NCBI GenBank assembly: GCA_965116905.1
Contig: OZ220732.1
Span: 1,440,001-1,504,000, forward strand
Source of the DNA: Longimicrobiales bacterium
GTDB lineage: Bacteria > Gemmatimonadota > Gemmatimonadetes > Longimicrobiales > Gaopeijiaceae
Length of the DNA: 64,000 bases
Reading direction: 5' to 3'
Within the stretch, counting starts at the first letter, position 1. The number at the start of each line of letters is the position of its first letter. Position numbers and translations under genes: made by a program. Below, piece by piece: positions 1-64,000 of this stretch. The notes under the pieces are model-generated. The model was not told the origin of the DNA. It ran no database searches and saw nothing but the letters and a program-made list of their open reading frames with translations.

Positions 1-525
1 AGCGATCCGGCGGTGATCGCGGGCAATGGCACGATCGGCCTCGAAATCGTCGAGGAACTCCCGGATGTTCGCGCGGTGATCGTGCCGTATGGGGGCGGCG
101 GGCTGTCCTGCGGCATTGCTTCGGCGATGCGCGAAGTGCGCCCGGGCGTGCCCGTGTTCGCTGCGGAGGTCGAGACCGCCGCCCCCTTCGCGGCTTCCCT
201 TCGCGCCGGTGAGCCCGTCGAAATCACCCACACGCCGACCTTCGTGGACGGTATCGGCTCGACGAGCCTGCTGCGGGAGATGTGGCCGCTGGCCAGTTCG
301 CTGCTTGCAGGGTCTCTGGTCGTCTCCATCGAGGAGGCATGCGACGCGATCAGGGTGTTGGCGGGGCGCGCACGCGTTGTGGCCGAAGGGGCGGGCAGCA
401 CGGCGGTCGCGGCCGCCCTGCGCGGGCTGCCGCGAGTGGAGGAGGGCCCGGTGGTCGCGGTCGTATCGGGCGGCAACATCGATCTGCACGTGCTCCGGGC
501 GATCCTTGAAGGGCGAACCCCCTGA
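1..525 (+). CDS. PLP-dependent threonine/serine dehydratase family protein (5' truncated by window edge)
   Basis: Motifs IAGNGTIGLEI, VPYGGGGL, VAEGAG and VVSGGNID of fold-type II dehydratases; frame is open from base 1. Confidence 0.85.
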   Translation, partial: SDPAVIAGNGTIGLEIVEELPDVRAVIVPYGGGGLSCGIASAMREVRPGVPVFAAEVETAAPFAASLRAGEPVEITHTPTFVDGIGSTSLLREMWPLASSLLAGSLVVSIEEACDAIRVLAGRARVVAEGAGSTAVAAALRGLPRVEEGPVVAVVSGGNIDLHVLRAILEGRTP

Positions 526-575
526 TTCGCCGTCGAGGGCCATGCGGGGTATCTTGCCCGCCGCGACGGAGGCTC

Positions 576-601
576 GATAGTAAACAAAAGTGTTTAGTAT
601 T
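576..601. promoter_or_regulatory. AT-rich palindromic operator candidate upstream of the POT transporter
   Basis: ATAGTAAACA-AAAG-TGTTTAGTAT, 9/10 inverted repeat, 20 bp before the ATG at 622. Confidence 0.5.
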
Positions 602-621
602 CTCGTGACCCAGAGGCCAGA

Positions 622-2097
622 ATGACGACAGCTACGCGGATCCGGCATCCCCGGGGGCTGATGACCCTCTTCTTCACGGAGATGTGGGAGCGCTTCTCCT
701 ACTACGGGATGCGGGCGCTGCTCATCCTTTACCTGGCGGAGGCCACGACGGTCCAGAACCCGGGGATGGGACTGGATGTGGCGACATCCGGCGCCATCTA
801 CGGGCTCTACACGGGGCTCGTGTACCTGCTCGGGTTGCCGGGAGGCTGGGTGGCGGACCAGCTGTGGGGACAGCGGAAGGCTGTCTTCGTGGGTGGGTGC
901 GTCATCGCGGCCGGGCACTTCAGCATGGCCGTGCCCAATGACTTCAACTTCTTTCTGGGACTCATCCTGATCGTCATCGGCACGGGTCTGCTCAAGCCGA
1001 ACGTGAGTTCGGTGGTCGCGGACCTGTACCCGGAAGGCGGCGCGAGGCGCGACGCGGGGTTTTCCATCTTCTACATGGGGATCAACGTGGGGGCGTTTGC
1101 CGGTCCCCTGATCTGCGGCTGGCTCGGCCAGGGCTGGAACTGGCACCTGGGCTTCTCGGCGGCCGGCTTCGGAATGGTCCTGGGACTGATTCAGTTCCGC
1201 CTCGGATACGGCCGCCTGGGTGACGCCGGGGTGCTGCGCAGCGACCGTACTCCACAGCAGATCGCCAGCCTGAGTCGTCGGTTCTTCGGCGGATGCGCCG
1301 CGCTGGCTCTCGCGCTGGTCGCCTTCGGTTTTCTTGTGTCGCAGGGGTCGATTCCGATCACCCTCACGCAGATCGCCGGCGGCCTGGCCTGGGTGATCGG
1401 TGGGGTCGTCGTGGTCTACTTCCTGTACCTCATGTTCTTCGGCGGGCACAACGCCGTCGAGAGGAAGAAGATCGCCGCAATCTTCTGGTTCGCGCTGCTG
1501 GCCGTGCTCTTCTGGTCGGGCTTCGAGCAGGCGGGCTCGTCTCTCAACCTCTTCGCCGAGAACTATACGGACCGCACCATCGGGGACTGGAGCTATCCGG
1601 CGTCCTGGCTCCAGTCGGTCAATGCCTTCTTTATCGTCTGCATGGCACCGGTCTTCGGCTGGCTCTGGGTGTGGCTCGCCAACCGCAACGCCAATCCCTC
1701 GACCCCGGTCAAGTTCGCGCTGGGCCTGTTGCTCCTCGCCGCCGGCTTCTTCGTGATCGCGTGGGGCGCTGCCAACGCGACGCCGGACTCTCCGGTCTCG
1801 GCGTCGTGGCTCGTCGTCATGTACTTCCTGCACACGGTCGGCGAACTGGCGCTGTCACCGGTCGGGCTGTCCGCGGTCACCAAGCTGGCGCCCGCCAACC
1901 GGATCAGTCAGATGATGGGGTTGTGGTTCGTGGCGACTTCGCTCGGCAACGTAGTGGCCGGTCTGGTCGCCGGACGGCTGGAAGCGCTGGAGCCCTCGCC
2001 GCTCTTCTTCGCGGTGACGACGATCATCGGGTCGGCCGGGTTCGTGGCGCTTCTCGCGAGCCCGCTGATCAAGCGCCTGATGGGCGATGTGAAATAG
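622..2097 (+). CDS. POT/PTR family proton-dependent oligopeptide transporter
   Basis: EMWERFSYYGMR (ExxERFxYY) motif, GTGLLKPN, FYMGINVG, many TM helices. Confidence 0.95.
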   Translation: MTTATRIRHPRGLMTLFFTEMWERFSYYGMRALLILYLAEATTVQNPGMGLDVATSGAIYGLYTGLVYLLGLPGGWVADQLWGQRKAVFVGGCVIAAGHFSMAVPNDFNFFLGLILIVIGTGLLKPNVSSVVADLYPEGGARRDAGFSIFYMGINVGAFAGPLICGWLGQGWNWHLGFSAAGFGMVLGLIQFRLGYGRLGDAGVLRSDRTPQQIASLSRRFFGGCAALALALVAFGFLVSQGSIPITLTQIAGGLAWVIGGVVVVYFLYLMFFGGHNAVERKKIAAIFWFALLAVLFWSGFEQAGSSLNLFAENYTDRTIGDWSYPASWLQSVNAFFIVCMAPVFGWLWVWLANRNANPSTPVKFALGLLLLAAGFFVIAWGAANATPDSPVSASWLVVMYFLHTVGELALSPVGLSAVTKLAPANRISQMMGLWFVATSLGNVVAGLVAGRLEALEPSPLFFAVTTIIGSAGFVALLASPLIKRLMGDVK

Positions 2098-2172
2098 GGA
2101 GACGGGGGGCGTCGAGCGGGATTCAGGGTGCGGCGGCGGAAGGCGGGCTGCGAAGCTCGGCCGAGTCCCTCA

Positions 2173-2203
2173 GCCGCGCTACCAGTCTGCCGCGCTACCA
2201 GTC
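2173..2203. repeat. Tandem duplication (16-bp period) spanning the stop codon of the 2195..3499 gene
   Basis: GCCGCGCTACCAGTC at 2173-2187 and 2189-2203. Confidence 0.8.
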
Positions 2204-3499
2204 CAGCCGCAGCTCCCGGAAGTCGGCCCAGCTGACGTTGTAGGTCTGGCCCTCCGCGGTCACGACAACTCCGCGGTTGCCCTTGCCCACGTCGTTGGAC
2301 CCGTCGAGTTCGAACGAGCGTCCGTCGCGGAGCACGACCGTGGAGCCGTGATCATTCTTCTCGATTGTCGCGACCCTGGAGAGTTCGACGTCGAATTCGA
2401 TCCTGCCGGCGTGACCACTGAGCATTTCCCAGGACCGCGTCTCGTCGCGGTCCCAGGTGATCGTTCCGGTCAACTCGTCGCCCGAGACGGTCCACACGGT
2501 GCCGCGCAGGAGTTCGCCCCCGTTGAAGTCCCCGCGGGACTCCTCCGACTGCGCGCCGTGGAAACGGACGTCGGCAAAAGCGCTCCACGGCACCTTGACC
2601 TGACCCAGCGCCGGGTCCGACACGGTGATCCCGCGATTGCTCCGATTGACGTCGTTGGTTCCCGACAGCGTGAGGTGTTCGCCGGTGTGAAGGACGACGT
2701 TGGCCGAACGCCTGTTGTTGCGGCTGATCGCCTCGATCGCGCCGAACGGGATCTCGTACTCATACTCGGAGGTCTCCCCGTCGAGCACGTCGGTGGTCAG
2801 GACTTCGTCGACGTCCCAGGTGATGAATCCGGTGAAGGCCAGTCCCGACGCGGTGGTCAGCGTGCCGTGCAGCCGGCCTCCATGCGGGCGCGCGCCGGCT
2901 GGTGCGTCGTGGAAGGTGATCTGCCTGACGTCGGACCACTCCAGCTTCGTATCGGCAGCCATACCGTGGCCAGGCGCGTCATCGCCGGTGGCCGCCGCCG
3001 ATCCCCCGGCCGAGTCCTGGCCCCGGGGCGGCGTGACGACGAGCGAGCGCATGCCGGGCCCCAGGTCGCTGGAGCGCCCGCGCATGGTGGCTTCCTCTCC
3101 GGACCGGAAGACGAACACGGCCCTGTTGCGTCCGGTGGCCAGGATGTGGTCGAGGTGCCCGAAACGGACGCCGGCAAGGCCGTTTCGGCCGTTGTCGACT
3201 CTCGTCAGGTCGAGCAGGTCGCCCCAGCTGCCCTCGTTGCGGTCCCAGCGCAGGTAGCCGGTATGCGTTTCGCCGCTGTGCGTCAGGACCGTCCCGTACA
3301 GACGGTTCACTCCGGACAGCGGCTCGACGAGGTCGTAACTTCGGGCCGGCGCTGCGGGTGCGGCTTCCGCTGCACTGCGGGGACTCGCCTGGTAACCCGG
3401 GTTGGCAAAAGCCATCGTGGCGACGATGCCCGCAACTGCGGAGCCGCCGATGAGAGTGAGGTTCCTTGCGTCTTCTGCCAATGTCGGTCGATGTCGCAT
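2195..3499 (-). CDS. Hypothetical membrane-anchored/secreted protein with three internal repeats
   Basis: N-terminal hydrophobic helix, then three copies of LxGTv.T.SG...TG.i.WD.xE...dlLdG. Confidence 0.75.
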   Translation of the reverse strand: MRHRPTLAEDARNLTLIGGSAVAGIVATMAFANPGYQASPRSAAEAAPAAPARSYDLVEPLSGVNRLYGTVLTHSGETHTGYLRWDRNEGSWGDLLDLTRVDNGRNGLAGVRFGHLDHILATGRNRAVFVFRSGEEATMRGRSSDLGPGMRSLVVTPPRGQDSAGGSAAATGDDAPGHGMAADTKLEWSDVRQITFHDAPAGARPHGGRLHGTLTTASGLAFTGFITWDVDEVLTTDVLDGETSEYEYEIPFGAIEAISRNNRRSANVVLHTGEHLTLSGTNDVNRSNRGITVSDPALGQVKVPWSAFADVRFHGAQSEESRGDFNGGELLRGTVWTVSGDELTGTITWDRDETRSWEMLSGHAGRIEFDVELSRVATIEKNDHGSTVVLRDGRSFELDGSNDVGKGNRGVVVTAEGQTYNVSWADFRELRLDW

Positions 3500-3706
3500 C
3501 CCCGCACCTCCGGTCCTCTCGTTGCAGCGGTCTCTGGTTCATTTCCTACGGGAAACGTCGGCAAAATGTTCCGCCAACGCCTGCGTGGGTGGTGGTGATG
3601 CCGCGCGTGACTTGTCCCGACCGGAGAATCGGGTAGCTTGAACGGGACACGGCGCGCCCGTGCGGTGCGTCCGGCCTTCCCGGAAACAGGACTGCGATCC
3701 TCTTCC

Positions 3707-4150
3707 ATGTCGTTCTTACGCAAGATCTTCGGTGGGCCCGGCGGGGCCGACCGGGTGGACTACTACGAGGAAGGCGTCGCCCTTGCCCAGGAAGGGAAGT
3801 TCCACGAGGCCCTCACCTCGTTCCGACTTGCGCTGAAGGAGGAGCCGGGCGACCCCGTCGTTCTCCAGCAGATCGCGATCGCATATACGCGTATCGGCAT
3901 GGAGGAGGAGGCGATCAAGACGTACCGGCACGTCCTCAACAAGCACCCCGATTCTCCGGGAGCCCACTACGGGCTGGCATTCCTGCTTCTGCGGCACGGC
4001 GCGCGCGGAGAGGCGATCGGCCACCTGGAGGCGTTCCTGGCCCAGTCCCCGGTCGACGACGAGGCACGAGACCATGTTGACCACGCCCGGAACACCCTGC
4101 AGGAACTTCAGGGCGAAGGCCTGGCGGCGCCGGCCGGCGACGAATCCTGA
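3707..4150 (+). CDS. Tetratricopeptide repeat protein
   Basis: TPR helices (YEEGVALAQEGKFHEA, AHYGLAFLL); ATG at 3707 preferred over the ORF-track TTG. Confidence 0.8.
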   Translation: MSFLRKIFGGPGGADRVDYYEEGVALAQEGKFHEALTSFRLALKEEPGDPVVLQQIAIAYTRIGMEEEAIKTYRHVLNKHPDSPGAHYGLAFLLLRHGARGEAIGHLEAFLAQSPVDDEARDHVDHARNTLQELQGEGLAAPAGDES

Positions 4151-4152
4151 GG

Positions 4153-4560
4153 GTGGACAAGGAGGCTCGGCTCAGCTGGACCGGTTCCGGTCTGGTCTTT
4201 GACGGCGGGGCCCCCGGGGGTCCACAGATCGTGATCGACGGGGACTGCGCCGTCGGCCCGTCCCCCATGGATCTGGTACTGATGGCCGTTGCGGCGTGCA
4301 TGGCCATCGACGTCAAGGTGATTCTCGAAAAGGGCCGTGTTCCGTTCGACGGTCTCGATGTGCGCGCCGAAGGAGAACGCCGCGAAGAGCCGCCGCGAAG
4401 CTATCGTGCGGCGCGACTAGTGTTTACGGTGACGGGAGTGCCCCCCGCGAGCCGTGACCGGGTCGATCGCGCCATCCGGCTGTCGCGCGAGAAATACTGT
4501 TCGGTCCTGTTTTCGCTTCGGGAGGACCTGGAGGTCGATACCGTTATCGAGGGAGCATAG
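4153..4560 (+). CDS. OsmC/YhfA family protein
   Basis: GPSPMDLVLMAVAAC...EKYCSV with the conserved Cys pair. Confidence 0.9.
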   Translation: MDKEARLSWTGSGLVFDGGAPGGPQIVIDGDCAVGPSPMDLVLMAVAACMAIDVKVILEKGRVPFDGLDVRAEGERREEPPRSYRAARLVFTVTGVPPASRDRVDRAIRLSREKYCSVLFSLREDLEVDTVIEGA

Positions 4561-4564
4561 GCCC

Positions 4565-6394
4565 ATGTCCGACACCGTCAACTACTTTGCCAACCCGGCG
4601 GATATCCCGGATGGAACGCTGGTCGATCTCTTTTTCGACACTTGCGAGCGGTTTTCGGACCACGACGCCTACAATCCGGCCGGAACGGGGGGAGCCCTCA
4701 CCTATGCCAGGGTGCGGGACGAGGTTCGACGTGGCGCCGCCGCCCTCGCGCACTTCGGGATCAAGCGCGGCGACCGTGTCGCCATTCTTGCGGAAAACAG
4801 GCTGGAATGGGCACTGGCGGACTGGGCATGCCTGTGTGCCGGGGCGGTCGACGTACCCATCTACAGCACCCTCCCCGCGGCCCAGGTCGCCTACATCCTT
4901 GAGAACTCGGGCGCTTCGCTGGTCTTCGTTTCCGACGCCGAGCAGCATGAAAAGGCGCGGGAGGCCATTGCGCGCGCGGGGCTGGACCTGACGGTCGTCG
5001 TGTTCGACGGTGGGGCGGACCTGGACGGCGCCACAAGCTGGGACGATTTCGTTGCAGCCGGTGACGGTGCGTCGATGAACGATTTCGTGGCAGAGGCGCG
5101 CCGGGCCCGGCCGCACGATCTCGCCACGATGATCTACACCTCGGGTACCACGGGTACGCCCAAGGGGGTCATGCTGACCCACAACAACCTCAGCTCGAAC
5201 ATCTGGGCGACCGGCGAGATCCTGACGCTGGGCAGCAACGACTGCAGCCTGTCGTTCCTGCCCCTGTCCCATGTTCTCCAGCGCATGGTGGACTACGTCT
5301 TCTTCGCGGCAGGGTGCACGGTGACGCACGGCTCGATCGAGACCGTCCCCGCCGACATGAAACGCCTGCGGCCGACCGTGCTGGTCTCGGTGCCGCGCCT
5401 GTACGAAAAGGTCTACCAGAGCGTACTGGATGCGGGCGGGGTGAAGGGGAAGCTGGTATCCTGGGCGGCGGGAGTGGGGCGCCGCGTGGCGCTGCACAGG
5501 GAGCGCGGTGTGAAGCCCCCGTTCCTTCTGAACCTGCAGTACGGGATCGCGGACCGGCTGGTCTTCGGGAAGATTCGCGAGGCCGTGGGCGGGCGGCTCC
5601 GGTACTTCGTGAGCGGCGGGGCGGCGCTCGCGCCCGAGATCAACCGGTTCTTCCTGGGGGCGGGCATCACCATCCTGGAGGGATACGGCCTCAGCGAGAC
5701 GTCTCCCGTCACGAACGTGAACTCGTTCGAGCACTTCAGGATCGGGACGGTGGGCCGTCCGGTGCCCGGCACCGAGATAAGGATCGACGATGACGGGGAG
5801 ATCCTGATTCGGGGTCCGCAGGTGATGATGGGGTACTACGGGTTGGAAGAGATGACCCGCGAGGTGATTTCGGAGGACGGCTGGTTCAGCACCGGAGACA
5901 TCGGTGAACTGAGCAGCGACGGGTATTTGAAGATTACCGACAGGAAGAAGGACCTCATCAAGACCTCGGGCGGAAAGTACGTCGCGCCGCAGGCGATCGA
6001 GAACCTGCTGAAGAAGAACCCGTACGTCGACCAGGCGGTGGTCGTCGGGGAGGGACGGAAATTCTGCTCGGTGCTGGTTGTCCCGGCCTTCGAACGGCTA
6101 CAGATCTGGGCGGCCGAGGCAGGCCTCGAAACCGGCGACGTGGGGGCCCTCCTGGCGCAGTCCCGGTCCCGCGAACTGCTAAGGGACCAGATTCTGGGGG
6201 AGATGCGGGACCTTGCCCGGTTCGAGACGCCCAAGAAGATCGGGCTTTTGAGCGAGCCGTTCACGGTCGAAAACGGTACCCTTACCCCGACCCAGAAGGT
6301 GAAGCGCTCCGTCGTCACGGAACGGTATGCCGAGCTGGTCGATTCCTTCTATCGGCCCGAGTCCGTCGAGCAGACGATCTTTTTGGCGTCGTGA
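4565..6394 (+). CDS. Long-chain fatty acid--CoA ligase (AMP-dependent synthetase)
   Basis: IYTSGTTGTPKGV, EGYGLSET, TGDIG, ITDRKKDLIKTSGGK, TLTPTQKVKR. Confidence 0.93.
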   Translation: MSDTVNYFANPADIPDGTLVDLFFDTCERFSDHDAYNPAGTGGALTYARVRDEVRRGAAALAHFGIKRGDRVAILAENRLEWALADWACLCAGAVDVPIYSTLPAAQVAYILENSGASLVFVSDAEQHEKAREAIARAGLDLTVVVFDGGADLDGATSWDDFVAAGDGASMNDFVAEARRARPHDLATMIYTSGTTGTPKGVMLTHNNLSSNIWATGEILTLGSNDCSLSFLPLSHVLQRMVDYVFFAAGCTVTHGSIETVPADMKRLRPTVLVSVPRLYEKVYQSVLDAGGVKGKLVSWAAGVGRRVALHRERGVKPPFLLNLQYGIADRLVFGKIREAVGGRLRYFVSGGAALAPEINRFFLGAGITILEGYGLSETSPVTNVNSFEHFRIGTVGRPVPGTEIRIDDDGEILIRGPQVMMGYYGLEEMTREVISEDGWFSTGDIGELSSDGYLKITDRKKDLIKTSGGKYVAPQAIENLLKKNPYVDQAVVVGEGRKFCSVLVVPAFERLQIWAAEAGLETGDVGALLAQSRSRELLRDQILGEMRDLARFETPKKIGLLSEPFTVENGTLTPTQKVKRSVVTERYAELVDSFYRPESVEQTIFLAS

Positions 6395-6425
6395 CGGGTA
6401 TAGGACGTCTGGACGGGCACCTGAC

Positions 6426-6758
6426 ATGACGGCTGGGAGCGAGACCGGCGTTGTGACGGTGCTGATGACCGCGCCGGGCGTGGAAGTTGCCGAGGCGGTC
6501 GTGCGCCGGTTGCTGGACGACCGGCTCATCGCCTGCGGGAACGTGTTGCCAGGAGCGGTCAGCCTGTATCGCTGGGAGGGAGAGGTCCACCGCGACGAGG
6601 AAGCGCTCGTCGTCCTCAAGACCCTGCGCCGCCTGGTGCCCGGCATGCTGGAGCGGGCAGGTGAATTGCACCCGTACGACGTGCCCGAACTCCTCGTCCA
6701 GCCGGTGGTGGCCGGATGCGCGGACTATCTGGAGTGGGTGGAAAATGAGTGCTGCTGA
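6426..6758 (+). CDS. cutA: Divalent-cation tolerance protein CutA
   Basis: LIACGNV...SLYRWEG...ELHPYDVPE...YLEW. Confidence 0.92.
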   Translation: MTAGSETGVVTVLMTAPGVEVAEAVVRRLLDDRLIACGNVLPGAVSLYRWEGEVHRDEEALVVLKTLRRLVPGMLERAGELHPYDVPELLVQPVVAGCADYLEWVENECC

Positions 6759-7272
6759 AGTCGAGATGCTCGATCGAATCAAATCCTTCTTTTTCCGCGA
6801 GATGGCACCTCCGAGCGAGGAGGAGGCCGGCGGACCGAGCGCCGAGGACCTCCGTATCGCGGCCTGCGCCCTGTTGCTGGAGGTGGCCCACGCCGACGAC
6901 CACTTCAGTGCGGGCGAGCGCCGACACCTGCGCAACCTCGTGCGGCGGCACTTCGGACTCCGGGCGGAAGCGGCGGCAGAGTTGATCGTCGTCGCGGAAT
7001 ATGAGCGCCAGCGCCGCACGGATCTCTGGGGCTTCGCAAGGCTGGTCAAGGCGCACTATTCCACGGGGCAGAAGCTGGTTCTCGCGGAAGCCATGTGGGG
7101 GCTGGTCCTGGCCGACGGCAAGCTCGCCGCGCGCGAGGACTACATCATGAGGAAGATCTCCCGCCTCGTCGGGCTCAAGACGGGCTATCTGGCCGAAGCC
7201 AGGAAGCGGCTGGAGGAGACGAAAGCCGATCCGGAATCCGGGACGGCGCGCACGAGTGAGGAGACGCCATGA
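6745..7272 (+). CDS. TerB-like family protein
   Basis: AACALLLEVAHADDHFSAGE...MWGLVLADG...EDYIMRKISRLVG; start at 6745 or 6766. Confidence 0.85.
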   Translation: MSAAEVEMLDRIKSFFFREMAPPSEEEAGGPSAEDLRIAACALLLEVAHADDHFSAGERRHLRNLVRRHFGLRAEAAAELIVVAEYERQRRTDLWGFARLVKAHYSTGQKLVLAEAMWGLVLADGKLAAREDYIMRKISRLVGLKTGYLAEARKRLEETKADPESGTARTSEETP

Positions 7273-7601
7273 TCCTGAAGATCCTCGGCGGCATCGCCGC
7301 GCTTGCACTGGGCATCTACCTGGGGCTCCCCGGGAAGGGTGGCCCGGTCGCCGCGCGCGGCCGACGCTGGCTGACGCACGATCGTGGAAAGAAGGCCGCC
7401 CACGACGAAGCCGAGCTGGAGCAGCTGGAGCGGGATCTCGGCCGGGCCACGACGCTCAGCAGGCGCGCCAAGCGCCATTTCACGCCGCTCGACCTGTTGA
7501 AAAGTCGCGGGCGGGCCTCGGACCGACGCCGCACGCGCCGGTACTTCCGCACTGCGGCACCCTCCCGGGGGCGCGGAGGAAGGCGACGGGGCGGCCGTTA
7601 G
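7269..7601 (+). CDS. Hypothetical small basic membrane-anchored protein
   Basis: ATGA overlap with the upstream gene, N-terminal TM helix, Arg-rich tail. Confidence 0.6.
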   Translation: MILKILGGIAALALGIYLGLPGKGGPVAARGRRWLTHDRGKKAAHDEAELEQLERDLGRATTLSRRAKRHFTPLDLLKSRGRASDRRRTRRYFRTAAPSRGRGGRRRGGR

Positions 7602-7621
7602 TCCGGGCCAGCGGCGTTCCG

Positions 7622-7669
7622 GGGGACGCCGGGGACGCCGGGGACAAGTGGACGCCGCGGACGCAGCGG
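7622..7669. repeat. Degenerate ~9-bp tandem repeat (GGGGACGCC) between convergent genes
   Basis: Two perfect copies followed by about three degenerate copies. Confidence 0.7.
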
Positions 7670-7683
7670 CTGTCGACGTCCGG

Positions 7684-9252
7684 CTACGTCCAGACGGTGT
7701 TGAGCAGGACCAGAAGTCCCCCGATCACGGCTCCGAGCATGTACCCGAGATAGATGATCGTGCGCAGTTCGCGGCCCGTCACCCGGCGGACGAGGTGCTC
7801 CATCTGTTCGACAGGGAACTCACGCACCTTGTCTTCAACGCGACGCCGGACGTCGAGACGCCGCACCACCGCGGGTATCTGGGACTGAAGCCACTGCCAT
7901 AACGGCCCGCTCACGGCGTTCTGGAGCCGGCGCGGCGCGTCGGCGGGCAGCAGGCGGGCGGGGCGGCCGATGGGACGCTCCATCACCGCCGTCGCCAGGC
8001 GCTGCGAGCTTGTGCGGTAGATGGCGGAGGCGATGTCGCTGCGGGCGGCCCGAACCACCCATTGCGCAAGCCTGTCCGGGGGCACGCCCTCCAGCAGTTC
8101 GCCCCAGGTCCGTCGGGACGCGCGGGCGAGGCCTGCTTCCAGTTTCTCGATCACGAATGCCCGGGTGGAAGGATCTCTTGCAAGCTCCACGACCCAGTCG
8201 ACGACGGCATCGATGGACTTGATCACCGCGGGGTCGTCGGGGTCGCCGAGGACCTCGTTGATCGGCCGATTCAGGAAGTCCGCGACCGCATCGCCGATTC
8301 CCGTCGCCATCGCTTCGCGTACCGGACGCTCCCGGAACATCTCGGCGATCCGGTCGGCACCCTCGACGCGCAACGCATCCAGCACCTTCGTTACGGTGTC
8401 CTCGTTCATGACCAGGCGGGCGACGACGCGCTGATGGAACTTCAGGTCCTGCAGGAAGCGCCGCAAAACGTCCTGTGTCGCCCGCTCGAAGCGCTTCCGC
8501 GCGGCGGGCTTCTCCAGCACCGATCCCAGCCGGCGAATCGCCAGCGGGACGTACCCGGCTATGGCCCGCTCCACCGTGTCGACCAGACCGGGGGGAAGAA
8601 TGTCCTGGATCGTCAGATCGGGGGTCAGCAGTCGCTCTGCACCCCGCTTCACGTAGATCGAGACGGTCTCCCGAAAGCCGTCGCTGGAGACGGAACTCTG
8701 CATCCACCGCTCGACCGCCGCGGTCACCGAAGCCTCGCGTGCCGGGGTGAGGATGTCGCCCACCGGCTCGGCGGCGAGGAATGTCGTGAGTTCGGCCGCT
8801 CTTTCCTGGACGGAAGCCTCGAAGCGGGGTGACTGGAGGTGCTCCTCCAGCAGGACCAGGCCGTGGCTGAGCACCTCCTCGACGATACTGTCGACCTCGG
8901 GCTTCAGCTCCGGGCCAAGAAGGTTGCTGACCGAACCGCGCTCGACCTCGAGGACCTCATGAATGAAGGCGCCGAGTCTCTCGTCGAATGCCTCCCGAAA
9001 CTCGGGCTGCCGGAAAACGAGGGTCAGGTCTTCGTCAGTGAGGAGCCGGTCGCCCACCGCACGACCGATGGCGGTGGCGAGCCTGGGCTGGTTCTTGGGG
9101 ATTGCGCCCTGTAGAAGTCGCAGCCTGCGACCGCCCAGTGTCGGCGGTCTGTACGGATGGAAGAGCATCCAGATCGCGATCGTGTTCGTCAAGCCTCCGG
9201 CGAGAGAACCGACCACGACCGTCACGATGGCCCGGAGCACGGCTTCGCTCAT
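7684..9252 (-). CDS. DUF445 family membrane protein
   Basis: GGLTNTIAIWMLFHPY...QGAIPKNQPRLA at the N-terminus; RELRTIIYLGYMLGAVIG at the C-terminus. Confidence 0.88.
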   Translation of the reverse strand: MSEAVLRAIVTVVVGSLAGGLTNTIAIWMLFHPYRPPTLGGRRLRLLQGAIPKNQPRLATAIGRAVGDRLLTDEDLTLVFRQPEFREAFDERLGAFIHEVLEVERGSVSNLLGPELKPEVDSIVEEVLSHGLVLLEEHLQSPRFEASVQERAAELTTFLAAEPVGDILTPAREASVTAAVERWMQSSVSSDGFRETVSIYVKRGAERLLTPDLTIQDILPPGLVDTVERAIAGYVPLAIRRLGSVLEKPAARKRFERATQDVLRRFLQDLKFHQRVVARLVMNEDTVTKVLDALRVEGADRIAEMFRERPVREAMATGIGDAVADFLNRPINEVLGDPDDPAVIKSIDAVVDWVVELARDPSTRAFVIEKLEAGLARASRRTWGELLEGVPPDRLAQWVVRAARSDIASAIYRTSSQRLATAVMERPIGRPARLLPADAPRRLQNAVSGPLWQWLQSQIPAVVRRLDVRRRVEDKVREFPVEQMEHLVRRVTGRELRTIIYLGYMLGAVIGGLLVLLNTVWT

Positions 9253-9258
9253 TGCCGC

Positions 9259-10677
9259 TTATCTCTGCTGGTGCCGCAGGAAGCCCTTTACAGCAACCCG
9301 GTTGTCGTCGGTGCTCACCGTGCCATCGACTTCGTAGACCCCCAGAACGGGAAGGATGGGGCCCGTGGCGTCCAGGGTGAGGTGATGGGCGCTCACGGAC
9401 TGGAACTCGCCGCGGAGGGTGCCATCCGAGGAACGGAAGCGCCAGAGCACCGGGATGTCGCGGCGCGCCCGCTCGAAGCTTCGGGTCTCGCTCCAGGTCA
9501 CGGAGACCGATGGCCAGAATCGCTCCTCTGCGCCCAGTCGAGCCCAGGCCCGGTACTCGTCGGATCCGTCCCCGTTCGAGAGGAGGATCTGCAGCTGGTC
9601 GTCGCCAAGGAGCAGGGCCCACTCACCCGACCCATCGGATGAACCGGCACGCGCCCCCGCGGCGTCCAAAACCCACCCGGACCTTTCCTCCCCTCCGAGG
9701 CGCGTGATTCCGTTCAGGAGCCGATACCGCCCCCCGCGCGAGTCGATCCACTCGACGACGGCGTCGCCGACCCTTACGGACACGTCGCGGATCCCGTCCT
9801 GGTAGTAGATCTCGCGCAGTACGTCATCCTGTTCCACGATCATGCGCGTAGGACCCCTGGGGATGATGCGCCACGGGGCGCGCCGGGTGGGCGCGGTGGC
9901 CCAGGCTTCTTCCGTGAGCATGATCCAGTGGGCGCCCCTTCCCACCCATCCCCGCATGGTGCGGTGGGTGCTGTCGGCAAGTTCGAGGTTTTCGAAGTCC
10001 CAGGACACGAAGACCGTGGTGTCCTGTTCGGTGTCGACGAACACGACGGTTCTATGGTAGGTGGTGGACACCTCGGCCTCGGGGGTCGCTTCGGCGGTGA
10101 CGGAGCCGGCCGACGGATCCTCCGCGCTGGTGGGGGCCGGGTCGGGTGAACCGCGGTCACAGGCCAGCGCCAGCGTGCACGCCGTCATGAGGACAACCGT
10201 CGGGGCGGTGTGGGGTCGGGCGGCCAGCACTTGCTCGGGACGTACCGCCAATGAGCGGTCCAGCTCGCGGAAGAATCGATCGATCCGGCGCTGGTTGATC
10301 GGCAGTCTTCCTTCGTCGGCCACGTTGCGGATGGACATGTCGACGCGCGTCTGCCCGTCCGCGTCCAGCTTGACCGAAATCAGCACGGTGGCTGCCAGTG
10401 GAATCGGCCAGCTGGTCACGTCGGCTGCAACGAGGCCGATCTGATCGTCCCACCGGGCGATCTTCCATCCCTTCAGTCCGCCACCGGCCAACGCGACAAT
10501 TGCATCCCAGACGGTGCCGAACGGGATCGCATAGGTGCGTCCCACGAGACCGGGATTGTCGGAATCGGCACTGGTCCGGACGTCCTGCCCCGCGAATCCC
10601 TTCCAGAATCTCACAGTTGTCCGATGTTCAAGTATTGCTCCGTGTGTGGCGGCAGGTGCCGAGGTGTCCCATGGCAA
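9259..10677 (-). CDS. Hypothetical protein: DUF1499-like N-terminal domain fused to a lipoprotein-like C-terminal region (start 10677 or 10614)
   Basis: N-terminal region resembles DUF1499 (TRVDM...NQRRIDRFF); internal hydrophobic segment with lipobox-like LALAC near 10190-10160. Confidence 0.6.
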   Translation of the reverse strand: MPWDTSAPAATHGAILEHRTTVRFWKGFAGQDVRTSADSDNPGLVGRTYAIPFGTVWDAIVALAGGGLKGWKIARWDDQIGLVAADVTSWPIPLAATVLISVKLDADGQTRVDMSIRNVADEGRLPINQRRIDRFFRELDRSLAVRPEQVLAARPHTAPTVVLMTACTLALACDRGSPDPAPTSAEDPSAGSVTAEATPEAEVSTTYHRTVVFVDTEQDTTVFVSWDFENLELADSTHRTMRGWVGRGAHWIMLTEEAWATAPTRRAPWRIIPRGPTRMIVEQDDVLREIYYQDGIRDVSVRVGDAVVEWIDSRGGRYRLLNGITRLGGEERSGWVLDAAGARAGSSDGSGEWALLLGDDQLQILLSNGDGSDEYRAWARLGAEERFWPSVSVTWSETRSFERARRDIPVLWRFRSSDGTLRGEFQSVSAHHLTLDATGPILPVLGVYEVDGTVSTDDNRVAVKGFLRHQQR

Positions 10678-10892
10678 AGCTGTTCAAGGGCGGCATATGA
10701 GGTCAACACCGGAGTGGTCCGAGGCGTCCGGCGAGGCTCTGCGGTTCGGTCGCCCCGGGGGCCCATGGTGCTGTGAATGTACGCGACCGCTGCGGGGAGC
10801 GCTTTCCTCCGGCGGACGTAAGCCGCAATCTTGATTGTGGTGTGAGGCGCGAGTGCCGGATCGGAAATCGCCCGGCATTGAACGGAGAGGGA

Positions 10893-12200
10893 ATGGACGA
10901 GAATCGGCTGATACACGACTGGAACGTTGAGGAGTTCGACACGCTGGCATGGGGGCGCCATGTCGAGTTGGACGACGAGACCCTGAGGGACGGGCTCCAG
11001 TCTCCGTCGGTCATCGATCCCCCGATCGGCGCCAAGATCCAGCTGATCCACATGATGCACGAGCTGGGCATCCACGCCGCGGATATCGGTCTCCCCGGCG
11101 CCGGTCCCCGGGCGGCGGGCGACGTGACGCGCCTGTGCGAGGAAATCCGGGACGCCCACCTGTCGATCGAGCCCAACTGCGCGGCCCGGACCATGCTGGC
11201 GGATGTGGAGCCGGTCGTCAGGATAGCGCACCGAACGGGCGTCCGCCTGGAGGTCTCGGCGTTCATCGGCAGTTCGCCCATACGGCGCTATGCGGAGGGG
11301 TGGACACTGGATCACATGCTGCGGACCGCCGAGGAGTCGGTCTCGTTCTGCGTGCGCGAAGGATTGCCCGTCATGTTCGTGACCGAGGACACGACCAGGG
11401 CGGACGCCGCCACCTTGCGGACGCTGTACGGGAACGCGATTGAGTGGGGCGTGAGGCGGATCTGCCTTTCGGACACGGTCGGCCACGCCACGCCCTCGGG
11501 CGTCCGGGCACTCATTCGCTTTGTGAGGCGCGAGATTATCGACGCGTCCGGCGTGCGCGTCAAGCTGGACTGGCACGGACATCGCGACCGGGGACTGGGG
11601 CTGGCAAACGCACTGGCTGCGATCGAGGCCGGTGCCGATCGGATCCACGCGACCGCGATGGGAATCGGCGAGCGAGTGGGCAACGTCGAGATGGATCTGC
11701 TGCTGGTCAACCTGGCGCTTGCGGGCGTCCACGATGCCAATCTGGCGAGACTTGCGGACTACTGCGAACTGGTTTCCCGCGAGTGCGGTGTCCCCCTGCC
11801 GCCGAACTACCCGGTACTGGGAGATGACGCTTTCCGCACGGCCACCGGGGTGCACGCGGCCGCGATCGTCAAGGCCAAGACCAAGGGCGCCAACTGGCTG
11901 GCGGACCGGGTCTACTCCGGCGTGCCCGCGTCGATGGTCGGCAGATCCCAGGAAATCGAGGTGGGGCCCATGTCGGGTATCTCGAACGTGAAGTACTGGC
12001 TGGCCCGCCGGGGCTTCGATCCGGGCGACGGCGATCTGTGTGCGCGGGTGCTGGAGCGCGCCAAGAGCGTCGACCATACGCTTACGGAGGCCGAGGTGCT
12101 GGAGATCGTTCGCGGGCCGTCCGTGGGGGCGCCCGACGTGGGAGCGTCCGATTTGGGGGCGCCCGATTTGGGAGCTTCCGACGGGGAACCGGGCGCCTGA
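10893..12200 (+). CDS. LeuA/homocitrate synthase family DRE-TIM metallolyase, without a C-terminal regulatory domain
   Basis: DETLRDGLQ, LSDTVG, HGHRDRG, GIGERVGN, TATGVHA; GGAGAGG RBS before ATG 10893. Confidence 0.85.
   Translation: MDENRLIHDWNVEEFDTLAWGRHVELDDETLRDGLQSPSVIDPPIGAKIQLIHMMHELGIHAADIGLPGAGPRAAGDVTRLCEEIRDAHLSIEPNCAARTMLADVEPVVRIAHRTGVRLEVSAFIGSSPIRRYAEGWTLDHMLRTAEESVSFCVREGLPVMFVTEDTTRADAATLRTLYGNAIEWGVRRICLSDTVGHATPSGVRALIRFVRREIIDASGVRVKLDWHGHRDRGLGLANALAAIEAGADRIHATAMGIGERVGNVEMDLLLVNLALAGVHDANLARLADYCELVSRECGVPLPPNYPVLGDDAFRTATGVHAAAIVKAKTKGANWLADRVYSGVPASMVGRSQEIEVGPMSGISNVKYWLARRGFDPGDGDLCARVLERAKSVDHTLTEAEVLEIVRGPSVGAPDVGASDLGAPDLGASDGEPGA
12126..12185 (+). repeat. In-frame 15-bp tandem repeat x4 (GAPDV/GASDL/GAPDL/GASDG) at the LeuA-like C-terminus
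   Basis: GGGGCGCCCGACGTG GGAGCGTCCGATTTG GGGGCGCCCGATTTG GGAGCTTCCGACGGG. Confidence 0.85.
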
Positions 12201-12213
12201 GCCGGGAGGCCTC

Positions 12214-12942
12214 GTGAGCGACGAGTCGGGAGTCCGGCCGCGGGTGCTCGTGATCGAGGACGACGCCGATATCGCGGCGTTGGTCGCCTACCAGTTGACG
12301 CGGGCCGGGTACCGAGTCGAGACCGCGGCGGACGGGACCGAGGGACTGGATGCACTCCACCGCGACATCCCCGACCTGGTCGTCCTGGACCGGATGCTGC
12401 CCGGCCTTTCGGGTGACGAGGTGCTGGGGGCGATTCGGCAGGAGCCGGCCACCCGTTCCGTGCCGGTCCTCGTGGTGAGTGCGAAGAGGGAGCAGTTCGA
12501 GCGAATCGAGGGTTTCGAACTGGGAGCGGACGACTATCTGACCAAACCGTTCAGTCCCCGTGAAATGGTCCTGCGGGTCGACGCCATACTCAGACGCGCC
12601 CGCGCGGACGCTTCGGCGTCGGGCCATGGGGGACGCGTGCTGAAGGCCGGGCCTCTCAGCGTCGACCTTGCTGCCATGCAGGTCACCCTGAACGGTGAGG
12701 AGGTGCCGGTCACCCCCACCGAGCTGCGCCTGCTCAAGACGCTCATGGAGCGCCGTGGACGCACTCAGGATCGCCACCAGCTTCTCGCGGAGGCGTGGAG
12801 CGCCGATCCCGATGTGATCCGGCGCATTCGCACCCGCACGGTGGACATGCACATTCGCCGTCTGCGCACCAAGCTCGGCGTCGCCGGAGAGTGGATCGAG
12901 ACCGTGCGCGGCTTCGGCTACCGGTTTCGAGGATCGGAATGA
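12214..12942 (+). CDS. phoB: OmpR-family response regulator PhoB
   Basis: REC domain (LVVLDRMLP, GADDYLTKPF) plus wHTH (RTVDMHIRRLR, ETVRGFGY); lies upstream of the pst genes. Confidence 0.88.
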   Translation: MSDESGVRPRVLVIEDDADIAALVAYQLTRAGYRVETAADGTEGLDALHRDIPDLVVLDRMLPGLSGDEVLGAIRQEPATRSVPVLVVSAKREQFERIEGFELGADDYLTKPFSPREMVLRVDAILRRARADASASGHGGRVLKAGPLSVDLAAMQVTLNGEEVPVTPTELRLLKTLMERRGRTQDRHQLLAEAWSADPDVIRRIRTRTVDMHIRRLRTKLGVAGEWIETVRGFGYRFRGSE

Positions 12943-12955
12943 TTCGAGGATCGGA

Positions 12956-14710
12956 ATGAGGGTCCCGCTTCGCCCGGCCGTCGCAGGTGTGGGGGCCGGG
13001 GTGGTGGTGATGATCGCGACCGTGGCATGGAGCGTCACGCGCGTGGTCGGGACGGGCGCGATGTACCGCGAGAGCCGGCAGCATCTCGAACCGGCGGTTC
13101 GGCTGGGCGCGGAGCAGTTGCGGGGGTCCCGGGACGTACCGCTGGACAGCGTCGCGAACGCGCTCGCGCTGGCCACCGGTTATCGGGTCAGTGTCTTCGA
13201 CGCGCAACTCGCGCTGATGGCCGATTCGGACCTCGGGCCCGCCCACGCGGACACGATTGCGGATCCCGCCCGCCGCCCGGAGGCAGCTGCCGCGCTGCTG
13301 AGGGTCGACGGCTTTGCGCAGCGGGTCAGCTCGCTTGATGGCCAGGCCTATCTGTTCAGCGCGACCCGGGTGTACTGGCGCGGCGAGAGCATCGTGATCC
13401 GCTTCGGTGCACCCGTCGCCCCCATCCGTGAGGCTGCGGCTAGGGCAGCGGTTTGGGTGGCGCTTGGCGTAACGGTCGCGGGACTGGTCATGCTCGTGCT
13501 TCTGCACCGGTTCGTGGGTGCGGGGGCGACTTCGGTCGACGACACCAGACTCCTTCTCCAGCGATTGGGCGCAGGGCAGTTCTCCGGGCCGCGCGTCAAG
13601 CTCTCGAGGATTGCGGAGCTGGCCCGGCTTGCTTCGGCCGCCAACCGGGTTCGTGGTGAAATGGAAGAGCAGGTCAACCGCGTGACGCGTGAGCGGGACG
13701 AACTGGCACAGCTCATGGACGAGGTAGCCGAGGGCCTGATCGCCCTTACGGACGACGCCCGGATCCTGAGGATCAATCCCGCCGCGATGCAGTTGCTCGG
13801 ACTGGCGGATGTGCTGCCGTTTTCGCCGATCGGGGCCGTGGTCAGGGACCCGGAACTCCGGGACGTGCTGGAGAGTTCGGTGGTCCGGCCGGAGGCGCGA
13901 CTGGAACTTGCAGTGGGAGACCGGGAACTGGAGGTTCGGACCCGGCGGGGTACGGAGGGAGGGTCCGTGGTTCTTCTGGTGGACATTACGGAGATCCGCC
14001 GTCTCGAGGCGGTACGTTCCGATTTCGTGGCCAATGCTTCACACGAATTGAAGACGCCGTTGACCGTTGTCCGGGCTGCGGCGGAGACCGTGCTCGACGA
14101 GGGGCTGCCCGGGGGGCTGCGACAACAGTTCCTGCGTTCCATCGAGAGCAACACGGTCCGGCTGCAGCGGCTCGTGGACGACCTTCTGGATCTGTCGCGG
14201 TACGAATCCGGCGCCTGGCGACCCGACCGACAGCCCTTCAGCGCCGAGCGCGTTGCCTGGTCGGCGTGGGAGGAGCTTGAATCGAAGCGTGCCGGGGGCG
14301 ATGTCGGTTTCCGGGTGGAGGGCGGCGGCGAGGGATTGGGCGACGAGGCCGCCGTCTACCAGATCTTCCGCAACCTTTTCGAGAACGCGCTGCGGTACGT
14401 CCCGGAAAAGGAGGGGCAGGTCGTTGTGGACATCCGTGCGGCAGGCGACACCCTGACCATATCGGTTCGGGACAACGGAACCGGTATTCCGGCAGCGTCG
14501 TTGCCCAGGATCTTCGAACGATTCTACCGGGTGGACGCGGCCCGCTCCAGGGAGGAGGGAGGGACGGGACTGGGGCTGGCCATTGTGCGGCACCTGGTTT
14601 CGAGCATGGGCGGCACTGTCGCTGCCGAGAGCACCTGGGGTTCAGGTACGACGATCACGTTCACCGTTCCCCTGCACGGCGCGGTCCCCGCCCAGGTGGC
14701 GTTGGCATGA
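12956..14710 (+). CDS. phoR: Phosphate regulon sensor histidine kinase PhoR
   Basis: Two TMs, HAMP/PAS-like region, DFVANASHELKTPL, RIFERFYRVDAARSR, GGTGLGLAIV. Confidence 0.88.
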   Translation: MRVPLRPAVAGVGAGVVVMIATVAWSVTRVVGTGAMYRESRQHLEPAVRLGAEQLRGSRDVPLDSVANALALATGYRVSVFDAQLALMADSDLGPAHADTIADPARRPEAAAALLRVDGFAQRVSSLDGQAYLFSATRVYWRGESIVIRFGAPVAPIREAAARAAVWVALGVTVAGLVMLVLLHRFVGAGATSVDDTRLLLQRLGAGQFSGPRVKLSRIAELARLASAANRVRGEMEEQVNRVTRERDELAQLMDEVAEGLIALTDDARILRINPAAMQLLGLADVLPFSPIGAVVRDPELRDVLESSVVRPEARLELAVGDRELEVRTRRGTEGGSVVLLVDITEIRRLEAVRSDFVANASHELKTPLTVVRAAAETVLDEGLPGGLRQQFLRSIESNTVRLQRLVDDLLDLSRYESGAWRPDRQPFSAERVAWSAWEELESKRAGGDVGFRVEGGGEGLGDEAAVYQIFRNLFENALRYVPEKEGQVVVDIRAAGDTLTISVRDNGTGIPAASLPRIFERFYRVDAARSREEGGTGLGLAIVRHLVSSMGGTVAAESTWGSGTTITFTVPLHGAVPAQVALA

Positions 14711-15717
14711 CGGTACTGTTCGTCCGCGTCGGCCGGCGCGTCACCGGGTTGATCGTTGCCGTTCTGCTGTGCGGATGCGCGCCCGACGGGGGGCGGATCG
14801 TCGTGGTCGACGGCTCCAGCAGCCTCTACCCGCTTGCCGAAGCGGTCTCCGAGAGGTTTGCCCGCGAGCACACGTCGGCACGGATCGTCATCCGTGTTTC
14901 GGGTTCGGGCGGGGGACTGCGGCGATTCTGCGAGGACGAGGCCGACATCGCCGGTACCTCCCGGCTGATGACCGCCGCCGAAACGGCCCGCTGTCGCGCG
15001 GCGGGGGTCCGCTTCCTGGCCCTTCCCGTTGCCCGCGACGGCGTGGTCATGGTGACCAACCCGGCGCACGAGGCGGTAGCGTGCCTGACGCTCTCCGAGC
15101 TCGACCGGATCTGGGGGCCGGACGCCTCCGTAGTGACGTGGCGGGATCTCAGGCCCGCGCTTCCTGCGGAAAGGGTTCGCCTCTTCGGGCCGGGCCCGGA
15201 CTCGGGAACGTTTCGCTTCTTCACGCGGGTGGTCGTGGGCCGGCCCGAAGCCAGCCGCATGGACTACCACCCGACCGAGGACGACCACCTGATCGCCCGG
15301 GGGGTCGCCGGGGACCGCTGGGCGCTCGGGTACTTCGGGTCCGCGAACCATGCGGCCCACGCGGACCGATTGCGGCTGCTCGCGGTCGACACGGGGTTCG
15401 GGTGTGTGTTGCCGACGCCGGCTGCGATCCGCGACGGCCGCTACAGCCCGCTCTCCAGAGATCTATACATCTACGTCAAGCGCGTGCTGCTGGCCGACGA
15501 CGATGTCTACAACTTCGTCGAGCACTTTGTCTCGGCCAGCGAGTCGCTCGCGGACGACACGGGTTACGCGCCCCTTCCCGCGGCCGAATACGCGCGCAAC
15601 CGGGCACTGTTGGACGAGGCGCGCGGCGAGGCGCTGGCACGGTCGGTGCGAACGCCGTACGATCCCCGCGTGCTCGTGGAGGGTACCCGACGGGTGCCGA
15701 GGCCGAGTCCGTCATGA
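14707..15717 (+). CDS. pstS: Phosphate ABC transporter substrate-binding lipoprotein PstS (divergent)
   Basis: Lipobox LCGC, DGSSSLYP, GPGPDSGTF, GYFG, YSPLSRDLYIYV. Confidence 0.85.
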   Translation: MTVLFVRVGRRVTGLIVAVLLCGCAPDGGRIVVVDGSSSLYPLAEAVSERFAREHTSARIVIRVSGSGGGLRRFCEDEADIAGTSRLMTAAETARCRAAGVRFLALPVARDGVVMVTNPAHEAVACLTLSELDRIWGPDASVVTWRDLRPALPAERVRLFGPGPDSGTFRFFTRVVVGRPEASRMDYHPTEDDHLIARGVAGDRWALGYFGSANHAAHADRLRLLAVDTGFGCVLPTPAAIRDGRYSPLSRDLYIYVKRVLLADDDVYNFVEHFVSASESLADDTGYAPLPAAEYARNRALLDEARGEALARSVRTPYDPRVLVEGTRRVPRPSPS

Positions 15718-16631
15718 CACGACGCGGTGTGTCCGGTGCGGGGACAGCGTCGCGCGCGGCCGGCGAGCGTCTGGTGGCGCATGTCCTTCTGGCCTGCACG
15801 GTGGTGGCCGTGGTCATCCTCGGCGCCGTGCTGACGGTGCTCCTGCGCGAGGCCGGCCTGTTCTTCGCCGCAGTCTCGCCGTGGCGGTTCTTCACGGAGA
15901 TCACGTGGGCGCCCGCTGCGGCGGAGCCCGGGTTCGGCGTGTTGCCGCTCCTCGTGGGAACCATCCAGATCGCTGTCGGCGCTGCGGTGTTCGCGTTGCC
16001 CGTCGGACTGATGACCGCGGTGTACCTGCACCAGTACGCGGGCGGCCGCACAGTCCGCCTGCTGAGCGGTGTCACAGCAGTGATGGCGGGTGTTCCGACC
16101 GTTGTGTATGGCCTGTTCGCGCTCAACTTCGTGACCCCGGCCCTCCAGGTCCTGTGGCCCGGGGTCGAGGCGTTCAACGCGTTGTCCGCCTGCATCGTGG
16201 TGGGGCTGATGATCCTGCCCACGGTGGCGGTGCTGTCGCGCGAAGCACTGGACTCGGTGCCGGCCCCGCTCCTGGACGCGGGATTGGCGCTGGGTGCCCC
16301 GAAGGGACGGGTGGTGACCCGGATCCTTCTGCCCGCCGCTTCGGGGGGCATCCTCGCGGCCGTACTGATCGCCGTGGCCCGGGCCGTCGGCGAGACGATG
16401 ATCGTCAGCCTTGCCGCGGGGAACGAGGCCCGATTGACGTGGAGCCCATTCGAGGGACTTCAGACGCTGACAGCCTTTCTAACCCAGCTCGGCGTAGGTG
16501 ATGCGGCGACCGGAACCGGTGAGTATCGGGCGTTTTTCGCCGTCGGGGCGGTTCTGTTCGCCGGCACGTACGGGATTCACGCGGCCGGCAGAATGCTCCT
16601 GTCCCGCGGTGCGCGGAGGCTGGCTCGATGA
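15714..16631 (+). CDS. pstC: Phosphate ABC transporter permease PstC
   Basis: FGVLPLLVGT, AGVPTVVYG, ARAVGETMIV; ATG 15714 overlaps the pstS stop. Confidence 0.9.
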   Translation: MTRRGVSGAGTASRAAGERLVAHVLLACTVVAVVILGAVLTVLLREAGLFFAAVSPWRFFTEITWAPAAAEPGFGVLPLLVGTIQIAVGAAVFALPVGLMTAVYLHQYAGGRTVRLLSGVTAVMAGVPTVVYGLFALNFVTPALQVLWPGVEAFNALSACIVVGLMILPTVAVLSREALDSVPAPLLDAGLALGAPKGRVVTRILLPAASGGILAAVLIAVARAVGETMIVSLAAGNEARLTWSPFEGLQTLTAFLTQLGVGDAATGTGEYRAFFAVGAVLFAGTYGIHAAGRMLLSRGARRLAR

Positions 16632-17473
16632 GTCGCCCGTTCTCACGACGCGATTCGGTCGGCGCAGCCTGCGGCGTTGCCGCACTCGTCCTGTTGCTCG
16701 GCTTTCTGGTATTCGCCGCGTACCTGGGGTTCACCGCTTCGCAGGTCATCGGCATCGACTTCCTGCGCGAGACACCTTCCGGTGCGGCGAACAGCGCGGG
16801 CATCGGACCGGCGCTGGCGGGAACGCTCTGGCTCCTGCTTCTGACCGCCGTGCTTGCATTGCCCATCGGGATCGGCACGGCGATCTACCTGGAAGAATAC
16901 GCCCCGCGCACACGCTTGACCGTGTTCATCGAGTCGGCCGTGGCCAATCTCGCCGGGATTCCAGCGGTGGTCTACGGAATCGCGGGATTGGCGCTGTTCG
17001 TTCGCGCGCTTGGGATGGGACCGACGATCCTCGCTGGCGGCTGCACGCTCGCGGTGCTGGCGCTGCCGGTGGTCATCGTGACTTCCAGGACCGCCATTCG
17101 CCAGGTTCCGGAGGGTCTGCGGCTGGCCGCGTACGGGCTTGGCGCCACACGCTGGCAAGTCGTTCGCGACCAGATCCTCCCGGCGGCCGGTCCCGGCATC
17201 CTGGCGGGCTGCTGCACGGCATTCACGCGGACGGTTGGGGCGGCCGCGCCACTTCTGGTCATAGGGACCGCTTCGTTCGTGAGCTTCGCCCCGCAGACAC
17301 CCGCGCATCCGCTGGTCTCGCTGCCGACGCAGATCTTCTCGTGGGCGACCCGCTCGCAGGAGGATTTCACCGCGGTGGCAGCCGGTGCGGCGGTCGTGCT
17401 GCTTCTGTTGCTGCTCACCATGAATCTCGTCAGCGCGTCACTCGTGCGGCGGTTGGGCGCGGCCTCCCGATGA
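16628..17473 (+). CDS. pstA: Phosphate ABC transporter permease PstA
   Basis: AGIGPALAGT, AIYLEEYA, NLAGIPAVVYG, LGATRWQVV, LPTQIFSW. Confidence 0.9.
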   Translation: MSRPFSRRDSVGAACGVAALVLLLGFLVFAAYLGFTASQVIGIDFLRETPSGAANSAGIGPALAGTLWLLLLTAVLALPIGIGTAIYLEEYAPRTRLTVFIESAVANLAGIPAVVYGIAGLALFVRALGMGPTILAGGCTLAVLALPVVIVTSRTAIRQVPEGLRLAAYGLGATRWQVVRDQILPAAGPGILAGCCTAFTRTVGAAAPLLVIGTASFVSFAPQTPAHPLVSLPTQIFSWATRSQEDFTAVAAGAAVVLLLLLLTMNLVSASLVRRLGAASR

Positions 17474-18243
17474 GCGGCCCGTCCGCCCCGACGGATGCGC
17501 CGGTGCTGACAGCCGAACGGCTCAGCGTGCGGTTCGGCCGGAATATCGCGCTCCGCGACGTGTCCCTGGCCATCCCGCGGGGGCGGATCGTCTCGATCAT
17601 GGGCCCGTCGGGATGTGGCAAGACGACGCTGCTGCGCTGCTTCAACCGCATGAACGAGCTCGTATCAGGGGCCGAGACCAGCGGAACGGTCCGCTTCGAC
17701 GAAATGGATCTGTACGGCCCCGATGTCGATCCTGTAGAGGTGCGGCGCCGCATCGGAATGGTCTTCCAGGAGACCACGCCCTTCCCGAAGTCGGTCTTCG
17801 ACAACATCGCATTCGGTCCTCGCGCGAGCGGTTTCACGGGGGACCTTCAAGGTCTGGTGGAGGAGGTACTCACGGCCGTGGGCCTGTGGTCGGAGGTTGC
17901 CGACGACCTGGACACGCCCGCCCTGGAGCTGTCGGCGGGACAGAAGCAGCGGCTCTGCATTGCCCGCGTGCTGGCGCTCAAGCCCGATGTCCTGCTGCTG
18001 GACGAGCCCACCTCGGCGCTCGACCCCGAGGCCACGGCGCGCATCGAGTCGATCATCCGCGCGCTCAGTCCCCAATACACGATCGTGATCGCCACCTACA
18101 ACCGCTGGCAGGCGGCCCGGCTGTCGGATCTCACGGCGTTTCTGGACCGTGGCGAGTTGCTGGAGTATGGTCTCACCGAGATCCTGTTCACCAACCCGCG
18201 CGAGGCGCGCACGGAGTCCTACCTGACCGGGCGAACCCAATGA
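17470..18243 (+). CDS. pstB: Phosphate ABC transporter ATP-binding protein PstB (non-canonical H-loop)
   Basis: GPSGCGKTT, FNRMNEL, DPVEVRRRIGMVFQ, LSAGQ, LLDEPTSALDP. Confidence 0.9.
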   Translation: MSGPSAPTDAPVLTAERLSVRFGRNIALRDVSLAIPRGRIVSIMGPSGCGKTTLLRCFNRMNELVSGAETSGTVRFDEMDLYGPDVDPVEVRRRIGMVFQETTPFPKSVFDNIAFGPRASGFTGDLQGLVEEVLTAVGLWSEVADDLDTPALELSAGQKQRLCIARVLALKPDVLLLDEPTSALDPEATARIESIIRALSPQYTIVIATYNRWQAARLSDLTAFLDRGELLEYGLTEILFTNPREARTESYLTGRTQ

Positions 18244-18932
18244 CGGAACTGCATCGCCCCCGAGGCTCCTTCGATACCGAGCTCAACCGTCTGCAGCAGA
18301 TGTTGCTGGACATGGCGGGCCGCGCGGAGGAACTCGTGCGCATGGCCATGGAGGGGCTGACCGATCGGGACCCCCTGGTTCCCCTGAGGGTTCGCCGCGC
18401 CGACGATCGTCTCAACGCCCTGGAGATCGAGCTCGACGAGCGCGTGCTGGAGCTGCTCGCGCTGCAGCAGCCGATTGCGGGCGACCTGCGGCTGGTCCTG
18501 GTGGCGCTGAAGGCGTCGAACGACATCGAACGGATCGGCGACCACGCCGTGAACATCGCCAATGCCTGCGAGCGCATGACACGGTATCCTCCGATGCCCG
18601 ACATCCTCGAAGTGGCCGAGATCAGCGGCCAGGTCCGGCAAATGATGCGCAAGGCGCTGGACGCAATGGTCAACCGCGACGCCGAGACGGCCAGGGAGGT
18701 CATTGCGGAGGATGACCGCGTGGACGACCTGCGCTGGTCCGCTTTCCGGATCATCGTCTCGTACATGCTCGAACAGCCCCGCTACATCGGCCCCGGGCTC
18801 GAGTTGATCCTTGTGGTTCAGAACCTGGAGAGGATCGGCGATCTGACGACGAACATCGCCGAGGACGTGGTCTTCCTGGTCGAGGGGACATCGATCAAGC
18901 ACGCAGCCAGCAAGGCGGTGGGCCCGGCATGA
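18240..18932 (+). CDS. phoU: Phosphate signalling protein PhoU
   Basis: LALQQPIAGDLR, DIERIGDHA, LERIGDLTTNIAE. Confidence 0.93.
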   Translation: MTELHRPRGSFDTELNRLQQMLLDMAGRAEELVRMAMEGLTDRDPLVPLRVRRADDRLNALEIELDERVLELLALQQPIAGDLRLVLVALKASNDIERIGDHAVNIANACERMTRYPPMPDILEVAEISGQVRQMMRKALDAMVNRDAETAREVIAEDDRVDDLRWSAFRIIVSYMLEQPRYIGPGLELILVVQNLERIGDLTTNIAEDVVFLVEGTSIKHAASKAVGPA

Positions 18933-19759
18933 GCGGTGCCGTGGAGGAGTTGCTGAGCCAGGTGACCACCGAGCCGGGACCCGAGCCGGCCGTCGAGTTT
19001 CCCTTCCAGCGAGGCCGGGTCGCGCTCATCACCGGGGGTTCGAGCGGAATCGGCAGGGCGACGGCGATCGGATTCGCCCGCGGAGGTGTCCACATCGCGT
19101 TCAACTACCTGGACACCGGGGCTGCCAGCCGGCGCGCCGCCGTCGAAACCGCGGGGACGCTCAAGGAGAGCGGAGTCCGGGTCTTCGCGCGCTCGGGAGA
19201 CGTGCGCGATTCCGCCTGGGTCCGCGAATTCGTCGCATCGGCTCACGAGCGGCTCGGGGGGCTGCATTTTCTCGTCAACAACGCCGGTGTGGGCCGCGAC
19301 CGGGCCCTGTGGCGCATGAGCGACGAGGAGTGGGCGTCGGTCATCGACACCAACCTCACGGGAGCTTTCTACTTCACCCGTGAAGTCGCGCCCCACCTCC
19401 GTGAACAGGAGTTCGGCAAGATCGTCAACATCTCTTCCGTGCACGGGCTCTCGAGCGAATTCGGTCTTGCGAACTACTGCTCGTCGAAGGCCGGGATGAT
19501 CGGGCTTACGCGCAGCACGGCAGTGGAACTCGGGCCCTCGAACATCAACGTGAACGCCGTGGCGCCGGGCTACATCCGTACGACCCGGCTTACGGACCGG
19601 GTTCCTGCGGAGATCCTGGACCGGGCCCGGGAGGCGAGCGTACTCGGGCGGCTGGGCGATCCGCAGGATGTGGTGTCGGTGATCCTGTTCCTCTGCTCGG
19701 AGATGGCGCGCCATATTACCGGGGCCGTGATTCCCGTTGACGGGGGATACCTGATATGA
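18929..19759 (+). CDS. Classical SDR (FabG/acetoacetyl-CoA reductase-like)
   Basis: [19 protein letters not shown] (YxxxK), VNAVAPG, VDGG. Confidence 0.9.
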
Positions 19760-19772
19760 AGGACTGGAAGCC

Positions 19773-20153
19773 ATGAAGGACTGGAAGACCGAGCTGACAC
19801 CGGAACAATACCGCGTCACCCGCAAGGGGGGGACCGAGCGGGCGTTCACCGGCGAATACTGGGACCACAAGGAGGACGGAACCTATCGCTGCGTGTGTTG
19901 CGGCCAGCCCCTCTTCGAGTCGTCCGACAAGTTCGACTCCGGCACGGGATGGCCAAGCTTCACCCGGCCCGCGGCCGCCGAGAACGTCGGCGAGAAGGAG
20001 GACCGCAAGTTCTTCATGCGCCGGACCGAGGTCGTGTGCAACCATTGCGACGCCCATCTGGGACACGTGTTTCCGGACGGACCGGGGCCGGGGGGACAGC
20101 GCTACTGCATCAACTCCGCGTCGCTGGACTTCGAATCCGCGGGCGGGGAATGA
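19773..20153 (+). CDS. msrB: Peptide-methionine (R)-S-oxide reductase MsrB
   Basis: [35 protein letters not shown], two CxxC. Confidence 0.97.
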
Positions 20154-20165
20154 GTATATGAGTAT

Positions 20166-21182
20166 ATGAGTAAGACGATCACGGTGATCCCCGGTGACGG
20201 GATCGGCCCGGAGGTGACCGGTGCGGTCCTGCGCATCCTCGAGGCCGCGGACGCGGACCTCGAATACGACCGGCAGACGGCGGGAATCGGGGCGGTGGCC
20301 TCGCACGGCAACCCGCTCCCCCAGGAGACCGTCGATTCGATCGACGCCAACGGGGTGGCGCTGAAGGGTCCGCTCACCACGCCGTCGGGGTCGGGATTCC
20401 GTTCCATCAACGTCGCCATTCGCAAGCACTTCGATCTCTTCGCCAACGTCCGCCCGGTTCGCACCATGCTGCCCGGCGGGCGCTACGAGGACATCGACCT
20501 CGTCCTGATCCGGGAAAACACGGAGGGCCTGTACGTCGGCGTCGAGCACTTCATCGGGATGGACCGGGACCCCAAGGCGGCGGCGGAATCGGTGATGATC
20601 ACCACGCGCTACGGCTCCGAGAGGATCGTCCGCTTCGCGTTCGACTACGCGGTCGCGAACGGCCGGCGCAAGGTGACGCTCGCGCACAAGGCCAACATCC
20701 TGAAGCACACGCAGGGGCTGTTCCTGGAGGTGGGCAAGCGCATGGCCGAGAACTACGCCGACAGGGTCGGGTTCGAGGACCGGATCATCGACGCCACGGC
20801 CATGTACCTCGTCCTGGACCCGTACCGGTTCGACGTCCTTGTCATGGAGAACATGTTCGGCGACATCCTGAGCGATCTGATGGCGGGGCTCGTGGGCGGG
20901 CTGGGGTTTGCGCCGGCAGGCAACATCGGCGAGGGCCACGCGGTCTTCGAGGCCGTGCACGGCTCCGCGCCCGACATCGCGGGGCAGGGCGTCGCCAACC
21001 CGACGGGACTGCTGCTCTCCGCTTGCATGTTGCTGGACCATGTGGGCCAGGCCGAAGCGGCCGCGCGCGTGCGCGCGGCGGTGTCCTCGGTGATCGGCGA
21101 CGGTGCGGCCCGCACGCACGACATGGGCGGCACGCACGGCACGGCGGCGTTCACCGATGCGGTCATCGGGGCGCTGGCGTGA
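20166..21182 (+). CDS. Isocitrate/isopropylmalate dehydrogenase family protein (NAD-IDH-like)
   Basis: [47 protein letters not shown]. Confidence 0.92.
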
Positions 21183-21493
21183 GCACCGAGCCGCGTGCGG
21201 GGGACCTGACCTGCGGCCGGTGCGGGCGTGGATGCCGTGCCCGAGTGCTGGACCGCCATCTCTGGTGCGAGGACTGCGTGGCGGCCGGGCGGGGGGAGGC
21301 GGGGCGGGTGGGGTGGATCTGCGGTGCGGTGATGGCGGCCCTGTTGGCCGCGTGGATCTACTTCGTCCAGCAGCCCTCCGCGATGCTGCTCGGGGGCTGG
21401 ATCGGCGCCGTGCTGGCGACATTGTGGCTGGGTGCCCGGGCGGGACGGGAACTGACGTACGGGGTTCTGCGCTTCCGTCACAGGCCGCGTTGA
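21179..21493 (+). CDS. Small membrane protein with an N-terminal Zn-ribbon-like CxxC pair
   Basis: GTG overlaps the upstream stop; CGRC...CEDC followed by two TM helices. Confidence 0.6.
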
Positions 21494-21530
21494 GTCGAAA
21501 TTTGTGACCATCGATCCGGAGACGACTTGA

Positions 21531-22715
21531 ATGGCAGCCAAGTTCGACGGCACTGACTTCTACGATGTGGACTCGCTCCTGTCCGAAGAGGAGCGCATGG
21601 TCCGGGACACGATCCGGGATTGGGTCGAGGACCGGGTCATGCCGATTATCGGCGACGCGTACACCGAGCGGCGGTTCCCCACCGAGCTGATCCCCGAAAT
21701 CGGGGAACTCGGCATGCTGGGCGCCAACCTGCCCGCCGAGTACGGGTGTGCCGAACTCAACAACGTCTGCTACGGGCTCATCATGCAGGAACTCGAGCGC
21801 GGCGATTCCGGCATCCGGTCCTTCGTGTCGGTGCAGGGGGCGCTGGTCATGTACCCCATCTACGCGTTCGGCAGCGAAGACCACCGGCGAACCTGGCTGC
21901 CGGCGCTCGCGTCCGGGGAGAAGATCGGCTGCTTTGGCCTCACCGAGCCCGACTACGGGTCGAACCCCGTGGGCATGATCACGCGTGCCCGCCAGACCTC
22001 CGACGGCTGGGTGCTGAACGGCACCAAGATGTGGATCACCAACGGTTCGATGGCCGACGTAGCGGTGGTCTGGGCCCAGACCGCCGAGCCGGGTGACTCA
22101 CGGGGCATCCGCGGCTTCGTGGTCCCGACCGACACCCCGGGCTTCAGCGCCCGCGACCAGAAGGGGAAGCTGTCGCTCCTCGCGTCGGACACGAGCGAGA
22201 TCGTCCTGGAGGACGTGCACCTGCCCGCCGACGCCCTGATGCCGGAGACCTCGGGGATCAAGAACCCGCTGATGTGCCTGACCCAGGCACGCTACGGGAT
22301 CTCCTGGGGAGCGGTGGGCGCGGCCATGGGCTGCTTCCACGAGGCGGTGGACTACGCCGGCCAGCGCGTCATGTTCGACGGGGTCATCGCGGGGAAGCAG
22401 ATCCAGCAGGTGCGGATCGCCGACATGCTGACCTCGATCACGCAGGGGCAGCTGCTGTGCCTGCGGCTGGGGCGCCTGAAGGACCAGGGCACGATGACGC
22501 CGCAGCAGGTCAGTCTGGCCAAGCGCGCCAACGTGAACATGGCGTGTGACATCGCGCGCGAGGCGCGCCGTCTGCTCGGCGCCAACGGGATCCTCGCCGA
22601 GTACTCCGCCATGCGCCACATGGCCAACCTGGAGTCGGTGTACACCTACGAGGGGACCCACGACGTCCACTCGCTGATCCTTGGTCAGACGGTCACGGGG
22701 ATCTCGGCGTTCTGA
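21531..22715 (+). CDS. Acyl-CoA dehydrogenase, glutaryl-CoA dehydrogenase-like
   Basis: [47 protein letters not shown]. Confidence 0.9.
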
Positions 22716-22746
22716 AGGGGGGGGACCCTGAACGGCGCGAAGAGGG

Positions 22747-24033
22747 CTAGTCGATGGCCACTCGTCCCGCCAGCCCCTTCTGCTTGCTGCCCAGCCACAA
22801 CGCCACCCCCAGCCACACGGCCGCCACCGGCGCCATGGACCAGGCCATCGCGGCCGTGCCGAGCCCGAGCGCCCCGAATCCCGCGAAGGACCATGCCCCG
22901 ACCTGGTCGCCCGTACGGTAGACGAAGGTGTCATTGAAGTTCTTCGCCTTGTACTTGTCGCGGCGGGGCAGGACGGTGTAGAGAACCTCCCGGGCGGGCA
23001 CCGCGAGCGCGAAGTTGCCGGCGCGCCTCAGCACCTGGAAGACGACGAAGACCGCGAAGACGGGCGCCGCGCCGAGGGCGAGGAAGCCGACCACGCTCAG
23101 CAGCGGCAGGAACGCGAGGGTGAGACCGACGCCGAACCGCTTCATGATGCGCCCGGTCAGGAACAGTTGGGTCAGCAGCGTCAGCGCGTTGACCGCCAGG
23201 TTGATGCGCGCGAAGACCGACGTGCGTTCCGCGGGATCGACGAAGGTGCGCGACATGATGTCGGCCTGGATGTTGTACAGGAAGGTGGACCCGATCGTGA
23301 AGAGGAGCATGAAGGCGCAGATGCCCAGCAGATAGCGCGAGGCCAGGACGTGCCTGATCCCGTCCAGCGGAGACCCGCCGATGACTTCTTCGTCCCGGCG
23401 CGGGGCGGCGGCGTCACCGCTCCGGCCGCCCGTCCTCCGGTCCAGCCCCTTCATGCACGCCACCGCGCACTCCAGCAGCACGATCGAGAACCACAGCAGG
23501 GTGGCGGGACTGAGGCTCTCGATCAGGAACGCGGTAATGGACGACCCCAGGATCGCCCCCAGGGTTCCCGCCACGCCGATCAGGCCGAAGAGCCGGCGGC
23601 CCTGCCGCTCCGTGTGGATGTCGGTCATGAAGGACCAGAAGACCGAAACCACGAACAGACTGAAGACGGCCGTCCAGACGAAGAACGACCGCCCGGCCCA
23701 GATCGCCGCCTGCCCGCCCTGCGGCAGCGCGTTCAGCACGATGTAATAGATGACCAGGCACGCCATGAAGAAGCGGTAGGTCACCGTTACGAAGCGCCTC
23801 CGTGGCCACCGGGACACGAGCGCGGCGAAGACGGGATGCGCCAGCAGCATCGCGGCCAGGGTACCCGTGAAGAGCCACGGAATGTTCTCCACGCCCCCGG
23901 CGACGCCCATCTCCTCCCGTATCGGCCGGATCACGTAATAGGCCGACAGCACGCAGAAGAAGTAGCCCGCGGAGAGCGCGACGACACCCGCTTCCTCGGG
24001 GCGGGTGCCGGTAAGGCGGGAGGCGATTGTCAT
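22747..24033 (-). CDS. NTT/TLC-like (ATP:ADP antiporter family) MFS transporter
   Basis: AYYVIRPIREEMG, LFVVSVFWSFMTD, REVLYTV...KYKAKNF.DTFVYRTGD. Confidence 0.85.
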   Translation of the reverse strand: MTIASRLTGTRPEEAGVVALSAGYFFCVLSAYYVIRPIREEMGVAGGVENIPWLFTGTLAAMLLAHPVFAALVSRWPRRRFVTVTYRFFMACLVIYYIVLNALPQGGQAAIWAGRSFFVWTAVFSLFVVSVFWSFMTDIHTERQGRRLFGLIGVAGTLGAILGSSITAFLIESLSPATLLWFSIVLLECAVACMKGLDRRTGGRSGDAAAPRRDEEVIGGSPLDGIRHVLASRYLLGICAFMLLFTIGSTFLYNIQADIMSRTFVDPAERTSVFARINLAVNALTLLTQLFLTGRIMKRFGVGLTLAFLPLLSVVGFLALGAAPVFAVFVVFQVLRRAGNFALAVPAREVLYTVLPRRDKYKAKNFNDTFVYRTGDQVGAWSFAGFGALGLGTAAMAWSMAPVAAVWLGVALWLGSKQKGLAGRVAID

Positions 24034-24164
24034 GGCGGTCGTGGTGCGTTCCTGGAGCTCCGTCTCGGAAGCGGTCGCAACTTGCCTCCGTTGGAGGATG
24101 GGCTTCTTTTCGGGTACGTCAATGGCCGGGTGGGCATATCTCTCGCTTCCGCAGGACGGCGCCC

Positions 24165-25541
24165 GTGAACCGAATCATCAACATGAAGCGCGGCGAGCTT
24201 CCCCTGGCCGCCATGTCCGCGCTCTTCTTCTTCGTCATTCTCTGCGGGTACTTCTTCCTCCGTCCGGTGCGCGAGGCGATGGGTGTCGCGCGCGGCATGG
24301 ACGAACTGCGCTGGCTTTTCGCGATCAACTGCTTCGCGTCGCTCGGCGCGGTCCTGGCCTTCGGCGGCGTCGTGGCGCGCACGAACCGGCGCCGCTTCAT
24401 CCCCGTGGCCTACCTCTTCGTGATCGTGTGCCTGATCGGGTTCGCCGCACTGCTGATCCAGGATGTGCGGTCGGGGGGCGGTCTGATCGGCACCGATGCG
24501 CAGACCGCGCTCTCACGGGGCGTGGGCTACTCCTTCTACATCTGGCTCACGGTCATCAACCTGTTCACCACCAGCGTTTTCTGGGCGTTCATGGTGGACA
24601 TCTTCAACGTCGACCAGGGCAAGAGGATGTTCGCCTTCATCGGGATCGGCGGCACGTTGGGCGCCATATGCGGAAGCTGGTGGACCACCGTCATCAGCAA
24701 TTGGACGGAGAGCCCCTACCTTCCCGCGGGCCTCATGCTGATCGGGGCGGCGTTCTTCGCGGTGGCGATCGCCGTCATGCTGATTCTGGAAAGGATGGCG
24801 GTGCAGTCGGACGCATCCGCGATGGAAGCGATCGGCAGCGGTACCGCCGGCGATGGGCCGGGAGACGGCGAAGGCGAGGGCAGGACCGGGGGCGGGGACG
24901 ACGCAATCGGGGGTACCTTCTGGGACGGCGCCCGTGCGGTCGCAACCTCGCCGTACCTGCTCGGGGTCGGCCTGTGGGTGGTGTTCATGGCCGTGTCCAA
25001 CACGCTGATCTACTTCACCCAGGCGAACATCATCCTGGGCGATTCCGACACCTTCAGCCAGCTGCTCGGCAACTTCGCGCAGTTCGACAACCTGGCGCAG
25101 ATCGCGACGCTGATCACCCAGATCTTCATCACCACGCACGTGATCCGGAAGCTGGGCGTGGGGTGGACGCTGGCGATCCTGCCGCTCGTGACCCTGGCGG
25201 GATTCGCGGTGCTCGCGGTGTGGCCGGTCTACGGCGTCATGCTGATCTTCCAGGCCGTGCACCGGGCGACCCGCTACGCCATTTCAAGGCCCTCCCGCGA
25301 GACGCTCTTCAGCGTCGTGACGCCGTCCGAGAAGTACAAGGCCAAGCCGGTCGTCGACGTGTTCCTGTACCGGGGCGGCGATCTCGCCGGCGCGGGGATC
25401 GATGGTGCCTTCGCGCTACTCGGGCTGACCCTGGTGTGGGTTGCGGTGTCGACGGGGCCGCTGGCGGCGATGTGGATAGTGCTGTCGATGGGACTCGGAA
25501 GGGCGCAGGCACGGAAGGTGGCAGAAGGAGGCGCCGGGTAG
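24165..25541 (+). CDS. NTT/TLC-like MFS transporter, paralogue 2 (start 24165 or 24183)
   Basis: GYFFLRPVREAMG, LFTTSVFWAFMVD, RETLFSV...KYKAKPVVDVFLYRGGD. Confidence 0.85.
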   Translation: MNRIINMKRGELPLAAMSALFFFVILCGYFFLRPVREAMGVARGMDELRWLFAINCFASLGAVLAFGGVVARTNRRRFIPVAYLFVIVCLIGFAALLIQDVRSGGGLIGTDAQTALSRGVGYSFYIWLTVINLFTTSVFWAFMVDIFNVDQGKRMFAFIGIGGTLGAICGSWWTTVISNWTESPYLPAGLMLIGAAFFAVAIAVMLILERMAVQSDASAMEAIGSGTAGDGPGDGEGEGRTGGGDDAIGGTFWDGARAVATSPYLLGVGLWVVFMAVSNTLIYFTQANIILGDSDTFSQLLGNFAQFDNLAQIATLITQIFITTHVIRKLGVGWTLAILPLVTLAGFAVLAVWPVYGVMLIFQAVHRATRYAISRPSRETLFSVVTPSEKYKAKPVVDVFLYRGGDLAGAGIDGAFALLGLTLVWVAVSTGPLAAMWIVLSMGLGRAQARKVAEGGAG

Positions 25542-25588
25542 CGGCGGGCTCTGGCAGCCCGTGGACAGGATCCCCCCGGCCCGCAAGG

Positions 25589-27229
25589 TCAGTGTGCGGT
25601 CTCCGTCAGCAGCCAGAACGCGATCTCCCGGGCCTCGTCCATCGTGTCGACCCGGTGGCTCTCGGGTATTTCCCGCAACGTGTCGAGCGTGGCCAGGGTC
25701 CGCGCGACCGAACCGGAGAGACCCATGGCGATGCACTCGGTATGCTGGGCCTTGGCGGTGGTGATGAGCCGGCTGATGGTCATGGCGGCACTGTCATCGA
25801 TGTGTCTTGCCTCGGTGAAATCGAATATGACGACTTCGTGGTCCTTGATGTCCTCCCCGATCACACCGTAGAGCTTCTGTGAAGAGGCGACCGTGAAGTT
25901 CCCGTTGAGGCGCACGAGGCCCACGCGCGCGGCATAGCGGTCGAGGTCCTCCGCGCCCGCGAGACCGGCGAACATCACGTGGTCCAGCACGGGCACGGAG
26001 ACCACGCTTTCCAGCTCCAGCGCTTCGATTTGCCGGGCGTGCACCATGCCGGCTGCGATCAGACCGATGGCCACCGCCGTGACCAGGTCGACGAACACGG
26101 TCAACCCGAGGGTGAGCAGCATGACCAGGAGATGCTCTCGTCGGATCCGGTGGATGCGTGTGAGCAGCGGCCAGTCGATGATGTCCCAGCCGACCTTCAT
26201 CAGGATCCCCGCAAGGACGGCGTGGGGGATCGGTTCGACATACTGCCCGAGTCCGAGCACAAGCGCCAGGACGAGGAGCGCGCGCAGTGCGCCCGACACC
26301 TGCGTTGCGCCGCCGGCGCGGATGTTGGTCACCGTGCCCATGGTGGCGCCGGCGCCGGGAAGTCCCCCGAAGACCCCCGACACCATGTTGCCGATGCCCT
26401 GGCCGACGAGTTCGCGATTCGGGTTGTGACGCGTCCCGGTGAGGGAGTCCGCGACCAGCGAGGTCAGCAGGCTGTCCACCGAGCCGAGAAGCGCCAGGAT
26501 CAGGGCGGGCTGAAACGCGCCGACCAGGAAGCTCGCGGTGGGCAGTTCCAGCTGCATTCGGGGCAGTCCGGAGGGGATCTCGCCGATGACCGGCACGTTG
26601 CCCAGCCACAGAATCGAGAGGGCGGTGCCAATCAGCAGCGCAACCAGGAGTCCCGGCAGGTACTTCGCGAGGCGCCGGGGCCACAATACCGCGATGACCA
26701 GAGAGACGGCGGCGAGGGCGAGTGCGCCCGGGTTGAGTTCGGCCAGCGCCTCGGGCAGTGCGCGGAGTGCACCCAGGGGTCCGCCGGCGGCGGGTGCCGC
26801 GCCGAGGAACGGGAGCGCCTGGATCAGCATGATGATCAGCCCGACCCCGGACATGAACCCCGAAATCACGACGTAGGGGGTGTAGACTACGAAGCGGCCC
26901 ATCCGCAGCAGCCCCAGCAGGATCTGAAGCACCCCTCCGAGTACGACGACCGTGAACGCCTCGGCGAGCGTGGACGCGTGCGTCGTGATGACCACCGCCA
27001 TCGCGACCGTCATCGGACCGGTCGGCCCGGAAATCTGGGACCGCGTGCCCCCGAATACCGACGCGAAGAAGCCGACCGCAATCACGCTGTAGAGACCGGC
27101 GGCCGCGCCCAGGCCGGACGCGACGCCGAAGGCGAGGGCCACCGGCAGCGCCACCACCGCCGACGTCACACCCCCGAACAGGTCGCCGCGGAGGATGTCC
27201 AGGGTGTACGCTTTGCCGTTCAGCTTCAT
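25589..27229 (-). CDS. SulP family inorganic anion transporter with STAS domain
   Basis: GDLFGGVTSAVVALPVALAFG, ISGPTGPM, RELVGQGIGN, GATMGT, C-terminal STAS. Confidence 0.93.
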   Translation of the reverse strand: MKLNGKAYTLDILRGDLFGGVTSAVVALPVALAFGVASGLGAAAGLYSVIAVGFFASVFGGTRSQISGPTGPMTVAMAVVITTHASTLAEAFTVVVLGGVLQILLGLLRMGRFVVYTPYVVISGFMSGVGLIIMLIQALPFLGAAPAAGGPLGALRALPEALAELNPGALALAAVSLVIAVLWPRRLAKYLPGLLVALLIGTALSILWLGNVPVIGEIPSGLPRMQLELPTASFLVGAFQPALILALLGSVDSLLTSLVADSLTGTRHNPNRELVGQGIGNMVSGVFGGLPGAGATMGTVTNIRAGGATQVSGALRALLVLALVLGLGQYVEPIPHAVLAGILMKVGWDIIDWPLLTRIHRIRREHLLVMLLTLGLTVFVDLVTAVAIGLIAAGMVHARQIEALELESVVSVPVLDHVMFAGLAGAEDLDRYAARVGLVRLNGNFTVASSQKLYGVIGEDIKDHEVVIFDFTEARHIDDSAAMTISRLITTAKAQHTECIAMGLSGSVARTLATLDTLREIPESHRVDTMDEAREIAFWLLTETAH

Positions 27230-27336
27230 GAACGATTTGACGTCGGAGAGAGGTCAGCCGTCAAGAGCGGTATGTTTTTTGCGGTTGGTCTTGTTCGTCG
27301 GCCGGGCTTCTGCCGATCCACCCGCGAGACTCTCCT

Positions 27337-29634
27337 TTGCCAATCCTGGAGCTGCAACTGCGATCTTTGAGCGCCGTCTCACTGCTCCTCCCGCTCCTCG
27401 CCGTCACCGTGCACGGCGAGGTTGCCGCCCAGGCCACCGTGCCCACCGACACCCTGCCGCCCGACACTGTGCCCAGCGACCCCGCCCGGGACGCCTATCT
27501 CGACGAGACCGCCCGCCGCCTCGTGCTGGGCGTGAAGGCCGCCCGCGACACCGCGCGGCTCGGCATCGATTCGTACACCGGCCTGACCCGCGAACGCGTG
27601 AACTTCCAGGCGCCCGCCCTGCGCCGCGACCGGCCCTGGGTGAACGGCGAGCGCGTGACGCGGGTCCGCTGGTCGCGCAGCGAGCCCTCGGTGGTGCACG
27701 TCCTGGGGTCCCGGCTCCGGCACCCGGGGATCGGGCCGAACGATCGCCGCCAGTTCTTCCCCGGACTCGGACTGGACCGTTACGCGGCCAATCCGCTGTG
27801 GGATCCGTTCGTACTGGGCGCCACCGACGCGGCTGAGTCAGACGGGGGCGGCACCGTAGTCCGAAGCCCGCTCGCCGCCGATGCGGAGCGCTACTATCAG
27901 TACCGCTCGGGCGACACCCTCTCCGTGCAACTGGCCGACGGTCGCTCGATCGATGTCGTCGCCGTGACCGTGATTCCGCGCATCCGCAGCATCCGGCTTG
28001 TTTCCGCGATCATGTGGGTCGACCGCGAGTCCTTCAATCTGGTGCGTGTAGCATCTCGGCCGGCGAAGCGGGTCGATTCCGAGCTGTCCTGGCAGCTAAG
28101 GCACGATGACGGGTGGAGCCTGGGCCTGGCGATAACGGCGGACGACCCCGGCGCCGATCAGGACTCCGCGCGTGCCCGGCCCGGCATCTTCGAGCGCGTG
28201 GTGAGCGGAGCGATCAACGGGCTCATGGCTCCGCTGGAACTCGATATCTCCGCGATGGTGGTCGACTACGGACTGTGGGAGCTGAAGCACTGGCTTCCAC
28301 GCAGCGTGGTGCTGGAGGCGCACATGACGGTTCGGATGGACGACGGGGCGGAGGCGGATGTGGTTCCCACCATGCCGGTCTCCTTCGACTGGGCGCTGGA
28401 AGTCGAGGACATCCGAGAGCGTGGAGCGGAGGCGCCTGCGGGCATGCCGGGGACGGCCCTGGAGGCTCTGGAGCGCTGGCGCCAACCCGGTGACAGCATC
28501 GAGGGCGACCTGAAATCCGCCGATTCCGGCGAGCTGGTCACCATCACACCCGACGACCGGGCGGCGCTGACCGAGAGCACCCTGCTGCCCCCGACGATCT
28601 GGGAAGACAGGAGAGGCCCGCTCGACCCGGAACTGCTGGCGGGGATTGCCTCCGACCTGGCCGCGATCGGCACGGGCGAGGGAGGCCCCGCGGAGGAGGA
28701 GGCGAGCCCGTGGATCCTGGAACCTCCGGTCAAGACGCTGAGGCTGCTGCGCTACAACCCGGTCGAGGGCGTCTCGATCGGTGCCAGGGTGCTGCGCGAC
28801 TTCGGGCGGTCGAGAGTCCTGTTCACGACGAGAGTGGGTACCCGCGAGTTGGACATTCCCGACATGGACCTGACCTTCCAGCGCGACCGTCCGGGTCACA
28901 GGCTGTGGTTGTCCCTCTACCACGACCTGCGCAGTGGTGAACTGGACGCCGGAGGGGGCGGCGGCAGTCCCGATGCCATCCTGACCGAAGCCGACTCCAC
29001 CGCCTTTCACTGGTCCACCGGCGCCTCGCTGCGCATCCTGCCGGGAGGGGGTCAGCGCAACTGGCTTTCTCTGACCGTCTTCGGTGAACGCGACACCGAG
29101 ATCGGGACGGGCGTGCAGCGGGACCGTTTCGGCGCCTCGGTCGGGTGGCGGCCCTGGTGGGGAGGGCGCGACGGGGCGTTGGCCGGAGGGGGCCGGACCC
29201 TGGTGCGGGGATCGCTGGGGGACAACCCGCACGTAAAGACCATCGCCGAAGCCGTGCTGATCATGCCCCTGGGAGGTGGCAGGTCGCTCGGCGTCCAGAG
29301 CGGGGCGGCCGCGGTGTGGGGCGACCCGGCCCCGCTCGACCTGTGGAACCTGGGAAGCAGCGCCAACTGGCTGCGGGGACATCGCAATTCGGTGCGTGAG
29401 GACAGGGTATGGGGTGCCAGACTGGACCTGCAGCAGCCCGTTCGCTTCCTGCGCGCGTCCGTTTTTGGGGACTGGGTGTCCACCGGGGGCGACGATCTGT
29501 ACGCGGCCGGCGTCGGCCTCGTCTTCATGGACGGGATCGTCCGCCTGGACCTGGCCAAAGGGTTCAGGTTCGGGAGGGTGGGTCGCCCGGACGCCGTCCT
29601 CAGACTGCACCTGTTGGGGGATACGTTCTTCTGA
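27337..29634 (+). CDS. Hypothetical secreted/outer-membrane protein
   Basis: Signal-peptide-like N-terminus, amphipathic beta-strand-like C-terminal third, terminal Phe; TTG start uncertain. Confidence 0.65.
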   Translation: MPILELQLRSLSAVSLLLPLLAVTVHGEVAAQATVPTDTLPPDTVPSDPARDAYLDETARRLVLGVKAARDTARLGIDSYTGLTRERVNFQAPALRRDRPWVNGERVTRVRWSRSEPSVVHVLGSRLRHPGIGPNDRRQFFPGLGLDRYAANPLWDPFVLGATDAAESDGGGTVVRSPLAADAERYYQYRSGDTLSVQLADGRSIDVVAVTVIPRIRSIRLVSAIMWVDRESFNLVRVASRPAKRVDSELSWQLRHDDGWSLGLAITADDPGADQDSARARPGIFERVVSGAINGLMAPLELDISAMVVDYGLWELKHWLPRSVVLEAHMTVRMDDGAEADVVPTMPVSFDWALEVEDIRERGAEAPAGMPGTALEALERWRQPGDSIEGDLKSADSGELVTITPDDRAALTESTLLPPTIWEDRRGPLDPELLAGIASDLAAIGTGEGGPAEEEASPWILEPPVKTLRLLRYNPVEGVSIGARVLRDFGRSRVLFTTRVGTRELDIPDMDLTFQRDRPGHRLWLSLYHDLRSGELDAGGGGGSPDAILTEADSTAFHWSTGASLRILPGGGQRNWLSLTVFGERDTEIGTGVQRDRFGASVGWRPWWGGRDGALAGGGRTLVRGSLGDNPHVKTIAEAVLIMPLGGGRSLGVQSGAAAVWGDPAPLDLWNLGSSANWLRGHRNSVREDRVWGARLDLQQPVRFLRASVFGDWVSTGGDDLYAAGVGLVFMDGIVRLDLAKGFRFGRVGRPDAVLRLHLLGDTFF

Positions 29635-29674
29635 TACACTAGCCGCCGGACGACCGGAATCGGAGACCTGGCTG

Positions 29675-30139
29675 ATGGGAAGACTGTGGGGTGGCGGAGC
29701 CCTGATCGCGATCGCGCTCTTCGTGGTGCTGGGATTCGTGCGCTCGGAGGTCGACCCGCTGGCCCTCTCCACGATTGTGGCGCTCGCAATCGGGGCCGGG
29801 CTCCCGGCCGGCGGGGCCGCGTGGCTGCTGGCACGCCACTTCGGGGCTCGCCGCCGTATTGGGCAACGCCGCGAACAGCTCCGCCGCGACACAATCGAGG
29901 CGGAAGTCCTGAGGATGGCGGGGCGGAACGACGGTCGGCTGACCGCGGTTGAGGTCGCGGGCGAACTGGCCGTGTCACCGGCGATGGCCGAGGAGGTGCT
30001 GAACGGGCTGATGACGAGGGAGCTGGCCGAGATCGAAGTCACCGATTCGGGCCTTCTGGTGTACACCTTTCACGACGTGCGGCACCTTTCCGAGAAGGCC
30101 GCCGCGAGGGGAATCCTCGAGCCTTCGACCGGGCCGTGA
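29675..30139 (+). CDS. Hypothetical membrane protein with a C-terminal winged-helix-like domain
   Basis: Two TM helices, then GRLTAVEVAGELAVS...AEIEVTDSGLLVYTF. Confidence 0.65.
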   Translation: MGRLWGGGALIAIALFVVLGFVRSEVDPLALSTIVALAIGAGLPAGGAAWLLARHFGARRRIGQRREQLRRDTIEAEVLRMAGRNDGRLTAVEVAGELAVSPAMAEEVLNGLMTRELAEIEVTDSGLLVYTFHDVRHLSEKAAARGILEPSTGP

Positions 30140-30795
30140 GCGAGCCGCGCTGGCCGTGTCCCGTCTGTGTCGGCGTCAAGATGGAGAAGGCGACCGTGGT
30201 CACGAGGGGCGACGATGGCGCTGGCGAACTCACCCTCGATCATTGTCCCCGATGCGGGGGCATGTGGTTCGAGCTGGGCGAGGTGCAGCGGCTGCGTTCG
30301 GAACCGCCCGAGTCGCTGTGGACGCATGTGCCGACCCGCACCGAACGGCACCGGGCGCAGTGTCACGCCTGCCGTGCGTTCCTCGACCGCGACGAGCGCG
30401 AATGCGGCGCGTGCGGTGCGAAGGCCCGCCTGAACTGCCCCGCCTGCGACACCCAAATGCTGTGGGCTCGCCGGTCGGAGCTGACCCTCGACGTGTGCAA
30501 GCGGTGCAAGGGCGTGTGGTTCGACCACCACGAAGTTGAAGCGATCTGGAAGCTCAAGCGCGATCAGCTCGTCGCGAAGCGAAGGCGGCGAGGGAAGCTC
30601 AGGCAGACCACGGACGGGGAGGGCGCGGCACTCCTGTTCGAGGGTGTGTTCTGGGCGCCGGAGCTGCTGGCCGCGCCGGGGTACGCCGCTTCGGCCGCGG
30701 CAGAGGCGGCGCCGGTTGTGGGAGAGGCCGTCGGCAAGGCGGCGTCCAGCGTGTTCGAGACGATCGTGGAGATCGTGGTGGGGGTGCTGGGCTGA
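30136..30795 (+). CDS. Multi zinc-ribbon (zf-TFIIB-like) protein
   Basis: Six CxxC motifs; DHCPRCGGMWFELGE and DVCKRCKGVWFDHHE repeats. Confidence 0.8.
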   Translation: MSEPRWPCPVCVGVKMEKATVVTRGDDGAGELTLDHCPRCGGMWFELGEVQRLRSEPPESLWTHVPTRTERHRAQCHACRAFLDRDERECGACGAKARLNCPACDTQMLWARRSELTLDVCKRCKGVWFDHHEVEAIWKLKRDQLVAKRRRRGKLRQTTDGEGAALLFEGVFWAPELLAAPGYAASAAAEAAPVVGEAVGKAASSVFETIVEIVVGVLG

Positions 30796-30798
30796 AGG

Positions 30799-30819
30799 GG
30801 GGGGCGGCGATCGCCCCCC
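30799..30819. terminator. GC hairpin between convergent genes
   Basis: GGGGGGCG-GCGAT-CGCCCCCC; no U-tract. Confidence 0.35.
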
Positions 30820-31328
30820 TATTCCAGCACCAGATCCCCGATCAGGTGCGTGGCGTGCTCCCACTCGTCGAGGGGCGCCTTCCAGTCGCGGTCGCGGATC
30901 CGTCGCAGGTAGGTCATCTGGGCCAGGTGATAGAGATAGTGCTGCGCGATGTGCACCACATCCGCCCCCAGCCGCGCCCCTGTCTCGCCGTCGAGCGAGG
31001 TCCGCTCGGCCATGAGGTCCGCGTCGCTCTTGCACCCCTCCACCTCCGCCAGAATCTGCTCCTGGATCGTGCGCATCCGCCCGGCGACCTCGTCGACCGT
31101 CCCCGGGGCGTCGTGGCTGATCACGGGCTCGATTCCGAGCCGTTTCAGGAACCAGACATCGACGCGGTACATGTGGCGGCACATCTTGCCGATCCCGCGC
31201 GATCCGGGCGCGGGGTTCCAGTCGAAGTCCTCCTGCGCGATCCCGTCGAGCACCGTGAACAGCGACTTGCGCGCGGCCTCGAAGAGCTCGACGGTGCGGG
31301 CGATCCGGGTGCGGTGCGATTGGCTCAA
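30819..31328 (-). CDS. DinB/YfiT family protein
   Basis: DWNPAPGSRGIGKMCRHM...HIAQHYLYHLAQM His triad. Confidence 0.85.
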   Translation of the reverse strand: MSQSHRTRIARTVELFEAARKSLFTVLDGIAQEDFDWNPAPGSRGIGKMCRHMYRVDVWFLKRLGIEPVISHDAPGTVDEVAGRMRTIQEQILAEVEGCKSDADLMAERTSLDGETGARLGADVVHIAQHYLYHLAQMTYLRRIRDRDWKAPLDEWEHATHLIGDLVLE

Positions 31329-31366
31329 TTCGGGTCTCTCGGGGTCGTCTCAGGGTCCTCTCGGGG

Positions 31367-31693
31367 CTACCCCTGCCCGAGCTGATGCGTGTCCTTCAGG
31401 CGCTCCACAGTCTCGGCGAAGGTGTGGACCGGAACGATCTCCAGCATGTTGAACGAGGCGAGGCCGGTGTCGATGGCGAATCGTTCGATCGAGTGGGGAT
31501 CATCCGCTTCCACGATCCACAGGAACGTGTGTTCCAGCGCCGAATGGTACTGTGCCTCGATCCGCCGGATACCGTAGGTCTCGGCGATATGCGCCGGGTC
31601 GAGCGCGGCGACGTCGACGAACACCTGGGCGTACTTCCGTACGTAGATGGGACAGGTTTCGGGCGTGTGGCTACCGTAGATTCCGTATAGCAT
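31367..31693 (-). CDS. Hypothetical protein (GYD/DUF3303-like)
   Basis: MLYGIYGSHTPETCP...HTFLWIVEADD; family assignment is tentative. Confidence 0.55.
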   Translation of the reverse strand: MLYGIYGSHTPETCPIYVRKYAQVFVDVAALDPAHIAETYGIRRIEAQYHSALEHTFLWIVEADDPHSIERFAIDTGLASFNMLEIVPVHTFAETVERLKDTHQLGQG

Positions 31694-31794
31694 GGCTGGC
31701 AATCCGTGAAGAGGGCGAGGAACGGTAACCAGCGGGAACGTCCGTGGACAACCTTGGTGACACGGGATCGAGAATCCATTATTGTGACAAACAC

Positions 31795-32211
31795 ATGAAC
31801 GACACTCTCGCAATCACCCGGTCGAGTACGCATCTGGCCTCTGCATCGCGGCTGGCTGCGTGCGCGTCGCTGTGGTGTGGCGTGCACTGTGCGCTCACGC
31901 CGTTCCTGGCCGTGGCGGCACCCGCGCTGGCGCTTTCCGAAGGCCTTGAGCGGGCCTTCTGGCTGGGGACCGTCGTTGTCGGCGCGTTGGTGCTCTTCAT
32001 GGGTCCGGCCCGCAGGAACACGGCCCTGATCTCCACCTTCGCGGGAGGGGCCTTGCTCTGGGCCGCCTCGCTGGCCGGCTGGCTCGAGCCGGTGCCCGAG
32101 ACCGTGACGTCGGCCGCCGGCAGTCTGATCGTTGCGGGCGCGATGGTCCGGAGTGCCCGCATCTGCAAGGCCGGCGATTGCTCGGTGTGCGCCGACGCCG
32201 AAGAGGATTGA
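31795..32211 (+). CDS. MerC-like membrane protein
   Basis: ASLWCGVHCALTP motif, four TMs, Cys-rich C-terminus. Confidence 0.7.
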   Translation: MNDTLAITRSSTHLASASRLAACASLWCGVHCALTPFLAVAAPALALSEGLERAFWLGTVVVGALVLFMGPARRNTALISTFAGGALLWAASLAGWLEPVPETVTSAAGSLIVAGAMVRSARICKAGDCSVCADAEED

Positions 32212-32244
32212 TTGAGGCGACTCCGGACGCCGCCCGATCCAGCC

Positions 32245-32301
32245 CCGCCCTCCTACGGTAGCTCCGCCGTACTGGGGTAGCTCCGCCGTCCTACGGCAGC
32301 C
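32245..32301. repeat. Imperfect 19-bp tandem repeat x3 including the stop of the PQQ gene
   Basis: CCGCCCTCCTACGGTAGCT / CCGCCGTACTGGGGTAGCT / CCGCCGTCCTACGGCAGCC. Confidence 0.8.
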
Positions 32302-33961
32302 CGAACACGAACATCGTCCCGCCCGCCGAGTTCACGATCCGCTGCTGTCCGTCGATCTCGAACGACATCGGGCCGCTCCGCACCGCCGCACCGGCCTGGA
32401 AGTTCCACAGCGGCTCACCGGTCTCGGCATCGAGGGCGAAGATGTTGCCCTCTTCGCTCCCGCCGAACACGAGGTTGCCCGCCGTCGCCATCACCCCGGC
32501 CCAGGGTGGCGACTGTAGCGGGAATTCCCACGTGAGCTCGCCGGTGAGCACGTCGAGCGCCTTGATCGCGCCGCTCGCCTCCTCGCCGCGCAGCGCCTGC
32601 TCGCCGCCGCCCATGAACGGCTGGCCGGGCTCGTACTCGACCTCGGCCTTGTAGTAGATCGCGCCCATGATGCGCGTCGGCTGGTAGAACAGGCGCGTCA
32701 TCGGGCTGTAGCTGGGGCTGAACCAGTTGGCCGCACCCTGCAGGCTGGGCCACACCAGGTTGCCCTCTTCGGTGGGATCGGTGCCGGGGATCACGATCGG
32801 CCGCCCGTTCTCGTCCAGTCCTTCCGCCCAGGTCTGTTTCGAATACTGGGCGCCGTGCAGAAACTCGCCGGTTTCCCGGTCCAGCACGTAGTAGAACGCG
32901 TTCCGGTTGGCGGTGACGACAAGCTTGCGCGGCTCGCCCTCCCACTCGGCGTCGACCAGCACCTGGATCTGGTTGGCGTCCCAGTCGTGGGTGTCGTGCG
33001 GGGTGAACTGGAACCACCACACGATCTCGCCCGTGTCGGGATCGAGCGCGAGGAGGCAGTCCGTGTAGAGGTTGTCGCCGGGGCGCACGTCGCCGTTCCA
33101 GTCGGGCGCCGGGTTGCCGACCGGCCAGTAGAGCAGGTCGAGTTCGGGGTCGTACGAGCCGGTCAGCCACGTCGATCCGCCGCCCGTCTCCCAGCTGTTG
33201 CCGCCCCAGGTGTCGCTGCCGAACTCGCCGGGGGCCGGAATCGTGTAGGTGCGCCAGATCAGCTCGCCGGTGTCCGGATCATAGGCGTCGATGAAGCCGC
33301 GCACCCCCGCCTCCGCGCCCGAGACGCCCACGATGATCTTCCCGTCCAGCGCCAGCGGCGCCAGCGTCAGCGAGAACCCGATCGCGTTGTCGGCCACCTC
33401 GACGTCCCACCTGACCGCCCCGGACCGCGCGTCGAGCGCCACGAGGTGCGCGTCGAGCGTCCCCACGTAGAGCGTCGAGCCCAGGATCGCGACCCCCCGG
33501 TTCACCTCGGGGAAGCCGATGTGCAGCACGTCGGATCCCATCCGCGGCGTCCATTTCCACAGCCGTTTTCCCGTGCGCGCGTCCAACGCCGTCACCGAAC
33601 TCGGCGGCTCGGTCACGTACATGACCCCGTCGGCCACGATCGGCGTCGTCTCGATCAGCCCCTCGTCCATCTGGTAGGCCCACATCACGCGCAGATCCGC
33701 CACGTTCCCCGCGTTGATCTGGTCCAACCGCGAGAACCGGTGCGACGCATAGTTGCCCGAGTAGGTCAGCCAGCTCTCGGGCTCGGAATCGGCCGCGACG
33801 AGGCGCTCGTAGGGGACCTGCGCGGTGGCCGGTTGAGCCATTGCCACGCCCAGCACCAAGGCCAGCGCCAGAGTCAGCGCCGGGGCCATTCCCGAACCTG
33901 CGCACCCGATGCGAGCCGCGAGCCCGCAGCCGTCCGGCATCTTCATGCTCCGTCTCCTCAT
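32291..33961 (-). CDS. PQQ-dependent dehydrogenase (methanol/ethanol dehydrogenase family)
   Basis: Signal peptide, PQQ beta-propeller repeats, ETTP, NRGVA, GAEAGVRG, GNPAP, TPHDTHDWD. Confidence 0.92.
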   Translation of the reverse strand: MRRRSMKMPDGCGLAARIGCAGSGMAPALTLALALVLGVAMAQPATAQVPYERLVAADSEPESWLTYSGNYASHRFSRLDQINAGNVADLRVMWAYQMDEGLIETTPIVADGVMYVTEPPSSVTALDARTGKRLWKWTPRMGSDVLHIGFPEVNRGVAILGSTLYVGTLDAHLVALDARSGAVRWDVEVADNAIGFSLTLAPLALDGKIIVGVSGAEAGVRGFIDAYDPDTGELIWRTYTIPAPGEFGSDTWGGNSWETGGGSTWLTGSYDPELDLLYWPVGNPAPDWNGDVRPGDNLYTDCLLALDPDTGEIVWWFQFTPHDTHDWDANQIQVLVDAEWEGEPRKLVVTANRNAFYYVLDRETGEFLHGAQYSKQTWAEGLDENGRPIVIPGTDPTEEGNLVWPSLQGAANWFSPSYSPMTRLFYQPTRIMGAIYYKAEVEYEPGQPFMGGGEQALRGEEASGAIKALDVLTGELTWEFPLQSPPWAGVMATAGNLVFGGSEEGNIFALDAETGEPLWNFQAGAAVRSGPMSFEIDGQQRIVNSAGGTMFVFGLP

Positions 33962-34791
33962 GATCCCCTCCCGAGGGTCGTCAGGTACGCAACCAGGTCT
34001 TCCACGTCGTCTTCGTCGAGGTCCTGCGCCACCGGCATCAGCGAGTGCCCGACACGCTTCTCCATCTCGGCGATCTCGCTCTTGCGAAGCGACACGAAGG
34101 TCCCCGAAACCGTCATGAGCTGAATCGTGAACGAGTCCTCGTTCATCCGCATGCCGTTGTAGATGTCGCCGTCGCGCGTCACGATCCGCACCGGCAGGTA
34201 CTCGAAAAAGCCGCTCCTCGCCCCGGACCGCGCGACGGGCAGCCGGGCGGCGGGCGCGCTCAGGGCCTCGCGCAGGTAGTCCGCCCCCCGACGCAGCCCG
34301 ACGATCGTCAACTCAGGCCCGACGGCCGTACCCTGCCCGGCAACGATGTGGCACGAGGCGCAGTCACCGTCCGCCCAGAAGAGGTCGTGGCCCCGGTCGG
34401 CGTCGCCGGCAACCGTCGAGGCGTCCGCGGCAGCCTGCGCTCCGAGCCGGAGCACGTAGCCGGCCACCAGCGACACCGCGTCGTCGTCCAGCACCGTAGC
34501 GCGAGCCCCGGGCATGCCCGTCCCCGGGATCCCGAAGCGGATGATGCGTTCGAGCTGCCCCTGATCGGCAACCCTCGGCAGCGCGAGCTGAGCCAGTTCG
34601 GGCCCCTCGCCACCGAGCCCCTGAACGCCGTGGCAGCGCGCGCAGTGGGCGCGATAGAGCGTCTCGGCGCGCTCGGCATCTTCCAGTGCGACCGGCGTGT
34701 CAATAGCCTCCTGGGCCACCGCGGGCGCGCATGGGAGCAGCAGGATCGGTGCCGCGAGCAACAGCGGCCAGGTGGTCCGCGCGGTCCGCAT
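33958..34791 (-). CDS. Dihaem c-type cytochrome, likely partner of the PQQ enzyme
   Basis: Signal peptide, CARCH and CASCH motifs, distal Met candidates (GMP, SLMP); ATGA overlap with the dehydrogenase. Confidence 0.88.
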   Translation of the reverse strand: MRTARTTWPLLLAAPILLLPCAPAVAQEAIDTPVALEDAERAETLYRAHCARCHGVQGLGGEGPELAQLALPRVADQGQLERIIRFGIPGTGMPGARATVLDDDAVSLVAGYVLRLGAQAAADASTVAGDADRGHDLFWADGDCASCHIVAGQGTAVGPELTIVGLRRGADYLREALSAPAARLPVARSGARSGFFEYLPVRIVTRDGDIYNGMRMNEDSFTIQLMTVSGTFVSLRKSEIAEMEKRVGHSLMPVAQDLDEDDVEDLVAYLTTLGRGS

Positions 34792-34967
34792 GTGGGTCGT
34801 TCCTTCGCGGAAGGGGTGGGTGGGGCAGTGCGACGGTTACCATACGGCGGCCACCGTTCCGCGGACAAGACGGTTTTGGGTGCCCACCGCGGGGGGAGGT
34901 TCGCGGCCGCCGCCCGGCTGCCCCGGACGTCAACTGGCCACCGTACGGACCCGGCGTGCCCGCGCGG

Positions 34968-35951
34968 TTACCGCCTCTCCCCCAGCGGCCTCCCGTCCAA
35001 CCCCCACGCCGGATCGATCGCGAAGCCGAGGTGGGCGAGCGCGGTAACCGGGATGTCCACGATGTAGGCGGGTCCGGGGGGTGGCCAGTCGGCGGTGACG
35101 GCGCCCGGGACGCTGCCCGTGCTGCCCGCCCTGCCGCCTGCGCCGCTGTCTCCCAACCCGCTCGCCAGGATGAAGATCGTCATCTCTTCGGGCGAGTCCC
35201 CGCCATGACCCCCGTCTTCGCGCCGTCCGTGGTCGGTGCTGATCAGCACCAGCCAGTCCTCGTTCGCGTACCCGGGACGGGCCCGCACCGCATCGATCAA
35301 CATGCCGACGTGCCGGTCGGACAGCGCGATCGCGTCCCGATACTCGACCCCGATCGAGCCGTGCTGGTGGCTGGTCTCGTCGGGGTTGCCAAGGTAGACG
35401 AACATGGCGTCGGGGTCCGCCTGACCAAGATGGTGCACGGCCTGGGCGGTGACTTCGCCGTCGCCTTCGGCCCACCCGTGGTCGTACCCGTTCAGCACGA
35501 CGCGCGTGTCGATCGCGTCGGGGAGCACCGGGCCGCCCTCCGGCAGCTCCGCCAGCGGCAGCCAGTCGACCGCGGCGAAGGTGGCCAGCTCGGGGCGCTC
35601 GCGTTCGATGCGCGTGAGGAAGCCGGGCCAGCTGTCGTAGTCGCGGCCCGTGAAGCTGTTGTTGGTGACGCCGTGCTTCCCGGGCCAGACACCGGTCAGC
35701 ATCGAGGACCACGACGGGCCGCTCACCGATGGCGTGGTGGTACGCGCCTCGGCCGTGTACCAGCCGCCCGCGGCCAGCGCGTCGATGTTGGGCGTCGGCA
35801 CCTCGGCAAGCACGTCCGGACGCACGCCGTCGATCCCGATCAGCAGGACCTTCGGGGTCGGCTGGGCGGCCAGCCCCGCGGAGACCGCCAGGGCGAGCGC
35901 CGCGGAGGTGGCCATGACGCGCGCCGCGGTCGGGATCCGTGTGCGCCTCAT
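34968..35951 (-). CDS. Alkaline phosphatase superfamily (nucleotide pyrophosphatase/phosphodiesterase-like) protein, secreted
   Basis: LLIGIDGVRPD, SGPSWSSMLTG, DETSH, STDHG, HGG. Confidence 0.88.
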   Translation of the reverse strand: MRRTRIPTAARVMATSAALALAVSAGLAAQPTPKVLLIGIDGVRPDVLAEVPTPNIDALAAGGWYTAEARTTTPSVSGPSWSSMLTGVWPGKHGVTNNSFTGRDYDSWPGFLTRIERERPELATFAAVDWLPLAELPEGGPVLPDAIDTRVVLNGYDHGWAEGDGEVTAQAVHHLGQADPDAMFVYLGNPDETSHQHGSIGVEYRDAIALSDRHVGMLIDAVRARPGYANEDWLVLISTDHGRREDGGHGGDSPEEMTIFILASGLGDSGAGGRAGSTGSVPGAVTADWPPPGPAYIVDIPVTALAHLGFAIDPAWGLDGRPLGERR

Positions 35952-36391
35952 CGTCCGGCCACCGTCTCTGCAATCCGCTCCAGGCAGATCGTCCACCCCT
36001 CCTTGTGACCGTCCCGGTCATCGGGCGTCGGGAATCCGTCATGCGTCAGACGGATCTCGGTCCCATCCTCGACCGGCACCAGGTCGACCGTGACCACCGT
36101 CTCCGCGTTCATCGCGTGCGCCTCCTCCTTCCAGCCCCAAGTGTACACGAGCCGCCGAGGCGGGTCGACTTCACGGTAGGTGCCGTGGGCGGTGAACGGC
36201 CCGCCCTCCACGTGCATGCGGATGGAGTAGTGCCCGCCCACCCGCAGGTCGATCTCCACGTCCACGCGCGCGCCCGGGTCGGGGCATGTCCAGAGCTTCA
36301 CCTGCTCCGGGTTGGTCCACGCCTCGAAGACCCGCTCGGGACTTGCGTCCAGGGTGCGAACGATGTGCAGTGCTCCTGTCGTCTCGGTCAT
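35948..36391 (-). CDS. SRPBCC/AHSA1 domain protein
   Basis: ASPERVFEAWTNPE, DLRVGG, PPRRLVYTW, H.EGW. Confidence 0.9.
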   Translation of the reverse strand: MTETTGALHIVRTLDASPERVFEAWTNPEQVKLWTCPDPGARVDVEIDLRVGGHYSIRMHVEGGPFTAHGTYREVDPPRRLVYTWGWKEEAHAMNAETVVTVDLVPVEDGTEIRLTHDGFPTPDDRDGHKEGWTICLERIAETVAGR

Positions 36392-36398
36392 CGGTCCG

Positions 36399-36731
36399 TC
36401 ACTCCCCTTCCTTCAGGTACCGGGCCAGCGCGTCCATCTGTGTGGACCAGTAGCGCTGGTGGGCCTCCAGCCAGTCCTTCGCCTCGGCGACAGCGGCGGG
36501 TTCGAACCGGCAACGCCGCGACCTCCCCTCCTTCTTCCGGCTGATCAGCCCGGCGTCTTCGAGGATCCGCACGTGTCGAGACACCGCCACGAGCGATATG
36601 TCGAAGGGTTCGGCCAGCGCGGTGACCGACGCGATCTCACCCCGGGCGAGGCGCCCCAGAATGGCGCGCCGGGCCGGATGGGACAGGGCGGCAAAGGTGC
36701 GGTCGAGGGTGTCTTCCTGGACGGCAGGCAT
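36399..36731 (-). CDS. ArsR/SmtB family transcriptional regulator
   Basis: FAALSHPARRAIL...VSRHVRILEDAGLI...GR. Confidence 0.92.
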   Translation of the reverse strand: MPAVQEDTLDRTFAALSHPARRAILGRLARGEIASVTALAEPFDISLVAVSRHVRILEDAGLISRKKEGRSRRCRFEPAAVAEAKDWLEAHQRYWSTQMDALARYLKEGE

Positions 36732-36780
36732 GACGGACTCCGGTCGCGGGGGACTGTCGGGATGTCAGGTGGATGGGACG

Positions 36781-36806
36781 AATACTAAACATAATGGTTA
36801 AGTATT
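36781..36806. promoter_or_regulatory. Palindromic operator candidate (probable ArsR site) in the divergent promoter
   Basis: AATACTAAAC-ATAATG-GTTAAGTATT, 9/10 inverted repeat, 50 bp upstream of the ArsR start. Confidence 0.6.
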
Positions 36807-36880
36807 AGCGCTGCCACGGCTCCCTAACGTATGCCTGCGAGGCACTGTCCGATCTGCGGACCCCGAACAGGAGAGTGCCG

Positions 36881-39358
36881 ATGCACCAGCGAACTACCGC
36901 CGACCGAACTCCGCCAGGTCTTTCCATACTCTTCCTCCTGGCCTCGCAAATCGTACCGCTGTCCGCCCTTGGCGCCCAGGACACCCGCTCCATCCAGGGA
37001 GTCGTCCGCGATTCCCTGAACGGCGAAGCCATCGTGCACGCGGCGGTCGCGGTCGCCGGGACGGCGTACCAGGTCAACACGAACGCGGACGGCTTCTTCA
37101 CGTTGGTGGGAGCCCCGCGCGAATCCTTCAACCTTCGAATCGTCCATATCGGCTACACACCCGTCGAAGTAATCGTGGATTCCGACTTCACCGGCAGGCT
37201 CAACATCGAGATTGCTCCACTGCCCGTGGAGTTGGAGGGAGTCGAGTTCGTAGCTGGCGAGTACCGCCTGATAAAGGCCACGGACGGCGTGAGCCGGGTC
37301 GCGGCGTCGCCTGCGGAAATGGCCGTGCTACCATCGGTTGGGGAGGTCGATGTCTTTCGCTCACTTCAGCTCCTGCCCGGAATCAGCGGCACGCGGGAGT
37401 CGTCTTCGGGGCTCTACGTGCGGGGCGGCACCCCGGATCAGAATCTCGTATTGCTCGACGGAATCACCGTCTACCACGTCGATCACTTCTTCGGGTTCTT
37501 CAGCGCCTTCAATGCCGAGGCGATCAAGGACATCCAGGTCTACAAGGGAGCGTATCCCGCACAATACGGTGGCCGGGTGTCCAGCGTAGTCGACATGGTC
37601 GGCAAGTCCGGCGATCCCGAGCGGATGCACTATGGCGCCGGTCTCAACCTACTCAGCGCCAGCGGCACCTTTCAGACCCCCATCGGGTCAACGGCCAATC
37701 TTCTGGTCACCGGGCGTCGCTCCTACACCGACGTAGTCCGAACGGGCCTGTACAACAGCATCTTCGACGTGTTCAACGTCAACACCGGACCGCAGGCGCC
37801 TGCGGGTGGCGGAGCCGGCGGGGGACGTGGCTTCGGCGGGGCGGGAGGGCTTTTCGGGTCCGCGAACCAGGACGCGGCGACACCGGACTTCCACTTCTAC
37901 GACCTCAACGCCAAGCTGACCTGGCTGCCGGGAGACCGGGACGTCGTCGCGTTCAGCCTCTACGGCGGACGCGACCATCTGGACAAGTCGCAGCAGCGGT
38001 CCCTGTCTTTCACCCCCAGGGGCCAGGCGGGCGACCAGAACTTCACCACGGCCATCGGTGACCTGACCGACTGGGGCAACCGCGGCGCGTCGGGCCGCTG
38101 GGGCCGCCAATGGGCGGGCGGGCTCACGACCAACGTGCTCGCCGCCTATTCCGAGTACACCTCCGACTACGGCCGCAACACGCGGGTGACCATTTCGGAC
38201 CCGGAGACCGCTGAAGTCACGCTGACCCGGGACCTGCAGTCGACCGAGGACAACTTCCTCACCGATCTCACCCTGCGAGCCGACAACGAGTGGCGTCCCT
38301 CGCCCGAGCACAATCTGCGCTTCGGCGGGTGGTTCAGCGCGACCGGCGCCGAATACCGCTACGTGAGGAACGACAGCATCACGATTCTGGACCAGACCCA
38401 GTCATCCACGCGCGTGGCGGCCTACGCGCAGGACACCTGGGACGTGGCGGAGCGGTTCTCGCTGACGGCCGGCGGCCGCGTCTCGTACGATCAGGCCACG
38501 GCAAGGAGCTATCTGGAGCCCCGCGCGTCCGCACGCCTGGCGCTGACCGACAGGGTCACGCTGAAGACGGCGGCCGGGCGATACCACCAGTTCGTCAACC
38601 GCGTCATAAACGAGAACGTGTCCGAAGGTTCACGCGACTTCTGGCTGCTCGTCGACAACGATCTCGTCGACGTGACCGCGTCGGACCACCTTGTGGCCGG
38701 GATGTCCTACGAGACCGACGGCTACCTGTTCGACATCGAGCTGTATCGCAAGGAGACGACGGGGCTGTCGGAGTTCTCGCTGAGGTTCCGTCGCAACAAC
38801 ATCGATCCGCTCAACCTGTTCTACGCGGGGACCGGGCTGGCACAGGGCGCGGAGCTTCTCGCCCAGAAGAAATTCGGAGCCTTCACCGGCTGGGTCTCGT
38901 ACACGCTTGCCGAGGTGCGCAACACCTTCCCCGAACTCAACGGCGGCAACTCGTTCCCCGCTCTCCACGACCAGCTTCACGAACTGAAGGCTGTCGGCAC
39001 TCTGTCGCTGGGCCGGTGGGATCTGGCGTCGACGTGGACGTTCGGATCGGGCACGCCCTACACGGCTCCTCAAGGGGAATACAGCGTCCAACTCCTTGAC
39101 GGAAGCTCCTTCAGCTACATCAACGTCAGTGCGAAGAACGGCCTGCGGCTGCCGGCCTATCACCGGCTCGATCTCAGCGCGCGCTACCGCTTCTCTCTCG
39201 GCGACTACGGTGGCGACCTGGGCATCTCGGTCTTCAACGCCTACGACCGCGCCAACGTCTGGTATCGCCAGTTCGAACTCGACACGACCCCCGCCATCGT
39301 CACCGACGTCAACTACGTCGGGCGGGTCCTCAACCTCTCCGTCCGCTTCAACCGCTAG
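36881..39358 (+). CDS. TonB-dependent receptor with N-terminal carboxypeptidase-regulatory-like domain
   Basis: LQLLPGI, LYVRGGTPDQNLVLLDG plug motif, YGGRVSSV, LPAYHRLDLS. Confidence 0.93.
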   Translation: MHQRTTADRTPPGLSILFLLASQIVPLSALGAQDTRSIQGVVRDSLNGEAIVHAAVAVAGTAYQVNTNADGFFTLVGAPRESFNLRIVHIGYTPVEVIVDSDFTGRLNIEIAPLPVELEGVEFVAGEYRLIKATDGVSRVAASPAEMAVLPSVGEVDVFRSLQLLPGISGTRESSSGLYVRGGTPDQNLVLLDGITVYHVDHFFGFFSAFNAEAIKDIQVYKGAYPAQYGGRVSSVVDMVGKSGDPERMHYGAGLNLLSASGTFQTPIGSTANLLVTGRRSYTDVVRTGLYNSIFDVFNVNTGPQAPAGGGAGGGRGFGGAGGLFGSANQDAATPDFHFYDLNAKLTWLPGDRDVVAFSLYGGRDHLDKSQQRSLSFTPRGQAGDQNFTTAIGDLTDWGNRGASGRWGRQWAGGLTTNVLAAYSEYTSDYGRNTRVTISDPETAEVTLTRDLQSTEDNFLTDLTLRADNEWRPSPEHNLRFGGWFSATGAEYRYVRNDSITILDQTQSSTRVAAYAQDTWDVAERFSLTAGGRVSYDQATARSYLEPRASARLALTDRVTLKTAAGRYHQFVNRVINENVSEGSRDFWLLVDNDLVDVTASDHLVAGMSYETDGYLFDIELYRKETTGLSEFSLRFRRNNIDPLNLFYAGTGLAQGAELLAQKKFGAFTGWVSYTLAEVRNTFPELNGGNSFPALHDQLHELKAVGTLSLGRWDLASTWTFGSGTPYTAPQGEYSVQLLDGSSFSYINVSAKNGLRLPAYHRLDLSARYRFSLGDYGGDLGISVFNAYDRANVWYRQFELDTTPAIVTDVNYVGRVLNLSVRFNR

Positions 39359-39375
39359 ACACGGGAGCGAAAGAC

Positions 39376-40236
39376 ATGAATTCGCAGAACACTTTCAGCA
39401 TAGGGCCGGCGCGTGGCGGGGTCCTCGGGCTCCTCGCCGCGTCGGCCTGCCTGCTTGCGTGCTCCGGCACCACGACCAGTCCCGAGGCGGACGCGCGCCA
39501 GGTCGTCGTGGAGGCTTTCCTCTTCGCGGGCGAGCCGGTCGACGATGTCCGGCTCACCGAGACCGTGCCGCTGGGCGAGGATCCGGCCCTGGCGCCAACG
39601 GTCGATGACGCGGTCGTGACCCTGACGCGCGGCGGCGAGCGGTGGGTCCTGTCCCGCCTGGCGGAGCCCGGCGCCTACGGCTATCCGGGCGACGACCTGG
39701 AGGTGCGCGAAGATGACCTCTTTCGGATCGAGATCGAGGCGTTCGGCCGCACTGCCACGGGCGAAACCGTTGTTCCGGGACCGCCTGCCGGCGTAGAACT
39801 CGACACGGACATGCTGGAGGTGCCCGAGATCACGCCGGGGATCATCCAGACCGGGATCCTGCAGGCGCTCCAGGTGACCGTGACATGGGAAAACCCGGAC
39901 GGAGGCCTCCACTTCGTTGACGTGGAGGGACTGGACCCGGAAGCCGAGTCGATCCTTCCGGGCTTCAACCGTCCGGGCGGCCAGAGGTTCCGTATCCGAA
40001 GCGAGCCGACCGACGAGAACTTTCACACGATCAGGCTCCCGCAACTCGAACACCTGGGGCTCCATCGCACGATCGTCTACCGCGTCAACGGGGAATACGT
40101 CGACCTCTACCACAACCGGGTGCAGGACTCGCGCGACCTGAACGAACCGCCGAGCAACATCTCGGGCGGTCTTGGCGTTTTCAGCGCCTTCAACTCGGCG
40201 GAGCGCGAGTTCGTGCTGGTGCGGTCGTCGGGCTGA
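39376..40236 (+). CDS. DUF4249-like lipoprotein
   Basis: Lipobox LLAC; C-terminal PSNISGGLGVFSA; follows a TonB receptor. Confidence 0.8.
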   Translation: MNSQNTFSIGPARGGVLGLLAASACLLACSGTTTSPEADARQVVVEAFLFAGEPVDDVRLTETVPLGEDPALAPTVDDAVVTLTRGGERWVLSRLAEPGAYGYPGDDLEVREDDLFRIEIEAFGRTATGETVVPGPPAGVELDTDMLEVPEITPGIIQTGILQALQVTVTWENPDGGLHFVDVEGLDPEAESILPGFNRPGGQRFRIRSEPTDENFHTIRLPQLEHLGLHRTIVYRVNGEYVDLYHNRVQDSRDLNEPPSNISGGLGVFSAFNSAEREFVLVRSSG

Positions 40237-40324
40237 GGGGTGGCCGCCATCGTGTCGGGAGGGCAGGTTGCCATGCGCAGCCGTATTGTGACACCGTGGT
40301 CGATCCGTTGCGCTGAGGAGGGTC

Positions 40325-40906
40325 ATGCCCATGACGACGCAGTCGGAAGCTCTTGCACTCATCGAAAAGGCCTGGCGAACGCGGTGGGAGGCGATGCAGT
40401 CGCCACCAGCCGACGCGGCCGCGGCCGAGGTCATCGCGGCACGGGTCGAAGCCGACCTGATCCGGGCTTGCGGGATCTGCCAGGAGATCGGCGCGGGCAA
40501 GGAGCTTTCGATTGCGTTGGGCAAGCTAGCGCACGTCGCGCTGGACCGCGGCCGGCCGGACAGGGCCCGGGAGCTGCTCGAGGAAGCGGTTGCCGCGGCC
40601 CGGGAGACCGGCGATTCGCTGCGGGTGGCGCACGCCGTGAGGCACCTGGGGCAGGTGCATCACCGACAGCGGCGGTGGGAACGGGCGGAAAAGTGCTACC
40701 GGGAAGCGCTCGACCTGTATGAGAGGACGGCCGGCGCTTCGCTGCTCGACCACGCGAACGCGCTTCGCCCCATGGCCATACTCCTCGAGGATCGCGGGGA
40801 CAAGGATGGGGCCGTGGGCGTGTGGCGGGAGGCGGCCCGGCTCTATCGGTCGGCCGGGGTCACGGCGGGCGTGGAGGAGTGCGAGGCGCGGATGGGGGGG
40901 CGGTAG
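40325..40906 (+). CDS. Tetratricopeptide repeat protein
   Basis: AHAVRHLGQVH...AEKCYREALDLY TPR helices. Confidence 0.75.
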   Translation: MPMTTQSEALALIEKAWRTRWEAMQSPPADAAAAEVIAARVEADLIRACGICQEIGAGKELSIALGKLAHVALDRGRPDRARELLEEAVAAARETGDSLRVAHAVRHLGQVHHRQRRWERAEKCYREALDLYERTAGASLLDHANALRPMAILLEDRGDKDGAVGVWREAARLYRSAGVTAGVEECEARMGGR

Positions 40907-41145
40907 GCTGCGCATCCGCAACTGTCAATCTGCCTGCAATTGACAGTTGGGCCGGCGTGCCGAGTTGATGATGCCAGTTATATCCCTATGGCGCAGTGAC
41001 TTAGGACGTAACTGTCAATCTATAGAGATTGCTAATAGGTACCTTCTGGACTGTTCGCCGTGTGGGCAGGTACCAGTGCCACGGCGGCGACGACGGAGAT
41101 GGGGCGTTTCTGCTTCATGCTGGCTCTCCTGTGTTGTGACGCTAT

Positions 41146-41185
41146 GTGACTTGATTGGTCACTTTATCGAGACTAGATTGGTCCC
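41146..41185. promoter_or_regulatory. Two tandem palindromic operator sites upstream of the TA operon
   Basis: GTGACTTGATTGGTCAC (41146-41162) and GAGACTAGATTGGTCCC (41169-41185), 14/17 identical. Confidence 0.6.
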
Positions 41186-41186
41186 T

Positions 41187-41468
41187 ATGACTACCGTGTC
41201 GATCTCTGCCCTCAAGGCCAACCTCTCGCGATACCTTCGCCATGTCCGGCGGGGCGGTGAAGTTCAGATCCTCGACCGCGGCCTGCCGGTTGCCCGGTTG
41301 ATGGCTCCCAGGCCGGGGGGCGACGACGCGGTCCGCGACCGGCTGGTAGGCGATGGCGTGCTCCGGCCCCGCGCGGGCCCGGCCATGTCGATCCTCGACA
41401 GCCCTCCCCTCGAGCTGCCGACAAGCATTTCGCAGGCCCTCGCGGAGGACCGGACTGACCGGCTGTGA
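41187..41468 (+). CDS. Type II antitoxin, Phd/YefM (prevent-host-death) family
   Basis: MTTVSISALKANLSRYLRHVRRGGEVQILDRGLPVARL. Confidence 0.9.
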   Translation: MTTVSISALKANLSRYLRHVRRGGEVQILDRGLPVARLMAPRPGGDDAVRDRLVGDGVLRPRAGPAMSILDSPPLELPTSISQALAEDRTDRL

Positions 41469-41917
41469 GGTATTGGGATGCGTCGGCGCTTGTCCCGCTG
41501 ATCGTCTCCGAGCCCCGGAGCCGGCTGGCTCGAACGTGGCTCCTGGAAGACGACCACATCGTCACCTGGGCCTGGACCAGGACGGAGATCACGAGCGCGA
41601 TCGAGAGGCGTGCGCGCGAAGGGGCGCTCACCCGGGCGCAGCGGCGGGCGGTCCTCGCCCGCCTTCGCACGTTCGCCGCCGGCTGGGACGAAGTGATCGA
41701 CGTGCTTTCCGTGCGCACCCGGGCGAACGCGGTGCTGGCGCGGCACCCGCTCCGGGCCGCCGATGCCGGCCAGCTTGGCGCGGCCCTGCTGGTGAGCGAG
41801 CAGCTCGCGGAGCCGCTGGTGTTCCTCTGCCTTGATCAGCGCCTCAGCGAGGCGGCCGAGCGCGAAGGCCTCGCTGTGGTCGACACTGCGATTGAGGGCG
41901 GGCGTCCTGGGGACTGA
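41465..41917 (+). CDS. vapC: Type II toxin, VapC/PIN domain
   Basis: YWDASALV...E...LRAADA.QL...DQRL..AA..EG; GTGA overlap with the antitoxin. Confidence 0.9.
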   Translation: MRYWDASALVPLIVSEPRSRLARTWLLEDDHIVTWAWTRTEITSAIERRAREGALTRAQRRAVLARLRTFAAGWDEVIDVLSVRTRANAVLARHPLRAADAGQLGAALLVSEQLAEPLVFLCLDQRLSEAAEREGLAVVDTAIEGGRPGD

Positions 41918-41923
41918 CCGCTG

Positions 41924-44900
41924 CTACCCCACCCGCCGCCCTGGCGTCCACGGCGCGCCCGCGGCCTCCATATCCGCCTCCAGTTCCGCCAGCGTCTCCT
42001 CCAGCAGCGTCCTCAGCGCGATCGACACCCGCGTGAAGCCGCCCCGCGCGATCTCGAGGCTTTCGCGCTGCGTTTGGGTGGGCGGTTGGCGCGTACCCCA
42101 GTGCCCCCCGGCGACCTGGCCGATGCGGCCCAGGATCGAGGGCGCGCTCGGCTCGTTGAGCGCGCCGCGGGCGGGGTCGCCCTGCAGCCGCGCCGCGATG
42201 CCGGCGAGCCGGTTCTCGATGGCATCCAGGCGCGTGTAGAGGTCGTCGCCGGCGGCGGGGGTCTCGTCCAGGGCGGCGCGCATGTGGCGGAGACGGTCGC
42301 GCGCGCGGCCGATCTCGGCGGCGGCGCCCCGTGCGCGGCGCTGCAGATCGGCGGTCTCCTCGGCGAAGGCCATCGCGGCCGTGAAGTCCGTCGCCGCGTC
42401 GATGTTGGGGACGGGCTTCACGGTGAACGGCTGCGGGTCGCCGACCCGCTCGACGCCGGTCTCGGTGATCAGTGCCATCTCGACCGTGTAGTCGCCCGGC
42501 GGTGCGAGCGGGCCGCGCGGGGTGCCCGCCCACGGCGGCGTGAAGCCCGGCGTCGCGAGGTTTACGGGGTCGGGGGCGGGGCGGCGCAGGTCCCAGGTGA
42601 TGCGGTGGAGGCCCTCGGTGGCGGGGCCCATGACGCGCCGTACGGGGGCCCCGTCCGCGTCCCGTACGACCATTGCCACGCGCGGGCCGCCCTCCAGGGC
42701 TTCGGCCCGCAATGCGTCGTAGCCGGGGAACGCGATGTCCTCGCCGCGTTCGGCCGCTGCCCGCTCGGCTTCGCGCCGCTCGGTGCGCGCGGTCCCGGGC
42801 GGGTCCGCCAGCCAGTAGGTGAAGGTGGCGCCGAAATCCGGGTTGGGCGTCACAAACGAGGTCGTGCCCAGGGTCGGCTGGCCCGGGGCCTGCAGCGGGG
42901 CGTTGGGGACGTACCACCAGGCGTCCCGCACGGGGAACAGAACGGCTCCCGCCGCAAGCGCACCGTCGGCCATATCCCTCAGGGGCGCGTAGTCGTCCAG
43001 GACGTAGAAGCCGCGGCCGAAGGTTGCTCCCACCAGATCATTGTCGCGGCGCTGGATCTCCAGGTCGCGGAACGAGATCGTGGGCGCGCCCGCGCCCAGC
43101 AGGATCCAGTTGGTGCCGCCGTTGGGCGTAAAGTAGATGCCGTTCTCGGCGCCAAGGAATAGCAGATCGGGACGCACGTGGTCCTGCTCGACCGACCAGA
43201 TGATGACGCCGTCGGGCAGGTCGCCGGCGATCGAGCGCCAGCTGCGGCCGGCGTCGTTGGTCTCGAAGAGATAGGGGGTGTAGTCGCCCTCCTTGTGGTT
43301 GTCCGGCGCAACGAAAAATGATGCGCGGTCGTGTTGGGACGCTTTGACGTCGTTCATGAACGCGCGCTCCGAGAGGCCCGGCACGGGGGCGGCCTGGCGC
43401 CAGTTCGCCCCTCCGTCCTCGGTCACCTGGACCAGCCCGTCGTCGGTGCCGGCGATGATGACGTCCTCGTCCAGTGGCGACTCGGAGATGGCCGAAATCG
43501 TTGAGTACCAAGACATTGCGGTGTTGCCCCAGAGCGCGTTCACGCTGCGGACGCGCCCGGCCACCGGCAGTTCGTAGCGGTTGTCGTCGCGGGTCAGGTC
43601 GCCGCTCACGGCCATCCAGGAGTTGCCGCGGTCGTCGCTCCGCCACACCCGCTGGGACGCGTAGTAGATCCGGCCCTCCGCGTGGGGGCTCGCAACAACG
43701 GGGCTGTCCCAGTTCCAGCGTTCGGGCGGGTCGCCGGGGGCCGGCAGCGGGCGGATGTTGATGAGTTCGTGGTTGTGCAGGTTGACCCGCTGGAGGTTGC
43801 CCTGCTGCGACTGGATATAAGCAATGGCTGGATCGGCCGGGTCGAAGGCCAGCGCGTACCCGTCGGCGCCCAGGGGGGCGTACCAGTCACGGTTGCGCAC
43901 GCCCTCCATGTTCATCGTGCGCGAGGGACCGTGCAGGGTGCCCAGGTCCTGCGCCCCGCCGAGGATGTTGTAGAAGGGCTCGGCGTTGTCGAGCGCGAGC
44001 TTGTAGAACTGCGAGATCGGCATGTTGGGGAAGTGCCGCCAGGTCGTGCCCTCGTCGAAGGTCTCATAGAGGCCCGCGTCGGTGCCGGCGAGCATGTGGC
44101 GGCCGTTTGCCGGATCGATCCACAGCGCGTGGTTGTCGCTGTGCTTCTCGCGGCCGGTCCCCAGCTCGGCGAAGGTGGCGCCGCCGTCGCGGGTGACGTG
44201 GATGAAGACGTCCATCTGGTAGACGAGGTCGGGGTCGTGCGGCGACGCCCCGATCTCCTGGTAGTAGTGCGGCCCGGTGCCGCCCGAGATGTAGGAATTG
44301 CGGCGCTCCCAGCTCTCGCCCCGGTCCGTGGAGCGGTAGAAGCCGCGGTCGCCGGGTCCGCCTTCGATGGTGGCGTAGACGATATTGCGGTCGGCGCCGG
44401 AAACGTCGATGCCGATCTTGCCCATGTCGCCATTGGGGAGTCCCGCGGTGACATTGCGCCACGTGCGGCCGCCGTCGGTGGACTTGTGGATGCCCGAGCC
44501 GGGGCCTCCCGCCAGCAGCGACCACACGGTGCGGCGGCGCTCGTAGGTGGCCGCGTACATGATGTCCGGGTCGACGGGATCGAACTCGACGTCGGTCACG
44601 CCCGTGTTCTCGTCGATCGTGAGCACGGCTTGCCAGCTCTCGCCGCCGTCCTCGGTCCGGTAGAGACCGCGCTCGCCGCCGGCCGACCAGAGCGGACCCT
44701 CGGCAGCCACGAATACGACATTCCCGTCGCGCGGGTCGACCAGGACCTTGCCGATGTGCTCGGACGCGGCCAGCCCGGCGTGCTCCCAGGTGCGTCCGCC
44801 GTCGCGGCTCCTGTAGACGCCGTCGCCCCACGCCACGTGCCGCCCGCTGACGTTCTCGCCGGTGCCGGCCCAGACAATGTCCGGATCGGACGGATCGATC

Positions 44901-45262
44901 GCGACCGCACCGATCGAATACGACGGCTGATCGTCGAAGACCGGCGTCCACGTGATGCCTGAGTTCGTGGTCTTCCAGACGCCGCCAGAGCCGACCGCGA
45001 TGTACCAGGTGGTGGGGTCGCCGGGGTGGACAGCGATGTCCGCGATGCGCCCGCCCATCAGCGCCGGACCGATGCTCCGAAGCGCGAGCCCCCGGGTGGC
45101 CTGGGTGACGAGGGCGATATCGGGCTGGGCGGCCTGCGTGGCCTGGGGCGCGGCGCCTTGCGGGGTGGCGGCGAGCGCCGCGAGCGCGGCGGCGGGGATG
45201 AGGGCGGCGAGGGTCGCGCGGGCGAGGTGGTCGAGCATGGGTCGCGTCGTGGTGCGGGACAT
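41924..45262 (-). CDS. VPS10/BNR-repeat secreted glycosyl hydrolase-like protein
   Basis: RSIGPALMGGRIADI, repeated SxDGGxTW Asp-box motifs, HSDNHALWIDP, GGAQDLG. Confidence 0.88.
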   Translation of the reverse strand: MSRTTTRPMLDHLARATLAALIPAAALAALAATPQGAAPQATQAAQPDIALVTQATRGLALRSIGPALMGGRIADIAVHPGDPTTWYIAVGSGGVWKTTNSGITWTPVFDDQPSYSIGAVAIDPSDPDIVWAGTGENVSGRHVAWGDGVYRSRDGGRTWEHAGLAASEHIGKVLVDPRDGNVVFVAAEGPLWSAGGERGLYRTEDGGESWQAVLTIDENTGVTDVEFDPVDPDIMYAATYERRRTVWSLLAGGPGSGIHKSTDGGRTWRNVTAGLPNGDMGKIGIDVSGADRNIVYATIEGGPGDRGFYRSTDRGESWERRNSYISGGTGPHYYQEIGASPHDPDLVYQMDVFIHVTRDGGATFAELGTGREKHSDNHALWIDPANGRHMLAGTDAGLYETFDEGTTWRHFPNMPISQFYKLALDNAEPFYNILGGAQDLGTLHGPSRTMNMEGVRNRDWYAPLGADGYALAFDPADPAIAYIQSQQGNLQRVNLHNHELINIRPLPAPGDPPERWNWDSPVVASPHAEGRIYYASQRVWRSDDRGNSWMAVSGDLTRDDNRYELPVAGRVRSVNALWGNTAMSWYSTISAISESPLDEDVIIAGTDDGLVQVTEDGGANWRQAAPVPGLSERAFMNDVKASQHDRASFFVAPDNHKEGDYTPYLFETNDAGRSWRSIAGDLPDGVIIWSVEQDHVRPDLLFLGAENGIYFTPNGGTNWILLGAGAPTISFRDLEIQRRDNDLVGATFGRGFYVLDDYAPLRDMADGALAAGAVLFPVRDAWWYVPNAPLQAPGQPTLGTTSFVTPNPDFGATFTYWLADPPGTARTERREAERAAAERGEDIAFPGYDALRAEALEGGPRVAMVVRDADGAPVRRVMGPATEGLHRITWDLRRPAPDPVNLATPGFTPPWAGTPRGPLAPPGDYTVEMALITETGVERVGDPQPFTVKPVPNIDAATDFTAAMAFAEETADLQRRARGAAAEIGRARDRLRHMRAALDETPAAGDDLYTRLDAIENRLAGIAARLQGDPARGALNEPSAPSILGRIGQVAGGHWGTRQPPTQTQRESLEIARGGFTRVSIALRTLLEETLAELEADMEAAGAPWTPGRRVG

Positions 45263-45480
45263 GGGTGCGGCCTGGTTTGCAGGGTGGGATGCGGCGGTGG
45301 GGCGGAGCGCCCTGGTGGGATGGAAATGGACCGCGCGGGGATGGTAGCCGCAAGGAGGTGACGGCTCGCCGCGCACCGGCGGTGACCGGCCTCATTGACC
45401 CGGAGGGGAGGCGACCGGCATCATAGGCGCGCTTCGTCGAGCCAGGACCCACATCAGTGCCTGCGGAGGATCCTCTGAGA

Positions 45481-45881
45481 GTGGCAGCCAAGCGGATCAT
45501 CATCATCGCCGGCCCGAACGGCGCCGGAAAGACGACTTTTTGTCCGAGATCAACCGCCACGCTCGCGCGGGGCGCAGCTTTGCGTTCGAAACGACGCTTT
45601 CGGGCCGCAGATACGTAAAGAGGATCAGGAGCTGGCGAGCCGAGGGGTATCGCGTGACCCTTCTTTTCCTGTCTCTTCCTACGCCGGAGGACGCGATCGC
45701 ACGCGTACGAGAGCGGGTTGAGAAGGGTGGACACGATGTGCCCGAGGTAGTAATTCGACGGCGGTTTGCCTCGGGATGGAGTAACTTCAGTCGGATCTAC
45801 CGCAAAGAGGTTGACCAGTGGTCCTGGTACGACAACAGCGGTCGGGAGCCTGTCCTTATTGAAAGCGGGAGCGAGGTGTAG
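45481..45881 (+). pseudogene. Zeta-toxin-like/AAA_33 P-loop ATPase, internally deleted and frameshifted
   Basis: IIIIAGPNGAGKTTF in one frame (45481-45540) joins out of frame to LSEI...SFAFETTLSG...RV..GGHDVP...RRF...DNS. Confidence 0.8.
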
Positions 45882-45884
45882 CAG

Positions 45885-46088
45885 ATGGTGACAGATGCCA
45901 GGGATCGGCCCGGCGGTCAGCTTGATTCCGCTGGAGTAATGGCCGCCCTTCGCCGCGCCGCCAGACGTGCTCACGAGTCCGCCCGGGCGCACGGCACCAA
46001 GGTGGTCGTGCATGTGGACGGCAAGACGGTGGAGATCGAGCCCGACCCTGAGATGTTCGACGACGCGGCTTCGTTGGAGAACTCTTAG
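45885..46088 (+). CDS. Small hypothetical protein, partner of the zeta-like ATPase
   Basis: AALRRAARRAHESARAHGTKVVVHVDGK pattern, 3 bp after the ATPase stop. Confidence 0.6.
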   Translation: MVTDARDRPGGQLDSAGVMAALRRAARRAHESARAHGTKVVVHVDGKTVEIEPDPEMFDDAASLENS

Positions 46089-46163
46089 GAAGAGACTACG
46101 TGCTCCCGTGCCTCGGGCCCGGGCGGATTGCCGCGCGGTCCGGCGTCATTCTAGGTTGCGGCC

Positions 46164-47378
46164 ATGACCGACGCCAGCAACGAGCCCACCGCCGAAGCCA
46201 CGTCCGGCGCCAGCGCCGCCAGTGCCCTGTGCGAGAACTGCGGACGCCCGCGCGCGGAGCGCTTCTGCTCGCAGTGCGGCCAGAACGATCGCACCTACTC
46301 GCGGTCCCTCTTCCCCGTGCTGGGCGAGCTGGTGCGCGAGTCCTTCGAGTTCGACGGTCGGCTCGCGCAGACGCTCAAGCTCCTGCTCTTCAAGCCCGGC
46401 AGCCTGTCGACCGAGTTCTCCCGCAACCGGCGCGCACGCTACATGACGCCGGTGCGGCTCTACCTCTTCACCAGCGTGATCTTCTTCCTCACGATGTCGC
46501 TGGTAACGCCGAGGCTTCCCAACCCGCTCGAAGGGGAGCCGGATCAGGATCCATCTTCAGCCTTCGCGGAGATACCGGGGGAGGTGATGGACTCCCTGCA
46601 GGCCGCGATGGATTCCCTGCAGGCCGTGATTCCCGGAATAGAGCTGCAGATCGACGGCGAGGACATTCCGGTGTCGGCGGAGATCAGCGAATCCGGGATA
46701 GCGGCGCTCAAGGCGAACCTGGAGCCTTCCCAGCACGCCAAGCTGGACGATCTGCTCAAACGCGAGTCGGCGAGGGTCACGCAGGCCTTCCTCGCTATCG
46801 CGGCCGCGGCCTTCGATACCGAAGTCCAGGAGCCGTCGGTGGGCGGACGGCAAGCGGATCCAGGGCCGGAGGAGTACGCTGCGCCGGACGCCGGCGACCC
46901 GCCCGCTCGCGATGCAGTCGTGCTGCCGACATCCCGCGGCTTCCTGGCGAGGATGGTCCTGAGCAGCTTCGTCGACCTGTTCCACGACCCCGACGCGTTC
47001 ACCGAGCGCATCATCGGCAACCTGTCGATTGCCATGTTCTTCCTGCTGCCCTTCTACGCGTTGGTGCTCGCCGTACTCTACTGGCGCCAGAAGCGGTACT
47101 ACATCGAGCACCTCGTCTTCGGCATGCATGTCCATTCGTTCCTGTTCATGATCGTCACCCTGATGCTGATCGTGTCGATCACACCCATGGGCGCGGCCGG
47201 GCAGGGGTGGACCCAGGGAATCCTCGGGCTGGCGGTTGTGGCCTATCCGGTCATCGCCCTGCGCCGCTTCTACGGGAACGGCTGGTTCTTCACGCTCATC
47301 AAGGCGTTCGTGCTGGCTAGCCTGTACTCCATGATCGTAAGTCCCGTGACTGCGGTCGTCCTGTTCCTGACCGCCTGA
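46164..47378 (+). CDS. DUF3667 domain membrane protein
   Basis: CENCG...FCSQCGQ, TLKLLLFKPG...RYMTPVRLY, YIEHLVFGMHVHSF. Confidence 0.9.
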   Translation: MTDASNEPTAEATSGASAASALCENCGRPRAERFCSQCGQNDRTYSRSLFPVLGELVRESFEFDGRLAQTLKLLLFKPGSLSTEFSRNRRARYMTPVRLYLFTSVIFFLTMSLVTPRLPNPLEGEPDQDPSSAFAEIPGEVMDSLQAAMDSLQAVIPGIELQIDGEDIPVSAEISESGIAALKANLEPSQHAKLDDLLKRESARVTQAFLAIAAAAFDTEVQEPSVGGRQADPGPEEYAAPDAGDPPARDAVVLPTSRGFLARMVLSSFVDLFHDPDAFTERIIGNLSIAMFFLLPFYALVLAVLYWRQKRYYIEHLVFGMHVHSFLFMIVTLMLIVSITPMGAAGQGWTQGILGLAVVAYPVIALRRFYGNGWFFTLIKAFVLASLYSMIVSPVTAVVLFLTA

Positions 47379-47381
47379 CCC

Positions 47382-49256
47382 ATGCTTCGCCGCCCGGCTC
47401 TCGTCGTCCTTTTCGCGATGGCCTCTGCGTGCGGGCCCCCGAGGTCCGCCAGCGACACCGACTTCGAGGTCGCCGAGGCCACGATTCCCGAGTTGCAGGG
47501 TGCGATGGCTGCGGGCCAGGTCACCTCGGTGCAGTTGGTCGATTCCTACCTGGCCCGCATCGCGGCCTACGACCGCGCAGGTCCTGCCCTCAACACGATC
47601 GTCCGCCTCAATCCGCTGGCGCGAGAGCAGGCGGTGGCCCTGGACGCGGAGCGGGCTGCGGGTACGGTGCGCGGGCCCATGCACGGCATCCCTGTCCTCA
47701 TGAAGGACAACTACGACATGGACTGGATGCCGACGACGGGGTCGAGCCTGGCGTTGGCCGGCCTTCGACCGGCCGACAACGCGTTTCAGGTGAAACGTCT
47801 TCTCGAGGCGGGCGCCGTGATCCTGGGCAAGACGAACCTGCACGAACTCGCGGCGGGGATCACCACGATCAGCTCACTGGGCGGACAGACGCGCAACCCC
47901 TACGATCCCGCGCGGAACCCTGGCGGCAGTTCCGGGGGGACCGGCGCGGCGGTCGCCGCCAGCTTCGCGGCCGTAGCCTGGGGCAGCGACACCTGCGGTT
48001 CGATCCGGATCCCCGCTTCCGTGCACAACCTGTTCGGGCTGCGGCCGACCAAGGGCTTGTCGAGCATCGACGGGATTCTGCCGCTCTCGCATTCGCAGGA
48101 CACGGGTGGGCCGCTGGCGCGCACGGTGACCGATCTGGCCATTGCGCTGGACGCCACGGTGGGACCGGATCCGGCCGATCCGGCCACCGCGATTCTGGAG
48201 GGCCGCGAAACGCCGAACTTCCAGGCGGCGCTCGACCCGGCCGCCCTCGACGGTGCCCGCATCGGCGTGCTGGAGGCGTGGGTGCCGGAGGAGGGAAGCG
48301 CGGGAACGGTGACGCGGGTGATTCGCGACGCGCTCGCGGAAATGGAGGCCCTCGGCGCAACGGTCGTGGACGTCGAGATCCCCGACATGGACGACCTGCT
48401 CTCCAACACGGGCCTCATCGACTTCGAGTTCAAGTTCGACCTGATGGACTACCTGGCCGGCGTCCCCGACGCGCCCATCTCGTCGCTGGAAGAGATCCTG
48501 GAGGCCGGCCTCCATCACGAGGCGCTGGACGGCAACTTCCGCCGCCGCAACGAACGCACCACACGCGAGTCCCCCGAACTCTACGAAACCCTGGAACGGC
48601 GGCGCGCGCTTACTGCGGCGGTCGTCGACCTCCTCACCCGGCACGATCTCGACGCGCTCGCCTACCCGACCATGCGGCAGGAGACCGCGCTGATCGGCGC
48701 GGCACCCGCTGGCGCGACCTGCTTCCTGAGCGCACACACGGGCCTGCCCGCGCTCACCATCCCGGCCGGCTTCACCGAGCGCGGCCTCCCGGTGGGCCTG
48801 GAACTGCTGGGCCGCTCGCTCGACGACGCCCGCCTGGTCGCGTTCGCGTTCGCCTACGAGGCCGCGCATCCCAGGCGGCGCGCTCCACTGCGCACACCCC
48901 CGCTCGCCAACGGCGCGGCCCCGTTCCCGGTGCAGCTCGCGACCGATCCCCCCGGCGGCAACGGTGTCGATGCCATCATGGCCGTCGATCTGCCCACAGG
49001 CACGCTGTCCTACCGCATCACCATCTCCGCCGTCGATCCCGCCGATGTCTACGGCACGGTGCTTCGCCGCACCTCCGGCGAGGACGGCCCCGTCGTGGTC
49101 CTGCGCCTCGGCGGTCCCGAAGAACCGGAGCCCTCCGGGATGGTGGAACTGTCCACCCGACTCCTGCACGACATCATGAACGGCGAGCTCGAGCTGCTCG
49201 TCCACACAAGCCGCGGTTTCGACCACCGCGGCCTCGCCCGCCGGGCCGGACGCTGA
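47382..49256 (+). CDS. Amidase signature family lipoprotein with C-terminal CHRD-like extension
   Basis: HGIPVLMKDN, GKTNL, PGGSSGG, GSDTCGSIRIP; lipobox ASAC. Confidence 0.9.
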   Translation: MLRRPALVVLFAMASACGPPRSASDTDFEVAEATIPELQGAMAAGQVTSVQLVDSYLARIAAYDRAGPALNTIVRLNPLAREQAVALDAERAAGTVRGPMHGIPVLMKDNYDMDWMPTTGSSLALAGLRPADNAFQVKRLLEAGAVILGKTNLHELAAGITTISSLGGQTRNPYDPARNPGGSSGGTGAAVAASFAAVAWGSDTCGSIRIPASVHNLFGLRPTKGLSSIDGILPLSHSQDTGGPLARTVTDLAIALDATVGPDPADPATAILEGRETPNFQAALDPAALDGARIGVLEAWVPEEGSAGTVTRVIRDALAEMEALGATVVDVEIPDMDDLLSNTGLIDFEFKFDLMDYLAGVPDAPISSLEEILEAGLHHEALDGNFRRRNERTTRESPELYETLERRRALTAAVVDLLTRHDLDALAYPTMRQETALIGAAPAGATCFLSAHTGLPALTIPAGFTERGLPVGLELLGRSLDDARLVAFAFAYEAAHPRRRAPLRTPPLANGAAPFPVQLATDPPGGNGVDAIMAVDLPTGTLSYRITISAVDPADVYGTVLRRTSGEDGPVVVLRLGGPEEPEPSGMVELSTRLLHDIMNGELELLVHTSRGFDHRGLARRAGR

Positions 49257-49286
49257 GCGCTGCGCCTGATTGCTACGCCCTGACTG

Positions 49287-50267
49287 CTACGTCCAGACCG
49301 TTACTCCCTCCGGGCCCTCCCGAAGGAAGCCCTTGAGGGAGTCCGGAAGAGACTTCGGGCTCGAGAACCCCCCGCCGGTCTCGATATCGACGGCTATCGA
49401 GCCGATCAGGTTCCGGATGGCCTTCTCCGAACGGCGCAACGCGTAACGAAAAACACGGCGCCACCCCAGCATCGCCAGCCCCCCGACCGCGGCTCCGCCG
49501 ACAAGGAAGCCCGCCACCGCCGTACCCGCTGCGAGGCCTCCGATACCGAGGGCGGTGCCCACGGCCCCGCCCACGAACCCGCTACCGACGCCGCTGAACA
49601 ACCCGACCACCCCCGAAATCCCGCCCCCGACCCACATGCTGAGCTTCTGGCTGCGGACCAGGCTGGCCTGAACGGTCAACTCGGTCGCGGGTGGATCGGT
49701 GTCCAGGCGGCGGAGGCTGAAGAGCAGTTGCTTCAGGTCCGCCCACGCCATCTCGTACGCGAACGACTGATCCGCCTGGGAAGACGTGTACGAGTAGGCG
49801 GGAACGTTGAAGGCCAGCACGCCTCCGTCGAGGGGATCGGCTCCGTAGTGATCGGTGAGACTCAGGCGAAACGGACGTCCGGGCAGGATCCGTTGCATGG
49901 CGGCGTAGACGTCCTCTGCCGGAGCCTGGATCACCCGGGAAACCTCCAGCGTCAGCGGCGGCCGACCCAGGAAACGCGCCGCCATCGCCGATGGCTGGGC
50001 CTGGGCTCCCTCGGCCAGATCCCGGTTGCGAGATTCCGCCAGCGCATGATCGACGAACTCGAGCGAGATTCCGGCTTCCTCGGCGGCCGCCCGCACATCC
50101 GCCAGGCGGTACCCTTCGGCTTCCTCCTTGTCGGCGGACTGCCCCCGCGGAGCCAGCTGTCTCGAACGTTCTTCGAGGCGACGAGCGGCCTCGGCCTGCA
50201 GCTCGGCCGCGCGGCGCCAGAGTGTGCGTGCCTTCTCTTCGGAGATGCGGGTCTCGTCCTGACTCAT
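49287..50267 (-). CDS. Hypothetical membrane protein
   Basis: ARTLWRRAAELQ...VRAAAEEAGIS N-terminus, Gly-rich C-terminal TM hairpin; ATG at 50267. Confidence 0.65.
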   Translation of the reverse strand: MSQDETRISEEKARTLWRRAAELQAEAARRLEERSRQLAPRGQSADKEEAEGYRLADVRAAAEEAGISLEFVDHALAESRNRDLAEGAQAQPSAMAARFLGRPPLTLEVSRVIQAPAEDVYAAMQRILPGRPFRLSLTDHYGADPLDGGVLAFNVPAYSYTSSQADQSFAYEMAWADLKQLLFSLRRLDTDPPATELTVQASLVRSQKLSMWVGGGISGVVGLFSGVGSGFVGGAVGTALGIGGLAAGTAVAGFLVGGAAVGGLAMLGWRRVFRYALRRSEKAIRNLIGSIAVDIETGGGFSSPKSLPDSLKGFLREGPEGVTVWT

Positions 50268-50395
50268 GGAAACCAAGTTGCCCAGACGACTCGTCGCGCG
50301 CCACGTTTGCAGCGTGAGCCCCAAGGGCGGCCCATCGCCCCAGGGGGACCCACCGCCTCACGGGCGACCCACCGCCCCAGCCGGAGAAGCCACAA

Positions 50396-53300
50396 ATGCA
50401 GCGCTCCACGACGACCACCCTTGTCCTTTCCCTGACCTGCGCCGCCGCAGTGCATTTCGCCGCAACGCATTTGGCGCCCGCGCCCGCTGCCGCCCAGACG
50501 CCCGAGCGCATCGCGGCCGGTCTGACTTGGCGATACATCGGCCCCGCCATCGCCGGCGGCCGCATCAGCGACGTCGAGATCGTCCCCGGCACCCAGTCGC
50601 ACATCTACGTCGGGGCCGCGTCGGGTGGCGTCTGGGAGAGCGTCAACCACGGCACCACATGGACCCCGATCTTCGATGACCAGCCCAATCTGTCCGTTGG
50701 AGACATTGCGCTGGCCCCGTCCGATCCGCTCGAGATGTGGGTCGGCACCGGCGAGGCCAACAACCGCAACAGTTCGCCGTGGGGCCAGGGCGTCTACCAC
50801 TCGTCGGACGGAGGCAAGACGTGGCGGCTCACCGGGCTCGAGGACACGAGGCACGTCGGCCGCATCGTCGTGCATCCCACCGATCCGGATCGCGTCTGGG
50901 TCGCCGCGGTGGGCCATCTCTTCGGTCCGAACGAGGAGCGCGGCGTCTTCCGCACGACCGACCGGGGCGCCACATGGGAGAAGCTCCTTTACGTGGACGA
51001 ACACACCGGCGCGACCGATCTCGCCTTGGATCCGTCCGATCCAGCCATTCTCTACGCGGCGATGTACCAGCGCCAGCGCCGGGCGCACGGATTCATCGGG
51101 GGCGGTCCCGGCAGCGGCATCTACAAGAGCACGGACGGCGGCGATACCTGGCGGGAGTTGACCGAGGGTTTGCCGGAGGACGACATGGGCCGTATCGGCC
51201 TCGCGGTGTCGCGCCGCAATCCGCAGCTGGTCATGGCGGTGGTCGAGGCTGAAGAGGGCGGGATCTTCAAGTCGACCGATCGTGGCGAGTCGTGGACGCG
51301 GGTCAACGAACTGAACCAGCGCCCCATGTACTACAGCCAGCTCAGGATCGATCCCAACGACGACGAGACCGTGTACCTGGTCGCCGGCTCGCTGCACCGG
51401 ACCACCGACGGCGGCGAGACCTTCGCCACGGTTGCGCAGGAGGTCGTGTACAACACCGGCGTGCATGTCGACCACCACGACCTCTGGATCGACCCCGAGA
51501 ACTCGGCGCACATGATCCTCGGCAACGACGGCGGCCTGTATTCGACCTGGGACAACGGCGACAACTGGACCTTCATCGGCAACATCCCGATCCAGCAGTT
51601 CTACGACATCGACCTCGACATGGCCGACCCGTACTTCGTGTACGGGGGCCTGCAGGACAACAACTCCTACCGGGGACCGAGCCGGAACACCCGCTACCAC
51701 GGCATCCTCAACCGTGACTGGCAGGTGATCGACTACGGCGACGGGATGTACGCCGAGACGGACTGGTCCGACCCCGGAACCGTGTACGTTACGTCGCAGA
51801 ACGCGGGGATCGTGCGCGTGGATCTGGCGACGGGTGACCGCAAGGCCCTGAAGCCCTTCCCGCGCGACACCACGGAGACGTACAGCTTCGACTGGAAGTC
51901 CCCGATCCTGGTCTCTCCCCACAACTCGGACCGCGTCTACCTGGGCGGCAACCGCCTCTTCATCTCCGACGACCGGGGCGAGAGCTGGCGCGCGACGGAT
52001 GAGCTGACGAGGGGACTCCACCCCGACAGTCTGCCCATCATGGGAATGATGCCGGACTCGACGACGCTGTCGAAGCACGACGGCGTTTCGGGCTACGGCG
52101 AGATCACGGCCGTGTCCGAGTCACCCGTGACGGCGGGCGTGCTGTGGACCGGGGCGGACGACGGCACCGTGCAGGTCAGCCGCGACGACGGCATGACGTG
52201 GACGGACGTCACGGCCGATGTCCTCGCCGCAGCCGGTGCCCCGCCGTTCGCGTACTACGTGAGCTGGGTGGAGGCGTCGCACCATGAGGCGGAGCGCGCC
52301 TACGTCAGCCTCGATGGGCACTGGGACGACGACTACGCGCCGTATGCGTTTGTGACCGAGGACCTGGGCGCGACGTGGCGGTCGGTCACGGCCGGGCTGG
52401 GTGCCGCCACCGTCAACGTGATCCGCGAGCACCACGCCAACCCGAACGTGGTGATCGTGGGCGCGGAGGACGGGGCCTTCGCGTCGATCGACCGAGGCGC
52501 CACCTGGGGCCCTCTCGGCTCCGGGTTGCCGGCGGTGCCCGTCGACGACATCGAGATCCACCCGCGCGACAACGACGTGGTCGCCGGGACGCACGGCCGC
52601 GGCATCTACGTCCTGGACGACATCGGGTTGATCTCGCCGTACCTGCGGGTCGAAGGCGACAGGGTGACGATGACGATGACGTCGGCGGACGAGCCGATCT
52701 TCACGCCGCCCAGACCCGCGATGATGTTCCTCTACCGCAACGACGTCCCGTCCCAGGGGCAGGGGATGTATCGGGCCGAGAATCCGGCCTACGGCGCGAA
52801 CTTCGACTACTGGCTGCCGGATGCGGTCGAAGGCGGGGTCACCATCGAGGTTCGCGACGCCTCCGGGGCGGTCGTGCGCGCCCTGACCGGGCCCGGGACC
52901 GCAGGGACGAACCGGGTGACCTGGGACCTGCGCCACGAGCCCATCCCGCACGACACGGCCCGCTACGAGGTGCCCAACCTCGATTCCGGCCCCGACGGAC
53001 CGCTCGTGTTGCCGGGCGAGTTCACGGTGGTCCTCACGGTTGGCGATGAGCTTCGCCAGCAGGACCTCACCGTGCGGCCCGACGAGCGCCTGCGCGTGAC
53101 CGCGGAGGAGCGGCTCGCGCGCTACGAGTTCACCATGGAGCTGCACGAGCTGAAGCGGTTCGCCTACGAAGAGGGCGTCGCCGCCTACGACCTGGAGCGC
53201 GAGGCGGAGGACGCGATCGAGGCGCTGGAAGAGGCCGGCGACAGCGACGAGGACGACCTGAAGCGCGCAGAGGAGCTGGCCGCCGAAATCGAGGAGGTTG

Positions 53301-53518
53301 CCGACGAATGGCGTCGCCTGAACAGCGACATCCGGAACTGGTGGACCGGCCTGCTGGGCAAGTTCGACGGCGGGCCGTCGACGATGGGGTCGCTCACCGG
53401 GCCGTCGGACGACCATCGGCGCCGCATGGCGAGGATCTGGGAGGAAGCGCGCGCGGCGGAGGAGCAGCTGGACGGGCTGGATGACGTGATCGAGGAATTG
53501 CGGGGGTTGTCGCCGTGA
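50396..53518 (+). CDS. VPS10/BNR-repeat secreted glycosyl hydrolase-like protein, paralogue 2
   Basis: RYIGPAIAGGRISDV, Asp-boxes, HVDHHDLWIDP, GGLQDN, GTHGRG. Confidence 0.9.
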   Translation: MQRSTTTTLVLSLTCAAAVHFAATHLAPAPAAAQTPERIAAGLTWRYIGPAIAGGRISDVEIVPGTQSHIYVGAASGGVWESVNHGTTWTPIFDDQPNLSVGDIALAPSDPLEMWVGTGEANNRNSSPWGQGVYHSSDGGKTWRLTGLEDTRHVGRIVVHPTDPDRVWVAAVGHLFGPNEERGVFRTTDRGATWEKLLYVDEHTGATDLALDPSDPAILYAAMYQRQRRAHGFIGGGPGSGIYKSTDGGDTWRELTEGLPEDDMGRIGLAVSRRNPQLVMAVVEAEEGGIFKSTDRGESWTRVNELNQRPMYYSQLRIDPNDDETVYLVAGSLHRTTDGGETFATVAQEVVYNTGVHVDHHDLWIDPENSAHMILGNDGGLYSTWDNGDNWTFIGNIPIQQFYDIDLDMADPYFVYGGLQDNNSYRGPSRNTRYHGILNRDWQVIDYGDGMYAETDWSDPGTVYVTSQNAGIVRVDLATGDRKALKPFPRDTTETYSFDWKSPILVSPHNSDRVYLGGNRLFISDDRGESWRATDELTRGLHPDSLPIMGMMPDSTTLSKHDGVSGYGEITAVSESPVTAGVLWTGADDGTVQVSRDDGMTWTDVTADVLAAAGAPPFAYYVSWVEASHHEAERAYVSLDGHWDDDYAPYAFVTEDLGATWRSVTAGLGAATVNVIREHHANPNVVIVGAEDGAFASIDRGATWGPLGSGLPAVPVDDIEIHPRDNDVVAGTHGRGIYVLDDIGLISPYLRVEGDRVTMTMTSADEPIFTPPRPAMMFLYRNDVPSQGQGMYRAENPAYGANFDYWLPDAVEGGVTIEVRDASGAVVRALTGPGTAGTNRVTWDLRHEPIPHDTARYEVPNLDSGPDGPLVLPGEFTVVLTVGDELRQQDLTVRPDERLRVTAEERLARYEFTMELHELKRFAYEEGVAAYDLEREAEDAIEALEEAGDSDEDDLKRAEELAAEIEEVADEWRRLNSDIRNWWTGLLGKFDGGPSTMGSLTGPSDDHRRRMARIWEEARAAEEQLDGLDDVIEELRGLSP

Positions 53519-53573
53519 CCTGATTGTTACACGATCGACGGCTTTCCGTGTGCCTGGCGCGTGAAACTCATGT

Positions 53574-54170
53574 ATGAACGGCGCCATTCACAGCGACACG
53601 CTGTCCGGTCCGCGACCCGGCCGGCCCGCCAACGTGATTCCGTTTCTGACCGCACCGCGCCGTCGGCGTGGGTGCGGCCCGGCGGAGATGGCGCGCGTGC
53701 TGCGTCGGTTGCACCGGGCCGGGATCACGCGCGGCTTCGTCCTCGTGGTTCCGAGCGAACCGGCCCGGCAGCCACCGATCAAACTGCCCGAGGGCAGAGA
53801 CCCTGCTCACGAGGCGCGATGGTGGTCGGCGCTCTGTGACCTGATCGCGAAGCAGACCGGACTCAGCGTGGTTCTGGTGGACGCCGCCGATGGCGCCATG
53901 GATGCGCAACGCGTGCTGGACGGCACTCGCTGCCGGAAGAAGATTGCGGTCCTGGAGGACCTCACTCGTGCGGAGCGGTCCGCGCTGCTCGAAATCTCCC
54001 GGGGCGCCTGCACCGGAGACCGGGGCCAGCTGATCGCAGCCGGCGTCCTGGACGCGCCGATATACGCGCCGATCTACGAGCCCTGGGAAATCCGGATGGC
54101 GATCCGCGGCGAAACCGCGAGCGGCCTGTTTGCACGCATGGCCTCGGGGATGCTCGCCGCCAGCGCGTAG
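53574..54170 (+). CDS. Hypothetical protein resembling a degenerate GT9 C-terminal domain
   Basis: WSALCDLI...VVLV and LT..E.SALL.ISRGACTGDRG...AGVLDAPIYA echo GT9 motifs. Confidence 0.4.
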   Translation: MNGAIHSDTLSGPRPGRPANVIPFLTAPRRRRGCGPAEMARVLRRLHRAGITRGFVLVVPSEPARQPPIKLPEGRDPAHEARWWSALCDLIAKQTGLSVVLVDAADGAMDAQRVLDGTRCRKKIAVLEDLTRAERSALLEISRGACTGDRGQLIAAGVLDAPIYAPIYEPWEIRMAIRGETASGLFARMASGMLAASA

Positions 54171-54191
54171 CCAGCGCCTGGCCAGCTCACG

Positions 54192-54680
54192 TCACCTGCC
54201 CCGCGCAATACACTCGATCTCCACCCTCGCGCCGAGCGCCAGGCCGCTTCCGGCCATCGCCGAGCGCGCCGGTGGTTCGATCCCCTCGAAGTAGGTGACA
54301 TAGGCCTCGTTCATCTCCGCGTAGTCGGCCATGTCGGCGAGGAACACGGTGCACTTCACGAGGTCCGCGAAGCCGAGTCCCGCCGCTTCAAGGATGCGGC
54401 CGATGTTGTCCATGGTTGCGCGCGTTTCGGCGCCGACGCCGCCCTCCACGAGGCGCAGTTCGCCGCTGGGCGGAGTGCCGATCGCGCCGGAGAGGAAGAC
54501 GAGGTCGCCGACGCGCACCGCGGGCGTGAACACCGGCAGCCGTGCGACGCCCTCGGGGACGATGTGCTCGATGGGGGTGGGTTCGGGCATAGCGCTGCCT
54601 TCCTGCTGTGCGCCCTCGCCGGGCGCGGGAGGTGACTCGCAGGCCAGGATCGTGGCGAGCGTGGCCAGGGCGGGCATCAT
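54192..54680 (-). CDS. RidA/YjgF family protein with possible lipoprotein signal (start 54761, 54680 or 54590)
   Basis: VFLSGAIG, VKCTVFLADM..Y..MN, PPARS, VEIECIA; LATILAC lipobox upstream. Confidence 0.85.
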   Translation of the reverse strand: MMPALATLATILACESPPAPGEGAQQEGSAMPEPTPIEHIVPEGVARLPVFTPAVRVGDLVFLSGAIGTPPSGELRLVEGGVGAETRATMDNIGRILEAAGLGFADLVKCTVFLADMADYAEMNEAYVTYFEGIEPPARSAMAGSGLALGARVEIECIARGR

Positions 54681-54750
54681 GCAGGCGCGCCTGGGTGGGG
54701 TCGCCGCCGGTCTGCCGCCGGGGCGAAGCCATGGCGCAAACGGCCGCTCT

Positions 54751-56485
54751 CTACCGCTCATACCGAACCACTCCTCCCACGATGGTCATGTCGACGTGCG
54801 CGTCGGCCAGGTCCTCGTCGGACACGGTCAGGATGTTGCGGTCGATGACGGCCACGTCGCCCAGCTTGCCGACCTCGAGCGAGCCCTTGTACTGCTCTTC
54901 GAAGGCGGCGTACGCGTTGTTGATCGTGTAGCTGCGGAGCGCCTCGGTGCGGGTCATGTTCTGCTCGGGGTAGTAGATCGACCCGTCGGCGGTCTGGCGG
55001 GTGACCGAGGCGCGGAAGCTGGCGAGGGGGTCGATGTCCTCGACGGGGACGTCGGTGCCGTTGTTGATGGGCACGCCGGCGTCGAGGAAAGAGCGCCACA
55101 GGTAGGTTCGCTGCTCCGCGCGGGTGTCGCCGAGACGGAGGGGCACCCAGGGGAAGTCCGAGGTGGCGTGCACCCCCTGCATGGAGGCGAGGACGCCGAT
55201 CTCCGCGAAGCGCGCGATGTCGTCGGGATGGACGTGCTGCGCGTGCTCGATCCGCCAGCGCAGATCGTCGCCGGCGCCGGCCGAGTCGAAGACGGCCTCG
55301 TAGATGTCGAGCACCTCGCGGTTGGCGCGGTCGCCGATCGCGTGCGTGTTGACCTGGAAGCCGTGTTTGACGGCGACGTGGGCCGTGCCGGTGATGTCCT
55401 CGACGGTTTCGAGGACCAGGCCTTCGGTCGAGGGCATGTCCTCGTACGGTTCGAGGAGCCAGGCGCCGTGGGAACCGAGCGCGCCGTCGATCTGGCGCTT
55501 GATGGAGCGCACGGTGAGGTAGTCGTCGCCCTCGGACGGCATGTAGTAGTCGGCGAGACGCGCGTCCATCTCCTCGTTGGATTGGCGGCGGACCATGATA
55601 TAGAGACGGACGGGGAGCGAGCCCTCGGCCTCCATCTGCTTGAGGCGGTCGATGGTGTCGAAGCCGGTGCCTGCATCCTGGAAGGAGGTCACGCCCTTGG
55701 AGAGCGCTTCCTCGGCAGCCAGCATCACCTCGCGCCGGAACCGGGCCTCGATCTCTTCCGCCGTGCGGCCCAGCTGCGAATCGGAAAAGGCCGCGGATAC
55801 CGGTCCCTGGGCGGTCTCGCGCAGGAGGCCGGTCAGTTCGCCGTTCTCGTCGCGGACCAACTCGCCCCCCGGCGGCGGTTCGGAGTCGCGGTCGTAGCCC
55901 CCGAGTTCCAGCGCCAGCGCGTTGGCGAAGCCCGCGTGCCCGGACGCATGCCCCAGCAACACCGGGTTCTCGGGGCTGACCGCCGTAAGCGACGCGTGGG
56001 TAGGGTTGCCCTCGACGACGGGATCCGGCGGCCGGTCCCATTTCTCCTGATGCCACCCGCGGCCGCGGATCCACTCTCCGGGCTCGGCGTCCGCAACCGC
56101 GTCGGCGACCATCTGCACGATCTCGTCCCAGTTGGCGACGTCATTGAGGTCGAGGATCGTCTTGCTGTTGCCGAGGCTCATGTAGTGGCCGTGTCCCTCG
56201 ATGAAGCCAGGCATGGCGAAACGGCCGTCCAGCTCGATCACCTCGGTGTCGGCGCTGATGTAGCCCTCCACGTCCGCGTCGCTGCCCACCGCGACGATCC
56301 AGCCGTCGTCGATCGCGACCGCTTCGGCCATTGTGTTGCCCGCGTCGACCGTGGCCACAATGCCGCCACGCAGCACGAGGTCGGCCGGGGCAGGCGCGTC
56401 GCCGGGGGTGGGCGCGTCGGTGCAGCCGGCGAGGAGGATGCCCGCAGTGAGAGCGGAGGCGACCACCGCAGAGCGCGCAGGCACC
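54751..56485 (-). CDS. Amidohydrolase 3 (YtcJ-like) lipoprotein; start uncertain (GTG 56485 or ATG 56523)
   Basis: PGFIEGHGH, DGALGSHGA, THAIGDRAN, RIEHAQ, GTDVPV, GSLEVGKLGD; lipobox LAGC. Confidence 0.9.
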
Positions 56486-56556
56486 GCGGCCGAGTATCCA
56501 CGAATGTATACGTTAGTTGACATAATGTAATGTTTACTTTCCAGTCTTGCGAGCGC

Positions 56557-57732
56557 CTAGCTCTGCTGCGAGGCGTGCCAATCCGCCAGCACCTCGGCCT
56601 CCCGCTCGGGGCTAAGCCTGTTCAACACCTCAGCCTGCCGCTCGGCCGTGCGCGAGAAGTGAAACTCCAGCGTTGCCGCGGTCGTGTCGGCGAGAGACCT
56701 GAAGGTGAGCCCCTTCTCCACTTCCGGAGTGAGGTCGAAACGCGCGAAGCCCTCGGCGCCATCCCGTGCCGGACGCCACACCGGCATCTCGCCGTAGGGG
56801 CGGAGCCCGGCGTCGATCACGAAGTCGGTGTCCACCCAGGTGAAGGTGGTCTCGGCCGTGGTCACGGCCCGGATCCCGTACAGCAACTCGGCCATCGGGC
56901 GCGGTGTCCGTGGACCGACCACGTTGTACGTGCCGGACTCGCCCGCTTCGGCCATGCGCACCAGCCAGTCGCCGAAGTCGCGCACATCGATGATCTGCAC
57001 GGGATCGGTGCCGTCGCCGGGCGCAAGTACCTCGCCGCCCCGATGAATCCGGACCGGCCAGTACGTGAAGCGGTCGGTCGGGTCGCCGGGGCCGATGATC
57101 AGGCCGGGCCGGAAGACGATCGTGCGGTCCTCGCCGAAGGCGTCCCGGGCGATCTGCTCGGAGAGCGCCTTGCCGAGTCCGTAGGGCAGCCGCTCCGCGC
57201 CCGGCTCCACTCCGGCCAGCTCGTGGGTCCACACGGGCGCGTCGGTCGTCATGGGGATTCGGCTCGTGTCGGCGTACACCGACCGCGTGGACACGAAGAT
57301 GTACCGCTCGCAGGTGTCCTTCAGCAGGTTGGCGCTCAGTTCGACCCAGTGCGGGGCGTTGGTCGCCGAGTTGTCCACGACCACGTCCCAGCTCCGCCCT
57401 TCCAGCGCCGTAAGGTCGCTTTCACGGTCGCCGACGAGCTTCTCCACCTCGGGAAACAGGTGCGCGTTGGTACGGCCCCGGTTGAAGAGCGTGACCTCGT
57501 GACCGCGGGAGAGCGCGTACTCGACCTGGTGGGGGCCGATGAAACCGGTCCCGCCGAGGATCAGGATCCTGAGCGGGTTCGAGGCCCGGGACTGGCCGGC
57601 GTCATCGGACCCCGCCGCGGGTCCATCGCCGTCAACCGCGCAGCCCGTGAGTGCGAACGAACCCATCCCTGCGGCGACCGCGCCCCCCGCCGCTGCCGTA
57701 GTCTTCAGAAAGTCACGCCGATTCGTCCTCAT
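56557..57732 (-). CDS. Tat-exported NAD-dependent epimerase/dehydratase family lipoprotein
   Basis: NRRDFLK Tat motif, LTGC lipobox, GGTGFIG, YGLGK, RPGLIIGPGDPTDRFTYW. Confidence 0.88.
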   Translation of the reverse strand: MRTNRRDFLKTTAAAGGAVAAGMGSFALTGCAVDGDGPAAGSDDAGQSRASNPLRILILGGTGFIGPHQVEYALSRGHEVTLFNRGRTNAHLFPEVEKLVGDRESDLTALEGRSWDVVVDNSATNAPHWVELSANLLKDTCERYIFVSTRSVYADTSRIPMTTDAPVWTHELAGVEPGAERLPYGLGKALSEQIARDAFGEDRTIVFRPGLIIGPGDPTDRFTYWPVRIHRGGEVLAPGDGTDPVQIIDVRDFGDWLVRMAEAGESGTYNVVGPRTPRPMAELLYGIRAVTTAETTFTWVDTDFVIDAGLRPYGEMPVWRPARDGAEGFARFDLTPEVEKGLTFRSLADTTAATLEFHFSRTAERQAEVLNRLSPEREAEVLADWHASQQS

Positions 57733-57785
57733 TCTCGCCTTCCTTCGTGTAGAGTGTCGCGGCCCGCGTGCGGCTACAGGTCCCG

Positions 57786-58595
57786 TTACAGATCCCGCCT
57801 GCGCATGTTTACGTAGGCCAGCCCCAGGAAGATTACCACGTACGCCATCGCCGCGACCAGCGGGATCCACAGATCCGGGTACGCCATCAGGTCCTGGCCG
57901 CGTTCCGCCCGCGCGGCGTTCGTGCGCGCCAGCACCTCGGGGTAGTACAGAGCTGTGTCGGTGATCGTCTGGTACAACTGGCCGGGCAGGAACTCGAACA
58001 CGGGCTCGAGCGCGTTCCACCGCAGCGAGAGCAGCGCCGTGACGATCTGCTCGCAGATGAAGTAGAGGAAGAGCAGACCGAGCCCGGCGCCCGCCGCCCG
58101 GATCAGCGCCGAGATCATCAGCGCAGCCGTTCCCCACAGCGACAGCGCGGCAACGAACCCCAGCATGTAGTTGAAGTCCATGGGCTCGATGAAGGCGCCG
58201 CCGCCCGAACCCGGAGTCCGGGCCACTTGCAGGATGCCGATCACCGTCGGGATCGCGATGAAGACGGCGATCATCGGCACCAGCAACAGGACCTTCCCCC
58301 AGTAGAACTGCTCCTTGCCGAGCCCGTCGATGACGTTCTGCCGGGCGGTTCGCCACCGAAACTCCGGGGCGAAGAGCAGGATCATCAGCGCGGCCAGGAA
58401 CACCGGCCCCAGGTTGATCGCGGGCTCGATGATGCCGCTCCAGGCGTCGGGGAACGAAACCTCCGAGGACGAGCCGCCCGACGACACGATCGCGATCGCA
58501 TTGAACGCGGTGAACACGCCCAGGGTCACCCAGCACGCGGGGCGCTTGACCGCCTTGAGCGTCTCGATCCGCCACAGAACGCGCGGCAGCCTCAT
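57786..58595 (-). CDS. ABC-2 type transporter permease
   Basis: EFRWRTARQNVIDG motif, six TMs, ATGA-coupled to the ATPase. Confidence 0.85.
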   Translation of the reverse strand: MRLPRVLWRIETLKAVKRPACWVTLGVFTAFNAIAIVSSGGSSSEVSFPDAWSGIIEPAINLGPVFLAALMILLFAPEFRWRTARQNVIDGLGKEQFYWGKVLLLVPMIAVFIAIPTVIGILQVARTPGSGGGAFIEPMDFNYMLGFVAALSLWGTAALMISALIRAAGAGLGLLFLYFICEQIVTALLSLRWNALEPVFEFLPGQLYQTITDTALYYPEVLARTNAARAERGQDLMAYPDLWIPLVAAMAYVVIFLGLAYVNMRRRDL

Positions 58596-59539
58596 GAGGC
58601 GAACTCCGTCAGCGACGCCGCGCCCACCCCTTCGCCCTCGCCTTCGTCCTCGCCGGTCAGGTCCATGAAGGCGTCCTCCAGGCTCCGGTGCCGGCGCGCG
58701 AGGTGCGAGACGTAGATCCCCTGGCCCGCGAGGTACCGGTTGAGGGCCGCGAGGTCGTCCGACGCCAGCGCGACGACCAGCCCGTCGTCGGACGCGCGCA
58801 CGGACGTTGCCTCTGGAAAGGCCTCCAGGGCCGCGCGCAACGCCTCGTCATCTTCCGCCCGCACGACCGCGGTGATCTCGCCGCCGACGATCTCGGCCAC
58901 CGTCCCCGTGCCCACGACCCGACCCTTCCTCACAATCGAAACGTGGGTGCAGGTGCGCTCCACCTCCCACAGGAGATGGCTCGACAGGAAGATCGTCTTT
59001 CCGCGGTCCGCCAGCAGCCGGATGATGTCGCGGACCTCCTTCATGCCCTTCGGATCCAGCCCGTTGGCCGGCTCGTCGAGCACGATCAGCTCGGGGTCGT
59101 TCAGCATTGTGGCCGCCAGCGCAAGCCGCTGCTTCATCCCCAGCGAATAGGTCCGAAAGCGATGCTTCCCGCGCCCGCGCAGCCCCACGATATCCAGACA
59201 TTCCTCGATCCGCGCCTTGCCGATTCCCTTGATCGCCGCAGCGATCCGCAGATTGTCCCGGCCGCTGAGGTAGGGATAGAAGTTCGGCGTCTCCAGCGTG
59301 GCCCCGACCCTCGCGCGGGCGGTCAGGAGGTCCCGCGGGGCGCCTGCGCCGAAGAGTCGAAAACTCCCCGCCGTGGGCTTGATGATGCCCATCAGCATCC
59401 CGATCGTCGTGGTCTTGCCGCTGCCGTTCGGGCCCAGGAAGCCGAAGACCTGGCCCTGCTCGACCGTGAGCGAGACGCGGTCGACGGCCAGGACCGCGGG
59501 GAAGCGCTTGGTGAGCCCGGTGGTTTCGATTACGGTCAC
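58592..59539 (-). CDS. ABC transporter ATP-binding protein (BcrA/CcmA-like)
   Basis: GPNGSGKTT, YSLGMKQR, LDEPANGLDP, LSSH. Confidence 0.95.
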   Translation of the reverse strand: MTVIETTGLTKRFPAVLAVDRVSLTVEQGQVFGFLGPNGSGKTTTIGMLMGIIKPTAGSFRLFGAGAPRDLLTARARVGATLETPNFYPYLSGRDNLRIAAAIKGIGKARIEECLDIVGLRGRGKHRFRTYSLGMKQRLALAATMLNDPELIVLDEPANGLDPKGMKEVRDIIRLLADRGKTIFLSSHLLWEVERTCTHVSIVRKGRVVGTGTVAEIVGGEITAVVRAEDDEALRAALEAFPEATSVRASDDGLVVALASDDLAALNRYLAGQGIYVSHLARRHRSLEDAFMDLTGEDEGEGEGVGAASLTEFAS

Positions 59540-59559
59540 GTCAGGCGATCACCCGCATG

Positions 59560-60453
59560 TCAGGGCGTAACCGTGACGCGCACGTAGGCGTTCGTCCAGC
59601 AGCACTGGTCGCCGCCGGTGCTGTCGTTCGCATCCCAGTTGTCGATGCGCGCGCGCAGCACGTACTCGCCGGGCTCGCTGAACACGACGCTCGCCGTGGC
59701 CTCGCCGGTGCCGCCTTCGACCGTCACCCGCCTGGGATCGACCGTGATCTGCCCGGCGGGCCCCTGATGCTTGAACCAGCTCAGCCCGACGTCGACGACC
59801 TCGTTCACCATGTCGTCGGGTGCGCGGACGGATACCTCCTCGGTCCAGAGCGTCAGCGTGAGCGGCTCGCCCACCGTGGCCGTGAGCGGCTCCCCCCACA
59901 CGCCCTGGATGTGCTGGCCCGCCGGCCCGTCGGCGGTGAAGCGCACGACCGGCGGCACCGATCCCATGGCCCGCGGCCCGTAATCCAGCTGCAGCGCCGG
60001 GATGCCGACGCGCCCCGGGGTCGCGTTCGTCCAGCCATTCGCCGTGATCGTCCACACCACCGCCTGCTCCCCGTCCTCGTACGAAGCCGGGACTGTGACG
60101 TGGAAGACGCCCCGGTCCCGTCGCGGACGCACCGGAAAGTGGGTGGGCTGCATGCCGTCGAACTCGGCCGGCTCGATGAAGTTGTCGGGACCGATCGGGA
60201 TGTCGAGGACCTGCTCGCTGTTCAGGTTGAAGAACCCGAACGAGAGCGTGAAGGTGCCGTCGTCGTTGCGGTACCAGCCCTCGAAGAAGGGGGCCACCTC
60301 GTCCCCTTTGGTCAGGATCGGGGCGAGCGGCAGCCGCTGTCGCTCCTGGGCGTGCAGGGACACGCCCGCCGCCGCGTACACAGCGAGCAGGAGGAGCGTC
60401 CCCGGCAGGATCCTCGCCGCGGCGACGGTCCGCGCCACAAATGGGCTGCGCAT
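59560..60453 (-). CDS. Conserved hypothetical secreted protein with C-terminal vicinal Cys (QCCWTN)
   Basis: Signal peptide, PFFEGWYRN.DG, Ig-like C-terminus (FSEPGEYVLR); TGATG overlap with the upstream gene. Confidence 0.75.
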   Translation of the reverse strand: MRSPFVARTVAAARILPGTLLLLAVYAAAGVSLHAQERQRLPLAPILTKGDEVAPFFEGWYRNDDGTFTLSFGFFNLNSEQVLDIPIGPDNFIEPAEFDGMQPTHFPVRPRRDRGVFHVTVPASYEDGEQAVVWTITANGWTNATPGRVGIPALQLDYGPRAMGSVPPVVRFTADGPAGQHIQGVWGEPLTATVGEPLTLTLWTEEVSVRAPDDMVNEVVDVGLSWFKHQGPAGQITVDPRRVTVEGGTGEATASVVFSEPGEYVLRARIDNWDANDSTGGDQCCWTNAYVRVTVTP

Positions 60454-61862
60454 CAGCGGCTGTCGGTGCCGTCGTTGCCGTTGCCGCTGCTGTTGTCTTC
60501 GCTGTCGGTCGCGAGCTTGGCCTCACGGTCTTCGACCAGCCTCTGGTAGCCGTCCTCGGTCAGGTGGGTGACGGCGATCCACGCGTGCGACATCTCGTCC
60601 ATCGTGCGCGAACCGCGCGCGTACCAGATCTCCGGATCCGGCGTGAGCTCGTTATCGGCGGTGTTGTCGTACCACCCGGTCAGCACGACAACCGTCCCCG
60701 CCGGGAGGAGCGGCGCGACGTCGTCTTCGTAGATGTAGCTGTGGTGCCAGCGCGCGTCGAAGTCCGTGACCATGCTGATCAGCTCGACATCGCCGTCGGG
60801 ATACACGGCCTGTATGGACATCGCGTGGAGGTGCACGTGGCCGTGCGGCTGGTAGCTGTCGATCCGCACCGGGTGGTCCCAGCGGTGGAAGCCCTGGGTC
60901 ATCGCGGTCCCTCCGGGGGCTAGGGCGATGTCGCCGCGGAGCGGGTACAGGCGCAGGTCCTGCCGGAACTCCGGCTCGTAGCCCTCCTCGTGGAACCAGA
61001 TCCCGAGCTCGAGCTGGTCGCCGGGCACGTCGTATCCCATGGGATAGTAGTGGGCGTCCCACTCGATCATGTCGGTCGTCTTGAGGAGTCGCCCGGCGTC
61101 GCGGGGCACGATTTCGCCGACCTTCCCCATGGCGTACTCGGACAGGCTCTGGATGCGGCGGTACTCGCCCTCTTCGTTGAGCCGCAGGAGCCGCGGGATG
61201 GCGTGGTGGACGACCTGGCGGCCTGCCGGGAAGGAGGGACGCGTCTCGGCCGCCATCACCCACCGGTCCTCGTCCAGCCCCGTCGGCACGCGCGGCCGCC
61301 ACCAGGTGTCGCCGCCCTCGGCAGACACGTCGAAGGGCTTCGACTTGATGACGTGATCGGGCGGGCCGAGGATGTCCTCGAGTTGCCACATCTGCTTGTT
61401 CGGCCACTCGATCGGCGGCGGCAAATCGGCGGGGTCGCCCTCGGGCGCTCCGGCGTCCACCCACGCCACGAAGGTCTCGATGTCCTCTTCGCTCAGCCGC
61501 CAGTCATCCTTGATGTCCTGGATGCCGACCCCGGTGTCGAGGTGGTACGGGGGCATGAGGCGCTTCGACACGAGGTTCCGGGCACGCGACGCGTAACGGC
61601 GGACCTCCTGGTACGTCATGAGCGACATCGGACCCACGGAAGCAGGCCGGTGGCAGATCTCGCAGTTGGCCTGGAGGATGGGGGCGACGTCCCTGGCATA
61701 GGTCACGTCGGCCTCGTGGGCGCCGCCGTTACTGGCGGTCTGTTGGGCGGCGACGGGCGACGCGACGACCAGCAAAACAACGGTCGCCAGCGCGGCGACG
61801 GACGGTGCCGACACGGCCAATCGGTTCGACAGATGCTCCGAGCGGACAGGCAGCGTGCGCAT
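60453..61862 (-). CDS. Secreted haem c-containing copper type II monooxygenase-like (PHM/DBH fold) protein
   Basis: Signal peptide, CEICH, VVHH, DAHY, PHGH, DEM; CAGGAGG RBS before ATG 61862. Confidence 0.75.
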   Translation of the reverse strand: MRTLPVRSEHLSNRLAVSAPSVAALATVVLLVVASPVAAQQTASNGGAHEADVTYARDVAPILQANCEICHRPASVGPMSLMTYQEVRRYASRARNLVSKRLMPPYHLDTGVGIQDIKDDWRLSEEDIETFVAWVDAGAPEGDPADLPPPIEWPNKQMWQLEDILGPPDHVIKSKPFDVSAEGGDTWWRPRVPTGLDEDRWVMAAETRPSFPAGRQVVHHAIPRLLRLNEEGEYRRIQSLSEYAMGKVGEIVPRDAGRLLKTTDMIEWDAHYYPMGYDVPGDQLELGIWFHEEGYEPEFRQDLRLYPLRGDIALAPGGTAMTQGFHRWDHPVRIDSYQPHGHVHLHAMSIQAVYPDGDVELISMVTDFDARWHHSYIYEDDVAPLLPAGTVVVLTGWYDNTADNELTPDPEIWYARGSRTMDEMSHAWIAVTHLTEDGYQRLVEDREAKLATDSEDNSSGNGNDGTDSR

Positions 61863-62096
61863 GGGCAGATCCTCCTGCAAAGCGATTACGCGGAGCCGAC
61901 CCGTTGGCGCGTCCGGCGCATTGCGGCTCCGAACTCCCCATAACAATGCGCGTGCACCGGATCGCCAAGCAAGCCGAGGGCATGGCAGGCGGGCCCGCGG
62001 AGTTGCTTGGCATCGACCCACCGCCGAAGTATGATGGCCGCGGACATGTTCCCACGGAGGAATAGTCCCGATGTACCCTCGATCGGTAACAAGCGC

Positions 62097-63233
62097 ATGA
62101 ACGACACGACACGACCTGGCCCAAACCGGCGCGAATTCCTCCTGACCGCAGGGGTGGCGGGCGCCGGGCTTGCCCTGGGCGCCGGTTGCGCCCCCGCTCC
62201 CGACCGCTCCCCCGCGCCGAAGCGGTTCCTCATACTGGGCGGGACCGGGTTCATCGGGCCGCACACGGTCCGGTACGCCGTGGAGCGCGGCCACGAAGTC
62301 ACGATCTTCACGCGGGGCCGCGCCGACGCGGACCTCCCCGACGTCGAGCGCCTTGTCGGGGACCGCAACGGCGACCTGACCGCGCTGGAAGGGCGAACCT
62401 GGGACGTCGTCTTCGACAACAACTGCCAGAACTATCGCTGGGCGCAGCTCAGCACCGAACTCCTCAAGGATGCGGCGGAGCAATACATCTTCATCTCGTC
62501 GATCTCCGCCTACGCGATCGAGGGCATGGACTTCTCCAGGAGCGAGACCGTGCTTTGGGACCCCGCGGTGCCGGAGAACTACCCGCGCTTCGAGCCGCCC
62601 GAGGGATGGCAGGACGGTGACGACGCGCACTACGGGCTCATGAAACGACTGAGCGAGGATATCTCGCACGCCGCCTTTCCTGGCCGCGCCACCATCATTC
62701 GACCTGGGCTGATCGTCGGCCCCACCGACCCCACCGACCGGTTCACCTACTGGCCCGTGCGGATCGAGCAAGGCGGAGAGGTGCTGGCCCCGGGCAACCC
62801 CGACCACTCGACCCAGATCATCGACCAGCGCGACCTCACCGAGTGGACGGTGCGCATGGCCGAGGAAGGGGTGATGGGCGACTTCAATGCCACGGGCCCC
62901 GGGAGCCGCCTCTCGATGGCGGAGATGCTGTACGGGATCCGCTCGGTCACGACCCGGCCGGTGGAGTTCACCTGGGTGCCGTCGGAATTTCTGGAGGCGC
63001 AAGGCGTCACGGCGTGGGGCGACCTGCCTGCGTGGGTTCCGGGCAACGAACTCATGCACGTCGATGTGAGCCGGGCGGTGGCCGCCGGGCTGACGTTCCG
63101 CCCGTTGGCGGTGACCACGCGCGACACCCTCGAGTGGCACCGGACGCGACCAGAGTCGGAGTGGGAACAGCGCCGCTTCGGGATGAGTCGGGAGAGGGAG
63201 CGGGCGGTGCTGGACGCGTGGCACGCGGCTTGA
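62097..63233 (+). CDS. Tat-exported NAD-dependent epimerase/dehydratase family lipoprotein, paralogue 2
   Basis: NRREFL Tat motif, GAGC lipobox, GGTGFIG, YGLMK, DPTDRFTYW. Confidence 0.88.
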   Translation: MNDTTRPGPNRREFLLTAGVAGAGLALGAGCAPAPDRSPAPKRFLILGGTGFIGPHTVRYAVERGHEVTIFTRGRADADLPDVERLVGDRNGDLTALEGRTWDVVFDNNCQNYRWAQLSTELLKDAAEQYIFISSISAYAIEGMDFSRSETVLWDPAVPENYPRFEPPEGWQDGDDAHYGLMKRLSEDISHAAFPGRATIIRPGLIVGPTDPTDRFTYWPVRIEQGGEVLAPGNPDHSTQIIDQRDLTEWTVRMAEEGVMGDFNATGPGSRLSMAEMLYGIRSVTTRPVEFTWVPSEFLEAQGVTAWGDLPAWVPGNELMHVDVSRAVAAGLTFRPLAVTTRDTLEWHRTRPESEWEQRRFGMSRERERAVLDAWHAA

Positions 63234-64000
63234 ACTGCCTCGAAGCACGGCTGGTGCTCGCCGCGGAGGTCGGGAGCCTTGCGGCGGTCCTGGCACTCGC
63301 CTCGTGCTCAGTCCCCTCCGCCGCGCCCGACCCGTTCCCCGTGGTGGAAGCCACGATCCCCGATTTGCAGGCCGCGATGGAGAGCGGCGAGCTGACCTCG
63401 CGGCAGCTTGTCACCGCGCACCTGGTGCGCATCGCGCTCTACGAGGAGCGGCTGAACGCAGCCATCTCCATCAACGAGAATGCGCTGGCCGAAGCCGGCG
63501 CGCTCGACGCAGAGCGCGCGGCGGGCAATGTGCGGGGACCCCTTCACGGCATCCCGGTCGCGCTGAAGGACAACATCCACACGACCCACCTGCCGACCAC
63601 CGCGGGGGCGCTCGCCTTTGACGGCTTCGTGCCGCCGTACGAGGCCACGCTGACCACCAACCTGCGCGAGGCGGGCGCGATCATTATCGCCAAGGCCGGC
63701 CTCACCGAATTCGCGAACTGGATGGCGGGGCCACCCAATCCCATGCCCGGGAACTACAACGCGCTCACCGGCTTCGCGTACAACCCGTACGACCCGCGCC
63801 GCGACCCCCGCCCGGCCACTTTCGACGGGCGTCCCGCGCTCAGCACCGGCGGGTCCAGCTCCGGAATCGGCACCGCAGCCGGCTTCTGGGCCGCGAACGT
63901 CGGAACCGACACCGGCGGCTCCGTCATCAGTCCGTCGAACGCCAACATGCTGGTGGGGATCCGCCCGACGCTGGGCCGGATCAGCCGCTGGGGAATCGCA
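63230..64000 (+). CDS. Amidase signature family lipoprotein (3' truncated; not in the ORF track)
   Basis: Read manually from TTG 63230: LASC lipobox, VVEATIPDLQ, HGIPVALKDN, GGSSSG, GTDTGGS. Confidence 0.9.
   Translation, partial: MNCLEARLVLAAEVGSLAAVLALASCSVPSAAPDPFPVVEATIPDLQAAMESGELTSRQLVTAHLVRIALYEERLNAAISINENALAEAGALDAERAAGNVRGPLHGIPVALKDNIHTTHLPTTAGALAFDGFVPPYEATLTTNLREAGAIIIAKAGLTEFANWMAGPPNPMPGNYNALTGFAYNPYDPRRDPRPATFDGRPALSTGGSSSGIGTAAGFWAANVGTDTGGSVISPSNANMLVGIRPTLGRISRWGIA

Follow-up and report, generated by a model that had tools for sequence, protein, structure and literature searches.

The window, a 64,000-nucleotide stretch of DNA from a sponge-associated bacterium, carries a chain of twelve genes read in one direction on the plus strand (12214..22715): phoB, phoR, pstSCAB, phoU, SDR, msrB, IDH, a small gene and an acyl-CoA dehydrogenase. 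The original prediction had described this chain as unbroken, and as geometry it is, with seven direct -4 overlaps and four bridges made of micro-ORFs; the last bridge counts only if TTG/GTG starts and abutting ends are allowed. The gene names phoBR, pstSCAB, phoU, SDR, msrB, cutA, IDH family, acyl-CoA ligase and ABC ATPase agree with NCBIfam matches, several of them under the curated cut-offs, and arsR/SRPBCC agree with HTH_20/AHSA1; 'GCDH', however, holds only at the level of acyl-CoA dehydrogenase. Profile searches gave no family match for the 'CC-protein' or the small gene, and the closest IDH relatives carry the labels Longimicrobiales or Gemmatimonadota. An Rfam search of the window matched nothing, and a promoter and terminator scan of 10500-23000 stayed close to the shuffled-sequence level, with one promoter-like site (on the minus strand) vs 1.0 expected.

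Each of the seven bridges claimed for the window was located by reading the sequence directly. In what follows, G000 is the genome of the window, other G numbers are compared genomes, and X numbers are sequencing runs whose contigs were compared as conspecific (X2 comes from a different study than X1, and X3 is an RNA run, used as contigs). Three of the junctions hold tandem repeats with the claimed periods of 17, 17 and 8. At phoB>phoR, an exact 17-bp tandem copy that takes in the 3' end of phoB and the ATGA overlap (12926..12959, plus strand) holds a micro-ORF of 6 codons at 12939-12959; the overlap is a direct ATGA in G005, G001, G014 and G004, and the 17 nt are present in X1 and X2 contigs and missing from X3-X7. 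At SDR>msrB, a 17-bp tandem with one mismatch (19756..19789, plus strand), comprising the ATGA overlap and the msrB 5' end, holds a 6-codon micro-ORF at 19756-19776; G005 and G001 have a direct overlap, G014 has an in-frame 15-nt version, and X5 has one or more extra 17-nt units. At msrB>IDH lies the array (ATGAGTAT)n (20150..20172, plus strand; period 8, about 3 copies), with two micro-ORFs of 3 codons each (20150-20161 and 20158-20169); the number of extra units is 0 in G001, 1 in G005 and 2 in G014 and G000, and the length in conspecific contigs differs by -8 nt in X3, +6 in X4 and +45 in X5. The ancestral direct overlap that had been predicted was found in relatives and conspecific contigs, and comparison with relatives gives a direct NTGA overlap as the ancestral state at all three junctions. 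Five indel variants occur at these repeats (-17, -8, +6, extra 17-nt units and +45), and every one is still closed, judged by length in the conspecific contigs.

The other four bridges are more varied. The bridge between the acyl-CoA ligase (fadD-like) gene and cutA (6391..6429, plus strand) has a GTG start, 12 codons and a -4 overlap at each end; the gap measures 12, 12, 30 and 31 nt in G005, G014, G001 and G000, where by-eye reading finds the relay closed in 2, 2, 2 and 1 hops, and no closure was found in G004, G009 and G012. Between the small gene and the acyl-CoA dehydrogenase ('GCDH'), the bridge (21490..21530, plus strand) takes two steps, 21490-21507 from a TTG and 21504-21530 from a GTG, with a stop that abuts the next ATG. 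This is the weakest case: by eye, the junction is open in G005 and closed by a single abutting frame in G001 and G014, and the +22 nt in X3 and X6 contigs would open it; we regard this bridge as doubtful and possibly of chance origin. The bridge from the ArsR-type HTH gene to the AHSA1/SRPBCC gene (36388..36402, minus strand; GTG start, 4 codons) is closed in 4/4 genomes having both genes, by ORFs of 15, 12, 15 and 21 nt. The bridge from the 'CC-protein' to the ABC ATPase (59541..59558, minus strand; ATG start, 5 codons) leaves a 1-nt gap at each end and contains a 19-nt unit (1 mod 3); at this stop-N-start junction G003, G000 and G013 have 0, 1 and 2 such units, G005 has a different closed 24-nt ORF, G014 is unclosed, and in G001 the genes lie about 3 kb apart. 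All hops in the seven bridges are -4, 0 or +1, i.e. within a stop/start spacing of about -4 to +3 nt, and five of the seven land on the downstream gene at -4. The three junctions named earlier as bridge-less (9252/9259, 29634/29675 and 39358/39376) are bridge-less here too.

Short tandem repeats are prone to assembly error, the one point in favor of reading the repeats as artefacts. X1 and X2 contigs nevertheless run gap-free across all three (for X2, over 11365-13777 and 18530-20870), as do X3, X4 and X6 contigs at SDR>msrB and X7 contigs at msrB>IDH, and the 8-bp array is carried independently by G014 and G013; the raw-read run X13 gave next to no coverage. We consider an artefact extremely improbable. 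Copy number of the window units varies between strains, and the three repeats appear to be real, recent and variable.

The 8-bp array had been described as a tandem duplication of the ATGA overlap. The repeat is there, but its unit is one of a repeat family scattered across the genus: ATGAGTAT occurs at 6 further sites in G000 and in 12/18 genomes of the genus. Its arrays, some direct and some inverted, lie without exception between genes or across a start, and include convergent, divergent and antisense positions and sites where a relay is impossible; the period is constant at every site. Judged by its sequence, then, the array is a member of a dispersed genus-specific repeat family and not merely a local copy of the msrB>IDH overlap. 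Its neighbors (peptidase S15, aspartyl protease, amidase, creatininase, DUF4159 and IDH) have no clear common theme. MetJ-like operators are tandem 8-bp arrays bound by a repressor, and the array may be a candidate for an operator of this kind. Only the 8-bp unit is dispersed: five of the six window units tested occur once and derive from their own flanks, and 75 bridging spacers share 10-mers pairwise only.

Genome-wide counts were made with a purpose-made gene caller, the same for test and control junctions. Direct -4 overlaps account for 439 of the 2305 co-directional junctions in G000. Bridging micro-ORFs are commoner than chance, as the original prediction expected of a comparison with shuffled sequence: strict ATG bridges occur at 32/816 non-direct junctions vs null means of 11-21, and lenient bridges at 83/689 vs 45-63. 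The random-phase shuffle nulls were rejected since they overstate the effect, gaps of 1 mod 3 being in excess after any TGA, CTGA included (56/101/59). The caveat that GTG and TTG starts raise coincidence was borne out; half or more of the lenient bridges are expected by chance.

We used a pseudo-start control instead, in which CTGA at the upstream stop provides no real start, for gaps of 1-60 nt. Junctions in frame, or with a further in-frame start at -30..+3 relative to the stop, are omitted from this test (40/81 ATGA, 69/106 GTGA, 29/56 TTGA, 106/240 CTGA and 142/340 TAG/TAA). The frame opened at the stop is closed at 30/41 ATGA, 23/37 GTGA and 8/27 TTGA junctions, vs 41/134 for CTGA and 46/198 for TAG/TAA; overrun into the next gene occurs at 3/41, 7/37 and 11/27, vs 72/134 and 131/198. 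Deep overrun is strongly depleted at real starts (ATGA+GTGA 10/78 vs CTGA 72/134, p=1.2e-9), also among high-scoring genes (4/66 vs 50/103), where only one junction has the 8-bp unit. The effect follows the order ATG>GTG>TTG and weakens with longer gaps. In 2.42 Mb of G001, whose junctions are partly shared with G000, ATGA overrun is 1/13 vs 34/65, and at 42 more distant loci 0/6 vs 14/26. CTGA controls often close where the next gene begins RTGA (34/48 vs 27/29, p=0.02). These counts make us confident that the frame of junction expansions is under selection.

The expansions themselves bear this out. Among 27 duplicated overlaps genome-wide, with units mostly of 8-25 nt (8-19 nt in the window), the periods are 6/5/16 (0/1/2 mod 3) vs 15/13/21 at convergent ends, a raw test that is weak by itself; a 1-mod-3 copy with deep overrun occurs in 0/27 vs 31% simulated (about 5e-5 by hand calculation). 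G001 periods (6/1/1) are too few for repeating the test. Codon-phase microhomology was rejected as a mutational source of 2-mod-3 periods, being flat mod 3 over 439 direct overlaps. The original prediction held 2 mod 3 to be the only class keeping the relay closed. The periods 17, 17 and 8 are indeed 2 mod 3, but a 0-mod-3 period preserves coupling too, by extending the N-terminus (11/43 expansions, and SDR>msrB in G014), and at 59560 a 1-mod-3 unit closes the +1 junction; the closure rule would read, from the sequences, period = gap or 0 (mod 3). The comparison of G000 with G001 took in about 2.42 of the 4.09 Mb of G001, so that orthologue counts cover part of the genome, and gave 43 expansions of a direct overlap, 17 of which changed frame with the start retained at the stop. 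Thirteen of these 17 close at -4/-1 vs 52% simulated (p=0.036), five of them via two 2-mod-3 hops; within -14..+3, a window picked post hoc after the four misses, 17/17 close. One AT-rich insert closes by four hops. Where no start sits at the stop, changes in spacer length are spread evenly (52/43/46), and bridge closure persists while length and peptide vary among relatives. The lineage has many bridges because short tandem duplications in its non-coding DNA are about 5x more numerous than in a congener; loss of repair genes was rejected as the cause of the excess, Ku, MutS and MutL being found in 5/5 genomes.

We propose that the micro-ORFs are by-products of short duplications or insertions at stop/start overlaps, where duplicating a unit with NTGA in it gives two of them, the first on the upstream stop, the second on the downstream start. 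A unit of 2 mod 3 yields a chimeric mini-frame stopping on the second NTGA, a unit of 0 mod 3 an N-terminal extension, and a unit of 1 mod 3 a frame entering the next gene by a median of 329 nt, the outcome that is strongly depleted; selection likely purges variants in which the new frame fails to connect with the next gene. A ribosome that resumed at the first NTG and once more at the second would reach the downstream start, as termination-reinitiation in E. coli and Haloferax suggests, and the peptide would be irrelevant, the frame alone counting. In E. coli, coupling drops by 80-100% by 38 nt spacing, and spacings of +2 to +14 nt retain part of it without a bridge, according to the portion of PMC10666635 consulted. 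Predicted Shine-Dalgarno pairing at the first start of bridges averages -4.75 kcal/mol (n=65), no different from convergent RTGA ends (-4.8) and weaker than at direct overlaps (-7.0), with fairly good sites (-6.2) at genes downstream of bridges; a Shine-Dalgarno before the reinitiation start is described as typical, not essential, in an excerpt of PMC6728339. On balance we think it probable that the bridges are selected for ribosome hand-over to the downstream gene.

That junction duplications are filtered by selection for hand-over, as originally predicted, stands as regards selection on frame, which the genome-wide controls bear out, but hand-over is not separable from avoidance of overrun: the depleted class is overrun itself, and closed vs dropped (early stop) outcomes do not differ from control in any gap class (p 0.17-0.62). 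Selection might act only against out-of-frame overrun, with restarting ribosomes blocking the next start or making junk protein and closure as a side effect. In GC-rich spacers the only handy stop would be the TGA of the next NTGA, and the downstream gene would start mainly via its own Shine-Dalgarno, which is decent downstream of bridges (the -6.2 above); in S. meliloti, upstream frames overlapping the main binding site lower expression by occlusion, as a passage of PMC13285730 has it. IDH at msrB>IDH, however, has a weak predicted Shine-Dalgarno (-2.2), and chains of several hops, with a new start overlapping every stop (the four-hop AT-rich insert, the fadD>cutA variants), fit hand-over, as does the +1 junction closing via 19-nt units, though none of these is decisive. 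We hold selection against overrun alone to be possible but rather unlikely.

The bridges could also be neutral by-products, with duplications free and closure arising from composition, codon-phase microhomology or gene-calling bias. The chance level of the lenient bridges, the 1-mod-3 excess after CTGA, the lean of convergent ends to 2 and the single period of the 8-bp unit everywhere point that way; against them stand the flat microhomology, controls with the same caller and composition that overrun in 54-66%, and an effect that tracks start-codon strength and fades with gap length, so that this reading is improbable and largely refuted. Still less probable is a reading of some bridges as genuine small genes, or as scars that in-frame gene deletion left behind, persisting for their peptide or for historical reasons. 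Of 61 bridges compared with G001, 26 had no orthologue in the part compared and 35 had an orthologous junction; 11 of the 35 are equal in length, a few with similar peptides, but 15 are direct overlaps, lengths differ between relatives, and peptides vary freely at equal length. Scars were rejected: among the 61 (26 without orthologue in the part compared), no case had both genes present and another gene between.

Where a frame opens at a shared stop/start site, then, its end nearly always falls on the start of the following gene or close by, a likely mark of selection on the place that a restarting ribosome reaches; by analogy with known coupling, the bridges probably keep ribosomes moving from gene to gene. 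An uncultured bacterium with frequent short duplications is a natural experiment in which the survival of junction expansions depends on the end point of the restarted frame, in a gradation that follows the start codon, and it bears on the genome-wide fitness weight of coupling and on post-termination ribosome behavior at an out-of-frame start. The bridges show how overlapping genes can separate with coupling intact, and they caution against taking the 'small ORFs' of operon junctions for microproteins, many of them being frame keepers instead. More tentatively, there may be a general prokaryotic frame-closure rule (expansion length = gap or 0, mod 3): a routine ribosome relay via disposable micro-peptides, up to four hops, that would let coupled operons add spacers, operators and repeats with coupling intact. 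Segregating junction duplications would then measure the fitness value of coupling, and the ATGAGTAT array would be a self-closing 8-bp element (unit = one start, two codons, one stop), cost-free on a gene overlap and a minimal MIRU counterpart.

A few dozen reporter pairs have established ATGA-overlap coupling. Termination-reinitiation coupling is described at NTGA (-4) and TRATG (-1) overlaps in the portions consulted of PMC6728339, PMC10666635 and PMC12548453, and both ends of each micro-ORF here show this overlap geometry. That literature, as far as these portions go, deals with gene pairs, whereas here a frame of 3-12 codons from a local duplication lies between; the part of the coupling review consulted has no passage on 'duplication', and a search that missed most subscription papers and supplements found no literature on overlap duplication itself or a genome-wide frame filter. 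In uORFs that deliver ribosomes by coupling, and in synthetic two-cistron designs (excerpts of PMC12548453 and PMC13285730), a short frame likewise would bring the ribosome to the next start and not serve for its peptide; those, however, are leader ORFs that initiate at a site of their own, whereas the bridges start at the upstream gene's stop within an operon, without Shine-Dalgarno excess over control. Integron ORF-11/ORF-17 and short attC ORFs encode non-functional peptides and carry translation over a spacer by termination-reinitiation (part of PMC8876359), but are bound to recombination sites and hairpins, whereas the bridges lie in ordinary chromosomal operons with housekeeping flanks. 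The MIRU of mycobacteria are, in passages of PMC12548453 (citing Supply et al. 1997), PMC5056196 and PMC4213456, intergenic tandem units of variable copy number whose small ORF is coupled at -4 to the gene that follows, and they are believed to leave downstream expression unharmed; they form a homologous family of 40-100 bp at 41 sites, described as mobile. The bridges likewise are sense-oriented small ORFs at -4 to the downstream gene (5/7) whose copy number varies between strains, and the MIRU units of 77 and 53 bp quoted there are, by our own arithmetic, both 2 mod 3. Units here are 8-19 nt, with no dispersed homologous family save the 8-bp unit, in a non-mycobacterial host; by this analogy the bridges would work like MIRU mini-ORFs, yet they are not MIRU.

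Micro-ORF bridging of gene junctions is real in the genome under study (G000), a single contig of 4.21 Mb and 67.7% GC whose positions C1 1440001-1504000 form the window. Each of the seven bridges in the original prediction, micro-ORFs running from an upstream stop to a downstream start (fadD>cutA, phoB>phoR, SDR>msrB, msrB>IDH, small gene>GCDH, arsR>SRPBCC and the 59560 junction), is present at its predicted position, and so are the three tandem repeats (17 bp at phoB>phoR, 17 bp at SDR>msrB, 8 bp at msrB>IDH). An assembly artefact, a possibility that the prediction itself raised for these repeats, is excluded because contigs of a public sequencing run from another study (X2) cross them without a gap, being identical to the window over 11365-13777 and differing by 7 substitutions over 18530-20870, and because the best-matching run (X1), possibly the source of the assembly, matches the repeats exactly. 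The unbroken chain of twelve genes claimed for 12214..22715 holds as a geometry of stops and starts read from the sequence, in which seven junctions are direct -4 overlaps and four are bridged, the last bridge being closed only if TTG/GTG starts and a stop that abuts are allowed. All organism-naming public runs containing a stretch of the window are sponge metagenomes, and the closest relatives of IDH are labelled Longimicrobiales or Gemmatimonadota.

Genes were called with a purpose-written caller (hexamer model, upstream score restricted to -20..-5, so that overlaps went unrewarded), which gave 3281 genes, 488 convergent pairs and 2305 co-directional junctions, 439 of them direct -4 overlaps. 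A duplication of period p over a gap g produces a closed micro-ORF when p = g (mod 3) and extends the downstream protein when p = 0. Periods of 2 mod 3 do close -4 overlaps, as predicted, but they are not the only closing class: 0 also closes, and +1 gaps close with 1 or 0. In a simulation of 4390 single duplications across the 439 overlaps, 1372 stayed direct, 1569 became bridged and 1449 were left open; frames of the 1-mod-3 class reached a median of 329 nt into the next gene. Since the codon phases of both genes coincide at 2 mod 3, mutational bias was examined; no bias to this class was found, microhomologies of 1-5 nt making up 32-35% per class and those above 5 nt being too few and without a shift to 2 mod 3. 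The raw periods of the 27 visibly duplicated overlaps (6/5/16 for 0/1/2 mod 3) do not differ clearly from 15/13/21 at convergent ends.

Bridges exceed the shuffled expectation under four nulls (strict ATG 32/816 vs 11-21; lenient 83/689 vs 45-63). Gaps of 1 mod 3 are in excess after CTGA too, and we therefore adopted a pseudo-start control, following the frame that opens 4 nt before the upstream stop ends, whatever its first codon, at gaps of 1-60 nt and leaving out junctions that are in frame or have a further in-frame start close to the stop. Frames closed at 30/41 ATGA, 23/37 GTGA and 8/27 TTGA junctions, overrunning the downstream start at 3, 7 and 11 of them, respectively; CTGA pseudo-starts closed at 41/134 and overran at 72/134, and TAG/TAA at 46/198 and 131/198. 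The depletion of overruns (ATGA and GTGA 10/78 vs CTGA 72/134, p=1.2e-9) holds among high-scoring genes; it is strong at gaps of 1-30 nt and of 31-60 nt, becomes marginal at 61-150 (p=0.047) and is gone at 151-300. Overruns point in the same direction in the congener G001 (ATGA 1/13, over 2.42 of 4.09 Mb), in 19 other relatives (ATGA 0/17, one region each) and in 42 more distant loci (0/6 vs 14/26 in the control), counts that are small and come from kin that are not independent. Selection on the reading frame of junctions is thus well supported.

Among 990 orthologous G000/G001 junctions, 43 direct overlaps have expanded: 11 in frame, 13 bridged, 4 open and 15 with no start at the stop. Bridging in 13/17 exceeds the expected 52% (p=0.036); the other four end at -10, -11, -13 and +2, so that 17/17 is reached only in a post-hoc window. 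In five of the 13 the total length is 1 mod 3, and closure takes two 2-mod-3 hops (20+20, 23+23, 8+8, 8+11, 11+11). The 27 visibly duplicated overlaps of G000 comprise 19 bridged, 3 direct, 3 ending near the start and 2 open, with no 1-mod-3 copy overrunning deeply. G000 carries 12 of the 13 bridged expansions, and bridges are frequent there because short tandem duplications are roughly five-fold denser than in G001 (4.55 vs 0.91 per 10 kb of non-coding DNA; G001 loci L032, L051-L170); both genomes encode Ku, MutS and MutL.

The prediction further held that junction duplications are filtered so that ribosomes are handed on. The filter on frame is well supported and hand-over is its likely cause, but avoidance of out-of-frame overrun could also account for it. 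Once overruns are removed, the split between closed and early-stopping frames shows no difference from the control (p 0.17-0.62), because GC-rich spacers mostly offer no stop other than the NTGA of the next gene. Predicted SD pairing at the first start of bridges is no better than in the control, and downstream genes mostly retain an SD. When the next gene starts with RTGA, CTGA junctions close at 34/48 vs 33/71 for TAG/TAA, an excess that may reflect decayed relays or CTG starts. In published reporter work, coupling is steeply distance-dependent, with an 80-90% or total loss at +38 nt and variable effects at +2 to +14 nt (PMC10666635), and the SD is essential in some cases and dispensable in others (PMC6728339).

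The 8-bp repeat at msrB>IDH (window 20150-20172) stands apart, its 20-mer occurring five times in the genome vs once for each of the other five units tested. The repeat, (RTGAGTAT)2-5, is AT-rich, mostly of three units with a mirror-repeat 7-mer core, and has direct and palindromic forms, which lie between genes or over start codons. Further sites are at G000:C1 315834, 628616, 1059072, 2952294, 3912915 and 4023395, with a palindromic form at 41399; of the seven period-8 arrays in G000, three sit in sense orientation between co-directional genes, two are divergent, one is convergent and one is antisense. The pattern occurs in 12/18 other genus genomes and 0/12 outside the genus, two sites being conserved in G001; an inverted form occurs in 4/18 and, in G007 and G009, covers the start of IDH. 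The unit is probably a protein-binding site or dispersed minisatellite, possibly a regulator's operator. Its period is constant in every context and therefore offers no independent case of a selected period; removing it leaves the main pseudo-start test unchanged.

The direct ATGA overlap expected as ancestral was found, among the matches listed, at phoB>phoR (G005, G001, G014, G004) and SDR>msrB (G005, G001); SDR>msrB is a 15-nt in-frame version in G014, msrB>IDH has 0, 1, 2 and 2 extra units in G001, G005, G014 and G000, and the pho genes have no match in the orthologous stretch of G011, G017 and G008. In conspecific contigs, the phoB>phoR copy is absent from X3-X7, msrB>IDH differs by -8 (X3), +6 (X4) and +45 nt (X5), and SDR>msrB has additional 17-nt unit(s) in X5; judged by length, the relay stays closed in 5/5 variants, the X5 cases presupposing a retained upstream ATGA. 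Relays at arsR>SRPBCC close in 4/4 genomes (ORFs of 15, 12, 15 and 21 nt). Among the matches listed, fadD>cutA closes in four close genomes (gaps 12, 12, 30 and 31 nt; 2, 2, 2 and 1 hops), closure not being found in G004, G009 and G012, and G005 has an open relay at small gene>GCDH; this junction is 22 nt longer in X3 and X6, which would open the G000 relay. At the 59560 junction, of stop-N-start (+1) type, a 19-nt unit is absent in G003, single in G000 and doubled in G013; the junction is closed another way in G005 and open in G014, and its genes lie ~3 kb apart in G001 (L180; G001:C1 860253-863336).

Other junctions show related features. AT-rich, partly palindromic spacers, perhaps acting as internal promoters or operators, replace the bridges at fadD>cutA (L037, L040, L049) and msrB>IDH (L036, L042) in several relatives. 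By eye, SDR>msrB in L044 (G017) has a duplication of 19 nt (1 mod 3) with one base missing from the second copy, which restores frame (ATGA-to-ATGA 18) and looks like compensation. At leuA-like>phoB (window 12197-12217), a 6-codon frame runs from a CTG that overlaps the upstream stop and closes on the phoB GTGA, apparently either a CTG start or a relay that has decayed; G005 and G001 keep the gap of 13, and G010 has a direct overlap. The C-terminal tail of this leuA/homocitrate-synthase-like gene (12130-12175) carries a 15-nt repeat that varies in conspecific contigs (+15 in X3 and X7, -15 in X5). On the minus strand at stop 1748579 of G000:C1, where G001 has a direct overlap, four micro-ORFs in a closed chain span an AT-rich insert of 56 nt that contains an operator-like inverted repeat. 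A 104-codon gene (21179-21493) lying between IDH and the acyl-CoA dehydrogenase gene has homologues genus-wide (58-91% identity) and no match in Pfam and NCBIfam profile searches.

Neither duplicated overlaps nor a genome-wide frame filter came up in a literature search for which most subscription papers were out of reach. The arrangement is not a MIRU, since the G000 units are short, local and mutually unrelated. The bridges do resemble coupling via a ribosome-delivering short ORF, as known from MIRU ORFs, uORFs, integron ORF-11/attC ORFs and synthetic two-cistron designs.
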